The notes below the pieces were generated by a model. That model saw only the letters and a list, made by a program, of their open reading frames with translations. It was not told where the DNA came from and did not search any database. This document shows, one piece after another, positions 1-60,136 of a stretch of DNA of 60,136 nt (positions are counted from its first letter, which is position 1; every line of letters begins with the position of its first letter). The stretch lies in sequence record SRR20825006_617. One strand, given 5' to 3'. Both the position numbers and the translations under genes were made by a program.

Positions 1-30
1 GTTGGTGTCCGGATTCATTAGACCACTACA
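1..30. mobile_element. Terminal inverted repeat of an IS3-family insertion sequence; element body lies left of the window
   Basis: Reverse complement is TGTAGTGGTCTAATGAATCCGGACACCAAC, a TG-starting end resembling IS3-family (IS222-like) termini; an open frame lacking its start begins immediately after. Confidence 0.65.
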
Positions 31-32
31 TT

Positions 33-260
33 AGGATTTATAGCTCGTATCAGCTGATCAATGCTGAGACCGGAAGGTTATGGACCCTGGCTATTTTCCC
101 AGGGAGTGAGAAGCAGCTGGAAGAGAGCATATTCCTGTTTCGGGATTTTCAGGGAGGGAAAAAGCGCTGGGAGCGGTTGAATAAAGAGACGGAGATTAAA
201 GATGCCTCTTTGGTTCATATGGGGCTACGAAAAGGTTTCGGCGGTGGATTGTCAGATTAG
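33..260 (+). pseudogene. Probable 3' remnant of a gene interrupted by the IS
   Basis: 75 sense codons open from the IS boundary (RIYSSYQLINAETGRLWTLAIFPGSEKQLEESIFLFRDFQGGKKRWERL...) to TAG at 258-260, with no 5' start. Confidence 0.4.
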
Positions 261-580
261 AGGTTGTCTAAATCCAGAGAGGGTCTTAGGTCTGGCGACT
301 GTGAGTGTCGGGACTTTCAAATGGGGTAGGAAGAGAGGAAAACTGGTTTCAGTGCATCATATATTTCCAGAGTGAAATTTGGTTGCCCTTCAGGGTGAGC
401 CCCTTGATGGCTGCGCTGCAGTGTGCCTTTCTCAAGCATCTCAGCTGTCTGTTATAGATATATAGGTTTTATCATTGAAGTACGCTTGGTAGCCAATGGC
501 TATAGCGTGGTGGAGGCTAATCCGAGTAAGAAATTACGTGTGTGCCTGTTCTTGTGTTCAACAACGAATAGGACACAGAC

Positions 581-1267
581 ATGGCAACACGACATCCCCA
601 CAACCCCAACCTGACCTTAGTGGAAGGCACTGAATGGAACGGTCTTCCGCTGCTGCCCAAGCACTCTCCCTACATTGAGCAGTATCTTGAGAGAATCCTG
701 GAAACCATGAAGAAGGCGGTGGACAGGTATCGACGAACCACGGCTATCCGCTTCGATCTCAGAATCCCTGTCGACTTCCCTGAGCCAGACTCCAGTGTGA
801 TATCGAGCTTCTTTGAATCTCTGCAGGCGAAAATCAACGCCCACCAATTGAGAAAGGCCAGGCAGGGACAGAGAGTGCACTCCTGCGAACTCCGATATGT
901 TTGGGCGAGAGAGCAAAACATATCGCGCCATCGCCATTACCATTGTTGCATATTGTTGAACGGAGACGCTTACCGCTATCTCGGGGCATTCGGCTGTAAT
1001 GGCCACCCGGAAGAAGAGGAAAGGATCGCAGCGGAAAATATGTCGGGAAGAATCCGTAGCGCCTGGTGCAGTGCGCTGAGGCTTCCTTGGGGTGCTGGCC
1101 AGTGGCTAGTGCATTTCCCTACCAATGGGACCTACTACATTGATGCGAACTCAGTGACGATATTCGACCGGTATGTGGATCTATTCAGGAGACTTAGCTA
1201 CTTCGCCAAGGCCGAGACCAAGCGATATGGGGATGGCTCCAATAGCTTTGGATGCAGTCGTCGGTAG
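581..1267 (+). CDS. YagK/YfjJ (inovirus Gp2-like) family protein with HUH motif
   Basis: AIRFDLR motif, YVWARE, HUH-type RHRHYHCCILLN, C-terminal RLSYFAKAETK...FGCS. Confidence 0.8.
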   Translation: MATRHPHNPNLTLVEGTEWNGLPLLPKHSPYIEQYLERILETMKKAVDRYRRTTAIRFDLRIPVDFPEPDSSVISSFFESLQAKINAHQLRKARQGQRVHSCELRYVWAREQNISRHRHYHCCILLNGDAYRYLGAFGCNGHPEEEERIAAENMSGRIRSAWCSALRLPWGAGQWLVHFPTNGTYYIDANSVTIFDRYVDLFRRLSYFAKAETKRYGDGSNSFGCSRR

Positions 1268-1327
1268 TGGTCAGGCTGGTTAGTTTTTACCGCCATGCCG
1301 CATCTCATGAGATGAAGGAGATTGCTC

Positions 1328-1516
1328 ATGAGAATCATGCGATTGAAAGAAGTGATGGATACCACCGGCCTGGGACGGTCCTACATTTACAAGCTGATTG
1401 CGGACGGGGTCTTTCCAAAGCCGGTTCCGCTGGGTGCCCGTGCAACGGGGTGGGTCTCTGACGAGGTGGAATCCTGGATTCTGGAGAGAATTGGAGAGAG
1501 GGATCAGGTGGGGTGA
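1328..1516 (+). CDS. alpA: AlpA-family transcriptional regulator/excisionase
   Basis: MRLKEVMDTTGLGRSYIYKLIADGVFPKPVPLGARATGW is the classic AlpA pattern; RBS GAAGGAG upstream of ATG 1328. Confidence 0.9.
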   Translation: MRIMRLKEVMDTTGLGRSYIYKLIADGVFPKPVPLGARATGWVSDEVESWILERIGERDQVG

Positions 1517-1602
1517 TGTTTTTGGTAATGCGATTGCATTGACGCATGTAATGCGGTTGCATTACCATCTGCCTGTCATCCCCCATCGCGCAGGAGGCGG
1601 CC

Positions 1603-1926
1603 ATGGCCACCCTTGAAGTTGAATCCACGCTGACAGATCGGTATCAGACCACCGTGCCGGAAACGGTTCGTCGTGCTCTCAAGCTCAATAAGCGAGACAA
1701 GATTCAGTATGTCATCCGCCAAAACGGCGAAGTGGTCTTGACCCGCGCTACCAACGAAGGCGATGACCCGGCTCTGGGGTCGTTCCTGGATTTCCTGGCG
1801 AGTGATATCGCCGAGCATCCGGAGCACATCCTTGCGGTTGAGGATGCGTTAATGCAGCGTATCCAGTCGCTGACGAAGGGTGTCGAGGTTGATCTGGATG
1901 CGTCTTTACAGGAAGACGATGAATGA
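1603..1926 (+). CDS. prlF: PrlF/SohA antitoxin (AbrB-type DNA-binding N-terminus)
   Basis: STLTDRYQTTVPETVRRAL...DPALGSFLDFLASDI; ATGA overlap with the toxin gene. Confidence 0.9.
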   Translation: MATLEVESTLTDRYQTTVPETVRRALKLNKRDKIQYVIRQNGEVVLTRATNEGDDPALGSFLDFLASDIAEHPEHILAVEDALMQRIQSLTKGVEVDLDASLQEDDE

Positions 1927-2453
1927 GTGGGAGGCAATCGACCGCTCTGACTATCAATGGTTGGGCGGTCTTCGCTCACCCATTATTTCTGGAACAGCTT
2001 GAAACCCTGGCAAGGCAAGTCGAAAGCCTTAAGGAAAAAAATCCTGAGGGGTTCACCAAGAAAAATGCCACCAAGCGGTTAGCTGCGATTGCCAAGCTGG
2101 CTTTCGAGGTCATCCCGCAGGACCCTACAAAACCGGATTTCCGGCAGGGGGGCACGCTTGGTGAGGATTACAAGCACTGGTTCCGTGCGAAGTTCTTTCA
2201 GCAATACCGGTTGTTCTTTCGCTACCACGCCTCAAGCAAGGTTATTGTCTATGCTTGGGTCAATGATGAAGGCACCAAGCGGGCGTATGAGAGCTCCGAT
2301 GATGCCTACCGGGTTTTCCGCAAGATGTTGAAAAGTGGCCACCCTCCCGATGATTGGGATCAGCTTTTGATCGAAGTAAGACGGGATGAGCAGAGTCAGG
2401 AAGCCATGCGTTCCCTAGCCGAGCAAGCCCAAAATCAGGACATGGGTTACTGA
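1923..2453 (+). CDS. yhaV: YhaV RelE-superfamily toxin
   Basis: INGWAVFAHPLF...HWFRAKFFQQYRLFFRY...YAWVNDEGTKRAY; paired with prlF. Confidence 0.9.
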   Translation: MSGRQSTALTINGWAVFAHPLFLEQLETLARQVESLKEKNPEGFTKKNATKRLAAIAKLAFEVIPQDPTKPDFRQGGTLGEDYKHWFRAKFFQQYRLFFRYHASSKVIVYAWVNDEGTKRAYESSDDAYRVFRKMLKSGHPPDDWDQLLIEVRRDEQSQEAMRSLAEQAQNQDMGY

Positions 2454-2583
2454 TCTTCTTTGCCGTTGTTTCGAGTTCGCAAATCCTCTTGATGGTGTAG
2501 GGTTTTGCCATCCCGAATATGTATAAGAAGAGTTTGTACACCAACCTGAAGTGGGCTGATCGACTAACTGATTCTGTGGAGAA

Positions 2584-2940
2584 TCAGTCCTTTTTGTAAA
2601 TGACGGTCACTTTGCCGGCAGGTTTGTTCTTACCTATCTCATAATCAGGGTTGAAAGTGGCGAGGTTATGAGCGGCGATGCCAATCACTGAGGCAAAGCC
2701 AGTAACCTGGGTAAAGCCAGTCGGGATAGCGAAGCTGGCTAAGGAGGCCGCTCTGTATTCTGTGTACACGCGGCAACGTAGCCCTTTTTTTTCAATGGCT
2801 CCCTCGACTTTATTTACCACGGAGCTGATGTTCTTGACCGCGACAATTTGAAAGGAAGCTTTCTTGGCAATGAGTTCGGAGAGCTTTTCAGTAGTGATGT
2901 CTTCGGAGGTGTATTTTTCGATGTCAATATCTTTGCTCAT
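2584..2940 (-). CDS. Hypothetical protein with one hydrophobic segment
   Basis: 118-aa ORF with RBS (AGGA); no recognised family. Confidence 0.6.
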   Translation of the reverse strand: MSKDIDIEKYTSEDITTEKLSELIAKKASFQIVAVKNISSVVNKVEGAIEKKGLRCRVYTEYRAASLASFAIPTGFTQVTGFASVIGIAAHNLATFNPDYEIGKNKPAGKVTVIYKKD

Positions 2941-2968
2941 TGAGTTGTCCTAGTTTGAGGAGATGATA

Positions 2969-2992
2969 AAACGGGCAGATTCGCTGCCCGTT
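2969..2992 (-). terminator. Rho-independent terminator-like hairpin
   Basis: AACGGGCAG-cgaat-CTGCCCGTT followed by TTAT on the minus strand, downstream of 3025..3813. Confidence 0.55.
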
Positions 2993-3024
2993 CTAGTCAG
3001 CGACTGGGTCTTATTGAAGTATGA

Positions 3025-3813
3025 TCAAAGCTCCGCTATTTGCTGTAGGGCATCTTCATAAGCAAATAGTGTGTCGAAGTTTTCGTTGTAAATTAGGTAG
3101 AGGGCGGACTGTATGTTCTCGTGTGGCGTTTCTTCGATGGTATCTTTGAATATGTTGGTATGATGCATGCTTCCGGAAAGCACCATGAAGCTTTCGTCCT
3201 CCATTACCACCCAGTCAATGGTTTCAAAGGCCCTGGCTCCTTTGTATTTCTCAAGAGTCTCCTGAGCCAGAGAGAGGGAGTCCTGGTTTTCTTTTTCAAT
3301 CATCGAGATCTGGTTTTTTATGCTCCGGACCTCTCTTTCGTGATTTTCTATATCGGTTATTGATTGCTGTTTCACACGAGGCCAAACCGTGTAGCTGGAG
3401 CCGTTTTCTGTTTTCCTTTCAGTCCAAGAATTCCCGTTATCGATATGATTTTGGGCTTTCTCTAATAGTTGTTTTTCTCTCGCTATTTCTGATTCGAGTT
3501 CGTTTACCCTTTCCTGCAATGTGATCAGCCTGCTGTCGTTTTTTGCAGCATCGATCATTTCATTTGCTGTATCCCTGTAATTCTTTTCTATGTCCTTGAA
3601 ATCACAGGTGTAACGAACGACATCTCGGCCCCGTTCGTCCTCAATGACAGACCAGGCTGTGCTCTCACAAAGCTTACGGTTATCCAGCGCCTGGCCAACC
3701 GTATATTCAGGGAGTAATTCAAGACGCCCCTCCCGGATGACGTCTATTTCAGAAGAGCACCCGGATAGGGCTGCCAGGGAAATGCATGCTAGGGCTGCTT
3801 TGAGGTTTTTCAT
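3025..3813 (-). CDS. Putative lipoprotein with central coiled coil
   Basis: Signal peptide with lipobox LSGC; heptad-like charged region. Confidence 0.7.
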   Translation of the reverse strand: MKNLKAALACISLAALSGCSSEIDVIREGRLELLPEYTVGQALDNRKLCESTAWSVIEDERGRDVVRYTCDFKDIEKNYRDTANEMIDAAKNDSRLITLQERVNELESEIAREKQLLEKAQNHIDNGNSWTERKTENGSSYTVWPRVKQQSITDIENHEREVRSIKNQISMIEKENQDSLSLAQETLEKYKGARAFETIDWVVMEDESFMVLSGSMHHTNIFKDTIEETPHENIQSALYLIYNENFDTLFAYEDALQQIAEL

Positions 3814-3852
3814 GATGGTTCTCTTTTAAAATCTTTCCATGAGGTGATTGGC

Positions 3853-4413
3853 TTAAGCACCAACCACAATTAAGAGGAAACAGACGATCCAGACGATGAA
3901 GTACGCCAGGTTCTGCTTCAGGGCTTGGGTTCGTTGGTAGAGATAGACGGGCACCAGCCACACCCATCCACCAAATGTGCTGGTATCAGTGCCGGCTTTC
4001 TTGAGTCTCTTTTCATCCAGGAAAGACAGGGCGATATTGAGTATGAGAGTGATGTAAATGAAATGGCCGCTGGCAACGGCTTGCTCGGCACGGTACTCGC
4101 TGCTGTGAACCATGTAGGCCACAAAGTATTCCAGGGTGAGGCCGATCAGTGGGGCAAACGCCAGAATCCATACAACGGTGTTGTTGACTTTGGCTCCGGT
4201 TAGCGGCGGTGGGGTCGTATCATCAAGGTGTTCTCGAAGCTGGGTATCTTCGATGCTGGTCCAGTCCGCGAACCCCTTCTTCCAGACGTATGATCCGTGG
4301 CGCAGTGTGCCGTTGCTGATCAGGGTGATGAGATCGGTTTCAGAAACGCCCCCCTTCCTTTCTCCGTTGAGTTCGTAGAACCAGATCTCGTTCCCCGTGG
4401 TGCTGTTTTCCAT
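3853..4413 (-). CDS. GYF_2 (DUF4339)-domain membrane protein
   Basis: WFYELNGERKGGVS...YVWKKGFADW...PPPL followed by several hydrophobic helices. Confidence 0.8.
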   Translation of the reverse strand: MENSTTGNEIWFYELNGERKGGVSETDLITLISNGTLRHGSYVWKKGFADWTSIEDTQLREHLDDTTPPPLTGAKVNNTVVWILAFAPLIGLTLEYFVAYMVHSSEYRAEQAVASGHFIYITLILNIALSFLDEKRLKKAGTDTSTFGGWVWLVPVYLYQRTQALKQNLAYFIVWIVCFLLIVVGA

Positions 4414-4663
4414 TGTTCATTCCTTGTAGTGGCTGTCCTTCCATGGTTTTTAGCCAAGCACAGGTCGAGTGCTATGCCTGGGAAGAGCGGTCTCCCCCAG
4501 GCGCTGTGTCCGCTGGTTTGGAAGGTGTGTCTCAGTTTGAGTGTTATGTAATTCAAGACTCGCAAAGTATTGCAATGCTGCACCTTTAGGGTCAAGTATT
4601 CCGGTACGACAGAGGTATGGCACTGCCGTAGCGTTGCTCTATCAGATTGATGGAGTGGGCGTG

Positions 4664-4993
4664 ATGAGCTTTCCCGAGCGCCTGAAGGCGGCACGGTTGG
4701 CGTTGGGTCTGACCCAGGAGCAGTTGGGCGACGAGCTTCATGTGACCAAATCCACGATATCCGCCTGGGAAAATGGCCGTGATTCGCCCGGATTTCGTTT
4801 ACTGCCGAAGTTGAAGGCGGTCCTCGGTGTATCGCTGGATCATCTGATCTGCGGTGATCAGGTTGAGGGTGCCTCAGAGCTGAAGTCCAAGTATGACGCT
4901 CAGGTACGTAATGATGCCGAAGCCCAACTGCTCAAGGGCTACCGGCGCCTGTCCGTTAAACGTCGCCAAGGCCTGCTGGCTATGATTGATTAG
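4664..4993 (+). CDS. XRE-family HTH transcriptional regulator
   Basis: RLKAARLALGLTQEQLGDELHVTKSTISAWENG; RBS GGAG before GTG/ATG at 4661/4664. Confidence 0.9.
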   Translation: MSFPERLKAARLALGLTQEQLGDELHVTKSTISAWENGRDSPGFRLLPKLKAVLGVSLDHLICGDQVEGASELKSKYDAQVRNDAEAQLLKGYRRLSVKRRQGLLAMID

Positions 4994-5871
4994 CCTGCCT
5001 TCTTCCCGGCCAATTTCTGGCTGAGTCCCTGTGCCGACTGCGGTTGAGCATTGCCCGATGGTGTAGCACCCTCCGGCACGAACTCCTCCACGACCTGTAA
5101 CCCTTCCTCCTCCGAGTATTCGAACTGAGCGTTGAGTAGTCCGGCATGGGCCACCTTCTCCAGCTCTGCTTGGTTGATGCCTTGGTTTTCCCTGACCTTG
5201 GCCGTTTCCCTGGCGTGGCTGACGGCATCCTCCATGGATTGCTCAGCGCGCAGCGTCAGATCCACGTAGTAGATTGGTGCCCGGTGGCTCTGGGTAGTGC
5301 TCTTCCCGCGCAGTTTCAATTCCAGGGGCAGGGTGGCCAGGTTGCCACCACTGATGGCATGGAGGTAGCGAAGCCGAGCCGCCAGGGTGCGGATGCTGTT
5401 GTAGCCAGTGGTCCGGAACACGAAGCAGCCCAATTCATCCTCTTCCCCGATTCGTACATACAGCCGCCCGTAGGGCTTGCACAGATCATGGGCGCCGAAT
5501 TCGCATAGGTCGGGTGAGGGGCAAGGCAGTTGCTCCAGGCCCTGGTCGGTGCGGCGTCGGCAGGTCTCCCCGTCGCCACTGCACAGGGGCCGGCCACTCT
5601 TGCGCTCGAAGAAGGTGTACTCCGCCCGCAGGTTCAGGTCCGGATCATTGAAGGGCAGGGTGACGGGAATGCTGCGTAGCTTCTTGCCTTGACCCTCTTG
5701 GCGTAGGGCCTCATCCAGTGGGTGCGGTAGCCAGCCCTCCCGGGTCTGGATCTGGGTAGTGATGGTGAATTGGTCGTCTTTCTCCGGCAGACGCTTGCCG
5801 TTCTTTTCCACCATGCGGCCAATGCTGATACGGCCAATCACGGGTGGAGTAATGGCGAGTCCTTTGATCAT
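4990..5871 (-). CDS. Gp3-like / recombination-directionality-factor-like protein (often labelled hydrolase/metal-binding protein)
   Basis: MIKGLAITPPVIGRISIG...LPEKDDQF...CSGDGETC...CPSPDLC...FRTTGYNS; usual neighbour of YqaJ and DUF932 in islands. Confidence 0.7.
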   Translation of the reverse strand: MIKGLAITPPVIGRISIGRMVEKNGKRLPEKDDQFTITTQIQTREGWLPHPLDEALRQEGQGKKLRSIPVTLPFNDPDLNLRAEYTFFERKSGRPLCSGDGETCRRRTDQGLEQLPCPSPDLCEFGAHDLCKPYGRLYVRIGEEDELGCFVFRTTGYNSIRTLAARLRYLHAISGGNLATLPLELKLRGKSTTQSHRAPIYYVDLTLRAEQSMEDAVSHARETAKVRENQGINQAELEKVAHAGLLNAQFEYSEEEGLQVVEEFVPEGATPSGNAQPQSAQGLSQKLAGKKAG

Positions 5872-5968
5872 GGGAATCTCCTGTTATAAAAAAGCACACA
5901 GCCGCCGGGCAGGGCCCGGCGTTTATGCTGTTAGGCGTGGGGTGTTGAGTAAGGTGATGCGAGAACGA

Positions 5969-6976
5969 TCAGGTGTTGGGCTTGACCAGGAACCGGCGGC
6001 TGCCGGCCCGATGCTTGGGGAACTGCTGCAGTAGCGCGGGCTGAGTCTTGAGCAGGGCGTCAGTATCGAGCACCGTACCGTCCTTGCTGCGCTTCCAGCT
6101 CACCTGTCCATCCATGAAGTAAGCCCGAGCGGCGTCACCCATGCGTTGCTGGATGCGCTGCTTGAGCCGGGCTTCCCGTTCGGCCAGACGAGCCAAGCGT
6201 TCCCGGATATCCAGTATCTCACTGAAGTCGCCGTTGAGTGCGGTGTCTTCAATGAGATCCAGGGCTTCGCCATCATCGTGGGGATAGAGTGCCCGCAGGG
6301 CCTGATCGGCGGAGTCGGAACCATCGGCATCGGGTGGCGTATCGGTCTCCACCTGATGCCAGAAGGCCCGCTCCAGCTCGATCAGTTGCTTGATGACGGC
6401 TTCATCCCGCTCAATGCGATGCACCTGCAACTCCTGCCCGCAGATCAACACTGCCACGTCCGCCGCCTGCTTGCCGGTGACGGCCAGTTGATGCTGAACC
6501 TGGCACTGGATGTACTCCGGTACGCCATCGGCCCAGAGCCTAGCGCCATTGAGACCGGTGGTTTTGCACTCCAGGATCTGCACCTCTGGATTTCCCACTA
6601 CCGAGTAATCCAGATTGGCCAGCATCCAGGACTTGTCTGCATCCGGGTGCTGGAGCACGGCATTCACTCGCCGCACCTTGTTGCCTGTCGCCTTGGCATA
6701 GGCCTCGGCCACCTTGGGTTCAAGAAGATTGCCCCAGTACAGCGGGGTATGGATGTCGTCCGGATCGGGGGCCGGTAACAGCCCATCCCGACCGGTCTTG
6801 ATCATCCACAGCTCCAGCGGAGACTGATACGGGTTAAGCCCCACCGCCGCAGCGGCATCGCTGGCCCCGATACCTTGCTTGCGGACCTTGAGCCACTGCT
6901 CCCGGTTCATGCCCTTGGTGGACACCAGGCGCAGCGCCGGGCGGGATGAGGATTTGATGGCGCGGGGAGTGCTCAT
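5969..6976 (-). CDS. YqaJ/lambda-exonuclease family protein
   Basis: WLKVRKQGIGASDAAA, WGNLLEP, ANLD...LECKT, QVQHQLAV motifs. Confidence 0.9.
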   Translation of the reverse strand: MSTPRAIKSSSRPALRLVSTKGMNREQWLKVRKQGIGASDAAAAVGLNPYQSPLELWMIKTGRDGLLPAPDPDDIHTPLYWGNLLEPKVAEAYAKATGNKVRRVNAVLQHPDADKSWMLANLDYSVVGNPEVQILECKTTGLNGARLWADGVPEYIQCQVQHQLAVTGKQAADVAVLICGQELQVHRIERDEAVIKQLIELERAFWHQVETDTPPDADGSDSADQALRALYPHDDGEALDLIEDTALNGDFSEILDIRERLARLAEREARLKQRIQQRMGDAARAYFMDGQVSWKRSKDGTVLDTDALLKTQPALLQQFPKHRAGSRRFLVKPNT

Positions 6977-7473
6977 GAGTGACCTCCTTCCAGTTGGGCC
7001 AGCCGCTCGGTAAAGCGATCATGGAGATTGATCAGCCGATGGGTCTGGGGTGTCTGATCCGACGGGATCTCATGACTACCGCCCTGGCTGAAGAAAGTGA
7101 CCACCAGCTCGGTGATCATCTGTTGGATGTCGTCATGGGGTGGCAGATTGCCGTCATTCTCGAGCAGATAGGTGCCCAGCTGTTCGCCCAGAATGGACAC
7201 CACCTCGTACTCGAACACCCCAGGAAACCCTTGCGGGCCGTACCAGTAGGGTTGCACCTGTTTCCAGATATCGGGGATGAAGTCACACAGGGTGCTGATC
7301 AGTTCGATACAGCCATTACCCCAGATCTCCAGTAGTCGGTTGCCGCGCTCTTTGTTCAGTATTACCCCTTCATGGAGAAAGGCTCCCCAGAGGGCGGCCA
7401 GATGCGGGGAGAGGGGAGGCGCAGAGCATCTGGCTTCCGGGTCCACGCTGCTATCGTGATTACGTTCTGTCAT
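6973..7473 (-). CDS. Hypothetical protein
   Basis: RBS GGAG before ATG 7473; ATGA overlap with the YqaJ gene. Confidence 0.65.
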   Translation of the reverse strand: MTERNHDSSVDPEARCSAPPLSPHLAALWGAFLHEGVILNKERGNRLLEIWGNGCIELISTLCDFIPDIWKQVQPYWYGPQGFPGVFEYEVVSILGEQLGTYLLENDGNLPPHDDIQQMITELVVTFFSQGGSHEIPSDQTPQTHRLINLHDRFTERLAQLEGGHS

Positions 7474-7557
7474 GGTCAGGCTCCAAACAATAAAAAGCCC
7501 GACCGGCACAGAGCGGGTCGGGCTTTAGTCGAGGGAAAAGCATGAGTCGGGAATCAG

Positions 7558-8526
7558 TCAGGCCACCAGTTCCAGAGTCTGGCTAAGGGCCCGCTGCTTG
7601 ATCTGGGCGCCCTTGCCGAACCAGGCGGAATCCAGCCGGTTGTCGGTGCTGCGGGCGCGGCGCTCATGGTCCACGAACTCGGTGACTGCATTGAGCAGGC
7701 CGTAGGCCGTGTTCTTGGCAGACGGCAGCTCCGCGCCGCGACCGGCCCCGTCATACAGAGACATGGCCTTCTTCATGGCCTGTTCGTTGGGCTTCACCAG
7801 CATGTCACCCGATGAGTAGTTCACATCGGTGAAGACAGAGCGCATGACCTTCTCGGCGGTCTTGCGGGTAATGCGCCGCTCGCTGAGGGCCTTCAGCCGG
7901 TACATGAAGTCATCCCATGCAGAGACCGAGATCCCCAGCTGCTTCTTGACGGCCTGAGCATCGAAGGTGGTATTGTGCCGGACTTTCACCGCCTGGTCGG
8001 CGCCATTGAGGGCTACCGCCAGGGTGTTGTTGCACACCACCCGGATGCTGGTGAACTGGGCGGTGGTGGCCAGGGTGCCGTCACAGGCGGTGGCCAGCAG
8101 CACATAGCCGTTGGTCTGGTCATTGCCTGCCAAGGAGCCTGTTTGCCCGGTGCGGGCCAGCGCCCACAGCTTGCGGCCCCCTTTAAGGACACCAGCGGTT
8201 TCCAGTTCAAAGCCAGAGCGCTCGGTGAGGTCCCGGTAAAACTCCAGGATCTGCCGGGGCTGAACCACCTTGAAGCGGTTACTTACTACGGATAGAGGCG
8301 CCTGATTGTCTGAGCGGAACAGCACCTTCTGATCCGGGAAGGACGAGATCTGGCCAAGGGCGCCGGCCTCGCTGCTAATGAAGCGGACAGGGGTTTCACG
8401 GATCTCCCAGTCCATGCCGGCTTCCCGCATCCAGACATTGAGGGGTTGTTGGCTGGCGAGCTGGTTGCCCAGCCCGTGCCAGGGGGTACGGCCTGCATAG
8501 GCCATGCTTTCGACAAGGTGTGCCAT
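7558..8526 (-). CDS. DUF932 family phage/plasmid protein
   Basis: MAYAGRTPWHGLG, LETAGVLKGGRKLWALA, IRVVCNNTL, LNAVTEFVDH; RBS GGAG before ATG 8526. Confidence 0.9.
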   Translation of the reverse strand: MAHLVESMAYAGRTPWHGLGNQLASQQPLNVWMREAGMDWEIRETPVRFISSEAGALGQISSFPDQKVLFRSDNQAPLSVVSNRFKVVQPRQILEFYRDLTERSGFELETAGVLKGGRKLWALARTGQTGSLAGNDQTNGYVLLATACDGTLATTAQFTSIRVVCNNTLAVALNGADQAVKVRHNTTFDAQAVKKQLGISVSAWDDFMYRLKALSERRITRKTAEKVMRSVFTDVNYSSGDMLVKPNEQAMKKAMSLYDGAGRGAELPSAKNTAYGLLNAVTEFVDHERRARSTDNRLDSAWFGKGAQIKQRALSQTLELVA

Positions 8527-8624
8527 GGTAAATCTCCAAAAATAACGATGAGCCCGAAACGGGCGGATTAACGAATGAGAAGAGGGGTGAGTCAGGGGGA
8601 GAGCAAAAGCCGAAGAGGGGCGGC

Positions 8625-9119
8625 TCAGAGCCAGCCACGCTGGGCCAGGCTGACCCACTCGGAGCGGGACACAACGAAGTGATCCAGGACCCGTACATCG
8701 ATCAGGGCCAGAGCGTCCTTGAGCCGGGTGGTGATGGTGCGATCAGCCTGGGAGGGCTCACAGCACCCGGAGGGATGGTTATGGGCGAAGATTACGGCAG
8801 CGGCATTGCAGGCCAGGGCCTGCTGTACCACCACACGGGGGTACACCGCCGCGCCATCAATGGTGCCGTTGAACAAGGGCTCGAAACTGAGCACCTTGTG
8901 TTTGTTATTGAGAAAGATGGCCGCGAAGACCTCGTTCTTCTCCTGGGCCAGGGCCATCTGCAGGAACTGGGCGACATCGGTGGGAGAGGTGAGAGCCTCC
9001 CGACCGGTGAGCTCATCCAAGAGGATGGTGGCCGCTGTACTGACAATCTCCTCAGGCTTAACGCAGCCCTGTACGTGGTACAGGCCCTGCTCGTTCTTTA
9101 CGAAAGTGGGAATATCCAT
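8625..9119 (-). CDS. radC: RadC-like JAB-domain protein (mobile-element type)
   Basis: [20 protein letters not shown]...PSQAD, VLDHFVV. Confidence 0.92.
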
Positions 9120-9200
9120 AAAAACTCCAAAACGGCATAAAAAAGCCCGCGCAAGGCGGGCTTTGGCATGTGGTGAAGGGGGGCAAGTGCGAAATACGGT

Positions 9201-9533
9201 TTAATCAGTGTCGAGCCGAAAGGCGTGGCCGCAATCCAGGCACTTCAGGTTGTCGAGAAAGGTCTGGTCGAGCTTGTCACCGAGAGCGGCACCGGCCTCT
9301 CCGCCGGCAACACCTCCAATCAGACCACCAATCACGGCACCGGCTATCCCGCCGAGCAGTGATCCGCACGGGCCTGCGACGTAACCCAGTGTCATGCCCA
9401 CCCGGGCGCCACTGGTGGCTGCAGCCACGCCACTAGCGGCACCAGCAGCTGTGCCGACGGAACCACATACCCTTCGTCCGTTGTGGAGTGCCGCTATCCG
9501 GATAGATTGGCAGCTGGGACATTGAATGATCAT
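9201..9533 (-). CDS. Small glycine-zipper membrane protein with N- and C-terminal CxxC motifs
   Basis: CPSC...GGIAGAVIGGLIGGVAGG...CLDC; RBS GGAGGT before ATG 9533. Confidence 0.7.
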   Translation of the reverse strand: MIIQCPSCQSIRIAALHNGRRVCGSVGTAAGAASGVAAATSGARVGMTLGYVAGPCGSLLGGIAGAVIGGLIGGVAGGEAGAALGDKLDQTFLDNLKCLDCGHAFRLDTD

Positions 9534-9759
9534 TAAACCTCCATGAGATGGGTCAGGAAGGTCATTCCTTCCTGGCTTCACGGGGGTGATATATGTTTGA
9601 AATAATCTGGGATCGTGGCTGTATTCTTCTTCATATGGATAGTTGGGGTTTCTATATGCATAGCGTTGGTCTTGGACAGTCCAATCCTACGCCGCTCGCT
9701 CCTCTCGACAATACCTACTCGGTGAGTTTTCATACCAGTCAGTAATATCGAGGCAGAAT

Positions 9760-12700
9760 ATGAGCGTAGAAGCAGATCCATCAAGTAATCCCTCCCCTTT
9801 GTTTGAAGCACGGTCGGTACCGTTTGAAAAGCTATCTGCGGATGACTTCGAAAAGTGTGTTTTCGGGTGTTTTATCTCAATTCAATCGCATCAAGGGGTC
9901 ATTATCGATGGCCAGCCAGCTGGGAGCGGTGACGGAGGGTTTGACGTATATGGAGTCGTGGCGGACTCTAAAAGGAAGGTTTGTATTCAATGCAAACGAC
10001 AGAAAGCTAGTTTGGGCCTCTCTCTGCTCGCAAAAGAGGTCGCCAAGGTGGCTAGTACTACCCACCTTGGGAAGTCAGATGTAGGTGTCCATTTCTTCAT
10101 TTGCACAGGCGGAGTGACTCAAGAGCTGCGCCGGATGCTTCGGGAGACAGATCGCGCTGCGATAATTAAAGCGGCCAAAGCCGTTATTGATGAGGCCATG
10201 GACGGTGAGTGGAAAACGTTGCGTGACCGTCTCTCCAGGGAGGGAGTAGAGCCTGAAGAGGTTGTCGCCTCGTATGTCCGTGGGCTTGATAGGCTTGTTG
10301 TGTGGGACATGAATGAGTTCGATGCTGCACTATCGCCTGCTTGGGATTCGGCGTTTAACGTTCTAGAGCGATTCTTTAAGGTATCCACCGCCGTTCGGGA
10401 GCATCCGCGCGCTCTTTTCAATCGCCAGGCTTATCAGGAGTGGTGCGGGGGCTTCGCTGAGGTCGTAAATCCTCAGCTTGAGGAAGGCGAGTTACCCGCA
10501 GGGCTTGTTGAATTGTCCGGCGCCGATCCTGGCCCTCAAGAATCATCCCCTAAGAAAGGCCTTTTAACTGTCAAGTCTTTAGCGGCTCTTGCTCCTGGCG
10601 AGGTTGTATTGGTGACGGCCGAGGGGGGCGCTGGGAAAACCACTCTTCTTGAACTGGTTCGAGCAGAAGTGGCTCAGAAGTCATCAGACGCAATGCTCTC
10701 TGTGATTATCGCATGTTCGGACTATGTACCAGGAGGACTCGACTCGGCAGTGCATGCGCAGCTCGGAGTTAAAAGTGGTAGTTGGAGAATGCTCCCTGAC
10801 AAAGTCCAAATTCTCTGTGATGGAATTAACGAGGCGCCTTCAGACGTGGTAAAGGCCCTTTTTGGAGAGCTTAAGCCACTGCTGACGTCAAAAAGTATAT
10901 CGTGCATTTTTACGTCACGAGAAGATAGCCGAGCGGTTCGAACCGTTTTGCCAACCGCTCCGTGTGCGACGCTTCGCCTTCTGCCGTTAACTCCAGGAAG
11001 GGTCCAAGCCCTTGCGCGGCATGAGCTCATTGATGAGTTAGATGTCTCCGCCTTTTCAGACGCCCATCGAGCAATGGCGTCGCGTGCGGTGGGATCGTTC
11101 ATGTGGACCCCTTTTTCTGTTCGGGCCGCTCTTAAGCTCTGGAAAGGCTCTCGAAAACTGGGGGATACCCTGGGTGATCTATTAGAAGAAATTATTTTGG
11201 CACGTGCGGAGCGAGATCTTGAGATTCCTTCACAAGACCCGTTGGCAGATCTGCCAAGAGAAAGTGTACTAGCAATGGCTTCTTCCATGGCCTATGAGAT
11301 GCTTGTCGTTGACGGTTGCAACTCGTGCAGTCCCGATCAAATTGGTAAGACCTTCAGGCGTGCAATGAACCTGTGCTTCGACGTATTCGGAGCAGATGGC
11401 ATGACTAGCAGCAAGTTCATCGGCTTACTGCGAAAGCATGACCTCGTGCTGCAAACCGCTGATGAGAGTTTCCGTTGGAGCCATCAGTTGGTGGCCGGCG
11501 CCCTTGCTTCTCGACACCTTGCACTCAACTGGAGACAGCACCTCCGCTCTCTCGAGCAGGCACTGGCGGATGATGCATGGATATTTGCGATTAGGCATGT
11601 GCCGAAGGAAGACCTTGATGATTTTCTGCGTGAACTCTTTCTGGCCGACTTGATGCTCGGAGCCAAGGCAACAGCAGAGCTTCCGCTTGGGGAGCGAGAA
11701 CTGAGCTTGCCATACATTGAAAAAGCACTCCAAACGGGACAGCCTGAAGGGCTTCAAGTTTCTGGTTTTTTTGCTTTGGCCAAAGTGGGGACTGACAGCG
11801 CGATGTCATTTCTTCGCGAAGTGGCAGAAGACCGAAGAGATGAATTCGGCTTCGTTGCTGCTAGAGCATTGGCTTACTCGGGAGATCGGCATTTTTTGCT
11901 CAAACTGCTTGCGGAAGTTGACCGGTGCAGACAGATGGGGTGGGGCATGTCAGGGGGAGACATAGCCGTTTGGGAAGAGGCTTCCTTCGCCGATCGTGTC
12001 TCCACTGCTCGGGAGCGACTTGGTTCTGTTGAACCGGGGGAGCCAGTAAATGAGTCAGTCAGCTTGATTGGCTACGAAGCTTCCAGAGAGGACATCCATC
12101 TTCTTGAGTCCCATTTTTTTTCCGCCAAAGATATTACAGCATGGAGTGTAACCCTGAATGCTATTAGAAATGGAGATTATGATTACGCTCAGAAATTATT
12201 CGAAGAAGCACTGTCAGACGAAGCCTCTAGCAATGGTAAGGCGGTCTTGTTGAGGGCCGGGCACAAGCTGGGATTATCCATTGATCCTGAGGCCGCATTC
12301 TTCTTGCTAAAGGCTCTTTCCTCGGAGGCATCCCAAGAAGATGTCCGCGCCAGGCATGACTTAATACAGGATGTTCTTGGAGAGTTGCCACTCACCATGA
12401 ATATTTGTTGCGCGATTGAACAAGATATCCCGGTAAGCACGGGAGAGTGGAAAAGCAGCCTTTGGCAGCTTGCCACTCGTGTGGATAGCCAGCCGCTTGC
12501 GCTAGTCGCACTTGATGCTCTCGAAAAAGGTCTAGATGACGTGGGAATGGCGGCAAATTTCTTTATTGCCCACGAGGCACTCCGAAATCAGTATGAAGAT
12601 GATTTGACGTTGGTAGTTGAGCGATGGCTTGAAAATAAGGCTAATTGGTTCACTTTCAATTCATGGCGAGTTTTGGACTTGGCTGCGGAGATTGGGCTTA

Positions 12701-13428
12701 CAGAGAAAAACTTGGAACAGTTACAGGCTATGGTGCTTCGTCTCGTAGAACTACTTGATCTGTCTGAAGACGGAGAGGTTCCTGAATTTAACGAATCAGA
12801 GGAGCATGTTGCTCGAGAGTTCAAGCTTGATACTGCAAAATATAGAATTAGCCGTTACGCTGGATTCTTGGTTCGAGCTGCGGTGGGGGCCTATGGTCGA
12901 TTGCCGCCTGATGTGCTAATCAAGTTCCTGCATTTTGATTTGGCAAACTCTTCTCCGGGCAAGGAAATCATGGATGTGTATCGCGGGATGCCGTCGGAAT
13001 TAATTGATGATGAACTGGAAACCGTACGGGATGCCTGGACCCAACGATCTGCTCTGGAGATGGTGTGTGAGTTTGGATTAACAGATCGACGCTTAGAGTT
13101 ACTCCGAACCCACTTAGAAGATGTTTACTGTCATCTCGCTGCACTTGGCTCATTAAAAAAAGCTCTTGAGAAATGCTGGAGCAGCGTTGCCTGCAAAATG
13201 GTCGTTGAAACTATTTCAGAATTTGAAGAATGGCCAGAAGAGTGCCAACAGTTTTTCTGGGGCTTTATTCGTATGGTAAGTGAGCGAATTACTGCCGAAG
13301 ATAAAGACCTTGTAGAAAGTTACCTTCCCCTGGCTAAAACGGATTTTGCGATAAGAGTTCTGAGTATATGGAGACAAAATACCATAGATTCTAGAGTTGG
13401 ATTATCTCGGTCCGAAGTAGAGGATTGA
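9760..13428 (+). CDS. Mrr-like PD-(D/E)xK nuclease + STAND/NACHT-like NTPase + HEAT/helical C-terminus (NLR/Avs-like putative defence protein)
   Basis: DDFEK...GDGGFD...IQCKR; Walker A AEGGAGKTT; Walker B ILCDGINE; FRWSHQL winged-helix motif; HEAT-like LAKVG...AARALAYSGD. Confidence 0.75.
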   Translation: MSVEADPSSNPSPLFEARSVPFEKLSADDFEKCVFGCFISIQSHQGVIIDGQPAGSGDGGFDVYGVVADSKRKVCIQCKRQKASLGLSLLAKEVAKVASTTHLGKSDVGVHFFICTGGVTQELRRMLRETDRAAIIKAAKAVIDEAMDGEWKTLRDRLSREGVEPEEVVASYVRGLDRLVVWDMNEFDAALSPAWDSAFNVLERFFKVSTAVREHPRALFNRQAYQEWCGGFAEVVNPQLEEGELPAGLVELSGADPGPQESSPKKGLLTVKSLAALAPGEVVLVTAEGGAGKTTLLELVRAEVAQKSSDAMLSVIIACSDYVPGGLDSAVHAQLGVKSGSWRMLPDKVQILCDGINEAPSDVVKALFGELKPLLTSKSISCIFTSREDSRAVRTVLPTAPCATLRLLPLTPGRVQALARHELIDELDVSAFSDAHRAMASRAVGSFMWTPFSVRAALKLWKGSRKLGDTLGDLLEEIILARAERDLEIPSQDPLADLPRESVLAMASSMAYEMLVVDGCNSCSPDQIGKTFRRAMNLCFDVFGADGMTSSKFIGLLRKHDLVLQTADESFRWSHQLVAGALASRHLALNWRQHLRSLEQALADDAWIFAIRHVPKEDLDDFLRELFLADLMLGAKATAELPLGERELSLPYIEKALQTGQPEGLQVSGFFALAKVGTDSAMSFLREVAEDRRDEFGFVAARALAYSGDRHFLLKLLAEVDRCRQMGWGMSGGDIAVWEEASFADRVSTARERLGSVEPGEPVNESVSLIGYEASREDIHLLESHFFSAKDITAWSVTLNAIRNGDYDYAQKLFEEALSDEASSNGKAVLLRAGHKLGLSIDPEAAFFLLKALSSEASQEDVRARHDLIQDVLGELPLTMNICCAIEQDIPVSTGEWKSSLWQLATRVDSQPLALVALDALEKGLDDVGMAANFFIAHEALRNQYEDDLTLVVERWLENKANWFTFNSWRVLDLAAEIGLTEKNLEQLQAMVLRLVELLDLSEDGEVPEFNESEEHVAREFKLDTAKYRISRYAGFLVRAAVGAYGRLPPDVLIKFLHFDLANSSPGKEIMDVYRGMPSELIDDELETVRDAWTQRSALEMVCEFGLTDRRLELLRTHLEDVYCHLAALGSLKKALEKCWSSVACKMVVETISEFEEWPEECQQFFWGFIRMVSERITAEDKDLVESYLPLAKTDFAIRVLSIWRQNTIDSRVGLSRSEVED

Positions 13429-13546
13429 ATTGTCAAAGAAGAATAAAGGGTAATAGCATAAAATTAATTTTTATATTCTCTTTGTGGTTAGAAGAGGAAG
13501 ATAACTAAAGGGGCTATGCAGTAACTGGGAAAAATATGGTTAGGCA

Positions 13547-15322
13547 CTACAGATCTCTCCTTGTGTAGTGTGCTTGGCCAGTCCTCAGTATTGCACAGCA
13601 ACGATCCGCATATTTTTCTGGCACAGCTAGCGCAACCATATTCTCGGCGCGAGTTACGCCAACGTAGAGCGCGCGTTTAGCCTCAGTGTCAGTGCGCGTT
13701 TCCCATGATTCAAACAGAGCGTTGCCTCGGTTTTCAGGAGCACGATTGGGTGGGATTACGACGCATACTGCGCCGTACTCATGGCCTTTCGCTTCGTGAA
13801 TGTTGGAGCACGAAAGACCAAGATTAATTGGCCTCTTAAGATGGCTGGACCATTGAGTATTACCCGGCCGTCGAAAGAAACTTCGTGCAGTCGTGCCTGC
13901 GGGTAACGGCAGGCCGAGTCGTTCAATTTCCTCATGCACGCGGTCTATCCAAGCGATCCTATCAGCATCAGTATTTCCGCACTCGCAGGGAAGGGACATC
14001 AAGAAACTTAATGCTAGTCTTCGATGTGCCCGCCGGTCCATGTTTAGGCGTTCGATGGCTCTAAGCAGGTGCTCGTTCTGTTCCCGTAGCCCCATAAAGT
14101 CAAGTAGCAGTACTTCTACTGCTTGTAGAGCGGCTTCTCTAGATCGTGCGGTCGATACAGACGACCCGAACTCTGATGCTATCTTGGCCAATAACTCAAC
14201 CCTTGAGCTACCGTTCGAATTATTGGGGGGGGCGCCCGCAGCTCGTCGCGCCACCTTGCCTGAATGAGCCAGAATAATTGAGTTGGCCGAATCCAGGCCG
14301 AGTTCTTCAATCCGATCAAGGAAAGCGTGGCCGATTGCCACCGTTGGACTGCGGCCTCCGTATGTTAAAAGTAAAATAGGATGTTCAATATTTGAACTGT
14401 TACCGACAGATTGATCCACTTGATCCGCATTCCTAAGTGTGGCGGCTAAGCGGCATATCGCAGGGCTACTACGAAAATTTCCTGTTAACACCAGCTGTGA
14501 CTCAACAGGGTAAGTATCCTTGAACTCCTGAATCCCTTCAGGGCTGCCGTTACGAAATTCGTAGATAGATTGGTCTGGGTCGCACACGAAAGTGACTTGT
14601 ATGCCGTGCGCTCTTAGCCATGATAGGATTTGTAGATCGAGCGGATTGCAATCCTGACCTTCATCTACCATGATTTCATGGAAACGTGCTGCTAGTGCAC
14701 GGCCAAGCGCTATTCCTTTCTCTGGGTCACGAATCAGCTGAAGCATCTTTACGCGTGCATCGCTGGCACTCATGTAGCCAGCCTGTAACAAGGCGTTTCG
14801 TCTGCGCGCAGCGGCCTGCTGATATCTATCCTGATGCTGGCGCACATGATCTTTCAATCTGGTATTTCCGATCCTGTCTGGATCGATGATATTGGTTTCT
14901 GGGTCGAACAGATCTAGGCTTACCGGGTCTCCGCGAAACGCCCGGGCTCCTGATAATCGGATTTCTATGCCAAGAGTATCCCAGCTATCGAGGATGATTG
15001 GTCGCGTTTGGCTTGTTGCTGTGCAGCTTGGTAGCACTACGAAATGCCTGAGGAAAGCATCAAGTGTTCCCATGAAGCTAGGATGCTTTAAGAGCGAGTC
15101 GAGTCCTGCAGTTTGACAGCGTTCTCGAAACTCATTGACAGCAGCGTTTGTAAACGAGAGCACAGCAACACCGCGGCGCGGTGGCAATGTGGCGGCGATT
15201 CTGGTTAGGCGGGCAATGATCGTTCGGGTCTTTCCGGCCCCGGGACAAGCATGAACGAAGGTGCCGCCAACGTGCGTCGTGAATGCTTTTTGCTCTTCTG
15301 TAAGGCCTTGTATGCCGGTCAT
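13547..15322 (-). CDS. gajB: UvrD-like helicase, Gabija GajB
   Basis: ACPGAGKT, VDEGQD, DPDQSIYEFR, NFRS, IHEAKG, YVGVTRA; overlaps the OLD nuclease gene. Confidence 0.82.
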   Translation of the reverse strand: MTGIQGLTEEQKAFTTHVGGTFVHACPGAGKTRTIIARLTRIAATLPPRRGVAVLSFTNAAVNEFRERCQTAGLDSLLKHPSFMGTLDAFLRHFVVLPSCTATSQTRPIILDSWDTLGIEIRLSGARAFRGDPVSLDLFDPETNIIDPDRIGNTRLKDHVRQHQDRYQQAAARRRNALLQAGYMSASDARVKMLQLIRDPEKGIALGRALAARFHEIMVDEGQDCNPLDLQILSWLRAHGIQVTFVCDPDQSIYEFRNGSPEGIQEFKDTYPVESQLVLTGNFRSSPAICRLAATLRNADQVDQSVGNSSNIEHPILLLTYGGRSPTVAIGHAFLDRIEELGLDSANSIILAHSGKVARRAAGAPPNNSNGSSRVELLAKIASEFGSSVSTARSREAALQAVEVLLLDFMGLREQNEHLLRAIERLNMDRRAHRRLALSFLMSLPCECGNTDADRIAWIDRVHEEIERLGLPLPAGTTARSFFRRPGNTQWSSHLKRPINLGLSCSNIHEAKGHEYGAVCVVIPPNRAPENRGNALFESWETRTDTEAKRALYVGVTRAENMVALAVPEKYADRCCAILRTGQAHYTRRDL

Positions 15323-17064
15323 GCTTGTGATGCACCTCGGATTGCTTCTACGAGGTAGGGAGGAACGATAAAATCTTCGCCCGCCTCGATACGTGATGCT
15401 ATGGCCTGTGCCAAATCTCCTTTGCGGGTCCTTTTTGCCGCAATTAACCTGAGAAATGCATCAGGACGGTCTTGCTCTGCAGTTCCCTCGATTTGAGCTT
15501 CCCAGTCGGCGCGTGAGTTTCGATGCAGTCGAAGAAATGTGGCTTTGAGGAAAGCTTCATTTCCGGCGCTGAAAATCTCGTGCTCTAAAGTGTGTTGATT
15601 GGTTAGCACAGTCAACGCATTCTGTCCGTCATGCCTTTCGGCGAGATTTTCAAGATCAACTTTTCTATTCCCGAGTACAGCAGGGTCTGCATCGGTTATC
15701 ACAATTAACCGGTCTGCGATGCGAGCATTGCGATGAGGTCGCAGCAATACCTCCACGTAGGGGCGGAAATCCACGCCCTCGATTGGCACAATGACAGCGC
15801 CTTTGAACCGGAGCCATTCATCGGTATAGCCCGCGAGAACAATCTTCTGTGCCATCACGGGTAGTAGCAGAGCTTCCGCGATTCCTTCTACTAGGATGGC
15901 CCGATTACCGAATAGAAGTGCGGAGCGTGTCACGTCCAGATAGCGGCTAATTTTATCCAGTGTCTTTGGCTTGAGCCCGATTTCGGCAATGGGCACGCTA
16001 ACTGATTCCGAGACTCCGTCTTGGTCGTGACGGCGCGAGCGCATGACAACTAGATGTGCTGGAGAGACCCATGCTGTCAGGTTCGGCGAATGGGTTGTAA
16101 CGACGATCTGGATACGGCCTTCCGGCTTGCCAGCTTCGACCTCACGATTACTCGATTGACGCGCTTGTTCTAGCAAAAATTCGAGTACAAGAACTTGCAA
16201 CTGTGGGTGCAGATGTGCTTCGGGTTCTTCGACAAGGAAAATCGTCAGATCGGTTTCCTTTGCCTTTGCAAGTTCGACAACCACTGTCGCCATGTAGAGT
16301 AGATTGGAGTAGCCGAGACCGGATGCACGAATGTCTTCAGGAACTAGGCCAGAATCTGCCATACGGAATCTCAAATCACGGGCGATATCGAGTAGGTTCT
16401 CAGCACTGAAGTCTAACGCTGCAATTTGCGGGCGGACTCCATTAGTCAGCAAGCCTAAAGTGGCGCTTATTTCTGTATTCATCGTGGCTAAGATATCAGG
16501 TCGATCGTCAGCGCGCCTGACGTCAGCGATGAAGTCTTGCTCCTGATCTTTTGATAGGAAATTGCGCAGCAGCGCCATTACGCGTGCGCTGCTGCCTGAG
16601 CCAAGCTCTCGATGCGCGTCGCGTAGAGGGGGGAGGTAAACATGTCTGATCACATCCGAGGAGCCGGTCTCGGGTTGGTTGGTGTCGAATCGGCCAGCCC
16701 AAACTGTACTTTTGCCGCGTGGAGACAGCTCTGAAGGGGATTCGTACCTATAGCCAAAGATAGCTTCGTTCTCGGAGGGATTAGGTACTGCTGAAATTAG
16801 CAGTCCTTTGAGTGTGTCGCTGAGTTCTTTGAAAATGCCCTCGATTTGGAAGTTTGGGATGGAGGCATTACGCCGAACATCGTCTTCCTCTGGATAGCGT
16901 TCACGGCGTCCACTCAACGGTAAGGTAAGCAAGCGAATGGCGTCTACGATGTTGGATTTCCCGCCATTGTTTTCACCGACCAAGACCGTCAGGTCGGGAC
17001 GGAGGCTGACGGTCACATTGTCGCAAGACCGAAACCGCGAGATTTTTAAACTACCTAAATACAT
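15319..17064 (-). CDS. gajA: OLD-family ABC-ATPase/TOPRIM nuclease, Gabija GajA
   Basis: GENNGGKS, LVEEPEAHLHP, TTHSP, TOPRIM VEGIAE and TDAD; RBS AAGGAAGG before ATG 17064. Confidence 0.85.
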   Translation of the reverse strand: MYLGSLKISRFRSCDNVTVSLRPDLTVLVGENNGGKSNIVDAIRLLTLPLSGRRERYPEEDDVRRNASIPNFQIEGIFKELSDTLKGLLISAVPNPSENEAIFGYRYESPSELSPRGKSTVWAGRFDTNQPETGSSDVIRHVYLPPLRDAHRELGSGSSARVMALLRNFLSKDQEQDFIADVRRADDRPDILATMNTEISATLGLLTNGVRPQIAALDFSAENLLDIARDLRFRMADSGLVPEDIRASGLGYSNLLYMATVVVELAKAKETDLTIFLVEEPEAHLHPQLQVLVLEFLLEQARQSSNREVEAGKPEGRIQIVVTTHSPNLTAWVSPAHLVVMRSRRHDQDGVSESVSVPIAEIGLKPKTLDKISRYLDVTRSALLFGNRAILVEGIAEALLLPVMAQKIVLAGYTDEWLRFKGAVIVPIEGVDFRPYVEVLLRPHRNARIADRLIVITDADPAVLGNRKVDLENLAERHDGQNALTVLTNQHTLEHEIFSAGNEAFLKATFLRLHRNSRADWEAQIEGTAEQDRPDAFLRLIAAKRTRKGDLAQAIASRIEAGEDFIVPPYLVEAIRGASQA

Positions 17065-17357
17065 ATTCCTTCCTTTTGCCTTCCTGACCTTTGCGTATTG
17101 GGTCGCCACGACAACCAATAGTTGCGAGGACCGCCTAGCCCTACCACGCTTAGTAGGGGGCTGTGCCAAGCCAATGCCTTAATGTCTGAGAAAGTAATCG
17201 GGCGCGTATAGCGCGCGGAGAATTCCCTGCTTCCCTATAGCCGTTTTGAGTCTTTCTGGCCGTCTTGTGTTCGATTTTTGTTTGGCTGTCAGCGATTCAT
17301 AATTCCTACGCGGTTGCATCGGTGGCTTTTGGTAAAAGATAATGCTAATCACTGGGG

Positions 17358-17570
17358 TCACCCCATGAGAAAGCTCATCCACCCATGCCATGGTAGTGAG
17401 CACCCCGTAACCGCGAGTACGATCGTGATAGACACCCTGCGTACATCGCGTGAAATCAGCGCGAGCAGTCGAGCGCGGTCATCCTTGAACTCGCAGTATG
17501 GTGCGGCTGTCCATCGTGCCCAGCGACCGAGCCAGCTTCTTTCTTCAGGAAGGTCTTTGACGCTGGCCAT
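17358..17570 (-). CDS. Small hypothetical protein with C-terminal hydrophobic segment
   Basis: Strong RBS AGGAGG; ATG 2 nt after the upstream gene's stop. Confidence 0.55.
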   Translation of the reverse strand: MASVKDLPEERSWLGRWARWTAAPYCEFKDDRARLLALISRDVRRVSITIVLAVTGCSLPWHGWMSFLMG

Positions 17571-17572
17571 TG

Positions 17573-18235
17573 TTAATCCTCCTTTTTCCTGGAGCGGGAT
17601 TTTCGTTTGGGGATTGCTGAGGCTTTGGGCGTCTTGGGCGATGTGTTAGGAGAGCTAGCGGGTCTCTTTGTTACCTTTGCTTTGGCCTTCTCCAAGCTTA
17701 TGCAGTATTCGTCATAGTCAGTGATGTCACTCTGTGCTCCAATATCGATCAAGCGATCCCGGAATCGTCCATAGAGAACATCCCTCACTTTGTTCGCGTG
17801 CCTTAACTTTTCGATGCATACGTTCGGGTTGAGCAGCAATACATAGTGGAAGTCGCCGGAAGGCCCCTTTTTTGCTTCAATGAATCCGAGGTCACGAAGG
17901 GAGCGCATACGACGTCGCCAAGTGTCGACCGCACGCTCACCGTCGAAGCCGGTTTCAGCTGCGAAAGTAGCTGGCGCTTCAATTGTGAGAAATGGGTAAT
18001 CAGGGGCTCGAATCCATAAGCATAGAAGAGTATGTCCCGCAGGTTGCCCCTTGGATTGGGCGTCGATGACTTGCATTGCCAGCGGCAAGGTGCGGGGGAG
18101 TGTCGAGTAGCCATCATTCAGCGTTCGGTGCCAGAGCAGCTCATCTGGATAGTCGGGGAATTGGATTTCCATCTGCTGCTTGGCTCTCTCGGCCATGTTG
18201 AGCCGTCTTTTTCGCGATTGCTTTTGATTTGCCAT
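17573..18235 (-). CDS. Hypothetical protein, probable winged-helix DNA-binding fold with basic tail
   Basis: ATFAAETGF...TWRRRMRSLRDLGFIEAK...YVLLLNP resembles a wHTH recognition helix plus wing; K/R-rich C-terminus. Confidence 0.65.
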   Translation of the reverse strand: MANQKQSRKRRLNMAERAKQQMEIQFPDYPDELLWHRTLNDGYSTLPRTLPLAMQVIDAQSKGQPAGHTLLCLWIRAPDYPFLTIEAPATFAAETGFDGERAVDTWRRRMRSLRDLGFIEAKKGPSGDFHYVLLLNPNVCIEKLRHANKVRDVLYGRFRDRLIDIGAQSDITDYDEYCISLEKAKAKVTKRPASSPNTSPKTPKASAIPKRKSRSRKKED

Positions 18236-18457
18236 GTCCGTGTCCTGCGAGTAACTGGATAACCATATTTGGCTCCAAAATCCGCGCAACTACAACGATT
18301 GAATTCTCTGGATATCACGCATGTCAGTGCAGCCTTATTGGGTATTAATTCTGTTCAAATGATTTATATGGCGCAATTAAATAGATTGAGCCTGCATGAT
18401 TACGCAGATTAATTTATATAAAGCCTTTTACAATCAATCGCTTACTTTAATATTGCG

Positions 18458-18511
18458 GTGCTCCTCGTACTCTAGTTTCTCCGTGTGCTCACTGTGCTCC
18501 ATGTGCTCCTG
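18458..18511. repeat. Six degenerate 9-bp tandem repeats (consensus GTGCTCnnn)
   Basis: GTGCTCCTC GTACTCTAG TTTCTCCGT GTGCTCACT GTGCTCCAT GTGCTCCTG. Confidence 0.75.
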
Positions 18512-18641
18512 GGTAATGGTTGTAGGAAAAGGGGCGGCCGGCAGGCAATAACAGGAATGTTTTAGGATGATTTTCACTTGGGGCGGGACACGCTGAAGCA
18601 GGAAAATTGGTGCCGAATCGGAGATGGCGGGTGCCGATAGC

Positions 18642-19805
18642 TTACAGAGCTTCCTGTTCCGCCGTGAAGCCTGCTTGCTGAACCGCCTCTGCGAGCCTTG
18701 ACCAGCCTGCGGCATGGGCGAACTGAACCATTCTGGATAACGTGTTCGGTTGGGCAGGTACCTGCAGGTCTGAGGGAACTGCCTCAGGAGCCATTTTCTC
18801 CCACGGTAAGACGGCACGACCTACTGCCCGAGCTTCTTCGGCAAGCTTTGCCGCAATTCGGAAGCCTCCCTCATCCAGGTCTCCCCAGTGATAGATAGGG
18901 GTAGAGGCAGGTAGAGTAGTAAGCAGTCGTCTGTACATCACTCGCCATTGTGGTGATGGCATGCCCGCTGTGTAGAGCACGAGGACGGGGTCTTTGCATC
19001 GAGTCCGAGCCTCCATGTGGAATGTAGTGAGGTTTTCCACTGAAAGGACCATTGCGGGTTGGCTGTCGAGGCCTTCGATGGCGCTTGCCGGTAGGCCGGT
19101 GTAGGGGGCGTCAAGTAGCGCGCAGACACGAGCCCGGCGAATGGTCACGTTGCCAGCTAGTAGTGCTGGCTGTTCGTCCTTGATCAGCCCGAGTTCTTGC
19201 CAGACTTCCAGGCTTGGGCGCGCAGGCAGATCGTAGGCGCCGACCACGAGAATATCGAGCTCTACCGTGAGTTGTTCGATGCGTTTGGTGTCGTTGAACA
19301 GCTTCTGGCTGGTCACGCGCAAGGGCTGCTCACTGTCGCCGTTTTCCTTGATGTGCCGGACCACACGGAGCGCATCGAGCAGGTTGCCGACGGCATCGGG
19401 GGTCAAAGAACGCGGGGACTTGAGTTGGCGCCAGGCGTCGATCACGTCGTTCAGGATCGGGTAAGCTTCGCACCATGGCTCGAGCATGGCGGCGGCAGCC
19501 TCAATGACGTCGCTGCGCAAGGGATGGCCCAGGAAGCTGGCGAGGGTAGGCAGATCCTCCAGTTCAACCCGGGCAATCAGGCTGTGGGGGTCATGGATGT
19601 CGTCGAGAACGAGCCGGATGGCGCCACGGGCCTGGGCGGCGCGCAGGGTTCCCTCCACGGATTCCTTCTCGCTCAGGGTGCGGGTGGCGCGATACGCGGA
19701 GAGGTCCCGGCTGGTAAGGCGCGCCGGCAACTTGCGTATGCCGGCAGCGCTCTGTTCGGCCTGGGTCAGCAGTTTGTTCAGGTACTTGTCACCCAGGTCA
19801 CTCAT
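18642..19805 (-). CDS. jetD: Wadjet JetD TOPRIM nuclease
   Basis: LSVENLTTF and HWGDLDEGG TOPRIM motifs; last gene of the SMC operon; start MSDLGDK overlaps the jetC stop. Confidence 0.85.
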   Translation of the reverse strand: MSDLGDKYLNKLLTQAEQSAAGIRKLPARLTSRDLSAYRATRTLSEKESVEGTLRAAQARGAIRLVLDDIHDPHSLIARVELEDLPTLASFLGHPLRSDVIEAAAAMLEPWCEAYPILNDVIDAWRQLKSPRSLTPDAVGNLLDALRVVRHIKENGDSEQPLRVTSQKLFNDTKRIEQLTVELDILVVGAYDLPARPSLEVWQELGLIKDEQPALLAGNVTIRRARVCALLDAPYTGLPASAIEGLDSQPAMVLSVENLTTFHMEARTRCKDPVLVLYTAGMPSPQWRVMYRRLLTTLPASTPIYHWGDLDEGGFRIAAKLAEEARAVGRAVLPWEKMAPEAVPSDLQVPAQPNTLSRMVQFAHAAGWSRLAEAVQQAGFTAEQEAL

Positions 19806-22800
19806 GCATTGTTCCTCTGGCACTGCTCTGCATCTCTGCGAGCTTCTGGTCAAGCAATTCCGGGTGGAACTCGAGGAGATCCTCTTGGAACATCTGTCGA
19901 GCTTTTTCAGTGACTTCGTGGTGTGTGAGAAGGACCATATTGGTATCGGCTTCGCGAAGGATATTGAAGTAGCCGTGCAGAAATGCATTCAAGAACCCGA
20001 GGTTTTCACCTGGGCTGGCCATCATGACCTGTAGGCCGAGGTCGTTAAAGTACTGCATCGTGGAGATGATATTGCTGGCGTCCATCTTGTTGAAGGCCTC
20101 ATCAAGTGCGATCAGGGCAAGGCCATCCTGGTTGTTGGAGGAGAGATGGTAGGCGCTGGCCAATGCCGCGCCGGCAATCACGTACAGGGGCGCTCGGTGT
20201 TCGCCGCCGGAACCGGTACCGATCCGCCGGCTCAGTCGTCCCAAGGTGACACGGTGGCGTTCGGCGTCCCGACGGTATATCTCGATATCGAAGTCAAAGA
20301 ATTCCCGGTAGTCGTCCAGCGGGCTACGTGCCGGTGCGCCGGTAACGGTGTTTTCGTCGAGCAGCACCTGGAACTCCGGGGGGATCTCGCCGGCGCCGAA
20401 CATGTCGTCCTGAGGGCCCAGTTCGGAGACTCGCCGGATAAAATCCAACAACTGCGCATGCTCTGGTCGAGGCATGCGTTCAAATCGGTAATACTCGCCG
20501 TTACTGAATGCCGGTGCGTTCTCAAGCACTTTGTTGAGGCGGTCCATAGTTGAGCGCAACCACGCGAGATTATTTTCGATGGAAAGTGCAACGTCGTTGC
20601 GAAAGGTTTCCTGTGCAGCCTTGTAGGCCTCTTCCATGCGGTCGGTATAATTGGCCAGTTCGGAGTCGCGCAATGCTTGGGTGGTGTTGATCAGCCAGAC
20701 GCGGAGTTTGGTCCAGTCCTCAGCCTCGTCTGGAGGGACAACGCCATGTTTGGTTGAATACGATTGGAAAGCAGCGCTGCCTTGACGCAAGAGCTTGTTT
20801 TGCCGATCAGTGTATTCCCTAGAGGTTCGCTCCGCAGACTCGGCGATCGCCAGCAGATGAAGTTTCTGCATGTCGGCAAGCTCGAACCACTGGGTTTCGG
20901 CCGCCTCGGGATCATACTCGGGGGTTTCGGTCAGGGTGGCGTAGCGGCTGGCCGCCTCCGATTGACGGTGTTCAATGGTTATCAGGCTATCGCGGGCGTT
21001 GATAGCGGTTTGCTCGGCGGCGCCGCATCGCCTGACCAGCTGCTCGATTTCCCCGCGCAAGCGTTGGTGTTCCGCCTCCCATTGTTTCTGGCGTTCTTGT
21101 AGCTCGAGAAAACCTGCATCAGCGGTATCGGTCACCTTCGTGTTATAGGCCTCCAGTGATTCGATAGCGGCACTGATGTCATCGAGGGTCTTTGAAAGAT
21201 CAGAGCGGAAAGCCTCGGGATCGGCGATCAGGCTGAAGCGGTCACGATAATCACTCCAGCGCTCGGCGAGCTTTTTCGTCTGCTCGATCTGAGTTGTGAG
21301 GCGGGCGGCGAGCTTTTCCATCTCTGCTCTTTGCTCGGCTTTGTTCTCGCGACCGAGCAGGAAAGTGTGGGGCCTTACGCATTGCAGGCGATCGATTGTT
21401 TTGCCGGTAAGCATGCCGTCGCGCGTCAGTGTCCGCTCGCCGGCGAGAGCGGCCTCATCGGTCTCTGCGCACAACGTGGCACCGAACTGGCTGCGCAGAT
21501 ACTCGACGGCCGCCGGGTGGGGCCCCTCGAGCAAAGCGGCGACGGTGCCTTCAGCGGGTGCGCGGGTGCGCTGGTTACGGCTGGCGCGCACGATTTTGGC
21601 GCCGTGAATGTTCTCCCGTCGATATAGAGCAAAAGTGCGGTCTTCGTGGTCTTCGACCAGCAGGCCCTGCAGATGGACGTTTAGGTATGCTTCGATAGCG
21701 GGTTGCCAGCTGGGATCGGAGACCGACACCAAGTCACAGACCGGCATGCAGGCTATGCCATTGTCCTCCAGCAGGTTTTTAAGCCTGAGAACATGCGTTT
21801 GCAAGGGGGGCTTGCCAGTACGCAAACGCTCTAGGTTCGCGGCGACAGCTTTGAGCTCGTCTTGTTGCGCTTTGAGGGCCTGCTTGTGTTGCGTGTGTTC
21901 GTCATCGACCTGGGTCTTGGCGCCAGCAATCAGTGACAGCGCGTGGTCGCAGGTGTCCAACACCCGCTTCTTGCCCATCTGAACATCTCCGTTGAGGAGT
22001 TCCATCAGGTCATCGTGGAGGGCTTCGACGTCGGCGGTGCCGGAGAAGATGTTGGGGTTGTCCATCAGGACGCGAAGGCACGCGCGAAGCTGTCCTGCCT
22101 GTCGGATGGCCAGTTCCTCAGCGCGGGACAACCTGCTGTTCGTGAGCCCGATAATTTCCTGCAGGCTTTGCGTCTCCTGGTAGGCGCTGTGCTGCTGGAC
22201 CAGACGGTCGTAGCGCTTTTCTTCTTCCTCGGCGTGTGTGGCCTGACTCTTTTTATCGGTCTCTTCTTTGGATAGCGTGACAAACGTTTCTTCTGCCTCA
22301 GTGAGGCGTGCTTTGGCCGCCTCGACCGATTTGTCGAGATCAAGCAACCGTGCCCTGCCGGCCACTGCTTTTGCGGTCGCGACCTGGCTGTCCAGCGTGG
22401 CGGCCTCGTTGTAGATGGTGATGACATTTTCCGAGTCTTTGATCTTGTCTTGCACTTGGTTGACGCGCTGACGAAGGTCCCGCACTGAGTCCAAGACCCT
22501 GCGGAAATTCGCGACTGGTGTAGGACGACTCTCCAGCATCTGGTAGCGAATGATCTCGTCGACAGGCTTGTCGAAGCGCATCTTCAACCCGAAACGAAAT
22601 GCCCGCAGGAACGATTCTGCCTGTGGGATGGCGCCGGAGCCGCGCAGGGCGGTAAGGTAGGCGCGCACAAAGCGCATGGGCTCGTTGAAGACAATCTCGT
22701 CCTCGTAGCCGGCGGCGCGGGCCTGGCGGTGGATTTCCTTGCGAAAGGTGTTCCAGTCCAGCGGCCGCTCGCCGGCGCCGCTAGCCTTGAGGTGATCGTC

Positions 22801-23214
22801 GAGGGTGAGCTCGACGCCGGGAAGTAGGTAGCGGCCCTCGACGTGGTGCTTGTCGGAATTGCTGTTGGCCGTGATGCACAGGCCCATGCTGGTGGGAATA
22901 CCTGTGTCGTCATCCTTCCACACTAAGGTGAGATAGGTGGTGGCGGCATCGCGTGCATAGCTGTTTTCGCTGGCACTGGTTTGCCCAAGGCAATAGCTGC
23001 GAAGTGAGCGCGAAGTGGACCGGGTTTCATCGGCCTGAGCGTTGAAGGCGGTATAGTTTTGGTGGGCCCCGGTCATGACGATTTGCAGGGCATCGATCAG
23101 GGCGCTTTTGCCGCTGCCATTGGGACCGAACACACCGCTGACTTTGCGGATTGGTAGGTCTTGCTTCTCGAATAGGTAGAACTGGACCAGGCGGATGGCG
23201 TGGAGCGTTTTCAT
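19798..23214 (-). CDS. jetC: Wadjet JetC SMC-family ATPase
   Basis: Walker A GPNGSGKS, long coiled coils, signature GSGGEH, Walker B IALDEAF. Confidence 0.9.
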   Translation of the reverse strand: MKTLHAIRLVQFYLFEKQDLPIRKVSGVFGPNGSGKSALIDALQIVMTGAHQNYTAFNAQADETRSTSRSLRSYCLGQTSASENSYARDAATTYLTLVWKDDDTGIPTSMGLCITANSNSDKHHVEGRYLLPGVELTLDDHLKASGAGERPLDWNTFRKEIHRQARAAGYEDEIVFNEPMRFVRAYLTALRGSGAIPQAESFLRAFRFGLKMRFDKPVDEIIRYQMLESRPTPVANFRRVLDSVRDLRQRVNQVQDKIKDSENVITIYNEAATLDSQVATAKAVAGRARLLDLDKSVEAAKARLTEAEETFVTLSKEETDKKSQATHAEEEEKRYDRLVQQHSAYQETQSLQEIIGLTNSRLSRAEELAIRQAGQLRACLRVLMDNPNIFSGTADVEALHDDLMELLNGDVQMGKKRVLDTCDHALSLIAGAKTQVDDEHTQHKQALKAQQDELKAVAANLERLRTGKPPLQTHVLRLKNLLEDNGIACMPVCDLVSVSDPSWQPAIEAYLNVHLQGLLVEDHEDRTFALYRRENIHGAKIVRASRNQRTRAPAEGTVAALLEGPHPAAVEYLRSQFGATLCAETDEAALAGERTLTRDGMLTGKTIDRLQCVRPHTFLLGRENKAEQRAEMEKLAARLTTQIEQTKKLAERWSDYRDRFSLIADPEAFRSDLSKTLDDISAAIESLEAYNTKVTDTADAGFLELQERQKQWEAEHQRLRGEIEQLVRRCGAAEQTAINARDSLITIEHRQSEAASRYATLTETPEYDPEAAETQWFELADMQKLHLLAIAESAERTSREYTDRQNKLLRQGSAAFQSYSTKHGVVPPDEAEDWTKLRVWLINTTQALRDSELANYTDRMEEAYKAAQETFRNDVALSIENNLAWLRSTMDRLNKVLENAPAFSNGEYYRFERMPRPEHAQLLDFIRRVSELGPQDDMFGAGEIPPEFQVLLDENTVTGAPARSPLDDYREFFDFDIEIYRRDAERHRVTLGRLSRRIGTGSGGEHRAPLYVIAGAALASAYHLSSNNQDGLALIALDEAFNKMDASNIISTMQYFNDLGLQVMMASPGENLGFLNAFLHGYFNILREADTNMVLLTHHEVTEKARQMFQEDLLEFHPELLDQKLAEMQSSARGTMHE

Positions 23215-23867
23215 GCCTTGGATTCCTCTTCATCGATCTCGATGACATCGAGGAGATTGCCGTCCTCGTCGCGCGGTGCCCACTCTGCGAGTCGGGCGAG
23301 GGCAGCTTCACCCAGTACGTCGACAATGCCAGGGCGAATGGCCACCTCGTAGGGTTGGTCTGACGTGTTTCCTTCGAAGGCAGTCTCGTCCTGAATAATG
23401 CGCACCAGCCCCCAGCGCTTCATTGTCTGGATCAAGACGGTCAGCTCTCCTCCGCCCGGGAAGGGGCGACGGGTGGCCTGTCGGTAGGTCTCGTCGAGTT
23501 CTACCAAGTCGCATATCACTTCGGAGGATTCATTGAACCGGCCTTCACCCGCACCGATGTCGTATACCTTGCGCAGCACCAGTGCGAGCAGGGTTTGCTT
23601 CAGCGTGGCCGGCCCGGGTTTGGCCCGGGCTGGGATGGCATAGGCGTACTGGGCTCGACGGTTCACATTGACGACTAGCCCCAGTGGGGCAAGGGCGACC
23701 TGCATGTCGCGTTCGTGGTGAGCGATCGCGTTATAGGCGACAGCCGATCGCCTGTCGACGCGGTAGAGTATCTGCTCGGCCACCAGCCGGTAAGCGGCGG
23801 TTTCGAGGATCTCTGTATCGTACAGGGAGTCGGAGTGCTCGAGTACTTCTTCCCAGAATTCGCTCAT
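23211..23867 (-). CDS. jetB: Wadjet JetB (DUF4194-like KITE subunit)
   Basis: 218 aa, TLLALVLRKVYD...IRPGI; position between jetA and jetC with overlapping start/stop codons. Confidence 0.8.
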   Translation of the reverse strand: MSEFWEEVLEHSDSLYDTEILETAAYRLVAEQILYRVDRRSAVAYNAIAHHERDMQVALAPLGLVVNVNRRAQYAYAIPARAKPGPATLKQTLLALVLRKVYDIGAGEGRFNESSEVICDLVELDETYRQATRRPFPGGGELTVLIQTMKRWGLVRIIQDETAFEGNTSDQPYEVAIRPGIVDVLGEAALARLAEWAPRDEDGNLLDVIEIDEEESKA

Positions 23868-25342
23868 TGTGAGGCCTTCTCCTTGATCTGCCGGCGGCGT
23901 TGGCGCGAGACATTAAACGGGATGGTGGTGAGAAATGGCGTCGACAGGTCTGGTCCGGGGGTCGCCTTGACCTCGAAGTCTCGGGCCATGATCCGCGCGT
24001 TCAGGGCCAGTTTGGCTGAATTGGTCAGTGAGACAGGGGCTAGGGCGCTCAGTACCTGGAAGGCCCTAACGTCCTTGATGGTCTCCAAGCTCAGCTGGTC
24101 GGCGCCGAGGGAATCCTCATCACCGAGCTGGCGGTTCACAAACGCCGCCAGTTCCGGTGCGCTGATGGTGCGTGCGGCACTGGCCTCGCGGCGCAGCGCG
24201 GCCCGGGCTAGCGCCTCGGGAGAGATGACGGTGTCACGTAGGGCGGCGGGCTGGTGGGGGCTTTTAGGCTGCGGCGGGCTAGTGAGCCGGTCAGGGCTTA
24301 TCATGTCGCCAACAGGGCAGGGAGAGTGGGCCACCGCTTCGTCTGAGGCAATAACGGCCCGCACGGCGTGATGCAGCAGACGGTCGAAGCGGTCGGACGA
24401 GCGCAGTCGGTAATCAAGGGTGGCGAGGGCGCGTTGATTGACCCGGCGAATCTCGTCGTCCAAGCGCAGCAGGTATTCATCGATTCGGTTGAAGTCCAGC
24501 AGGCGGCCGATGTCCCGGGCAAAGAGCATCTCTGCTTTGCCCTGGTTGTTGCGTGTGCGGCGCTCACTGTACCAGGTAGTCAGCCGCTCGCGTTGGCTGG
24601 GATCACAGCTTAGGGCTTCGGCCATGTCGACAATCCGGGCGCGCTCCGCCAGCGGGTGATCTCGGGTGCGCAACTCACGGTAATCCCCGATGAAGTGGGT
24701 CTCGATGAACCGGTCGAAAAAGGTCCGGACAAACTCAGCGGTGGTGTTCGTTTTTCGCAGGGCTGCATCGAGGCCGGTGATGGCGGCAATCATATGTCGT
24801 ATGTACTCGATGAGCTGACGCGATTGGCTGGCCGCTTCGTTGAGCTGGTCCCCGTCGCCGCTGCCTTCGTAGACATCGAGGAGCAATGCCTTGATGGAAC
24901 GTACCTTGGCGGACAGGAACATCGGCTCGGCGTGGACAAAGCCGATCAGCGCACTGGTGAGTGTCAGGACCTGAGTGCCCATGAGAACGTATTGCCGGGC
25001 ACCGCGGCGCGTGACCGTTAACCAGCCATCCGTCTCCAGTTTGCGCAGCAGTTGATTGGCGCGTACTGCCAGCGGGGTATCGGGAGTCTCATCTTCCTCG
25101 GGTAGCCAGTCGTCAATATGCGAGAGGACGTCTTCAATCGCGTGCTGCACGGTTTTCAGCGGATAGCCGTCAACCGGTGGTGCTTGAACGTCTGGCCCGA
25201 AGAATTCCTCGTACAGGTGCTCAATCACGCGCCAGTAAACCTGCCGGTTTTGTGATGCCAGGGCGGCGAAGATGCGTTCAGGCAACTTGCTGAACAGGCC
25301 TTTGGCTTCCTGCATTGGGAGAACGTCGATGGGCGAGATCAT
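23864..25342 (-). CDS. jetA: Wadjet JetA (kleisin-like)
   Basis: About 490 aa, LFSKLPERIFAALASQNR...LRKLETDGWL; first structural gene; ATGA overlap with the WYL gene. Confidence 0.78.
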   Translation of the reverse strand: MISPIDVLPMQEAKGLFSKLPERIFAALASQNRQVYWRVIEHLYEEFFGPDVQAPPVDGYPLKTVQHAIEDVLSHIDDWLPEEDETPDTPLAVRANQLLRKLETDGWLTVTRRGARQYVLMGTQVLTLTSALIGFVHAEPMFLSAKVRSIKALLLDVYEGSGDGDQLNEAASQSRQLIEYIRHMIAAITGLDAALRKTNTTAEFVRTFFDRFIETHFIGDYRELRTRDHPLAERARIVDMAEALSCDPSQRERLTTWYSERRTRNNQGKAEMLFARDIGRLLDFNRIDEYLLRLDDEIRRVNQRALATLDYRLRSSDRFDRLLHHAVRAVIASDEAVAHSPCPVGDMISPDRLTSPPQPKSPHQPAALRDTVISPEALARAALRREASAARTISAPELAAFVNRQLGDEDSLGADQLSLETIKDVRAFQVLSALAPVSLTNSAKLALNARIMARDFEVKATPGPDLSTPFLTTIPFNVSRQRRRQIKEKASQ

Positions 25343-26187
25343 GCCGGCATTAGCCACGGTGTGAGTGTCTCCGCGTTGAGGACCGCCAGCACATGCTCTG
25401 GCGGGGTTTGGCGGTCAGGGTCGATTGCAGCCTGCACGGAACGAATGAAATAGTGCAACAATGGGGCTCTGCAGGTTTCTGCGCGGCCGCTGGCGCCACA
25501 GAAGTACTCGTCACGGACAACCCGTTTCTGCGACGGCGGCAAGTCGGGGTGGGCAACGAATCTTACCTCCAACAACGTTTGCCACTCGTGGTCCTCGGAG
25601 CCGGCGACGGCCGGCTGGCCATCGAGAGGCGAAACCTCTCGTATTCGGCCGAGATTGAAGTCCCGAAAGTCTTGGTTCTTGTCGCAGTAGGCACGGACAT
25701 GCCAGCGCTGTTCGGTGCGTACCAGTCGGTGGGGGTGGATGACCCGCCAGTGACGTTCGGGGTGCCGCATGGAGGCATACAGAATTTCGACTGGCACTGC
25801 GGCTTGAATTGCACGGTTCAGGGCCCCGAAGATGGCCGGCGGGGGGGCGGCCAGTGCCGGGAAGGCAGCTTGCATGGCGCTGGTTGTGCCGAGTGCCTCG
25901 ACAGCCGCGCTCAGGCCTGTCAGTCCAATGTACTGGTCCAGGGTGCCACTGGCGCCGGTCGGGCTGTAGGCCTCGGGTGTAGCAAGAAAGCTTCGGCTGA
26001 TTGTGTCCCACTGAACCCAGTCCGGGTGGGATTCGCGCAGGCGCCGGATCCAGACGCTAGCGCGTGGAGAGCTCAGGCCGAAGAGTTCGCGAATACGGGC
26101 GTTGTTCAGGCGCCCTTCCCATCTGAGAAGCGTTTCGAGTTGTTGCAGGCGGCGAGGATCGGTGATCTCTGAGCTGTTGATCGGCAC
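25339..26187 (-). CDS. WYL-domain transcriptional regulator (BrxR/CapW-like)
   Basis: N-terminal wHTH RRLQQLETLLRWEGRL...FGLS; WYL core YASM...IHPHRL...RWHVRAYC...FRDFNLGRI. Confidence 0.88.
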   Translation of the reverse strand: MPINSSEITDPRRLQQLETLLRWEGRLNNARIRELFGLSSPRASVWIRRLRESHPDWVQWDTISRSFLATPEAYSPTGASGTLDQYIGLTGLSAAVEALGTTSAMQAAFPALAAPPPAIFGALNRAIQAAVPVEILYASMRHPERHWRVIHPHRLVRTEQRWHVRAYCDKNQDFRDFNLGRIREVSPLDGQPAVAGSEDHEWQTLLEVRFVAHPDLPPSQKRVVRDEYFCGASGRAETCRAPLLHYFIRSVQAAIDPDRQTPPEHVLAVLNAETLTPWLMPA

Positions 26188-26200
26188 GGATGTCTCATCT

Positions 26201-26236
26201 TATCGTTTTCGATATCTTATTGTAATCGATATGATA
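26201..26236. promoter_or_regulatory. Imperfect inverted repeat upstream of the WYL-jetABCD operon; candidate WYL operator
   Basis: TATCGTTTTCGAT-N11-ATCGATATGATA, 14-49 bp upstream of the WYL start. Confidence 0.4.
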
Positions 26237-26406
26237 GGTCTAGCCGTTGTTGCTGGTCGGCAGTCTAGGTATTTTATGTGGCAGTTAAAAATTAATAATA
26301 ACCCAATAAAAACATATGGTTACGACTTTTTATATAAGTTTATCTGGTTTGCGATATGGGTGAAAAACTGGTATATTTTCTGACACATTAAATAAAGGTG
26401 AGGGCA

Positions 26407-27012
26407 ATGAGTGTTGCGGAGAAAGTCAAAAGCCTTGCTTTGGAATTCGAGAAAGGCGAGCCATTTACCAATGGCAGCTTTCTCTCGCTGGGCTCCCGTT
26501 CGGCGGTAGATAAGGCGCTGTCACGAATGGTTAAGGAGGGGGCTATCCAGCGAGTGTCTCGTGGGGTCTACTTTCGACCAAAGAAGAACCGCTTTGTTGG
26601 CGTAGCGTTGCCAGAGCCTTCTCAGGTTGTACGAGTAATTGCACAAGATCATGGGGAAACTATTCAGGTGCATGGTGCTGAGGCGGCGCGTCGCTTCAGG
26701 CTGAGTACTCAGATGCCGACGATCCCTACCTTCTATACCAGCGGGCCGAGTCGAGAACTATATATCGGTAAGCTCAAGGTTCGGCTTATGCACACCACGA
26801 GCAGTCGCCGCCTTCAGCATGCCGGTAATAAAGTTGGACTCGCATTGTCGGCTCTTTGGTATCTGGGAAAAGATAACGTCAGTGAAGAGGCGGTCAGGCG
26901 TGTTCGTGAGGGGCTCAGTGAGGAAGAGTTTGTGGCTTTGCGTGAGTCAAGAATGCCAGCTTGGATGAGCAAGGCTATTAAGAAATATTCACAAGGAAGC
27001 ATTCATGGCTGA
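26407..27012 (+). CDS. AbiEi-like antitoxin (DUF6088 type)
   Basis: GSRSAVDKALSRM...RVSRGVY...GAEAARRFRLSTQMP; overlaps the toxin gene. Confidence 0.8.
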   Translation: MSVAEKVKSLALEFEKGEPFTNGSFLSLGSRSAVDKALSRMVKEGAIQRVSRGVYFRPKKNRFVGVALPEPSQVVRVIAQDHGETIQVHGAEAARRFRLSTQMPTIPTFYTSGPSRELYIGKLKVRLMHTTSSRRLQHAGNKVGLALSALWYLGKDNVSEEAVRRVREGLSEEEFVALRESRMPAWMSKAIKKYSQGSIHG

Positions 27013-28024
27013 GTTTTATCTGGATTTACCGGAAAAAGATCAAAAGGAAATCCTGTCTTCCTCGGCTGCAGTCCTGGGAAGACAGGCAAGCGTTCTTGAG
27101 AAAGACATATGGGTCTGTTGGACATTGCAGACTCTGTTTGGTATTCCAGAGGCGCACCCGATGGCATTCAAGGGCGGGACGTCGTTATCAAAGGTCTACA
27201 GGGCGATTGACCGCTTTTCAGAAGATGTCGATGTTACGTTGGACTACCGTCGTTTTAAGGATGAATTTGATCCGCTTGCAGAAGGTGTGAGCAAGAACCA
27301 GATCCGAAAGTACAGTGATCGCCTGAAAGGGTATGTCAGGGACTATGCTCACGGTACGATTGTTCCTGCTTTGCAGGGTGAATTGAGTAAGCTCCCTACA
27401 GCGGCGCAGCACACTATCGATATTGATGAGTCAGGTGAAAAAATTTGGGTCAGCTTCCCATCGGTCGTGGAAGAGGGGGATGATTACCTGAAGAGTAGTA
27501 TTCTGATTGAGTTTGGTGGACGAAATATCATCGACCCAAATGAGGTGCACACCATTTCGCCTTATGTGAAAGACGTCACTACTGAGGTGGATTATCCGGT
27601 CGGTGAGGTTGTTGTGCTGTCACCACAGAGGACGTTTTGGGAGAAAGCAACTCTCATTCATGTCGAGTGTAACCGTGGATCTATGAAGGGCGATGCCGAG
27701 CGACTATCCCGTCATTGGTATGACCTGGTCAAACTGGGGCAGCATGAATCTGGTAAATCGGCTGTGAAAAATCGTGAGTTGCTTGAAGACGTTATTCGGC
27801 ACAAAAAAATATTCTTCAATTCAGGCTATGCCAACTATGACTGTTGTTTGAAAAGTGAGCTTAAGTTGGTCCCGGATAAAGACATGCTAAAAAGTCTAAC
27901 TGCGGACTACGAAAAAATGGTCTCCGCAGGAATGATGTACGAATCTCCGCCATCTTTTGATGAGGTCATTGATGGGCTTGAGCGGCTTGAAGGCGAAATA
28001 AATGCCTGGGGAGATCGGAAATAA
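27005..28024 (+). CDS. AbiEii/AbiGii nucleotidyltransferase toxin (type IV TA)
   Basis: LEKDIWV, FKGGTSLSK, RFSEDVD, RTFWEKA, SRHWYD. Confidence 0.88.
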   Translation: MAEFYLDLPEKDQKEILSSSAAVLGRQASVLEKDIWVCWTLQTLFGIPEAHPMAFKGGTSLSKVYRAIDRFSEDVDVTLDYRRFKDEFDPLAEGVSKNQIRKYSDRLKGYVRDYAHGTIVPALQGELSKLPTAAQHTIDIDESGEKIWVSFPSVVEEGDDYLKSSILIEFGGRNIIDPNEVHTISPYVKDVTTEVDYPVGEVVVLSPQRTFWEKATLIHVECNRGSMKGDAERLSRHWYDLVKLGQHESGKSAVKNRELLEDVIRHKKIFFNSGYANYDCCLKSELKLVPDKDMLKSLTADYEKMVSAGMMYESPPSFDEVIDGLERLEGEINAWGDRK

Positions 28025-28796
28025 AATGAAGCTCCCTGGGACTGAAGGAATATGAGGATTGAACCCTCGAAACGTTACAGCGGAGGGGGTGTAGTGGTTA
28101 GATCGTGTTATAAGTATAAGTTGGTCGCTTATATGCTCTATTAAAATCTCTCCTATTGACGAATTAAAAGTGTAGGTTCTTGTATAGATTTATCCTCTAG
28201 CATCGCTGAATATGCGCTGGCATCCTCTATGAAACACCTTTGTATTATTGATGTATGTTGAATCAGAAAAACCCACTTTACCTCCGAATATTGGTTCATT
28301 AAATAAAAGTGGGCATGATATGAAAATTGCTCTAGGGAGCGAGACTTTTCCCTTTCTCAATTGAGGACATCCCCAAAACGCACGTCAGTCCTAAATCAGG
28401 GGGGCGATTGGGGTTTCACGCGACTATCCGGCATGAGTTCTATCAGTTGGCGCGGCGGCGAATCGTTTTCAGTCATGCTGGCGTTGCTCTCTGGGTGATG
28501 CATGGTACAGAGCGACACCACATTTGCCCGCGCCGATCAGTGAATGTGCGTCATTGAGCCTGCCACCTCAGAAATAGGTAATGGCATCGCCCTCTCCATC
28601 GTCTTTTCTAATGCAAAAGCGGCAGATTTCGTAGGCATCCAGTCACGACAGAGTGTGATATACAAAATAGGAGTAGGGGCGTATCACGGCGGTGTGGCTG
28701 GGGCCTCAAACCCGGCACGTTGCCGTGTCCACTCCCCCTAAACTGAGACAGACCTGATTAGAGTTTTCTGGGAATATCACATCTCAGGAGACGACT

Positions 28797-29066
28797 ATGA
28801 AGAAATCACGGTTTACTGAAACTCAGATCGTATCAATCCTCAAAGAGGTCGATGCGGGCATGAAAGTCGAGGAGATCTGCCGAAAGCATGGCATCAGCAA
28901 TGCCACCTACTACAACTGGAAGAGCAAGTACGGTGGCATGGAAGCGTCGGATGTGAAGAAGCTCAAGGAGCTTCAGGACGAGAATGCCAAACTCAAGCAG
29001 ATGTTTGCTGATTTGAGCCTGGAAAATGCTGCCCTGAAGGATCTATTCGAAAAAAAGGGTTGGTGA
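28797..29066 (+). CDS. IS3 transposase OrfA
   Basis: MKKSRFTETQI...ICRKHGISNATYYNWKSKYGGM; A7G slippery site at 29050-29057. Confidence 0.92.
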   Translation: MKKSRFTETQIVSILKEVDAGMKVEEICRKHGISNATYYNWKSKYGGMEASDVKKLKELQDENAKLKQMFADLSLENAALKDLFEKKGW

Positions 29067-29905
29067 CAGCGGAGAGACGCGAGTCGGCAACGACTCTGGT
29101 CGAATTTGGATTATCGATCACTCACGCCTGTAAGCTGGTCGGTCTGGGGCGGGCGAGCTACTACCGCAAGCCCCGGGACTGGCGTGTAGCGGATGCTGCT
29201 GTCATTGATGCGCTGAACGAGCAACTCAAGAAGTCACCGAGGGCAGGCTTCTGGAAGTGCTACAAGCGCATTAGGAACAAAGGCCTGCCTTTCAACCACA
29301 AGCGTGTCTACCGCGTATATTGCCAGATGGGCCTGAATTTGCGCAGGCGCACGAAGCGAGTATTGCCCAAGCGTATCGCCAAACCGCTGGAGGTCAGCAT
29401 GTATCCGAACAAGCAGTGGGCATTGGATTTTATGCACGACACGCTTTATTGCGGCAAGCGCTTCCGTACGCTGAATATCATCGATGAGGGCACTCGCGAG
29501 TGTCTCGCCATCGAAGTGGATACCAGCCTCCCGGCAGGACGTGTAGTGCGGACGCTGGAGCGCCTTGAGCAAGAGCGTGGGCTGCCAAACCAGATCAGGG
29601 TGGATAACGGGCCAGAGCTGATCGCAGCGGAGTTCTATGACTGGTGTGAAGAGAAAGGCATTGAGGTCGCCTACATCCAGCCTGGCAAACCGCAACAGAA
29701 CGGCTTCGTCGAGCGATTTAACGGGTCGTTCCGTTATGAGTTCCTGGACGCCTATCTGTTCGAGAGTCTGGGCCAGGTTCGGGAAATGGCCTGGCTGTGG
29801 ATGCTGGATTACAACGACGAGCGTCCGCATGAAAGTTTGGGTGACATACCGCCAGCGGTGTATCGCCAGAAAGTGGAAAACTCTAGTTTAGGACTGCCTC
29901 ACTAA
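29060..29905 (+). CDS. IS3 transposase OrfB (DDE), expressed via -1 frameshift
   Basis: WALDF, VDNGPEL, GKPQQNGFVERFN. Confidence 0.92.
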   Translation: MVTAERRESATTLVEFGLSITHACKLVGLGRASYYRKPRDWRVADAAVIDALNEQLKKSPRAGFWKCYKRIRNKGLPFNHKRVYRVYCQMGLNLRRRTKRVLPKRIAKPLEVSMYPNKQWALDFMHDTLYCGKRFRTLNIIDEGTRECLAIEVDTSLPAGRVVRTLERLEQERGLPNQIRVDNGPELIAAEFYDWCEEKGIEVAYIQPGKPQQNGFVERFNGSFRYEFLDAYLFESLGQVREMAWLWMLDYNDERPHESLGDIPPAVYRQKVENSSLGLPH

Positions 29906-30106
29906 AGGGGGAGTGGACAGCCGGTCGAGTTTGCCCTGGTCATCATCTGTTGATGGGGGGGCGGATTTGGTCAGGAGTTCAGATAAAGTTTGATTATTCC
30001 TGACCAAAATTTTTCGTCTTATTGTAAATGCAATCAGTTTACATTTTAATTTTCGCTGAGCGATGGAATCAGTTATTGAAAGCCAACTTTTAAAATTGAC
30101 TCGCGA

Positions 30107-32434
30107 TTAACCACCGTGCGATATTTTCTGGAACATATAGCCGTGGAGCGTATCTGACATCAGTGGCAGGTAGGATACCATCAATAGAGCGGTCAGCATC
30201 ACGGCAATAGGCAGAAGATACTTCTCGTGGCGACGGTAAAAGCTGCCTCCGTGAACTTTGGCGGATTCCACTTCCTCGTCGCCGACCACCTGTCTTGTTA
30301 ATAAGTGGTTAAGTGCCACCGGTGGTGACAAGTAGCCCAGTTCGAAGGCCGCTAGAGTGATCATCCAGAAGTGCAGGGGCTCAATTCCATTGGCGAACGC
30401 CACAGGAGCTATCGTGGCGTTCACCAGTAACACCGCGCCCATCGGATCCATGGTCATGCCAATGATTACCATAGTGATCACCAATATAGTCATTGCAACC
30501 CAGATATTGGCAAAAGTTTCAGGTAAGTTTTCCATCATCCCAGAACGTTCTACGATGCCACCAAGGCTTACCGACATGCCCATCAAAATCAACAAGGCAC
30601 CGATATGTCCGGTGGTTTCATTGGTGGCAAAACGCAGTGAAGACTCTAGCTTCTCTCCTGTGCGTGGTTCAGGCTGGTGGTGAGGTTTTGCCGAGGGTTT
30701 TTTTACTAGATGCTGCAGAATCAGGCTGACACTAAGTAACATATTGCGCCAGAAAAGCTCCCAGAACAGGCTGTTAAGTTCATTTTTTGAAGTGCCAGTA
30801 GGAATGTTGCCGCTATTCAGGGCCTCCTGCATACCAGCCATATTGTAAGAGGAGTAGAGAATGAGGGGGACTAGCGTCAACGAGAAGACGTGTAGAGATT
30901 TTACGCTAAGTTTCTCGTAACACAGAATCGACAGCATCATTACAGGCAAAATGATGGGGGCGTAGATTTCGTTTAACTCCGCACCCAGAATATCTCGGAA
31001 AAATACTACCACCGTGCCCATGATGATTATATAGGGAAGCAGTGGGACCAGGCGTTTAAGACTGGCGGGTACTGCTTCAGATAAGGGTGCAATACGGGCG
31101 GGTGATGTGCGTACAAACTGGCTGTAAACGAAGAACAAGAACAAAGACAAAGAGAAAACCTTCAAGCCTGAGGAAAACATCTCATCTGTCGTCACTGCGT
31201 TATTCAATGCGGCAATAATCACTACCAGAAGACAAGGTCGAAGAACGACGCCGAGAGAGCCAGACATAGCAGTGGCTGCCAGAGCTAACTGCTTGCGGGC
31301 TCCGGCGCGAATCAGCTCATGGTAAACGGTGGCGCCAGCTGCGATTACAAAAATACCTGAAGCGCCGGTGAACGCTGTCGGGATTGCGGTAATTGCTAGC
31401 ACGACAAAACACATGAGCTCTGGAGACATTTTCCAGGGTCGCAGTACATCAAATACCAGGTGGGCGAGTTTGGTTTGACGTAACATCATGCCTATCCAGA
31501 TATACAGCGCGAGGCTCAAAAACAGTGTGGAAAGCTCCATGAGCATACCTAGGTATACACTTATTCCGTGATAGTAACCTTGTTGGGCGAACTGGATACC
31601 TGCGGAAATACACATGATGCTGTACAGCGGAATGGTCAGCAGCGATTTCCCCCAAGAGCCGACATCGCTTAGATCTTTCGGCGGACGGAGCAACTGGTAG
31701 AACGCTGCCAGGCTGAGAATACTAAATCCTGCAATCCAGAACTGATGAAGATAGAAGTGATCAACGTTGACTCCATCTGCCACTGCGGATAATTCTGCAC
31801 TGCGATAAACCCATGCTGACGCCAATAGCATCAGGTTTGCACTTAGCTGACCAACAGTTGAGACCAAATGATCCTTGCGCGTTTGAGCAGGCCGAAGTGC
31901 GATGTGGTGTCGGGAGAATGTAGCTGTTGCTGCACAGATTATGATAAGTAGGCAGAGTAAAAGGCGCTTGTAACCCCCAAGGGTGGTGACCAGATGGGCG
32001 ACCCCTGTTTCCAGGTTGCGGAAGGCAATCACTCCAGGAGTGGCGTTCTCTTGAACCATCCTGTAGTCGCTCCATTTATTGCGACAAATGGAGCGGGATG
32101 ACTCCAGCGATTGACGTATCGCTCCTTCGTTCACCTCTGATCCCAAAATTCCGGCTAATGGATCGGCCGCCATTCGTGCTTTCTTCTCGGTGATGGCCTT
32201 CTGGATCTCCTGTTCAATGTTAGGATCTGAATTACAGGTGGGGGCGCCGACAAGTCCCGCTGTTCGCAGCTTGAAGTAACCTTCCCATGTGCTCTCACCA
32301 ATCTTGAGTAACTGGGAATGAATCACTTCGCCAGAGGCTAGAAAAATAGTGAGCAATAGCAGGATTATGGTTGGCAAGGAGGAAAGCCATTCTCCCGCAG
32401 ATCGCTGTGCCATGCTCAAACTGGCAATATTCAT
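30107..32434 (-). CDS. TRAP transporter large permease (DctM-type, N-terminally extended)
   Basis: Many TM helices; AFTGASG, ATAMSGSLGVVLRP, GMTMDPMGA, FELGYLSPPV. Confidence 0.85.
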   Translation of the reverse strand: MNIASLSMAQRSAGEWLSSLPTIILLLLTIFLASGEVIHSQLLKIGESTWEGYFKLRTAGLVGAPTCNSDPNIEQEIQKAITEKKARMAADPLAGILGSEVNEGAIRQSLESSRSICRNKWSDYRMVQENATPGVIAFRNLETGVAHLVTTLGGYKRLLLCLLIIICAATATFSRHHIALRPAQTRKDHLVSTVGQLSANLMLLASAWVYRSAELSAVADGVNVDHFYLHQFWIAGFSILSLAAFYQLLRPPKDLSDVGSWGKSLLTIPLYSIMCISAGIQFAQQGYYHGISVYLGMLMELSTLFLSLALYIWIGMMLRQTKLAHLVFDVLRPWKMSPELMCFVVLAITAIPTAFTGASGIFVIAAGATVYHELIRAGARKQLALAATAMSGSLGVVLRPCLLVVIIAALNNAVTTDEMFSSGLKVFSLSLFLFFVYSQFVRTSPARIAPLSEAVPASLKRLVPLLPYIIIMGTVVVFFRDILGAELNEIYAPIILPVMMLSILCYEKLSVKSLHVFSLTLVPLILYSSYNMAGMQEALNSGNIPTGTSKNELNSLFWELFWRNMLLSVSLILQHLVKKPSAKPHHQPEPRTGEKLESSLRFATNETTGHIGALLILMGMSVSLGGIVERSGMMENLPETFANIWVAMTILVITMVIIGMTMDPMGAVLLVNATIAPVAFANGIEPLHFWMITLAAFELGYLSPPVALNHLLTRQVVGDEEVESAKVHGGSFYRRHEKYLLPIAVMLTALLMVSYLPLMSDTLHGYMFQKISHGG

Positions 32435-32662
32435 CGGTACTTCCTTGCTCTATAAATTTATCGGTTACAAACGACAGGGTCGAACCGAATGTTTAAGGGA
32501 ATTCTGAATATTTCGTAAAATGTGGTGATTCTCACTTCTTGGCTTTTGATCGGCCCATAGCGCTGATATTTAGCGCATCTTTCATGGTCGAATCACTACT
32601 TCGAAAGTTATAAGCATGAAACTTACGTGGTTTTGCCGCTTTGTAGGTTTGTTCTGGTTGAC

Positions 32663-32682
32663 ATTTGGTCAGTTGACCAAAT
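32663..32682. promoter_or_regulatory. 20-bp palindromic operator, copy 1
   Basis: ATTTGGTCAGTTGACCAAAT with perfect 9-bp arms, about 50 bp upstream of ATG 32732. Confidence 0.7.
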
Positions 32683-32731
32683 AACATCGAAGGATGTCAA
32701 CCTAAAGACAACCTGTTTCATTGGAGGAATT

Positions 32732-33601
32732 ATGACTTCTTTGCCAATCCAGCCACGTAAAGTTGCTTTTGATGTCTCATCAGTGCCGCGGCACTGGAAT
32801 GGCGGTGATCCCGTGCTGACCCGCTTTTTTGACGCCCTCTCGGTACATTTCCCGGAGGGAGAGCGCTTCTTTATCCAGTCAGTGCGTAACTTCAAGGATC
32901 AGGTGACAGATGATCAGCTGATCGAGGACATTCGTCACTTTATTCGCCAGGAAGGTCAGCACGGCATTGTCCATGATCGTTTCAACGATGTGATGGCCAG
33001 CCAGGGCGTGGATGTAGATAAGGTCACTACGAATTTAAGGACGTTTATTCGCACCACACAAAAGTACTTGCCGAAGAAGTATCAGCTCGCCATGACTGCG
33101 GCGTTTGAGCACTTTACGGCAACCTTGGGCGAAACAATGGTCAGCGAGAAAAGCGACATGTTCCGCGAGGCCGACCCGGTAATGAGGGCTCTATTTCTTT
33201 GGCACGGGGTTGAAGAAGTAGAGCACAAGGCTGTGGCCTATGATCTTTATCAGGGAGCGGCTGGGGGGGGCTACCTGACTCGTGCCTCGGCGCTGGTGGT
33301 TGCGACACTGATGGTTCATTTGGTCGTGGCACCGGTATTCTGGAATATGCTCAAGCTTGATGGTGTCACGCGCCAGCCCGGTGTGATTCTGAAGGGTTTG
33401 AACAAACTTTATGGGCGAAAAGGTATTCTCACAGGAATGTTGCCTGATTTTCTTGCCTGGTTTCGTCCCGGGTTTCACCCTTGGGACACCGGTATGCCTG
33501 AGAAGGTTGCCGCCTGGTTGGCAGAGTATGAGGCTCATGGTGATCCAATGCAGGCATCGGAGACCATTTATGGTCCGGATCCTGTGAGAGAGGCAGCCTG
33601 A
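32732..33601 (+). CDS. 'Metal-dependent hydrolase' family protein (PF10118-like), paralogue 1
   Basis: FPEGERFF, QEGQH, FEHFTA, WHGVEEVEHKAVAYD, FHPWD; RBS GGAGG. Confidence 0.85.
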   Translation: MTSLPIQPRKVAFDVSSVPRHWNGGDPVLTRFFDALSVHFPEGERFFIQSVRNFKDQVTDDQLIEDIRHFIRQEGQHGIVHDRFNDVMASQGVDVDKVTTNLRTFIRTTQKYLPKKYQLAMTAAFEHFTATLGETMVSEKSDMFREADPVMRALFLWHGVEEVEHKAVAYDLYQGAAGGGYLTRASALVVATLMVHLVVAPVFWNMLKLDGVTRQPGVILKGLNKLYGRKGILTGMLPDFLAWFRPGFHPWDTGMPEKVAAWLAEYEAHGDPMQASETIYGPDPVREAA

Positions 33602-34602
33602 TGCAGACCAACGATCAGGGTAACCCCGGTGCCTTTGATTTTCGGCACACTCATAGGCCCGGACGCCACTGTGGAAGTTCAGCTATCAGGGATCTTCTGG
33701 AGTTTCATGGGCTTAATTTAACTGAAGCTTTCTGCTTCGGTCTCGGTGCCGGGCTTGGTATTACTTATGTGGAAATACCAGGCACGGACACCCCGTTTAT
33801 TGTCCATGTCCGTTCAATGGGATTTGAGGAAACGGTGTTCTCTACACTGGGCGTGCCGTTTCGCTGGGAAACTTGGCAAGATAAATGTGCTGCCGCCGAT
33901 GCGCTGGATGCCCATCTTGATGCGGGGCGGCCTGCGCTTCTCTTAACTGATATTTTTTACCTTCCTTATTTCAAGAGCAGTACACATTTCCCCGGTCACG
34001 CCATCGTCGCCTGGCAGCGAGCCGAGAAGGGCGAGACGATGCTCGTTAGCGATACCGAGCGCCCAGGGCTTTTAGAGGTGCCTCGTGACAAGTTGGTTGA
34101 AGCCAGATTCTCCTTGTCGCCACCCTTTATCCATCATGGTTCATTGTTCGCACCCGAAAGTGTTTCGGTTCAGGTGTCTGCCGAGAACGTGCGCAGTGCG
34201 ATTGTGAAGAATGCAGATAATCTCCTGCAAGGAAGCAGGAATCACGGTATTCAAGCGCTAACAACTTGGATCCAGGAACTTCCTCGCTGGAAGGCAGTGG
34301 ATAAATGGCAATGGTTGCTCCGTTTCGCCTATCAAGTGATCGAGAAGCGTGGAACGGGGGGCAGCGGCTTTAGAGCGATGTATTCAGAATTTCTCGATGA
34401 AGCGAGTGAAATTGTTCCTGAAATACATGAGGCAGGCTTGGTCGAGTTGATGCGAACGAGTGCTGCGGCATGGTCCGCTCTGGCTGATTGTCTGCGAAAG
34501 GGGTCCGAAAGTGAAACATTCCCTGAAGAGGCAATAACGGACGCCATTGAATCTGTGCGTGTTGCAGAGACCCGGTATGCGGATGCCGCTTCAACATTCT
34601 GA
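33601..34602 (+). CDS. BtrH-N/DUF4872 family protein (papain-like Cys-His acyltransferase/hydrolase)
   Basis: GRHCGSSAIRDLL, FGLGAGL, DIFYLPY...HFPGHAIV, IEKRGTGGSGFRAMY. Confidence 0.75.
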   Translation: MQTNDQGNPGAFDFRHTHRPGRHCGSSAIRDLLEFHGLNLTEAFCFGLGAGLGITYVEIPGTDTPFIVHVRSMGFEETVFSTLGVPFRWETWQDKCAAADALDAHLDAGRPALLLTDIFYLPYFKSSTHFPGHAIVAWQRAEKGETMLVSDTERPGLLEVPRDKLVEARFSLSPPFIHHGSLFAPESVSVQVSAENVRSAIVKNADNLLQGSRNHGIQALTTWIQELPRWKAVDKWQWLLRFAYQVIEKRGTGGSGFRAMYSEFLDEASEIVPEIHEAGLVELMRTSAAAWSALADCLRKGSESETFPEEAITDAIESVRVAETRYADAASTF

Positions 34603-34618
34603 TAAAAAGTTGCTAACT

Positions 34619-35557
34619 ATGACAGCTGAGACATCACTCCCGAGAGAACTGCTTGCCGCAAAGGCTTTTTTTGGTTCAGGGCATCCGTTGTTCAGGGTTT
34701 TTGGTATCGCAATGGATGACATTACCAAAGATGGCGCGGTAATGAGCATGCCTTGTGTGGAAGAGGTTTGTGATCAACAGGGAAAGCTTCATCGGGGAGC
34801 CATCGCTACCTTGCTTGATACGGCATGTGGTTTGGCGATTTTTGTGCGCCTCGGCGACATGCGCCCAATTGCGACAATTGACTTGCGCGTTGATTTCATC
34901 GCTAACCCCGAGGCTGGCGAAGGGGTGGCATGTAATGTCACCTGTTTTGCAGTTGAAGAAAATATTGCCTATGTCCGTGGAGAGGCATTTGGGCGTGATG
35001 GCGGCAATTTGCTGGCGTCGGTATCAGGCAGTTTTGCGATAGGAACGGCAGGCCCGTCCTTTGATCAATCTGTGAATCCTAGCAATAAGAGAGCCCCCTC
35101 CAAGAAAAAAACAATCGATGATGAAGGAATCATCAGCTTCGAAACAGAAAGGGTAACCGCTCTCTCTACTGTGGTCGGCGATGTATCACCATACGAAAAA
35201 TTTCTTGGTATGACGGCTTCGGACGATAACGGCGAAGCAACCTATAAAATGCCGTTTCGCGAGCAGCACATTGGCAACCCTCTGATCAAGACTTTTCATG
35301 GCGGTATTATCGCAAGCTTCGCGGAGCTTGTTGCTGGCGCGCACTTAACAGCGAATCAGACTGAACAAAATAAGCCAGTATGTTCAAGTATGACTCTGGA
35401 TTATTTGCGCCCGGCCTTTGCGGGTACGTTGGTGGCCAAGCCGAACATTATTCGTGAAGGAAAGCGCTTCATTGTGGTTGTTGTGGATGTGTTTCTTGAT
35501 GGCGCCCAGGTTTCCCGAGGTCGCTTCATTTATAAGAGAGCCTTCGCTTCCAGCTAA
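34619..35557 (+). CDS. Tandem PaaI hot-dog thioesterase
   Basis: Two hot-dog units: LHRGAIATLLD...ATIDLRVDF and FHGGIIAS...MTLDYLRP. Confidence 0.8.
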   Translation: MTAETSLPRELLAAKAFFGSGHPLFRVFGIAMDDITKDGAVMSMPCVEEVCDQQGKLHRGAIATLLDTACGLAIFVRLGDMRPIATIDLRVDFIANPEAGEGVACNVTCFAVEENIAYVRGEAFGRDGGNLLASVSGSFAIGTAGPSFDQSVNPSNKRAPSKKKTIDDEGIISFETERVTALSTVVGDVSPYEKFLGMTASDDNGEATYKMPFREQHIGNPLIKTFHGGIIASFAELVAGAHLTANQTEQNKPVCSSMTLDYLRPAFAGTLVAKPNIIREGKRFIVVVVDVFLDGAQVSRGRFIYKRAFASS

Positions 35558-35615
35558 TCCAATCTATAAACAACCCTCCCCCCTTCCTTTTCTGCCTCAA
35601 TAGAGGAGTTCTGTT

Positions 35616-37166
35616 ATGTATATTTCACAGACTTTGCGCCGTGCGGTTCAATTAAACGGCCAAGGTACGGCTACCGTTTTTGCTGGTCGGCGGCAAACCT
35701 GGCGAGAGTTTGAAGACCGTATCGCATGCCTTGCTAACGGGTTGCTAAGTCTGGGCATCAATGCGGGTGACAGGGTTGCCATACTGGCATTAAACAGCGA
35801 TCGCTACCTGGAGTATTTCTATGCAGTGCCGTGGGCCGGTGCGGCAGTGAATCCCGTCAATATTCGGCTCGCACCACCTGAAATCGCCTATACCTTGAAT
35901 GACTCAGGTTCTAAAGTGCTTTTCGTTGATGACACCTTTGCAGCATTGCTGCCATCCCTACAGCCACAGCTTGAGTCTATCAAGCATGTTGTCTTCATGG
36001 GTGAGGGTGAGTGTCCACAAGGGTGTATTGATTATGAATCCCTTGTCGCCAACGCCGGTCGAATCCGTGACGCCAATGCTGGCGGTGACGATCTGGCGGG
36101 GCTGTTTTATACCGGTGGTACCACTGGGCGGTCAAAAGGCGTGATGCTGAGTCATGACAACCTGGTATTCAATGCCCTGAACGTGGTTGCCGAGATGGGC
36201 TATGACAGTGACACCATATATATGCATGCCGGGCCCATGTTCCACTTGGCTGATATGGCCAGCACGTTTGCCGTGACACTGGCTGCGGGGACACATGGCA
36301 TTGTTCCTCGCTTTGATGTTGATGAAGTGCTGGCTTTCATTGAGCAGGAGAAAGTCACGAACACCCTGTTGGTGCCGACCATGGTCAATCTTCTAGCCTC
36401 ATCTGGGCGCATCGCCAATTACGATGTCAGCAGCATAAAACGCATGCTGTATGGCGCCTCGCCAATGCCAGAGGCGGTATTGATTAGTGCTATGGAACAA
36501 ATGCCGACAGTGTCATTTGCTCAGGGCTATGGCCAGACCGAAGCCTCCCCAATCATTACCTCACTCGGGCCAGAACATCACATTCCCGGCGGAGAAAAAT
36601 TACGTAGCGCCGGTCGCGCAGCACTGGGTGTGGAGGTGGTGGTGCTTGATGAAAATGATCAGGTGGTATCTCAAGGTACGGTTGGCGAAATATGTGCGCG
36701 GGGACCAAACGTCATGTTGGGTTACTGGGGAATGGAATCAACAACCGCTGATACCTTGCGCAATGGTTGGCTACATACCGGCGACCTTGGCTACATGGAC
36801 GAGGATGGATTTGTCTTCATCGTTGATCGAGCCAAGGACATGGTAATTAGCGGTGGAGAAAATATTTTCTCTGTTGAAGTTGAAGGTGCCATTTATAGCC
36901 ATCCTGAGGTACAGGAGTGCGCGGTAATTGGTATTCCCGATGAACGCTGGGGTGAAGCTGTGCATGCAATCGTGGTGCTGCGTGAAGGAGAGCACGCCAG
37001 TGAGGCAGAGATTATCGAACATTGCCGTGAAAGAATTGCAGGTTACAAAGTGCCTCGTAGCGTTGATTTTAAGGCAGAGTCGTTGCCGGTGAGTGGGGCA
37101 GGTAAGGTGCTGAAAAACGAACTGCGAGCCCCCTTTTGGGAGAGCAACGGTAAACAGGTTAATTGA
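35616..37166 (+). CDS. Long-chain fatty-acid--CoA ligase
   Basis: YTGGTTGRSKG, GYGQTE, WLHTGD, DRAKDMVISGGENI, GKVLK. Confidence 0.92.
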   Translation: MYISQTLRRAVQLNGQGTATVFAGRRQTWREFEDRIACLANGLLSLGINAGDRVAILALNSDRYLEYFYAVPWAGAAVNPVNIRLAPPEIAYTLNDSGSKVLFVDDTFAALLPSLQPQLESIKHVVFMGEGECPQGCIDYESLVANAGRIRDANAGGDDLAGLFYTGGTTGRSKGVMLSHDNLVFNALNVVAEMGYDSDTIYMHAGPMFHLADMASTFAVTLAAGTHGIVPRFDVDEVLAFIEQEKVTNTLLVPTMVNLLASSGRIANYDVSSIKRMLYGASPMPEAVLISAMEQMPTVSFAQGYGQTEASPIITSLGPEHHIPGGEKLRSAGRAALGVEVVVLDENDQVVSQGTVGEICARGPNVMLGYWGMESTTADTLRNGWLHTGDLGYMDEDGFVFIVDRAKDMVISGGENIFSVEVEGAIYSHPEVQECAVIGIPDERWGEAVHAIVVLREGEHASEAEIIEHCRERIAGYKVPRSVDFKAESLPVSGAGKVLKNELRAPFWESNGKQVN

Positions 37167-37213
37167 GTAATCGATGACCTTGTATTGCGAAATTTATTGG
37201 CTTGGAGGCTTCC

Positions 37214-38374
37214 ATGAATCTGGATTTCAGTAATGACGAAAAAGAATTTCGTAAGAGTATCCGGCAGTGGATGAAGGAAAATGTGCCTGATGATATTCGG
37301 CGCTGTACTGCCCGAGGAGCGATGCCAGACAAGAATATGCAGCAACGATGGGAGCGTTTGCTGGGCAGTCAAGGTTGGCTCACGTCTACTTGGCCAGAAC
37401 AATTTGGTGGCCCAGGGTGGAGTGCAACCCAGCGGTATATTTTCGATCAGGAACGCGCCTCGGCAGGGGCTCCGCCAACAAGTCCTTTTGGTGTGGCCAT
37501 GGTTGGGCCGGTGTTATATACCTTTGGTTCTGAAGCACAGAAGGAACGGTGGTTGCCCGGCATTCAGCGTGGCGAAACGCTATGGTGCCAAGGTTATTCT
37601 GAGCCCAATGCGGGCTCAGATCTGGCCTCGTTAAAAACGCGAGCCACGCGTAATGGCGACCATTATTTGGTTAATGGTCAAAAAATCTGGACGACACAGG
37701 CCCATTGGGCAGACATGATGTTTTGCTTGGTGCGAACGGATAGCACCGTGAAACAGCAGCAGGGTATTTCATTCCTGCTGATCGATATGAAAACCCCCGG
37801 GCTTGAAGTACGGCCGATTTATTCAATTGATGGGCATCATCACCTTAACGAAGTCTATTTTACCGACGTGAAAGTGCCTGTGGAAAATTTGGTGGGTCAA
37901 GAAGGAATGGGGTGGACCATTGCCAAGTTTCTTCTTACCCACGAACGCACCACCATTGCCGGTGTGGCGGATATTCACTACGAAATCAATCGCCTTAAAA
38001 GTGCTATCGATGCGCTACCAACGGAAACAGATAAGCAGTTGGCGGTGCGTCGGTTGGCTGGCTTGGAAGTCGATCTTATGGCACTGGAATACACCAACTT
38101 TCGCACCGTTGCTGCCACAGATGAAGGCAAGCCGTTCGGCCCAGAATCGTCAGGACTGAAAATCAAAGGCACGGAACTACAGCAAAGGGTTTCCCAAGCG
38201 ATGGTGGAAATCGGAGGTTTGATGTCTTTGCCATGGGATAACGAGGAGCCCATTGGGGAGCAAATTTTTAATCAGGCCAGTCGCCGCTATAACTTCCTGC
38301 GTGCGTGCACCATCTATGGTGGATCTAACGAGATCCAGAAAAACGTGTTGGCGAAGATGTTGCTCGGATTGTGA
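37214..38374 (+). CDS. Acyl-CoA dehydrogenase, PimC-like large subunit
   Basis: WCQGYSEPNAGSDLASL, NGQKIWTT, TIYGGSNEIQKN. Confidence 0.88.
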   Translation: MNLDFSNDEKEFRKSIRQWMKENVPDDIRRCTARGAMPDKNMQQRWERLLGSQGWLTSTWPEQFGGPGWSATQRYIFDQERASAGAPPTSPFGVAMVGPVLYTFGSEAQKERWLPGIQRGETLWCQGYSEPNAGSDLASLKTRATRNGDHYLVNGQKIWTTQAHWADMMFCLVRTDSTVKQQQGISFLLIDMKTPGLEVRPIYSIDGHHHLNEVYFTDVKVPVENLVGQEGMGWTIAKFLLTHERTTIAGVADIHYEINRLKSAIDALPTETDKQLAVRRLAGLEVDLMALEYTNFRTVAATDEGKPFGPESSGLKIKGTELQQRVSQAMVEIGGLMSLPWDNEEPIGEQIFNQASRRYNFLRACTIYGGSNEIQKNVLAKMLLGL

Positions 38375-38382
38375 GGTGAAAA

Positions 38383-39498
38383 ATGGATTTCAAGTTACCC
38401 GAAAATACCACCATGATTGCGGATACCGCGCGCCGTTATCTTAAAGACAACTATTCATTTGACAGCTACATTGCACAGTTGAATGAGAGTAATCACCTTG
38501 AAGCGAATCGCTGGCAGGCCATGAATGATTTGGGTTGGTTTGGCCTTCCGTTTGCTGAATCTGTTGGAGGGTATGGCGGCTCATTGCTTGACGTGTGCGC
38601 CATTGTTCAGGAGTTAGGAGCCGCGCTTTGTCTTGACCCTTTTGTCGATTTAATTGTTTCCCCCGGCAAGTTATTGGAGTTCGCCAATACGCCAACATCC
38701 TTGGCGTTGCTTGATCGCATTATTTCTGGTGAGGCACGTGTGGCTTGCGGTCTTTATGACCGGCATGCCGGTTATCACGTGCTGAACCCTTCCTTGAGGC
38801 TAAACGGAGAACGACTTTCCGGGCAGAAGCACGTTGTGTCTGATGGTGGCGTTGCAGACGCCGTGCTCGTCTCCGCTATGTCTGGTGATGAGTTGGCCAT
38901 TGTCGCGCTACCTTTCGACGCCTGTGACGTTGAAAGATATCGACTGCTCGATGGAAGCCGTGCTGCCAGTTTGACGCTTGATGATGTGCTCATCACAGAC
39001 GAAATGGTTTTGTGTCGTGGTGATGCGGCAAAGCAAGCGGTTTCTGCCTGGTTCGATTATCTGTGCGCATTGGACTGCGCACGTATGTACGGCGCCTGCC
39101 GAGAGGTGTATCAGGCCACTCTGGAATACGCTCGAACGCGTAAACAGTTTGGTACAACGATTGGCAGTTTTCAGGTAATCCAGCACTACCTTGTTGATGC
39201 GTTTATTGATCTCCAGCAGCTGGAATCCATGCTCTTGATGGTGTCAGTAAAAGGAGAGAGCGCAAACGTCTGTGAGCGCGGGCGCGCGACAGCGGCGGCA
39301 AAGGCTTACTACGCAAACCGGGCCGTTGGTATCACTCAGCAAGGTATCCAGATCCATGGTGGCGTTGGTGTTACGGAAGAGCTGAACATTGGCCATTACT
39401 TCCGTCTGGTGACACATGCATCATTGAGTCATGGCGACCGAGAGCACCACATGTCACGGTTTATTCAGGCGGGGGAGAAGCAAAATGAAGTCGTTTGA
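38383..39498 (+). CDS. Acyl-CoA dehydrogenase, PimD-like small subunit
   Basis: YARTRKQFG...IGSFQVIQH, QIHGGVGVTEE; lacks the SEP..GSD motif. Confidence 0.82.
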   Translation: MDFKLPENTTMIADTARRYLKDNYSFDSYIAQLNESNHLEANRWQAMNDLGWFGLPFAESVGGYGGSLLDVCAIVQELGAALCLDPFVDLIVSPGKLLEFANTPTSLALLDRIISGEARVACGLYDRHAGYHVLNPSLRLNGERLSGQKHVVSDGGVADAVLVSAMSGDELAIVALPFDACDVERYRLLDGSRAASLTLDDVLITDEMVLCRGDAAKQAVSAWFDYLCALDCARMYGACREVYQATLEYARTRKQFGTTIGSFQVIQHYLVDAFIDLQQLESMLLMVSVKGESANVCERGRATAAAKAYYANRAVGITQQGIQIHGGVGVTEELNIGHYFRLVTHASLSHGDREHHMSRFIQAGEKQNEVV

Positions 39499-41086
39499 TT
39501 TTATCGTCGTAGGGGCGGGCTCTTCGGGCTGTGTTCTTGCCAACCGGTTAAGCGAGTGCGGCAAGTATTCCGTTTGTCTTATTGAGGCCGGCCCCCACGA
39601 TAATAGCGGTTTTATTAATATTCCGTTTGGACTCATCGGTCTAATTAAACAAGGAAAGCGAAACTGGGGCTACGACACCGCGCCACAGAGTCACCTTAAT
39701 AAAAGGCGCCTCTACTGGCCGCGAGGAAAAACACTGGGGGGCAGCAGCTCAATCAATGCCATGGTCTACATTCGAGGCCAACAACAAGACTATGATGACT
39801 GGGCAGCGCAAGGCGCAACAGGGTGGGCGTGGAAAGATGTGCAGCCGGTATTCAATGCACATGAAAACAATGAACAATACTCCGCTGACAATTGGCATGG
39901 TGTGGGTGGGCCACTGAATGTTACCCGAGTCAGGGATGTTAACCCGTTAACCCCGCTGTTTATTAAGTCCGGTGAAGAGCTGGGTTATACCCGAAACGAT
40001 GATTTTAACGGGCCGGAACAGAAAGGCTTTGGCCGGTTTCAGGTAACACAAAAAGAAGGGCGCCGATGGAGTGCCGCGCGTGCTTTCCTGGATCCTGCAC
40101 GTGGCCGCGATAACCTGCACATCATGACGGATGTGCAGGTAACCAAGGTGTTACTGGATTGCGGCAGGGCGATTGGCGTCGAAATTTGTGATAGTGATGG
40201 TGCTCAATCGGTCATTCGTACGAACAAAGAAGTCATCCTGTCCGGTGGGGCGATCAATAGCCCTCAGTTGCTGATGTTGTCGGGTATTGGAGAGCGAGAG
40301 CACCTATCGAAAATCGGCATCACCTGTTTGCAAGACTCGCCGGAAGTTGGGGAGAACCTTCAAGATCACCTTGATATGACCGTCATGATCAAGGACAAAA
40401 GCCGTCAATCAATCGGCATGTCACCGTTTTTTATACCTCGGCTGATTAGTGCCTTCTACCAGTATTTTCGTCATCGGCGCGGCTTTCTTGCCAGTAACGC
40501 GGCGGAAGCAGGGGCTTTTGTCAGCCTGCTCAGCGAGCCGGATCGTCCGGATGCTCAGCTACACTTTTTACCGGCTTATCTTCGAGATCATGGACGTCAG
40601 TTGACGCCTGGGTTTGGTTGTACGATTCATGTGTGCCAACTCAGGCCTAAGAGTCGAGGACAGATTCGATTGGCCAATAGCGATCCATTTGCTGCGCCTT
40701 TGATAGACCCAAACTATCTTTCTCATCCTGACGATATTCTTGTGCTCCGTGAAGGCGTGAAACTAGCCAGAAAAGTGTTTCACAGTCATTCTTTCAGCTC
40801 TGCTTTTGGCGGTGATGACGAACCGGCTTCCAGCGTGGAGAGTGATGACCAGATTGACGCGGATATTCGCCAGCGCGCTGAAACAATCTACCATCCCGTC
40901 GGCACTTGCCGAATGGGTAGTGATGAAAAAGCGGTGGTGGATGTCCGTCTGCGGGTAAACGGTGTGAAGGGGTTGCGTGTCGCCGATGCCTCGATCATGC
41001 CACTGTTGATCAGTGGTAATACGAACGCGCCATGTATGATGATTGGCGAGCGAGCGGCACAATTCATTCTAGAGGATGCGCAATAA
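39485..41086 (+). CDS. GMC oxidoreductase (AlkJ-like alcohol dehydrogenase)
   Basis: GAGSSG, RGKTLGGSSSINAM, GAINSPQLLMLSGIG, YHPVGTCRMG, GNTNAP. Confidence 0.92.
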   Translation: MKSFDFIVVGAGSSGCVLANRLSECGKYSVCLIEAGPHDNSGFINIPFGLIGLIKQGKRNWGYDTAPQSHLNKRRLYWPRGKTLGGSSSINAMVYIRGQQQDYDDWAAQGATGWAWKDVQPVFNAHENNEQYSADNWHGVGGPLNVTRVRDVNPLTPLFIKSGEELGYTRNDDFNGPEQKGFGRFQVTQKEGRRWSAARAFLDPARGRDNLHIMTDVQVTKVLLDCGRAIGVEICDSDGAQSVIRTNKEVILSGGAINSPQLLMLSGIGEREHLSKIGITCLQDSPEVGENLQDHLDMTVMIKDKSRQSIGMSPFFIPRLISAFYQYFRHRRGFLASNAAEAGAFVSLLSEPDRPDAQLHFLPAYLRDHGRQLTPGFGCTIHVCQLRPKSRGQIRLANSDPFAAPLIDPNYLSHPDDILVLREGVKLARKVFHSHSFSSAFGGDDEPASSVESDDQIDADIRQRAETIYHPVGTCRMGSDEKAVVDVRLRVNGVKGLRVADASIMPLLISGNTNAPCMMIGERAAQFILEDAQ

Positions 41087-41120
41087 AGATCGGCTAGAGA
41101 AAAGCTATGATAAAAGGTGT

Positions 41121-41159
41121 AATGCCGGAGTTGCATGGAAGCAATTCCGGCATTTTTTT
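41121..41159 (+). terminator. Rho-independent terminator between convergent operons
   Basis: AATGCCGGAGTTGC-atggaa-GCAATTCCGGCATT followed by a T run. Confidence 0.75.
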
Positions 41160-41232
41160 GTGTGTCTTTTAGCAAACGGTGGTGACAGAGTCGTCAACTA
41201 TTCAGAGGTTCCCTAAACCCCCTTGAGCATTA

Positions 41233-42117
41233 TTATGCCGCCGGATTGCTATACAGCTCATGCAGTTGGCCACCTTCAGCGAACAACTTCTCACGCCACA
41301 GTTTTTCCAGCCCTTTGGTGTCATGTTGATCAGGGTGGAAATCCGGCTGAATGAACTCAGGAAGGCGCGAAAGGATTTGCGATACAAACCCGTTACGACC
41401 TAGCAAAATATTCAGACCTTTAACATTATCGCTGATGTTGCCGAGCTGGCCGTCTTTGACAAGCATCCAGCTCCAGGTGATGCCCAGCATCGGCAGCAAG
41501 ACGACCATCGAGGCGAGGGCTGCAGCCACGCGCTCTGTACGGCTGTTACCAATAAGCTCATATACGTCGTAGGCAACAGATTTGTGTTCCAGCTCTTCGA
41601 GCGCATGCCACTGCCATATTTTGAGCATTTCAGGGTCTGCCTGGCGTACAAAATTCTCGTCTTCAAGTAGCTGCTCGGCGAGAAGCGCAGTAAAGTGCTC
41701 CATAAACGTGGTGGCGGCTAGCCGAGTGCTCGGCGGCAACTTCTCTAGTATGGCCAAGCCAATTTTGACAAACCGATCTGGCGACTGCATGTCATAGCCG
41801 TACTCGGCGAGAATCTGGTTCAGCCTGTCGTGCTCTCGTCCGTGAATGGCCTCCTGCCCCATGAAGCCCGATATGGCCGCCCGTAGAGATTCGTCCTTAA
41901 CCTGACCACGAAAGTGTCTAACGGACTCCATGAAATAGCGTTCACCAGGTGGGAAAAAACCGGAGAGCATGGCAAAGAAAGTCGTTGCTGTGGCATTTCC
42001 AGCATAAAAATACTTTGGAATGGAATCCGGAAATTGAAAATTGATATGACGCGGTGGAATGCCCACCAGCGCGCCGCTGAGTTTCTTAATGCTTTTTACC
42101 GTATTAGACGAGCGCAT
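41233..42117 (-). CDS. 'Metal-dependent hydrolase' family protein (PF10118-like), paralogue 2
   Basis: FPPGERYF, QEAIHGREH, MEHFTA, WHALEELEHKSVAYD, FHPDQ. Confidence 0.85.
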   Translation of the reverse strand: MRSSNTVKSIKKLSGALVGIPPRHINFQFPDSIPKYFYAGNATATTFFAMLSGFFPPGERYFMESVRHFRGQVKDESLRAAISGFMGQEAIHGREHDRLNQILAEYGYDMQSPDRFVKIGLAILEKLPPSTRLAATTFMEHFTALLAEQLLEDENFVRQADPEMLKIWQWHALEELEHKSVAYDVYELIGNSRTERVAAALASMVVLLPMLGITWSWMLVKDGQLGNISDNVKGLNILLGRNGFVSQILSRLPEFIQPDFHPDQHDTKGLEKLWREKLFAEGGQLHELYSNPAA

Positions 42118-42158
42118 ATCGCCTCCAATCAATAATGTGATAGTTAAAGAGAAAAATG

Positions 42159-43025
42159 TCAGGCCATGCCCTGATGCGTTTTTTTATTTTTGCTGCTTTG
42201 CTGTTTTTTAAACATAATTTCAAGCAAGCGTTGGTAGCCTGTGGGTATCAGTCTCTGTGTGGTGTCCAGCATGACCGCGTCACCGCCTACCAAAACTCTT
42301 CGCCGGTTTTTCCGCACGCCTTTCAGGATGGTTCTAGCGGCAGCTTCGGGTGTGGTCATGGCAATTTTTTCGAACATGCTGGCAATCTCTTCTTTGTCGC
42401 CCATGTTCATGCTGCCCATGTCTCCCATGCGACTATTACGCGCGATGTTAGTCTTTACTCCACCTGGATGAACGCAAGTCGCGCTGACAAGGCCGCCCGC
42501 GATATCCAGCTCTTCACGTAATGATTCTGTAAATCCGCGAACAGCAAATTTTGCGGCGTTGTAGGCTGACTGGGTTGGAACACCGATAATGCCGAAAACG
42601 CTGGAGATATTGACGATATGGCCTTCACCTATTTTCTGGAGATGGGGAAGAAATGCCTTTGTACCGTATACGACACCCCAGAAATTGATATTCATCAGCC
42701 ATTCAAAGTTTTCATAGCTCATGTTCTCGACGGTCTCACCCAGTCCCACACCGGCATTGTTCATGATGAGATTTACTTTTCCGTGTGTTGATACGGTATC
42801 TTCCGCGTATTGATAAACCGCATTTTTGTTGCTGACATCAACAACATGAGTGCTGATGTTGACGGCGTAGCCTGCCAGTAATTCGACCGTCTTCTCTAGG
42901 CTTTCTTCGCTGATATCAGAGATCGCTAAGTGGCAACCTTCTTTTGCTAGAGCAATCGCCGTGGCTTGCCCGATGCCCGACCCGGCGCCAGTGATCGCCG
43001 CGACTTTTCCTGAAAATGATTTCAT
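42159..43025 (-). CDS. Short-chain dehydrogenase/reductase
   Basis: TGAGSGIG, NNAG, YNAAK. Confidence 0.92.
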   Translation of the reverse strand: MKSFSGKVAAITGAGSGIGQATAIALAKEGCHLAISDISEESLEKTVELLAGYAVNISTHVVDVSNKNAVYQYAEDTVSTHGKVNLIMNNAGVGLGETVENMSYENFEWLMNINFWGVVYGTKAFLPHLQKIGEGHIVNISSVFGIIGVPTQSAYNAAKFAVRGFTESLREELDIAGGLVSATCVHPGGVKTNIARNSRMGDMGSMNMGDKEEIASMFEKIAMTTPEAAARTILKGVRKNRRRVLVGGDAVMLDTTQRLIPTGYQRLLEIMFKKQQSSKNKKTHQGMA

Positions 43026-43035
43026 CGTTGCGCCT

Positions 43036-44547
43036 CTATATTGATGTGTTGCTCAGAAGTTTTTGGACGAGATTGCGTTTCGTTTTATGTAGGTTTGTCG
43101 TTTCGAATTTAAGGTGGCCATCATTCATTTTTCCATAACGAAGCGCCGGCAGGTCGTGAAGATAATCGTTGAGGTTTTGCCAAGGATCTTTGTTGCCTTG
43201 GCGTGGCAGGCGGTCATCAGCACGTTGAATGTAGCCAGATCGAAGGTTGAGAAAGTTGACATCAGAGCCACACCCTTCCTCGTCGATAGGGGTCACCTTT
43301 TCTGCGCCTGTCTTGCGCATATGCTTGAGAAGCCGACAAACAAATTCGGAGGCAATATCTGCCTTGAGGGTCCAGGACGCGTTGGTATAGCCAAAGACCA
43401 GTGCCATATTAGGCACTTTTTCAAGCATTAAGCCTTTGTACATCATGGTGTTTGAGAGATTGACGTGCGTACCATCAACACGTAGCTCTGCGCCGCCCAA
43501 CATTTGCAAATCCAGACCGGTAGCTGTGACGATAATATCGGCAGGTATCCAATCCCCAGATTCCAGTTTTATACCGGTTTTGGTGACATTTTTTATATGA
43601 TCCGTCACCACGGAAGCCTTGCCTTCACGAAGCACCTTGAACAGATCCCCCTTGGGAACTGCGCACATTCGTTCCTCCCATGGGTTGTAGTGAGGTTGAA
43701 AATGCTTCATGTCGATATCAGGCCCCAGTTGTTTGCGAGCAGCGGCCAGCAGTAATCTGCGGATCGCTTTGGGCTTACGAATCGATAGGTTAAATACGGT
43801 TCTCTGCAGCAGGATATTGCGTGTGCGCGCCATGCGGTAAACAAGCATTTCTGGCAGTACTCGGCGCAGGTTTTTCGAGATGAGATCTTGCTCAGGGACG
43901 GAGGCAACATAAGTAGGGGAGCGCTGTAACATGGTGACATGCGCAGCGCGGTCGGTCATCGCGGGCACCAGTGTTACGGCGGTGGCGCCGCTGCCGATCA
44001 CGACAACTCGCTTACCCGTATAGTCGTAGTTATCTGGCCAGTGCTGCGGGTGAATTACGTCGCCGCCAAAGCGATTGATTCCAGGAATTTTCGGTGTGTA
44101 GCCGGCGTCATAGTTATAATAACCGGTACAGTTGAGGACAAACCCAGCGGTGAAAACTTCTTCTTCACCGGTTTCCTCGTTCAACGCGGTAACCGTCCAG
44201 CGATTGAATTCGCTGCTCCAGTCCTCGGCAGTGACTTTCAGGCCAAAATGAATTTTCTTGTGGACCTGATGATGCTCAGCGGTTTCTTCGATGTAATTGC
44301 GAATAGAGGGGCCATCGGCAAGCATCTTGGTGTCTGTCCAAGGCCGAAAGTTATAGCCGAGTGTGAACATATCGGAGTCCGAACGGATGCCGGGATAGCG
44401 AAATAAATCCCAGGTGCCACCAACGCGCTTGCGTCGCTCAAGGATGCCATAGCGTAGATCTGGGCACTTGCGGCTTAGGTGACAAGCCGCACCGACGCCG
44501 GAAAGGCCCGCGCCAATGATCAGCACGTCGAGGTGTTTATGTTTCAT
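43036..44547 (-). CDS. almA: AlmA/EthA-type flavin-binding monooxygenase
   Basis: GAGLSG, GGTWDLFRYPGIRSDSDM, FGGDVIHPQHWP, GSGATA, GYTNASWTLK. Confidence 0.8.
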   Translation of the reverse strand: MKHKHLDVLIIGAGLSGVGAACHLSRKCPDLRYGILERRKRVGGTWDLFRYPGIRSDSDMFTLGYNFRPWTDTKMLADGPSIRNYIEETAEHHQVHKKIHFGLKVTAEDWSSEFNRWTVTALNEETGEEEVFTAGFVLNCTGYYNYDAGYTPKIPGINRFGGDVIHPQHWPDNYDYTGKRVVVIGSGATAVTLVPAMTDRAAHVTMLQRSPTYVASVPEQDLISKNLRRVLPEMLVYRMARTRNILLQRTVFNLSIRKPKAIRRLLLAAARKQLGPDIDMKHFQPHYNPWEERMCAVPKGDLFKVLREGKASVVTDHIKNVTKTGIKLESGDWIPADIIVTATGLDLQMLGGAELRVDGTHVNLSNTMMYKGLMLEKVPNMALVFGYTNASWTLKADIASEFVCRLLKHMRKTGAEKVTPIDEEGCGSDVNFLNLRSGYIQRADDRLPRQGNKDPWQNLNDYLHDLPALRYGKMNDGHLKFETTNLHKTKRNLVQKLLSNTSI

Positions 44548-45512
44548 GGTGTAAGTCTCCGATCGGTGGAGCGTATGTGATTTCCTTGCGGGTCAAGGTG
44601 CTGAAGAAAGTCCAGCACTGCTCCGGTAAAAATACTGTTGCGGTCACCCGCTACCATATGACCTGCTTGATGGATTACTCGGTACTTGGCATGTGGCACG
44701 AGGGCTAATAATTCCTGGGCTCCTGCTTCGCTGAGTACATCACTGTGATGGCCGCGGATGAGTAATATCGGTAATTTGAGTTTGCTTGCTGCAAGATTGA
44801 GTCGCGCTCGGCCGAACATGCCTTCATTTGCTTCAGGGATTACCGCATGATCAAGAAACGCAGGATCCCAGTGCCAATGGAGACGGCCATTAGCGTCCTG
44901 GCGGAGGTTTTTTCGCAAGCCCTGTGAGCTTGATGGTGCTTTTCGTGTTGGGTTATAGGCAGCCACGGCATCCTGAACCTGATCCAGAGAGTCGAAACCG
45001 TCAGGGTGGCGGCGCATGAACTCAATCACCCGGCGAACGCCTTTGGTCTCAAGCCGTGGGGCCACATCCACCAGTACCAGACCTCGACAGGGCAAGGGGG
45101 GCTCCTCCCCAAGGGTAAGCATGGCCGTCAGTCCGCCCATTGACGCTCCCACGATATAAGGTGATGTGGGAAGTGATTGGATGATGGCGCGGAGGTCTGA
45201 TACCAGCGCGGTGCCGCTGTAATCCCCTTCAGGGCACCACTGGCTTTGACCATGACCGCGGGCATCAATGCAGGTAGCGCAGTACCCTGATCTGGCCAGA
45301 GCTGTTGCCGTGTGCGCCCAGGCATGACGGGTCTGTCCGCCGCCATGCAGCAAAAGCACCTGCGGTGACTTCGGGTCCCCGAACTGGGTTGCACTAAGAA
45401 CCAACCCGCCGTTTCCCGGGAACTGTATATCCCTGCCAGATTCCGGTGAGTGCTTTGAATCGCTGTAGGCAAGGCTTGCGAGGCTGTCGTGAGGATGCAT
45501 CATTATAGGCAT
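44544..45512 (-). CDS. Alpha/beta hydrolase (esterase/peroxidase-like)
   Basis: LLHGGGQ, GASMGG nucleophile elbow, AGHMVAGD. Confidence 0.88.
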   Translation of the reverse strand: MPIMMHPHDSLASLAYSDSKHSPESGRDIQFPGNGGLVLSATQFGDPKSPQVLLLHGGGQTRHAWAHTATALARSGYCATCIDARGHGQSQWCPEGDYSGTALVSDLRAIIQSLPTSPYIVGASMGGLTAMLTLGEEPPLPCRGLVLVDVAPRLETKGVRRVIEFMRRHPDGFDSLDQVQDAVAAYNPTRKAPSSSQGLRKNLRQDANGRLHWHWDPAFLDHAVIPEANEGMFGRARLNLAASKLKLPILLIRGHHSDVLSEAGAQELLALVPHAKYRVIHQAGHMVAGDRNSIFTGAVLDFLQHLDPQGNHIRSTDRRLTP

Positions 45513-45518
45513 TTATTT

Positions 45519-45538
45519 ATTTGGCCAAACAACCAAAT
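45519..45538. promoter_or_regulatory. 20-bp palindromic operator, copy 2
   Basis: ATTTGGCCAAACAACCAAAT immediately upstream of the 45512 operon. Confidence 0.65.
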
Positions 45539-45620
45539 ATTAGCGTTTCTTCTACACAAAGAAAAGTCCTATTTGACGATATTGATGATCATTCAGCGGT
45601 GTGGCATACGGTGAGGACAG

Positions 45621-45643
45621 AAAAAAGCCCCCATAAAGGGGGC
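45621..45643 (-). terminator. Rho-independent terminator after the aupB-like gene
   Basis: GCCCCC-tttat-GGGGGC-TTTTTT on the minus strand. Confidence 0.75.
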
Positions 45644-45673
45644 ATGAAAGTGCGTTAGCACAAGGGGAATATA

Positions 45674-48600
45674 TTAAAAATCTTTTACCGGCAAAAAGGT
45701 AAAGGTCAGATCTACGCCGAGGGGGGGGACTTCCAGCTCAACACCCGCCAAGCCGATTCCCAAGAGATCAATGTTGGCCGGTATGATGAGAGGGTCGGGG
45801 TTACGGACTTTGAGAATCAGACGACCATCATCGACAAAGCGCAGGGGGCCTTCGAGGGTGACTCCGGTAATTACTTTGCTGCGGATGTCATGCCCGAGTT
45901 CTATAATTAGCCGTGGTTCTAACTCTGGTGCATCCACCATGAGATCAAACGTAGTACTGAACCAGGGGCCATCCGGGGTTTCGGTGATATAGCCCGTAAT
46001 GGGTTGATTGTTTTCGTATCCCAATCGAAGTACCAGAGGACCGGTGTCCAGCGGTATTGTGATTAATCCCAGTGCGCGAGCTTCCAGAAAGACACTGGTC
46101 GTTGAGAGAACGGTAGGGAAGACTTTGGCAATGACGGCGCCGGTGACTTCATTTGATGTCATTGGGTCGCTGTCGATGAGGCGTCGGTTGATGGTGACAT
46201 CCGGCTCATACTGGCTTACCCCGGCTTGCAAGGCGCCTGACCCGACAAAGGCAAATTTCTTTTCCGGGCAATCGTCGCCTATACCACAGCCAATGTTGGC
46301 ATGGGTTATTACTCCCGATTTGTTTTTTAGCCTAAGCTGTAGGTAGTTGGCATCGGCAATGGCACCGCCGTTACCATCGGGTACCGCACCTTGCTCATTG
46401 TCATCGAGACTGAGGTTCGCGTTGACATCCGCTACAGGTAGTGACCGTAATGATACGCGGGTAATCCTGTCCTCTTCTCCTGTTACCACAAAGTGATTGG
46501 TCAGGTCCGGACCTCCTTGTCTAAGGCCAGGCGCTGTGGAGCTGGACTGAGAAATTTGCCGTGTTTGCAGAGGGGCTCCATCATTTGAACATATGGCGTT
46601 GACTCCACAGTTCGGCGCTCCTTCCTCGGAGTGCAGGGTATAACGGTAAAGGTCACCAACCCGCCAGGGACTGTTCGGTAAAAATTCGATTCGCTGTGAA
46701 AGTACTTTATGGCGACCATTGACGGGTTGCCATACGTTATTAACGGTATCGAAGTGTTCAACAACAAAAGTCTGATCATTAACCGTGTCGCCGTCGATAC
46801 TGCGGCTAAAGATGACTCGAATACTAAAATCCTTGAACATATTCGGTACAGGATAGAGCGGGTCGCTATTTTTACCTCCTACACATCGGCCATTGCGCCA
46901 AGTCTCTCTTTCGCCGGTAAGATCGACATCGGTTAACGCACAGGGGTAACCGGGAAAAACAGCAGCGACAAGTGGTGCACGTAGCTCATTGGTGCTGCCA
47001 TTGGGAAGCACGAAGTCCGGTAGGCGGATGTTGAGTGTCTGGTCCTGGTTGAGCGGGTTTCCCTGCGTATCTCGGAGCAGGCTGGTGAGGGTGAGCTCGA
47101 CGTCTTTTCCGTGTTGAAGGATATCTCCTCCGATGATGATCGTGGCTCCATCGTGACGTATTGGGTACGTCTTTACTACATCATCAACAGAAACCTGTAC
47201 GGCACCGTCAAGGAACACCGAAGCTGGGTCTAATGGTTTGTTGAAGTTCAGGATAACGGGGTCACCAGGCCTTGCATTGGGTTGGAACGTTTCTCCCGGT
47301 GCCCAAGACTGAAGCTGCAAGGGTCGAGTGTCTTGGCTTGGGGCAGGCGCTTGGCGCTGGTTTTGATAGGCCTCCATGCGGAATGAGAGCAGACCGGATG
47401 CCTTCTCCAGGCCCAGTACATCAGGTTCAACCACACTGACCGCATCCAGTACTAGTACACCATCCTTTACAACGGCTAAACCCGCTACCTGCACATTAAG
47501 CAGGTTCTGGCTGAGAGCCGCATTGGGCTCTTGACCTGCTGCAGTCATTGCTGCGTCCATATTAAGCAGGGCATAGCGGGGAACCGATGGGGAATCACTG
47601 AATGGATTAGGGATCAGATACCCATTAGCGTCGCTGAGTATCGTGATGGTGACTTCACCGGTTTCCAGCCCGGACGGTATTTCGCCCAGTATATTGACGT
47701 CCACGGGGGTGCCTCGGAGTACGGAACCAGCGGGTACTCGCAGTGGAACGGCATTAGGAAAGTTGGGAGCAAAAGCCAGATCTGCAGCTAGATCCCCGCT
47801 CAACCCGGTAAATGATTCATCTCCCAGCACAAAGGATTGTACTGGCACCTGATTGATCGGGTTGCCGGTTAAAGTTGACACTAGTCCAGGTTGCTCAGCT
47901 CCAAGACTGCCAACTTTTAGAACGGATGTAGCACGGGGAAGAGTGGCTTCCGGAACAAAAGTCCGATTGTACTCCGGCAACTGTTCACCGGTAGTCTGGG
48001 CCCGCAGCCCAGCAATCGTTAGTGTGTGTTCCACAGGTTTCAGATCCTGGTCAGGATCCAGTGTCAGGTAACGACCCTGCAAAAATAGCGATGCGGGAAC
48101 CAACTTGCCGAGGTTGTCACGAAGTTGAACCGATCCGGTTTCGCCATATGCTGTGCTGGTCGGATCAACCGTTTGGTTAAACGACATCCTGAAGGTGCTC
48201 ATGTCGTTGGGATGGCTGGCATCATCAATCGGCTCTAGCAATGACGGTTGGTCTAGAGGAGTGGCTGAAAGCAGGGTGAAAGAGCCGCTTCCCATGGTTT
48301 GCGATGCGCCGGCTTGACTGCCTGCAGTCCGAAACCGAACGCGGGCCACGGAGTTATCATCAATGGCTCCAAGGCCATCATCGTTGACAACCAGATGGTA
48401 CGCTTCCGCCGGAGCCAGCCGCGATTGAGGATACAGGGCCAGGCCTCTGCCATTGTCTACCACCTGATAGTCAACCATGACGGTATTCCCATCAGTATCA
48501 CTGACCAGCTGTAGGCGTGAGTCAATGTCATCAATAACCTCTTGCTCAAGTGCAGAGGAAAATCGCAGGATTACTGGCGCGGTAGCTGGAACCTCGGTCT

Positions 48601-48754
48601 GGCCAGGATAAGGGTAAGAAAAAATTAATGTCTCTGGTGTGCTCCAGGGATTGCTTACATCGCCCTGATCGCCACCGCACCCGGTCAGAAGGGCTGCTAT
48701 GGCGACCGCCAGACTAATCAGAAACTGGTGGATTGTGATGGGGTTATTATTCAT
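45674..48754 (-). CDS. Large lipoprotein with Ig-like domains (AupB-like)
   Basis: Lipobox LTGC; repeated Big_5-like P..G...ILRFS / ILNFNKPLD / RVIFSRSID motifs; follows the FadL-like gene. Confidence 0.75.
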   Translation of the reverse strand: MNNNPITIHQFLISLAVAIAALLTGCGGDQGDVSNPWSTPETLIFSYPYPGQTEVPATAPVILRFSSALEQEVIDDIDSRLQLVSDTDGNTVMVDYQVVDNGRGLALYPQSRLAPAEAYHLVVNDDGLGAIDDNSVARVRFRTAGSQAGASQTMGSGSFTLLSATPLDQPSLLEPIDDASHPNDMSTFRMSFNQTVDPTSTAYGETGSVQLRDNLGKLVPASLFLQGRYLTLDPDQDLKPVEHTLTIAGLRAQTTGEQLPEYNRTFVPEATLPRATSVLKVGSLGAEQPGLVSTLTGNPINQVPVQSFVLGDESFTGLSGDLAADLAFAPNFPNAVPLRVPAGSVLRGTPVDVNILGEIPSGLETGEVTITILSDANGYLIPNPFSDSPSVPRYALLNMDAAMTAAGQEPNAALSQNLLNVQVAGLAVVKDGVLVLDAVSVVEPDVLGLEKASGLLSFRMEAYQNQRQAPAPSQDTRPLQLQSWAPGETFQPNARPGDPVILNFNKPLDPASVFLDGAVQVSVDDVVKTYPIRHDGATIIIGGDILQHGKDVELTLTSLLRDTQGNPLNQDQTLNIRLPDFVLPNGSTNELRAPLVAAVFPGYPCALTDVDLTGERETWRNGRCVGGKNSDPLYPVPNMFKDFSIRVIFSRSIDGDTVNDQTFVVEHFDTVNNVWQPVNGRHKVLSQRIEFLPNSPWRVGDLYRYTLHSEEGAPNCGVNAICSNDGAPLQTRQISQSSSTAPGLRQGGPDLTNHFVVTGEEDRITRVSLRSLPVADVNANLSLDDNEQGAVPDGNGGAIADANYLQLRLKNKSGVITHANIGCGIGDDCPEKKFAFVGSGALQAGVSQYEPDVTINRRLIDSDPMTSNEVTGAVIAKVFPTVLSTTSVFLEARALGLITIPLDTGPLVLRLGYENNQPITGYITETPDGPWFSTTFDLMVDAPELEPRLIIELGHDIRSKVITGVTLEGPLRFVDDGRLILKVRNPDPLIIPANIDLLGIGLAGVELEVPPLGVDLTFTFLPVKDF

Positions 48755-48788
48755 TGCTCTTCTCCTGGTATTAATCGCATGCCTGTTG

Positions 48789-50150
48789 TTAAAACTTTAG
48801 CGACAGGGAGGAAGAAAATACGTTTATTTCACCATCAGCCCTTACCGTTTCATAAGGGGCTGGATCGGTGGAAGAGTTGATGGAGGTCAATTCGAAATCA
48901 GCTTCATCCAGCATTTGATACTGGTAAGCGAAGGAGAGTTCTAATGGCATATCTATTATTGGCGCGCTGGACAGACGGTAGCTGGCACCCAGACCGAAAA
49001 CCTTTTTATCGGTGTCAAGATAGTTAACGTCCTGGGATCGGCTGGATTTTAAAGGTGAGTCCTCCAGGGCTGCGCCGGCAAAGAGTTTCATGGACTCCGA
49101 CCACTGATAGCTAACGCCAATTCGGGGAATGGTGATGTCGTCAAACGCTAGATTAGCCTGATCGCGAATAGTATCGTCGGCAAACTCGCTTTCAAGCGCA
49201 GACCAATTGTGCTGCTCAATGCCTGCCGTCAATTCGAATTTGCCAACGGGAAGCAAAATGGCTGCGCCGAGAACTTCAGGTTGATAGGTATCAATTGTAC
49301 TAAGCGCTAGGCTCAGGCCTGGTTCAGGGATAACTCCCGGCACAACCACATTGGCATCCACGGATACCTCATAGCTACTTTCCCCCCGCCAGAAAAGAGC
49401 CAGCTCCATCTTATCCATTCCAAAAGGCATGCACTCGCTTGTACCGCAAAACATTTCTCCAGAGCGGATATTGATACCTAGTGCCGGTGATAGGGATGGA
49501 GAGGCTTCCAGGGAAAGTTTTTCAGAGTCTGTGTTGCCGCCAAGGTCTGAAACTGCTTCCAGGTTGGCTTTGGCCTGGAGGGTAAGACGTGCTGATGCGC
49601 CGACGTCAACGCCCCTCAGGACGTTGCTGATAGCGCCACCAAAGGCGAGATAAAGTGGCTGAGATTCATAGCGTAGAAACTGCCCTTTCTGGCTGGTATT
49701 GGCCTGATAGGGCAATAGGTTGGATGTGTATTGGTCTACACCCACGTTCAGGCCAAAGTAAATGGGCTTGTCGATGCTGGAAATGCCGGCGACGCGGCTT
49801 TTGAAGCCGATTAATAATAGTTCGGAACTGGTGTCAGAGAGGATATCATTCTCTCGCTCCAAAGGGTCTGTTCCTCCCAGTGATTTAGCACGTAATTCCT
49901 GGTCGCCATACTGCACAATGACTCCCAGTTCGCCCTCCGGGGAGCGGGCCATGGCGGCCGGGTTGTAGTACACCGACCAGCTGTTGGATGCAAAAGGACT
50001 GAATGCCAAGGCAGTGCCGGCATTCATCGGGCCTAGCCCATAAGTGCTCGCTCCGTCGCCAGCACCGCCAATGGCCAAGCCGGGTGAGAGCAATGCTGTA
50101 GTGCACGTGAAGAAAAGGAGAGGTAACCGTTTTGTTTTTTTTGCAGACAT
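48789..50150 (-). CDS. FadL/OmpP1-family outer-membrane hydrophobic-compound channel (AupA-like)
   Basis: Signal peptide, YYNPAAM hatch motif, amphipathic beta-strands, terminal Phe. Confidence 0.82.
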   Translation of the reverse strand: MSAKKTKRLPLLFFTCTTALLSPGLAIGGAGDGASTYGLGPMNAGTALAFSPFASNSWSVYYNPAAMARSPEGELGVIVQYGDQELRAKSLGGTDPLERENDILSDTSSELLLIGFKSRVAGISSIDKPIYFGLNVGVDQYTSNLLPYQANTSQKGQFLRYESQPLYLAFGGAISNVLRGVDVGASARLTLQAKANLEAVSDLGGNTDSEKLSLEASPSLSPALGINIRSGEMFCGTSECMPFGMDKMELALFWRGESSYEVSVDANVVVPGVIPEPGLSLALSTIDTYQPEVLGAAILLPVGKFELTAGIEQHNWSALESEFADDTIRDQANLAFDDITIPRIGVSYQWSESMKLFAGAALEDSPLKSSRSQDVNYLDTDKKVFGLGASYRLSSAPIIDMPLELSFAYQYQMLDEADFELTSINSSTDPAPYETVRADGEINVFSSSLSLKF

Positions 50151-50211
50151 TTCAGGCTCCTAAAGGGGGCTGTTCTGGTTATAGATGGTGAGTTGTTCTG
50201 ATTTTCTGTTT

Positions 50212-50231
50212 GTTTGGTTAAACAACCAATA
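50212..50231. promoter_or_regulatory. 20-bp palindromic operator, copy 3
   Basis: GTTTGGTTAAACAACCAATA about 60 bp upstream of the aupA-like start. Confidence 0.6.
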
Positions 50232-50484
50232 TTGGTCTCAGGCTTAGCTGTCTGTGTCCATGACTGTAATGACGTTGTGCTCTGGCGCTCCGGTAATGTC
50301 ACACATTAATGCGTGACGCCCAGCCGTCGTCTATGACGAGATGCCGTGTTCTGTTGCTGACCAGGCATGGGTTATCGAGTGGTATAACGCCTCCTGGGCA
50401 GCGCTAAAGCGCACGGTCAACTGGATCTGGAGAGCTCTGCTGGCGTGACATGTACAAGCAGGCTCCACACTTTCTCTGGCACAG

Positions 50485-52128
50485 TCACTGAGAATTGTTA
50501 TCTGTTTGTTTTGCCGGAATGCCCTTCTCTGGCAGCTGGGGATGTGGCTCACAGGCTTGTCTCCCGCCGTCGTGTCTGCTGGGAGTGTGCCCGGCCAGTA
50601 CACTGAATCGGTAGTGATCCATCGGTAAATGCTTGGCTCGCCACAGCATTTCCAGAGAGGTAGAGGGCCGCAGCATTGGCGCGTCACCATGATGGTCGAA
50701 GTAATAACTGTTCGACAGCGCGCAGTTGTGGTTAAGGAACACGGTGTTTTGCTGGCGTTTCTGGATATTGCGGAAATACGCGTCATGGACGGACTGACGT
50801 ATTTCCACTTGGCTGGCTCCACGTCGGTTGGCTTCGCGAATACAGCGAGAGAGGTGGATGGCATTCCCTTCGACCATCTTGAAGTAAGAGGTGCCGATAA
50901 GGGCATAGGGACCGAGCATGATGTAAAAGTTCGGGTAGCCCGGAATGGTCAACCCTTCATAGGCCTGGTAACGGTAGTCATGCCAGAAATCGCCCAAATT
51001 GATGTTGTTGCTGCCGATGACGTCGAACGAGGGAATATTTCCTTTCTCGAAGGTTTTGTAACCGGTGGCGAGGATCAAGGTATCGATACGCCGTGAGCGG
51101 CCGTCCTGGGTGGTGATGCCGCGGGACGTAATACGCTTGATCGGGGTCGTGACAAGCTCAACGTTGTTTCGGGCAAAGGTTCGGAAATAGTCGTTGGAAA
51201 ACGTTGGCCTTTTGCACCCGAAGCCGTATTTCGGTGTCAGTGCTTGCCACAGGTCCTGGCGGTTGGGCAGCTGTTCGCGCAGGTTGTTTATGCCCGCCTT
51301 TTCACACATGCGAACCAGCCAAGGGGCCTGCCGGTAATATATTGCGGAAAGCACCATCAGGGTTTCGCTGACGGTGTCGGTAGCGCCGCGAAGGCTGCGT
51401 TGCAAGCCCGGTACGGTTCGGAACAATACCTTGAGCCAGCCAGGCAGAGTCTGATCCGGCTTCTTCAGCACCCAGATGGGGGTGCGCTGGTAGACGTCAA
51501 GTTGACGAGCCTGGCGGGCAATTTTCGGAATCAGTTGCACTGCAGTGGCGCCAGTGCCTATTACCGCTACTCGCTTGTCACTAAGATCAAGGTCATCTGG
51601 CCAGCGTGCAGTGTGAATGACATTGCCCTGGAACGTATCAAGCCCTTCAATATCTGGCATCTTGGGTGATATCAAACCGCCACAGGCCGAGACAATATGG
51701 CGTGCACTAAGTCGCCTGCCATCCGTAAGATCGATCAACCAGACATGGCTGTCGAGATCAAAACGGGCGCTAGCGACTTCGACACCAAAGCGAATCAGTG
51801 GGTAGATGCCATACTTGCTTGTTACCTGTCTTGTATACTGGTAAAGCTCGTTTCCCGGCGCAAAAACGCGAGACCAATTTGCGTTTTGTTCGAAGGAAAA
51901 TGAATAGGTAAACGAGGTAATGTCGACAGCGATTCCCGGATAACGGTTGTCGCGCCAGGTTCCTCCCACATCCTTGCTTCGCTCAAGGATCAAGATATCT
52001 TTGATGCCATCGGCACGCAGCTGGATTGCCGCACCAATTCCAGAAATTCCCGCGCCGATGATAATGACTTCATGATCAGGAGTAACGCTGGGACGAGGGT
52101 TATGGATTGCAACAGCAGCCATATTCAT
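50485..52128 (-). CDS. Baeyer-Villiger monooxygenase
   Basis: GAGISG, GGTWRDNRYPG, BVMO fingerprint FQGNVIHTARWP, GTGATA, ATGY. Confidence 0.9.
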   Translation of the reverse strand: MNMAAVAIHNPRPSVTPDHEVIIIGAGISGIGAAIQLRADGIKDILILERSKDVGGTWRDNRYPGIAVDITSFTYSFSFEQNANWSRVFAPGNELYQYTRQVTSKYGIYPLIRFGVEVASARFDLDSHVWLIDLTDGRRLSARHIVSACGGLISPKMPDIEGLDTFQGNVIHTARWPDDLDLSDKRVAVIGTGATAVQLIPKIARQARQLDVYQRTPIWVLKKPDQTLPGWLKVLFRTVPGLQRSLRGATDTVSETLMVLSAIYYRQAPWLVRMCEKAGINNLREQLPNRQDLWQALTPKYGFGCKRPTFSNDYFRTFARNNVELVTTPIKRITSRGITTQDGRSRRIDTLILATGYKTFEKGNIPSFDVIGSNNINLGDFWHDYRYQAYEGLTIPGYPNFYIMLGPYALIGTSYFKMVEGNAIHLSRCIREANRRGASQVEIRQSVHDAYFRNIQKRQQNTVFLNHNCALSNSYYFDHHGDAPMLRPSTSLEMLWRAKHLPMDHYRFSVLAGHTPSRHDGGRQACEPHPQLPEKGIPAKQTDNNSQ

Positions 52129-53084
52129 GATGCAACCTCAACTATGGCGCTATCGCTAGCATTGACCGTTTGGGATGGGGCTTTGCCGACGTTATTGCTG
52201 GTCAGATACTTTCCCAGAATTCGGACGATGGTAGGGAAGTCCTGCTTTGCCTCTGGTAGCAAAAAGGTGAATACGGGCCACACGTGCGGCATATCATCGC
52301 GCTCCAGAACCTGCACGGGCACCCCCGCATCTCGCGCGCATTGTGCTGCTGCATGGGTATCGTCGCGCAGACACTCTTCGCTACTGACAGTGAAAAGTAG
52401 AGGGGGCAAGCCGGTGAAATCCGCGGTGATTGGTGAGGCATACGGGTGAGCGGGGTCCGCGCCGGCCAGATAGATATCCGTTGCCACCTCAATCATGCCA
52501 TGGGAAAGCATGGTATCGCTGTCGCTATTCGCCTGTCTGGACATCAGGGTGCCTCGCGCATCCGATGCCGGCGAAATGGCGAGGGCGCAAGCCGGCATTT
52601 TCAGCAGCTGATCACGGGCACGCAGCAATGTGACTAACGTCAGGTTGCCTCCCGCAGAGTCTCCCGCAATGACCACAGGGCGAGGGTCTGCGATCAGTTC
52701 ACGATACACATTAAAGGCGTCATCCGTTGCTGCCGGGAAGGGGTGCTCAGGGGCTAGTCGGTAATCCGGAAGAAAGACCCGCGCATTCAGGGCGTGAGCC
52801 AAACGGCCACAAAAGTGGTGATAGGTATCAAGCCGCCCGCCGATGAAGGCGCCACCATGCAGGTAGAGTATGGTGATTTGTGGGTCTGCGGTGCCTAGCC
52901 AGTGGCCAGCTATTCCTGCAACCTTGCCTCGCTTGAGTCGCACTCCGCGTGGCAGCAGAGAGGGGGCCAAAGGCGCGTTCATCACCCTGCGAAGATGTCT
53001 TACCAGTTTGTCCGGGTCGCGTATATCACGCTTCATGCCGGCGCGAAAAAGTAGCTTCAAAATTGTTGTAGGAATGGAGGCCAT
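52125..53084 (-). CDS. HSL-family esterase/lipase
   Basis: HGGAF, YRLAPEHPFPA, GDSAGG, MPHVW. Confidence 0.92.
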   Translation of the reverse strand: MASIPTTILKLLFRAGMKRDIRDPDKLVRHLRRVMNAPLAPSLLPRGVRLKRGKVAGIAGHWLGTADPQITILYLHGGAFIGGRLDTYHHFCGRLAHALNARVFLPDYRLAPEHPFPAATDDAFNVYRELIADPRPVVIAGDSAGGNLTLVTLLRARDQLLKMPACALAISPASDARGTLMSRQANSDSDTMLSHGMIEVATDIYLAGADPAHPYASPITADFTGLPPLLFTVSSEECLRDDTHAAAQCARDAGVPVQVLERDDMPHVWPVFTFLLPEAKQDFPTIVRILGKYLTSNNVGKAPSQTVNASDSAIVEVAS

Positions 53085-53122
53085 ATTGAATTCCTTGCGT
53101 GTTTCGTTTCCACTAATGCGGT

Positions 53123-53950
53123 TTAATCAGCCAGCATTCTGTAAGCTTCGCCAATCGCGCGGGCGTATAGTCGTGGCGTCAGGCGTTTCAACCGCCAGGC
53201 AAGCCGGCCGTCAATTTGTGGCAGCATGTAAAGCTCACCTCGATCAAGGGCACTGAGGGTCTGTCGGGCCACCTGGTCGGCGTTGGTGAGGGCATAGCGG
53301 GTCATCGCTGAACGGGCAAAGTCACGGCGACGTTCAGGCAGGCGCCCATTCTCGACGATATTGGTCGGGACCACGGTTGGGCACAGGGCCGTGATTTTTA
53401 CGCCGGTACCGGTCAGTTCAGAAGACAGCGTTTCGGACAGGGCCAGCACCCCCGCCTTGGTGACGTTGTAGGCGGCCATTTCCGGGGCGGACCCGAATGC
53501 GGCAGCAGAGGCCACATTGATGATGCCTCCATAGCCCAGATCGCGAAGCTGAGGGGCAAAATAATGGCAGCCGTGAATAACCCCCCATAGATTGACGTTC
53601 ATGCACCAGTGCCAATCTTCAAGTGACACCTCGCCGATTGGGCCACCGAGGCCGACGCCGGCGTTGTTGATTACCAGGGTTACCGGCCTGCCGAGCAAAG
53701 GCTCGGCATTTTCCGCCAGGTATGCCATCTGTTTTTCATCGCCGACATCACACCCCAGGGCTACCGCGTGAGTACCGAGTGCTCGCAGGCTGATCGCCAC
53801 CTGTTCGGCGCGCTCTTCATTGATATCGACACACAGTACCGAACCGCCTCGACGGGCAACTTCGTAAGCAAAGCTACGACCGATGCCGCTACCCGCCCCG
53901 GTGATGACAGCTGCCGCCTGAGTTGACGGGTGCAAGGGTTTCTTTTTCAT
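53123..53950 (-). CDS. Short-chain dehydrogenase/reductase
   Basis: TGAGSGIG, NNAG, YNVTK; ATGA overlap with the upstream gene. Confidence 0.9.
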   Translation of the reverse strand: MKKKPLHPSTQAAAVITGAGSGIGRSFAYEVARRGGSVLCVDINEERAEQVAISLRALGTHAVALGCDVGDEKQMAYLAENAEPLLGRPVTLVINNAGVGLGGPIGEVSLEDWHWCMNVNLWGVIHGCHYFAPQLRDLGYGGIINVASAAAFGSAPEMAAYNVTKAGVLALSETLSSELTGTGVKITALCPTVVPTNIVENGRLPERRRDFARSAMTRYALTNADQVARQTLSALDRGELYMLPQIDGRLAWRLKRLTPRLYARAIGEAYRMLAD

Positions 53951-54891
53951 GCCTGCCCCCATGCGGGTTCAGGTTGTGGCGTTTCGAATGTACCGTGTAC
54001 ATTGTTGGCTCGGTGGTCTCTGAGCGCTTGATAGGCCTTATGAGGGTCGCCAGTTCTTTCGTAGGCGCGTTTCCAGATCCGGATTACATCACGGTTATCG
54101 TCATCCCACGGGTGGAAAGTGGGGGAGAAATAGGGGGGCACGCCAGCGAGTACCTTGGAAAGAATGCCGGGACGCCAGAACAGGACTTTGGTCATTTTGG
54201 CGGCGGACCACAAATTCAGAATTTGACGATCCTTGTAGAGCAGATAGGTCTGGTTGCCGATCATAATGGGGAAGCCCAGGGCAATGGCCAGTAGCATGCC
54301 ACTGATACGCAGTCGGTAACTGCGGTAGCCACCACCACTGGCATCGACGAAGACGTCATAACTGACGCTCTTGTGCTCGGTTTCTTCGACAAAGTGCCAG
54401 TAGAGCATGGCACGCAAATCCGGGTGGGTTTCGTCAAACAGCTCCGGGTGCTCAAGCAGTACCGAGGAAATAATGGCCGTGAAATGTTCAAACGCCGCTG
54501 CGATGGAGCTCTGCATATCGTCACTGAGGCGGTGTTGGAGTTGCTTACGGATCAGCTTGAACACGCCTTCAACCTTGTCGATGGGAACCCCGTGTTGCAC
54601 GCCGATGGCGTTCATTTCATCGTGCTCACGAGCATGAATGCGCTCCTGGCGAATGAATTCTTTAGCTGCGTTCAGCACTTCTGGATCGTCAAGCTTGCCA
54701 AGCTGCCGTCTTGCAGAATTCATCACCCAGCGTTCACCGTCGGGGACGGCGGCGAGAATGGCATTCATCCAGTGAGTGGACCACGGGTCGTTGCGAAACC
54801 AGTGGCGAGCCACGTTTTCGATGTTCATGGGAAAGTGAATGTCACGGGTTACAACCTCGTCGTAACCAATCTTGCGGTTTGCCAGAGCCAT
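53947..54891 (-). CDS. 'Metal-dependent hydrolase' family protein (PF10118-like), paralogue 3
   Basis: VPDGERWV, QERIHAREH, FEHFTA, WHFVEETEHKSVSYD, FHPWD. Confidence 0.85.
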   Translation of the reverse strand: MALANRKIGYDEVVTRDIHFPMNIENVARHWFRNDPWSTHWMNAILAAVPDGERWVMNSARRQLGKLDDPEVLNAAKEFIRQERIHAREHDEMNAIGVQHGVPIDKVEGVFKLIRKQLQHRLSDDMQSSIAAAFEHFTAIISSVLLEHPELFDETHPDLRAMLYWHFVEETEHKSVSYDVFVDASGGGYRSYRLRISGMLLAIALGFPIMIGNQTYLLYKDRQILNLWSAAKMTKVLFWRPGILSKVLAGVPPYFSPTFHPWDDDNRDVIRIWKRAYERTGDPHKAYQALRDHRANNVHGTFETPQPEPAWGQA

Positions 54892-54928
54892 TGGATCGCT
54901 CCCAAGTAAAGTGCATTCATTGGACTTT

Positions 54929-54948
54929 ATTTGTATGACCAACCAAAT
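54929..54948. promoter_or_regulatory. 20-bp palindromic operator, copy 4
   Basis: ATTTGTATGACCAACCAAAT in the divergent region between the 54891 operon and tetR. Confidence 0.6.
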
Positions 54949-55072
54949 TCAAGATTATAAGGTAGACAGCGTGTTTTTATCTGTATAGATCGAATAGTGC
55001 CATCGGCCAGGAAGGCTGGGCCGACTTTAAAAGGAATGCTAGAATCAAAGGCTTACAGCATGGGAGTGCCTT

Positions 55073-55678
55073 GTGGGAAGAAAGAAAAATCAGGTAACGC
55101 CGGTGGCGGAGGCGGATCGAGTGTTTGTGCTCGGTGCTGCAGCTCGTCTATTTCGTCAAAAGGGGTTCGATAAAACCACCGTTAAAGAAATCGCCGAGGC
55201 TTGTGGCATGCTGCCTGGCAGCTTGCATTACCGTTACCCCTCCAAGGAAAGCATTCTGGTCGACTTGATGCGCCTTGCGCTTGAGCAAGCGTCTACGGCC
55301 TTGTCTGAGGCCATTCGGGGGGAAAGTGAGCCGCTTGAGCAGTTGCGTCAGGGGATCAATGCTCACCTTGAGTTGCTGGTTGGTGGGTCGGATATGGTCT
55401 ATGTCCTCCTTTTTGAATGGCGCTCCTTGCATGGTGAGTCCCGCCAGGAAATGATTGATCTACGAGACAAATACGAGCTTCTTTGGTCTGCCATGTTGCA
55501 ATCTTTGTCCTCTCAGGGCCTGATTCGTGCTGATGTGGATCGTGATCTTTTGCGTCTTATCGGGCTGGGCGCGTTGAACTGGGTAGCAACGTGGTTCAAT
55601 GAGGGGGGGCGATATACGGTGAAGGATGTCGGAGATTTTGTGTGGACGGTAATTAAGGATGGTGTGCTCAAGCGGTAG
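55073..55678 (+). CDS. TetR-family transcriptional regulator (KstR2-like C-terminus)
   Basis: AAARLFRQKGFDKTTVKEIAEACGMLPGSLHYRYPSKE; GALNWVATWF. Confidence 0.92.
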   Translation: MGRKKNQVTPVAEADRVFVLGAAARLFRQKGFDKTTVKEIAEACGMLPGSLHYRYPSKESILVDLMRLALEQASTALSEAIRGESEPLEQLRQGINAHLELLVGGSDMVYVLLFEWRSLHGESRQEMIDLRDKYELLWSAMLQSLSSQGLIRADVDRDLLRLIGLGALNWVATWFNEGGRYTVKDVGDFVWTVIKDGVLKR

Positions 55679-55747
55679 ACGTTGCTATTCAGTGAGAACT
55701 GATGGCCGTACTCGCTGCTGATTGTGAGTGCAGTCTGTTTATAAACA

Positions 55748-56791
55748 CTAACCTGCATGCTGCCTGTATTGATCGGGTGTCTGACCAAACCAGCGTTTAA
55801 ATGCCCGTCTGAAGCTCGCCGTGTCGTGATAATTCAACAGTGTGGCGGTGGCTTCGACGGACAGCTGGCTATTGCACAAATAGCTTACTGCTTGCTTCGA
55901 TAGTACCTCCTCGCGAATCTTCCTGAAACTGCTGTTCTCATTTTTGAGTTTCCGTGCCAGGGTGCGCTTGCTTATAAAGAGAGAGGCAGCCGCCTCTTCT
56001 TCACTAAGTGTTCCGGGTGGCCGGGACAGCATCATTTTCTGTAACCGAGTCCGATAGTCCGGTTCAGGACTCTGAAGACGCGCAAGCATGGATTCGCACT
56101 GCTGAAAGGCTAGATGATAGCTTTCATGATTGGCCGATGCGTTCGGTTTTCGACACAACCCCATTGCCAATTTTAGCTTGAAGTGATCGGAGTTAAAGTA
56201 AACCTTGCCTGGTAAATACTCACGGTACATGCCCTGGTAGACGGGAGCTGGATGAGGGAAGTGGACTTCAGATTCATATAGAGGGCGGCCTACGATGAAC
56301 TCGCCGATTTCGAAAAAAGCCTTGATCACAGTATCTTCCAGGCAGCGCTCCACATCATTTTCCATCGGTACTTGGAAGTTTACAACGCATTCCAGGTAGT
56401 CCTCAGCCCGCTGCAAGTCCACTTGAATAAAGCTCGCCCGGGTAGGCAGGAAAGTGTGAACGGCTTGCAGCGCGGTATAAAGGTCGGGGCTGCTGTTAGC
56501 AACAAATCCCATCACCCCATGGGTTGCGGGGGTGAGACGCCTGCCCAGCCGTAACCCGAACTCTGGTTTGCCGGATAAATCTAAAGCATTACGCAAGATC
56601 TGAATCTGCTGGGTTGCAGTGAGCAAGCTTTCATCTTTGAGTAATTGTTCGACATCTACACCCGTGTTGCGCAAGAGGCTAGGGAGTTCTCGTACACTCA
56701 AGCCAAGTTCTCGGGCGATAAGGCGTGAGTAGTTCGACGGGATATCCGCATCCACGTTTTTCAAACCCTGTTTGAGCGTCGTTATTGCCAT
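55748..56791 (-). CDS. AraC-family regulator (VirS/OruR type), probable activator of the CYP153 operon
   Basis: ATHGVMGF N-terminal domain; AASLFISKRTLARKL...LNYHDTASFRRAFKRWFGQTP. Confidence 0.92.
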   Translation of the reverse strand: MAITTLKQGLKNVDADIPSNYSRLIARELGLSVRELPSLLRNTGVDVEQLLKDESLLTATQQIQILRNALDLSGKPEFGLRLGRRLTPATHGVMGFVANSSPDLYTALQAVHTFLPTRASFIQVDLQRAEDYLECVVNFQVPMENDVERCLEDTVIKAFFEIGEFIVGRPLYESEVHFPHPAPVYQGMYREYLPGKVYFNSDHFKLKLAMGLCRKPNASANHESYHLAFQQCESMLARLQSPEPDYRTRLQKMMLSRPPGTLSEEEAAASLFISKRTLARKLKNENSSFRKIREEVLSKQAVSYLCNSQLSVEATATLLNYHDTASFRRAFKRWFGQTPDQYRQHAG

Positions 56792-56815
56792 CAGCGATTC
56801 CTCGGAATGCGGTAA

Positions 56816-56852
56816 CTGTCTTTAAATGTCCCCGGTCTGTCAAGAAATGTCC
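56816..56852 (+). promoter_or_regulatory. Tandem direct repeat with 21-bp period; candidate AraC binding site
   Basis: CTGTC-ttt-AAATGTCC (56816) and CTGTC-aag-AAATGTCC (56837) between araC and the ferredoxin gene. Confidence 0.6.
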
Positions 56853-56913
56853 TCGTCGGTGTTCCGACACATAGCCAATCTTCAAGGTAGATATAAATGC
56901 TAGGAGACACGCT

Positions 56914-57234
56914 GTGGGAAAAATTATCTTTATTGAACATGACGACACCGAGCATGTTACGGAGTTCGGGGTGGGTTCTACGCTAATGCAAATCGCCGTT
57001 GATAACGCCGTTCCAGGTATTGACGGTGACTGCGGCGGCGAATGCGCCTGTGGTACCTGTCACATGATTGTTCCCGATGAGTGGTTCGGCAAGACCGGAA
57101 GGGTTGGTGACGCAGAAGAACAGATGTTGTCCATGACCCCGGAGCGGGCGAGAACCTCGCGCCTGGGGTGTCAGGTAGAAATTACTGAGGCGATGGACGG
57201 TATGACCGTGCATTTGCCTGAATTCCAGATGTAA
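56914..57234 (+). CDS. 2Fe-2S ferredoxin (putidaredoxin type)
   Basis: DCGGECACGTCH...SRLGCQ. Confidence 0.95.
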   Translation: MGKIIFIEHDDTEHVTEFGVGSTLMQIAVDNAVPGIDGDCGGECACGTCHMIVPDEWFGKTGRVGDAEEQMLSMTPERARTSRLGCQVEITEAMDGMTVHLPEFQM

Positions 57235-57248
57235 ACAGGGAGAATGCT

Positions 57249-58661
57249 ATGTCAACAAAAACAAGATCAAGCAATGCGTTTCAGACAAAAGTATTCAACG
57301 CCTCGTCCAAAGTGGTGCCGATGCATTTTCAGATTAAAACGATGAAAATGCTGATGAAGGCGAAGAGAAAGACAGTGGGTTCTCGATCCACACAAATGGA
57401 ATTCGTCGAAACCTCCTTGCCTGATGTCAACACCTTGGCACTCGAAGATATCGACACCAGCAACCCTTTTTTGTATCGACAAGATCAGTGGCGGGCCTAT
57501 TTTAAGCGGCTGCGAGATGAAGCTCCGGTACACTACCAGAAGAAGAGTCCATTCGGGCCTTTCTGGTCGATAACTCGCTATGAAGATATTTTGTTCGTGG
57601 ACAAGAGTCACGAACTGTTCTCCTCTGAACCGCAAATTATTCTGGGTGATCCACCGGACGGACTATCGGTGGAAATGTTTATCGCCATGGATCCGCCCAA
57701 GCATGATGTGCAACGTCGGGCGGTGCAGGGTGTGGTAGCGCCAAAAAACCTTAAGGAAATGGAAGGTTTAATCCGGTCCCGAGCAGCCGAAGTGCTAGAC
57801 AGCCTGCCGCTGGATAAACCCTTCAACTGGGTGCCTGCAGTATCCAAAGAGCTGACTGGCCGCATGCTGGCTACACTGCTGGATTTCCCTTATGAAGACC
57901 GCCATAAACTCGTTGAATGGTCTGATCGCTTGTCCGGTGCGGCATCTGCCACGGGTGGCGAATTTACCGACCCAGATGTCATGTTTGACGATGCGGCAGA
58001 CATGGCGAGGGCGTTCTCAAGGCTGTGGCGAGACAAGGAGGCACGTCGTGCAGCCGGCGAAGAACCCGGTTTTGACTTGATCAATATGTTGCAGAGCAAC
58101 GACGACACAAAAGACCTGATCAATCGGCCGATGGAGTTTATCGGGAATCTGGCTCTGCTCATCGTTGGCGGCAATGACACCACAAGGAATTCCATGAGCG
58201 GTGGTGTCTTGGCCTTGAATCAATTCCCCGAGGAGTTCACCAAGCTGAAGGCTAATCCGGACCTGATTCCGAACATGGTTTCGGAAATCATTCGTTGGCA
58301 AACTCCACTGGCCAACATGCGCAGGGTCGCGACACAGGACGTAGAACTTCGTGGCCAGACCATCAAGAAAGGGGACCGGGTGTTAATGTGGTATGCCTCA
58401 GGTAATCGAGACGAACGCAAGTTTGACAACCCCGATCAACTCATTATTGATCGCAAGGACGCACGGAACCATATTTCTTTTGGCTACGGTATTCATCGTT
58501 GTATGGGTAACCGCCTGGCCGAACTGCAATTGCGCATTTTGTGGGAAGAACTGCTCAAGCGCTTCGAAAATATCGAAGTGGTTGGCGAGCCGGAGCGTGT
58601 ACAGTCCAACTTCGTGCGCGGTTATTCGAAGTTGATGGTCAAACTGACGGCAAAAAATTAA
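57249..58661 (+). CDS. Cytochrome P450 CYP153 alkane hydroxylase
   Basis: MFIAMDPPKH, LLIVGGNDTTRN, EIIR, heme motif FGYGIHRCMG; araC-ferredoxin-P450-GMC context. Confidence 0.95.
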   Translation: MSTKTRSSNAFQTKVFNASSKVVPMHFQIKTMKMLMKAKRKTVGSRSTQMEFVETSLPDVNTLALEDIDTSNPFLYRQDQWRAYFKRLRDEAPVHYQKKSPFGPFWSITRYEDILFVDKSHELFSSEPQIILGDPPDGLSVEMFIAMDPPKHDVQRRAVQGVVAPKNLKEMEGLIRSRAAEVLDSLPLDKPFNWVPAVSKELTGRMLATLLDFPYEDRHKLVEWSDRLSGAASATGGEFTDPDVMFDDAADMARAFSRLWRDKEARRAAGEEPGFDLINMLQSNDDTKDLINRPMEFIGNLALLIVGGNDTTRNSMSGGVLALNQFPEEFTKLKANPDLIPNMVSEIIRWQTPLANMRRVATQDVELRGQTIKKGDRVLMWYASGNRDERKFDNPDQLIIDRKDARNHISFGYGIHRCMGNRLAELQLRILWEELLKRFENIEVVGEPERVQSNFVRGYSKLMVKLTAKN

Positions 58662-60136
58662 TGAAAAGTTTGACCGGGCTGGCGACTGAAGAATTCGACT
58701 ATATCGTTGTGGGCGCTGGCTCGGCAGGGTGCGCGGTAGCCAATCGTTTGTCCGAGAGTGGCCTCTATTCGGTGTTGCTACTCGAAGCCGGGCCGGAGAG
58801 TCGCCGCAACCCTTTCGTCAACACGCCGCTGGGATTTTTGCAGTTGATGTTCAGTCGCCGTTTCAACTGGCAGTTCTATACCGAGCCACAGCGTCACATG
58901 TACGGTCGTTCGTTGTTCCAGCCGCGGGGCAAGATGCTTGGCGGTTCGAGCGGGATTAACGCCCAGGTCTATATCCGTGGTCACGCCAGGGATTACGACG
59001 AGTGGGCACGGCAGGGGTGTCACGGTTGGTCATACGCCGAGGTGCTGCCGTATTTTCGTAAGTCAGAACATTACGAGCCTGAGACGGTGCCGGGTACGGC
59101 AGTATTCCATGGTAAGGATGGCCCTCTCAATGTGGCGGAGCGACGTTATACCAACCCGTTGAGTGCGGCGTTTGTCGAGGCGGGAGTACAGGCGGGGCAT
59201 CGACGCAATCGGGATTTCAACGGCCCCGAACAGGAGGGGGTGGGCTATTACTATACTTACCAGAAGGACGGCTCGCGTTTTAGTAATGCGCGTGCTTATC
59301 TTGATCCAGCGACGGGGCGTTCGAACCTGAACGTTCGTAGTGATGCACATGTTACTCGGGTGTTGTTTGATGGCACTCGCGCTATTGGTGTCGAGTATCG
59401 CAGCGCAAAGGGTCTGGTGCGAGCTCGTGCAGGGCGTGAGGTTATCCTCTGCGGTGGTGCGTTTAACTCGCCGCAACTGCTTATGTTGTCAGGCATCGGT
59501 CCCCGCGAGGAACTTGCTCGACATGGCATTGAGCTACGTCATGCACTGGCGGGTGTGGGTCGCAATCTTCAGGACCATATCGATGTTTTTGTCCGGGTCA
59601 GGGCTCGCAGCCGTCAGAGTATCTCGATGCATCCGAGCTACTGGCTGAAGGGCGCGTGGGCCTTACTGCAATACCTGAGCGGTCGTCGAGGTGTGCTGTC
59701 GAGCAACGGGGCTGAAGCTGGTGGGTTCATCTGCTCCCGGCCAGAGCTGGCGATACCTGATCTGCAACTACACTTCGGGCCAATGCTGTACGCCGATCAC
59801 GGGCGAGACATGAAAACCGCAATGAGCGGTTATGGCTACATAGTGATGCTCTATGGGCTCAGGCCTTTGTCCCGTGGCCGTATTGGTTTAAACAGTGCCG
59901 ATCCGCTGGCGGCCCCGTTGATTGATCCCAACTATATGGCTGAGCCTGCCGATGTCGAGCAGCTCGTTCGTGGGGTAAAGCTTGTTCGTAAGATCTTGTC
60001 GCAGCGTGCATTTTATGTGCACCAGGACGTAGAGATTTCACCAAGCCAGTCCATACAGGAGGACGTAGATCTCGCCGAGTGGGTGCGTCGCAGCGGCGAA
60101 TCGGCATATCACCCGGTCGGCACCTGCAAGATGGGG
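58661..60136 (+). CDS. GMC oxidoreductase (AlkJ-like), runs off the window end; absent from the supplied ORF track
   Basis: ATG overlaps the CYP153 stop; MKSLTGLATEEFDYIVVGAGSAGCAVANRLSE...RGKMLGGSSGINA...AYHPVGTCKMG. Confidence 0.92.
   Translation, partial: MKSLTGLATEEFDYIVVGAGSAGCAVANRLSESGLYSVLLLEAGPESRRNPFVNTPLGFLQLMFSRRFNWQFYTEPQRHMYGRSLFQPRGKMLGGSSGINAQVYIRGHARDYDEWARQGCHGWSYAEVLPYFRKSEHYEPETVPGTAVFHGKDGPLNVAERRYTNPLSAAFVEAGVQAGHRRNRDFNGPEQEGVGYYYTYQKDGSRFSNARAYLDPATGRSNLNVRSDAHVTRVLFDGTRAIGVEYRSAKGLVRARAGREVILCGGAFNSPQLLMLSGIGPREELARHGIELRHALAGVGRNLQDHIDVFVRVRARSRQSISMHPSYWLKGAWALLQYLSGRRGVLSSNGAEAGGFICSRPELAIPDLQLHFGPMLYADHGRDMKTAMSGYGYIVMLYGLRPLSRGRIGLNSADPLAAPLIDPNYMAEPADVEQLVRGVKLVRKILSQRAFYVHQDVEISPSQSIQEDVDLAEWVRRSGESAYHPVGTCKMG

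Follow-up and report, generated by a model that had tools for sequence, protein, structure and literature searches.

Three genes annotated as metal-dependent hydrolases lie in a 60,136-nt stretch of DNA from an oil-degrading marine bacterium (SRR20825006_617; the whole stretch is referred to here as the window), and the question they raise is which reaction their products catalyze. Since these products are almost certainly iron-containing, oxygen-activating enzymes and appear to work alongside ketone-oxidizing enzymes, they are good candidates for a step still missing from long-chain hydrocarbon degradation. An earlier note on this DNA had placed the paralogues at 32732, 42117 and 54891. Open reading frames were found at these positions, all belonging to Pfam family PF10118 (Metal_hydrol, "predicted metal-dependent hydrolase") and with scores well in excess of the 33.2-bit cut-off:

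32732..33601, plus strand, paralogue A (P0001), 289 aa, PF10118 284 bits, predicted ferritin-like di-iron protein heading the acyl-CoA-type operon A
41233..42117, minus strand, paralogue B (P0002), 294 aa, PF10118 278 bits, final gene of operon B, ligand set intact
53947..54891, minus strand, paralogue C (P0003), 314 aa, PF10118 249 bits, heading operon C

The two other paralogues are 37 and 32% identical to paralogue A in sequence alignment. Paralogue A has a 96% identical, syntenic counterpart in Alcanivorax sp. DSM 26293 (locus L001), and paralogue C is 89% identical to a protein of Isoalcanivorax pacificus W11-5; GGGAG stands 7 nt ahead of the paralogue C ATG. No functional or biochemical study of any PF10118 member was found in the literature. 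The paralogues share the motif (P0001 numbering) P-x-G-E44-R, Q73-E74-x-x-H77-x-x-x-H81, E126-H127-F-T-A and W157-H158-x-x-E161-E162-x-E164-H165-K, so that the E/ExxH/E/ExxH-type pattern reported earlier was recovered in all three. E44, Q73, E74, H77, H81, E126, H158, E161, E162 and H165 are invariant columns in an alignment of 150 PF10118 sequences (the three window proteins and 147 representatives of 50%-identity clusters), which indicates that the motif is not due to chance, and the same residues are retained in 94-95 of the 95 family ORFs from 82 genome or plasmid loci and the window. A scan of the three window proteins revealed exactly two ExxH motifs in each, and neither HExxH nor HxHxDH.

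AlphaFold (AF2) models of paralogues A and C were all-helical and of very high confidence (pLDDT 96.4 and 94.1, respectively). Among the Foldseek matches listed against the PDB, ferritin-like di-metal proteins accounted for 43 of 45 for paralogue A and 43 of 43 for paralogue C. These were led by R2lox and RNR R2 subunits, and also included CmlI, AurF, VlmB, sMMO, an ADO-like protein (6d9f, both paralogues) and an acyl-ACP desaturase (2uw1, paralogue C), with phenol hydroxylase and sMMO among the weak ones. Neither a zincin-like nor any other hydrolase fold occurred among these 45 + 43 matches. Since none of them reached E <= 0.001 (best E 0.17 and 0.038 for the two models, TM 0.35-0.53) and sequence searches of the PDB with the paralogues gave no match, the fold assignment draws on the consistency of many weak matches and not on a strong one. 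Sub-threshold Pfam matches of the 150 members were to di-iron families only: AurF (34/150, best E 5.6e-6), COQ7 (12/150) and Rubrerythrin (9/150), with no recurrent hydrolase family among them. Window paralogues scored 17.4 and 15.7 bits with the AurF model (PF11583; cut-off 29.6), which did not match paralogue C; NCBIfam hydrolase models did not match the window proteins, and a Pfam search of the paralogues found no rubredoxin-like domain.

The portion of PMC11775713 used here gives the AurF ligands as E101, E136, H139, E196, H223, E227 and H230; the ExxH and HxxxExxH spacing is identical in PF10118. Judging by helix positions in the model, the metal site of P0001 would comprise E44 (helix 27-52), E74/H77 (helix 61-90), E126 (helix 115-136) and H158/E162/H165 (helix 149-165), a predicted 3-His/4-carboxylate set with the intra-helix spacing of AurF. 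The metal content is possibly Mn/Fe instead of di-iron, and the conserved hydrophobic helix at about residues 181-209 may serve in membrane docking or line a lipid tunnel. Because the Pfam and structural matches were of the ferritin-like type and the ligand spacing equals that of the AurF 3-His/4-Glu site, the name "hydrolase" is very likely a misnomer, in agreement with the ferritin-fold proposal of the earlier note. We are thus highly confident that the three paralogues are single-subunit, four-helix-bundle di-iron carboxylate oxidases or oxygenases with a 3-His/4-carboxylate site, and PF10118 is a new, uncharacterized branch of a known superfamily.

Operon B has the order alpha/beta-hydrolase, flavin monooxygenase, SDR, PF10118, and operon C the order PF10118, SDR, esterase, flavin monooxygenase; Pfam assignments therefore bear out that two of the three paralogues sit with these gene types. 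The genes of both operons and those between them are:

42159..43025, minus strand, SDR of operon B (Pfam)
43036..44547, minus strand, AlmA-like type I Baeyer-Villiger monooxygenase (BVMO) of operon B, 503 aa (Pfam FMO-like; fingerprints FGGDVIHPQHWP and GGTWDLFRYPGIRSD)
44544..45512, minus strand, alpha/beta-hydrolase, putative esterase, heading operon B (Pfam)
45674..48754, minus strand, Big_5 Ig-like protein, 1026 aa (Pfam)
48789..50150, minus strand, FadL/TodX-type outer-membrane transporter for hydrophobic compounds (Pfam)
50485..52128, minus strand, second type I BVMO, 547 aa, ending operon C (Pfam; fingerprints FQGNVIHTARWP and GGTWRDNRYPGIAVD)
52125..53084, minus strand, Abhydrolase_3 (hormone-sensitive-lipase type) esterase of operon C (Pfam, 191.6 bits)
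53123..53962, minus strand, SDR of operon C (Pfam)

The link to these partners was strengthened by the Baeyer-Villiger fingerprints in both flavoenzymes, by the same association in distant phyla and by natural fusions. Operons with PF10118, SDR, BVMO and esterase genes occur in Gammaproteobacteria, Betaproteobacteria and Actinobacteria, the association being found in Aquabacterium (L010), Rhodanobacteraceae (L059), Oleiphilaceae (L074), L030 and L003, as well as on a Mycolicibacterium chubuense plasmid and in Ralstonia. In a sample of 92 relatives that favors the 80 best matches to paralogue A, a flavin monooxygenase lies within 4 kb in 10 and in none of the other 82, and in 26 no gene of the types seen in the window is close by; the relatives' neighborhoods show no conserved ferredoxin or reductase next to the PF10118 gene. 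Of 13 long PF10118 members found, 11 are fusions to flavin-monooxygenase parts. Nine BVMO-PF10118 fusion clusters, at 71-87% identity, form one lineage that retains both the BVMO fingerprints and the di-iron ligands, one further fusion is independent and of FMO type, and one has the domain order reversed; a further long member is fused to an SDR. The operon B BVMO and the flavin domain of these natural fusions share 46-48% identity.

Operon A differs in content, comprising after its PF10118 gene:

33601..34602, plus strand, BtrH_N + DUF4872 protein, acyl-thioester transferase/hydrolase-like (Pfam)
34547..35557, plus strand, tandem 4HBT/PaaI-type thioesterase (Pfam)
35616..37166, plus strand, acyl-CoA synthetase (AMP-binding; Pfam)
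37202..38374 and 38383..39498, plus strand, two acyl-CoA dehydrogenases (Pfam)
39431..41086, plus strand, GMC oxidoreductase, AlkJ-like alcohol dehydrogenase/oxidase (Pfam)

Such genes suggest acyl-CoA, not alkanes, as the substrate. A BtrH_N gene also adjoins A-type PF10118 in L001-L004 and L082, the latter with PaaI thioesterases in the equivalent position. The module of PF10118, BtrH_N and PaaI thioesterase is kept in L001-L004 and on the Acinetobacter plasmid pAR3, and a thioesterase lies near PF10118 on a Mycobacterium sp. SMC-4 plasmid.

Putative operators and the genes beyond operon C were located as follows:

32663..32682, no strand, perfect palindrome ATTTGGTCAGTTGACCAAAT, putative operator, 50 nt upstream of paralogue A
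45519..45538, no strand, at the head of operon B, copy of the operon A palindrome differing at 3 positions (chance expectation 0.02 matches)
54903..54933, no strand, 13-nt inverted repeat, putative operator, between paralogue C and the divergent TetR gene
55073..55678, plus strand, TetR-family regulator, divergent from operon C (Pfam)
55748..56791, minus strand, AraC regulator (Pfam)
56914..57234, plus strand, 2Fe-2S ferredoxin (Pfam)
57249..58661, plus strand, cytochrome P450 (Pfam)
58541..60136, plus strand, GMC oxidoreductase, running past the window end (Pfam)

The suggestion that each paralogue lies in an operator-bearing operon was thus partly confirmed: operons A and B have the palindrome and its copy, and the inverted repeat upstream of paralogue C is a different one. 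TetR homologues (52-63% identical) adjoin PF10118 in L002, L004 and L006, inside A-type modules. By its gene content, 55748..60136 is a neighboring alkane-hydroxylase-type unit; the window ferredoxin belongs to its conserved AraC-Fdx-P450 part, which adjoins A-type PF10118 in L002 and on plasmid pAR3. An AraC regulator with the architecture of that beside the window P450 adjoins PF10118 in 39 of the 92 relatives.

Expression data were available for Acinetobacter venetianus RAG-1, whose ORF_1533 and ORF_1534 bear the PF10118 motifs (supplement rows; visual comparison with family member P0246). These ORFs were up 44.2- and 21.7-fold on dodecane versus acetate, and 143.5- and 27.95-fold on dodecane versus dodecanol; neither appears among the genes listed as more than 10-fold up on dodecanol versus acetate, and the pair showed no co-regulation with almA. 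The paralogues probably act in a pathway of AlmA-type BVMO, SDR and esterase for catabolism of long aliphatic chains. The best overall explanation, to which we give somewhat less than even weight, is that they are di-iron oxidases or oxygenases hydroxylating alkanes or alkyl chains ahead of SDR, BVMO and esterase. The reduced di-iron center would activate O2 and convert an unactivated in-chain or sub-terminal CH2 to a secondary alcohol, which the SDR would oxidize to a ketone, the BVMO would turn into an ester and the esterase would split; as a specific reaction, such in-chain or sub-terminal hydroxylation is the leading but tentative choice. Electrons could come from a housekeeping or neighboring ferredoxin system, the source used by other single-subunit di-iron oxygenases, or from the partner flavoprotein itself, which is conceivable given the natural fusions. 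According to the cited parts of PMC12388405 and PMC11784139, the substrates of AlmA enzymes are 2-ketones, not alkanes, and for Acinetobacter, hydroxylases acting sub-terminally are "scarcely documented"; PF10118 is a candidate to fill this gap ahead of AlmA. As far as described in the cited part of PMC12704756, BioE is a single-subunit ferritin-like di-iron oxygenase for which a generic reducing system supports the oxidation of saturated acyl chains, and by analogy would be a precedent for an enzyme that has no reductase of its own. Several points count against alkane hydroxylation: the 82 of 92 relatives without a nearby flavin monooxygenase and the 26 with none of the partner gene types, the lack of a conserved adjacent ferredoxin or reductase, the operon A genes with their conserved BtrH_N and thioesterase partners, the separation of the RAG-1 pair from almA and the fact that the established 3-His/4-Glu sites (AurF, CmlI) are known for arylamine oxygenation and not for hydroxylation of unactivated C-H bonds.

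A serious rival, though distinctly less probable, is that the di-iron center, at least in paralogue A, attacks saturated long-chain acyl-CoA or acyl-ACP within the chain by hydroxylation, desaturation or cleavage, as do BioE and the acyl-ACP desaturases, the oxidized chain then being processed by the SDR/BVMO/esterase set or by acyl-CoA dehydrogenases. The acyl-CoA synthetase, dehydrogenases, thioesterase and BtrH_N enzyme of operon A argue for it, as do the conserved module, the BioE precedent, the SMC-4 plasmid thioesterase, the desaturase match 2uw1 and, as a weak lead, Atlas neighbors including clusters with FA_desaturase_2 (scores 0.81). Against it, the RAG-1 pair responds to alkane and not to alkanol, though alkanol too yields acyl-CoA, and the PF10118 ligands are unlike the 2-His/4-carboxylate set of BioE (cited part of PMC12704756). 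It is more doubtful still that PF10118 is a direct partner of the BVMO and not an upstream hydroxylase: oxidant or electrons might reach it from the flavoprotein, as flavodoxin NrdI feeds the di-metal site of NrdF, or its substrate might be the ester made by the BVMO, cleaved oxidatively beside the ester oxygen, for instance, or it might scavenge H2O2 released by uncoupled turnover in the manner of rubrerythrin. Fusions more often join subunits or consecutive steps; the covalent BVMO-PF10118 fusions represent at least two independent lineages, and the proposed hydroxylase and BVMO steps are not consecutive. The missing dedicated reductase and the Rubrerythrin matches fit this partnership too, but most sampled relatives have no flavin monooxygenase nearby, operons B and C already hold an esterase, there is no rubredoxin-like domain in the paralogues and the RAG-1 pair is induced without almA.

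Two further readings appear very improbable. An N-oxygenase of the AurF/CmlI kind, with an aliphatic or aromatic amine as substrate, would agree with the 3-His/4-Glu spacing, with AurF as the commonest secondary Pfam match and with CmlI and AurF among the Foldseek matches listed; against this, the AurF scores stay below cut-off, the neighboring genes in the window are for catabolism and lipids, none of them being amine-forming or biosynthetic, and the family distribution leans towards hydrocarbon and lipid degraders. The annotated function, a metal-dependent hydrolase of, for example, esters or lactones, draws on the Pfam and RefSeq name and on the position beside ester-forming BVMOs, and is contradicted by the motif, fold and family searches described above and by the alpha/beta-hydrolases already encoded in the operons.

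Among known systems, PF10118 shares with AurF/CmlI (arylamine N-oxygenases) a predicted ferritin-like four-helix core, the seven-residue pattern E…ExxH…E…HxxxExxH (AurF ligands as given in the part of PMC11775713 used) and a single polypeptide without dedicated reductase, CmlI reaching TM 0.53 with the paralogue C model. It differs in its catabolic lipid/alkane context instead of antibiotic biosynthesis, in identity (about 13-14% in structural alignments, with Pfam scores under the AurF cut-off) and in the additional invariant H81, E161, Q73 and H249 and the hydrophobic helix. R2lox and RNR R2, the top Foldseek matches, are likewise all-helical with about 290 aa, but TM values are just 0.35-0.50 (E >= 0.038), and their site is 2-His/4-carboxylate, whereas PF10118 has a third His four residues ahead of the second ExxH. 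R2lox, which has no assigned function, binds a long-chain fatty acid, uses Mn/Fe and carries a Tyr-Val cross-link. BioE and cyanobacterial ADO, small single-subunit di-iron enzymes oxidizing saturated long chains with a generic reductant, resemble the enzyme type proposed for PF10118. In the cited part of PMC12704756, BioE cleaves C14-C18 acyl-CoA/ACP and has six ligands (E26, E53, H56, E125, E155, H158); these ligands set it apart by their spacing, and its context is biosynthetic (biotin), not catabolic.

Soluble multicomponent di-iron monooxygenases start sub-terminal alkane oxidation, as propane monooxygenase does with AcmA/AcmB in Gordonia, and that route of di-iron hydroxylase, alcohol dehydrogenase, BVMO and esterase has the pathway logic proposed for PF10118. 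Such systems are built from alpha, beta and gamma subunits and depend on a reductase and a coupling protein, whereas PF10118 is one gene of about 290 aa; no genes for these partners were found in the window or in the relatives' neighborhoods. AlmA, the flavin "long-chain alkane monooxygenase" now shown in the cited passages to be a BVMO, is an unrelated flavoprotein, and PF10118 would supply a different step; AlmA-type enzymes and PF10118 nevertheless share operons, are fused in some bacteria, and both belong to the gene repertoire of alkane degraders.

Three genes of the window encode proteins that match Pfam family PF10118 (Metal_hydrol, annotated as "metal-dependent hydrolase"), all of them above the gathering cut-off of 33.2 bits:

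32732-33601, plus strand, PF10118 paralogue A (P0001), Pfam PF10118 at 284 bits
41233-42117, minus strand, PF10118 paralogue B (P0002), Pfam PF10118 at 278 bits
53947-54891, minus strand, PF10118 paralogue C (P0003), Pfam PF10118 at 249 bits

Paralogues B and C are 37 % and 32 % identical to paralogue A, and as far as their sequences tell the three are old duplicates. No NCBIfam model matched the window paralogues. The Glu/His motif quoted in the earlier note was found in all three, and reads, in the numbering of P0001 used throughout, P-x-G-E44-R; Q73-E74-x-x-H77-x-x-x-H81; E126-H127; W157-H158-x-x-E161-E162-x-E164-H165. By motif count, each protein contains exactly two ExxH motifs and one HxxxExxH, the latter lying in the last ligand helix as HGVEEVEH, HALEELEH, and HFVEETEH. 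Using a profile of the three window proteins, 4,028 clusters (50 % identity) were retrieved at E <= 0.001, and 1,112 at E <= 1e-30. A family alignment was made from the window proteins and 147 of the 150 best representatives, P0056, P0131, and P0243 being left out as partial matches. In these 150 sequences E44, Q73, E74, H77, H81, E126, H158, E161, E162, H165, and P250 were invariant, and H127, E164, K166, D171, R184, and H249 were conserved in at least 90 %. The same conservation of the candidate ligand columns was seen in 94-95 of 95 family ORFs, of which three are those of the window and 92 come from 82 loci on genomes or plasmids.

Searching PDB sequences with the 3-sequence and 150-sequence profiles gave one chance match at E 3.1 and none, respectively. 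AlphaFold2 models were obtained for paralogue A (all-helical; pLDDT 96.4, pTM 0.93; 150-sequence alignment) and paralogue C (pLDDT 94.1, pTM 0.91; 100-sequence alignment). The conserved residues are borne on four long helices: 27-52 (E44), 61-90 (E74, H77, H81), 115-136 (E126, H127), and 149-165 (H158, E161, E162, H165), so that in the models two E…ExxH ligand pairs (E44 with E74xxH77, and E126 with E162xxH165) lie on the four core helices. When the models were compared with the PDB by Foldseek, ferritin-like di-metal carboxylate proteins accounted for 43 of the 45 matches listed for A and 43 of 43 for C, including R2-like ligand-binding oxidases, RNR R2, CmlI, AurF, VlmB, an ADO-like protein, sMMO, phenol hydroxylase, and acyl-ACP desaturase. 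A heme-oxygenase-like di-iron oxidase fold was considered and rejected, TenA-like proteins being only two of the 45 matches listed for A and none of the 43 for C. The matches were remote (best E 0.17 for A and 0.038 for C, none <= 0.001; TM 0.35-0.53; identity 8-16 %), which places PF10118 on a separate branch of the superfamily and not within a solved family. In independent agreement with this fold, the only recurrent secondary Pfam matches among the 150 members (E <= 0.1) were to di-iron families: AurF in 34 (best 5.6e-6), COQ7 in 12, Rubrerythrin in nine, and Ferritin-like in one. Neighbours in the ESM Atlas fell in ferritin-like, FA_desaturase_2, Rubrerythrin, and AurF clusters, a weak lead given that their scores (0.79-0.81) are often reached by chance.

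According to an excerpt of PMC11775713, one iron of AurF is bound by E101, E136, H139, and H223, and the second by E196, E227, and H230. This pattern, E…ExxH…E…HxxxExxH, has exactly the intra-helix spacing of PF10118. We infer that in PF10118 the Glu and His side chains of the models would converge on a dinuclear site, and that Fe (or Mn/Fe) at this site would activate O2. A prediction of a homodimer with four Fe ions, made without use of an alignment, scored 0.01, which speaks neither for nor against such a site. The earlier note had called a ferritin fold for the three paralogues, and this call was right, as judged from the helical models with their ferritin-like matches, the di-iron secondary Pfam matches, and the AurF spacing. 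In each paralogue a single 19-residue stretch is strongly hydrophobic (Kyte-Doolittle 2.22, 2.05, and 1.86); it lies on a long helix at about 181-209, which suggests a possible role in membrane docking or as a lipid tunnel.

Each paralogue belongs to a different gene cluster, the content of which was assigned by Pfam:

Operon A, plus strand: PF10118-A, BtrH_N/DUF4872, tandem 4HBT thioesterase, acyl-CoA synthetase, two acyl-CoA dehydrogenases, GMC oxidoreductase
Operon B, minus strand: alpha/beta-hydrolase, flavin monooxygenase, SDR, PF10118-B
Operon C, minus strand: PF10118-C, SDR, Abhydrolase_3 esterase, flavin monooxygenase, with a TetR gene divergent beside it
Farther along from operon C: AraC, 2Fe-2S ferredoxin, P450, GMC oxidoreductase
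32663-32682: perfect palindrome ATTTGGTCAGTTGACCAAAT, 50 nt upstream of gene A
45519-45538: copy of the palindrome with 3 mismatches, at the head of operon B

The flavin monooxygenases of operons B and C both carry two motifs that we take to be type I Baeyer-Villiger fingerprints. With these Baeyer-Villiger monooxygenases (BVMOs), operons B and C each hold genes for the three final steps of the classical sub-terminal pathway, from secondary alcohol to ketone, to ester, and to alcohol plus acid. The palindrome of operon A was spotted by reading the sequence and confirmed by a pattern search. The motif that operons A and B have in common, ATTTGGTCA-NN-TGACCAAAT (0.02 matches expected by chance), suggests that one repressor may control both; the inverted repeat of operon C is another one. 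A single TetR gene is present nearby (55073-55678), and it shares 52-63 % identity with TetR genes located inside A-type modules of other genomes. Between operons B and C (45674-50150) there are genes for a 1,026-aa Big_5 Ig-like protein and a FadL-type outer-membrane channel, and on Marinobacter adhaerens pHP-187 (locus L085; L-numbers denote loci in other genomes or plasmids) Ig-like-domain proteins and an OmpA protein flank a PF10118 gene. Together, these proteins may form a cell-surface system for taking up hydrophobic substrates.

The first half of the window (1-30000) looks, from its gene content, like a mobile defence island, followed by a long ORF next to operon A:

1603-2453, PrlF/YhaV toxin-antitoxin pair (Pfam)
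4990-9119, YqaJ, DUF932, RadC, and Gp3-like recombination directionality factor (Pfam)
9760-13428, 1,222-aa ORF with no Pfam match
13547-17169, OLD-type ATPase and UvrD helicase pair, resembling Gabija
18642-25357, Wadjet JetA-D set
25339-26187, WYL regulator with the Wadjet set
26398-28024, DUF6088/AbiEii
29060-29905, IS3-type transposase
30107-32434, minus strand, 775-aa ORF, Pfam match only in the C-terminal 127 residues (DctM, TRAP transporter large permease)

The 775-aa product may be a fused TRAP permease, or its remainder may be an unrecognised domain.

The genomic context of the family was analyzed in the best 80 of at least 605 tblastn matches to paralogue A, together with two plasmid loci. 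A neighbour counted as a partner only when it resembled a protein of the window (phmmer E <= 1e-10, ORFs of at least 150 aa), so the fractions that follow are biased and are not family-wide estimates. A tree of the 95 ORFs puts each of the three window genes in a different clade, and the conserved partners differ from clade to clade. A-type genes occur with BtrH_N and thioesterase genes, often together with a TetR gene and adjoining an AraC-ferredoxin-P450 unit (L001-L004). C-type genes occur with SDR and flavin monooxygenase genes (L003, L030), and the wider clade around them includes L074 and a Mycolicibacterium chubuense plasmid on which TetR/PF10118 is followed by an SDR, two flavoproteins, and an alpha/beta-hydrolase. 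B-type genes group with L003 and L006. The association with flavoprotein, SDR, and hydrolase-type genes recurs in Aquabacterium (L010, in the order FMO, hydrolase, SDR, PF10118), in Rhodanobacteraceae (L059), and in Ralstonia (flavoprotein … hydrolase, PF10118). Among the 92 non-window ORFs of this biased sample, ten have a flavin monooxygenase within 4 kb and 26 have no window gene type nearby; 39 lie beside an AraC regulator (Arabinose_bd plus HTH_18) with the architecture of the one beside the window P450. Most sampled relatives stand alone next to such an AraC regulator, which counts against the pathway proposed below, and no conserved ferredoxin or reductase adjoining PF10118 was seen in the sampled loci.

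Plasmid pAR3 of Acinetobacter radioresistens (L082, 1-13713) carries an AraC-ferredoxin-P450-ferredoxin reductase unit and a PF10118-TetR-BtrH_N-two PaaI thioesterases module, flanked by two copies of a Tn3-family transposase gene; the whole set looks like a composite transposon in which a putative alkane-hydroxylase unit is joined to an A-type module. The PF10118 match of pAR3 (33.1 % identity) was found on six further Acinetobacter plasmids among the 25 matches listed. Chromosomes of Acinetobacter baumannii (H3, H5, and H6, filed as plasmids) have up to 8-9 separate PF10118-matching places, one of which is a tandem pair directly downstream of tuf (L086). Tandem pairs were also observed at L019, L025, L030, L036, L037, L064, and L066, and three genes in a row at L034. 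Other neighbours were an RPE65-type carotenoid/stilbene cleavage oxygenase with a TetR gene (L024:7850-9304) and a 1,124-aa patatin-like phospholipase (L026:7873-11247), both in Burkholderiales, and a GntR plus aminotransferase (MocR-type) regulator in Marinobacter suaedae (L079:5375-6820). BioE, a di-iron oxygenase, likewise has a regulator of the MocR type, according to an excerpt of PMC12704756, which may be a coincidence.

A family-profile search gave 13 matches among proteins of at least 638 residues. In nine of these (P0272-P0280, 789-795 aa, 71-87 % mutual identity), a BVMO resembling the flavin BVMO AlmA forms the N-terminal portion, and PF10118 follows as the C-terminal domain. The BVMO portion shares 46-48 % identity with the operon-B enzyme and keeps both fingerprints; the PF10118 portion shares 42-43 % with paralogue A, and its ligand motifs are likewise preserved. 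That the frame of this lineage has stayed open through about 28 % divergence argues against gene-calling artefacts. Independently of that lineage, P0281 (752 aa) links an FMO-type flavoprotein to PF10118 and is only 26 % identical to the others; P0282 joins PF10118 and a flavoprotein in reverse order, and P0283 and P0284 combine PF10118 with an SDR and with an aminotransferase domain, respectively. No other evidence speaks as strongly as these fusions for the di-iron protein and the BVMO working together.

Expression data bearing on the family were found for Acinetobacter venetianus RAG-1. In the transcriptome study PMC5074533, ORFs 1533 and 1534 are listed as "metal-dependent hydrolase"; by eye and by short-motif look-up, their sequences in the supplement have the family motifs and a close likeness to the family member P0246. 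The tables give an increase of 44.2-fold and 21.7-fold, respectively, in dodecane versus acetate, and of 143.5-fold and 27.95-fold in dodecane versus dodecanol, where ORF 1533 ranks second, above both AlkM genes (PMC5074533). Neither ORF figures among the genes listed as rising more than 10-fold in dodecanol versus acetate, and almA shows no induction in that experiment (PMC5074533). These fold changes indicate that the alkane itself induces ORFs 1533 and 1534, as it does alkane hydroxylase genes, and independently of almA.

Based on these results, we tentatively propose that PF10118 proteins hydroxylate alkanes or alkyl chains at an in-chain or sub-terminal CH2. The PF10118 di-iron enzyme would produce the secondary alcohol, on which SDR, BVMO, and esterase would then act. 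This hydroxylase reading fits a stated gap: excerpts of PMC12388405 (see also PMC11784139) report that Acinetobacter AlmA oxidises 2-decanone and 2-dodecanone and not octacosane, and describe sub-terminal hydroxylases as "scarcely documented". Neither is the lack of a dedicated reductase fatal to an oxygenase, since BioE, which cleaves C14-C18 acyl-CoA/ACP and is a ferritin-like di-iron oxygenase with a single subunit, uses a generic reducing system (PMC12704756, in excerpt). The earlier note had placed the three proteins at the first step of in-chain oxidation; this idea is plausible and now better grounded, through the clustering and fusion with BVMOs and the alkane induction of homologues, the oxidation chemistry being the part that we infer. 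Counting against hydroxylation, the 3-His/4-Glu sites known to us oxygenate arylamines, not C-H bonds. An N-oxygenase is nevertheless very improbable: AurF and CmlI have an arylamine substrate and a biosynthetic cluster, whereas the window neighbours of PF10118 are catabolic lipid/alkane genes. Equally improbable is a true hydrolase, the function under which the family is annotated, no hydrolase fold being present among the Foldseek matches listed and no hydrolase Pfam family being recurrent.

A broader claim, for which the chances are rather low, is that PF10118 constitutes a new class of single-subunit di-iron alkane hydroxylase feeding AlmA-type BVMOs, with the partner flavoprotein as the direct supplier of electrons or activated oxygen, a role that the natural fusions suggest. 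Such a class would provide the in-chain/sub-terminal hydroxylase for Alcanivorax, Acinetobacter, Marinobacter, mycobacteria, and others, and would explain why almA is needed for growth on long-chain alkanes despite AlmA acting only on ketones. A serious rival, though also of rather low probability, is the oxidation of acyl-CoA or acyl-ACP thioesters, as by BioE or acyl-ACP desaturases; operon A and its conserved partners point to these substrates. Hydroxylation and Baeyer-Villiger oxidation are not consecutive steps, and the fusions therefore fit at least as well a direct partnership, in which the flavoprotein would deliver electrons or peroxide, or the di-iron protein would act on the ester or on stray H2O2. 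We regard this as unlikely.

No paper giving the fold or function of PF10118 was found in the full-text literature, the search covering neither supplements nor most subscription journals. By name, PF10118 appeared in lanthipeptide-network papers only; UCP07580/IPR016516/COG3687 and Metal_hydrol gave no full-text matches, and "metal-dependent hydrolase" combined with almA and alkane, Alcanivorax, or Baeyer-Villiger gave no functional work. Papers using that term for Mycobacterium tuberculosis, Acinetobacter baumannii, or Rhodococcus concerned other hydrolases, and the ferritin-like/diiron/alkane literature yielded the BioE and AlmA papers, none on this family. AlmA, long named a long-chain alkane hydroxylase, is a Baeyer-Villiger enzyme according to excerpts of PMC11784139 and PMC12388405. 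A di-iron oxidase that is an operon partner of AlmA-type enzymes, in some bacteria a fusion partner too, and that is alkane-induced more than 100-fold is a candidate for the sub-terminal step that is concrete and cheap to test. Should PF10118 instead be an acyl-CoA oxidase or a BVMO partner, the ferritin-like oxygenases would still gain a reaction of a new type or a new pairing of flavin with di-iron. Reassigning this large family, labelled "metal-dependent hydrolase" throughout databases, would also correct a widespread annotation error and bear on the biodegradation of oil and polyethylene wax.

Among known enzyme classes, AurF/CmlI (PF11583) have a third His ligand within HxxxExxH (H223, E227, and H230 in AurF), a motif that the window proteins carry as well; P0001 and P0002 score 17.4 and 15.7 bits, below the family cut-off of 29.6 bits, and P0003 gives no match. 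R2lox proteins were the best Foldseek matches among those listed, weak ones (TM 0.35-0.50, as TMq or TMt; E 0.038-1.1), and on the side of BioE/cADO-type enzymes Foldseek listed weak matches to the ADO-like proteins 6d9f (E 0.086-0.44) and 2oc5 (E 1.0). Multicomponent di-iron monooxygenases differ in that their beta/gamma subunit, coupling-protein, and reductase genes are absent from the window operons and from 32 Pfam-annotated loci. AlkB-type enzymes have several transmembrane helices, whereas each window protein has one hydrophobic segment, and no window protein matched FA_desaturase in Pfam. Zincin and MBL hydrolases were rejected, a motif search finding neither HExxH nor HxHxDH in any of the three window proteins. 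We class PF10118 as a new branch, so far uncharacterised, of the ferritin-like di-iron oxidase superfamily; it falls below the AurF family cut-off and is without a close solved relative, and its existing Pfam function name is contradicted by the evidence.
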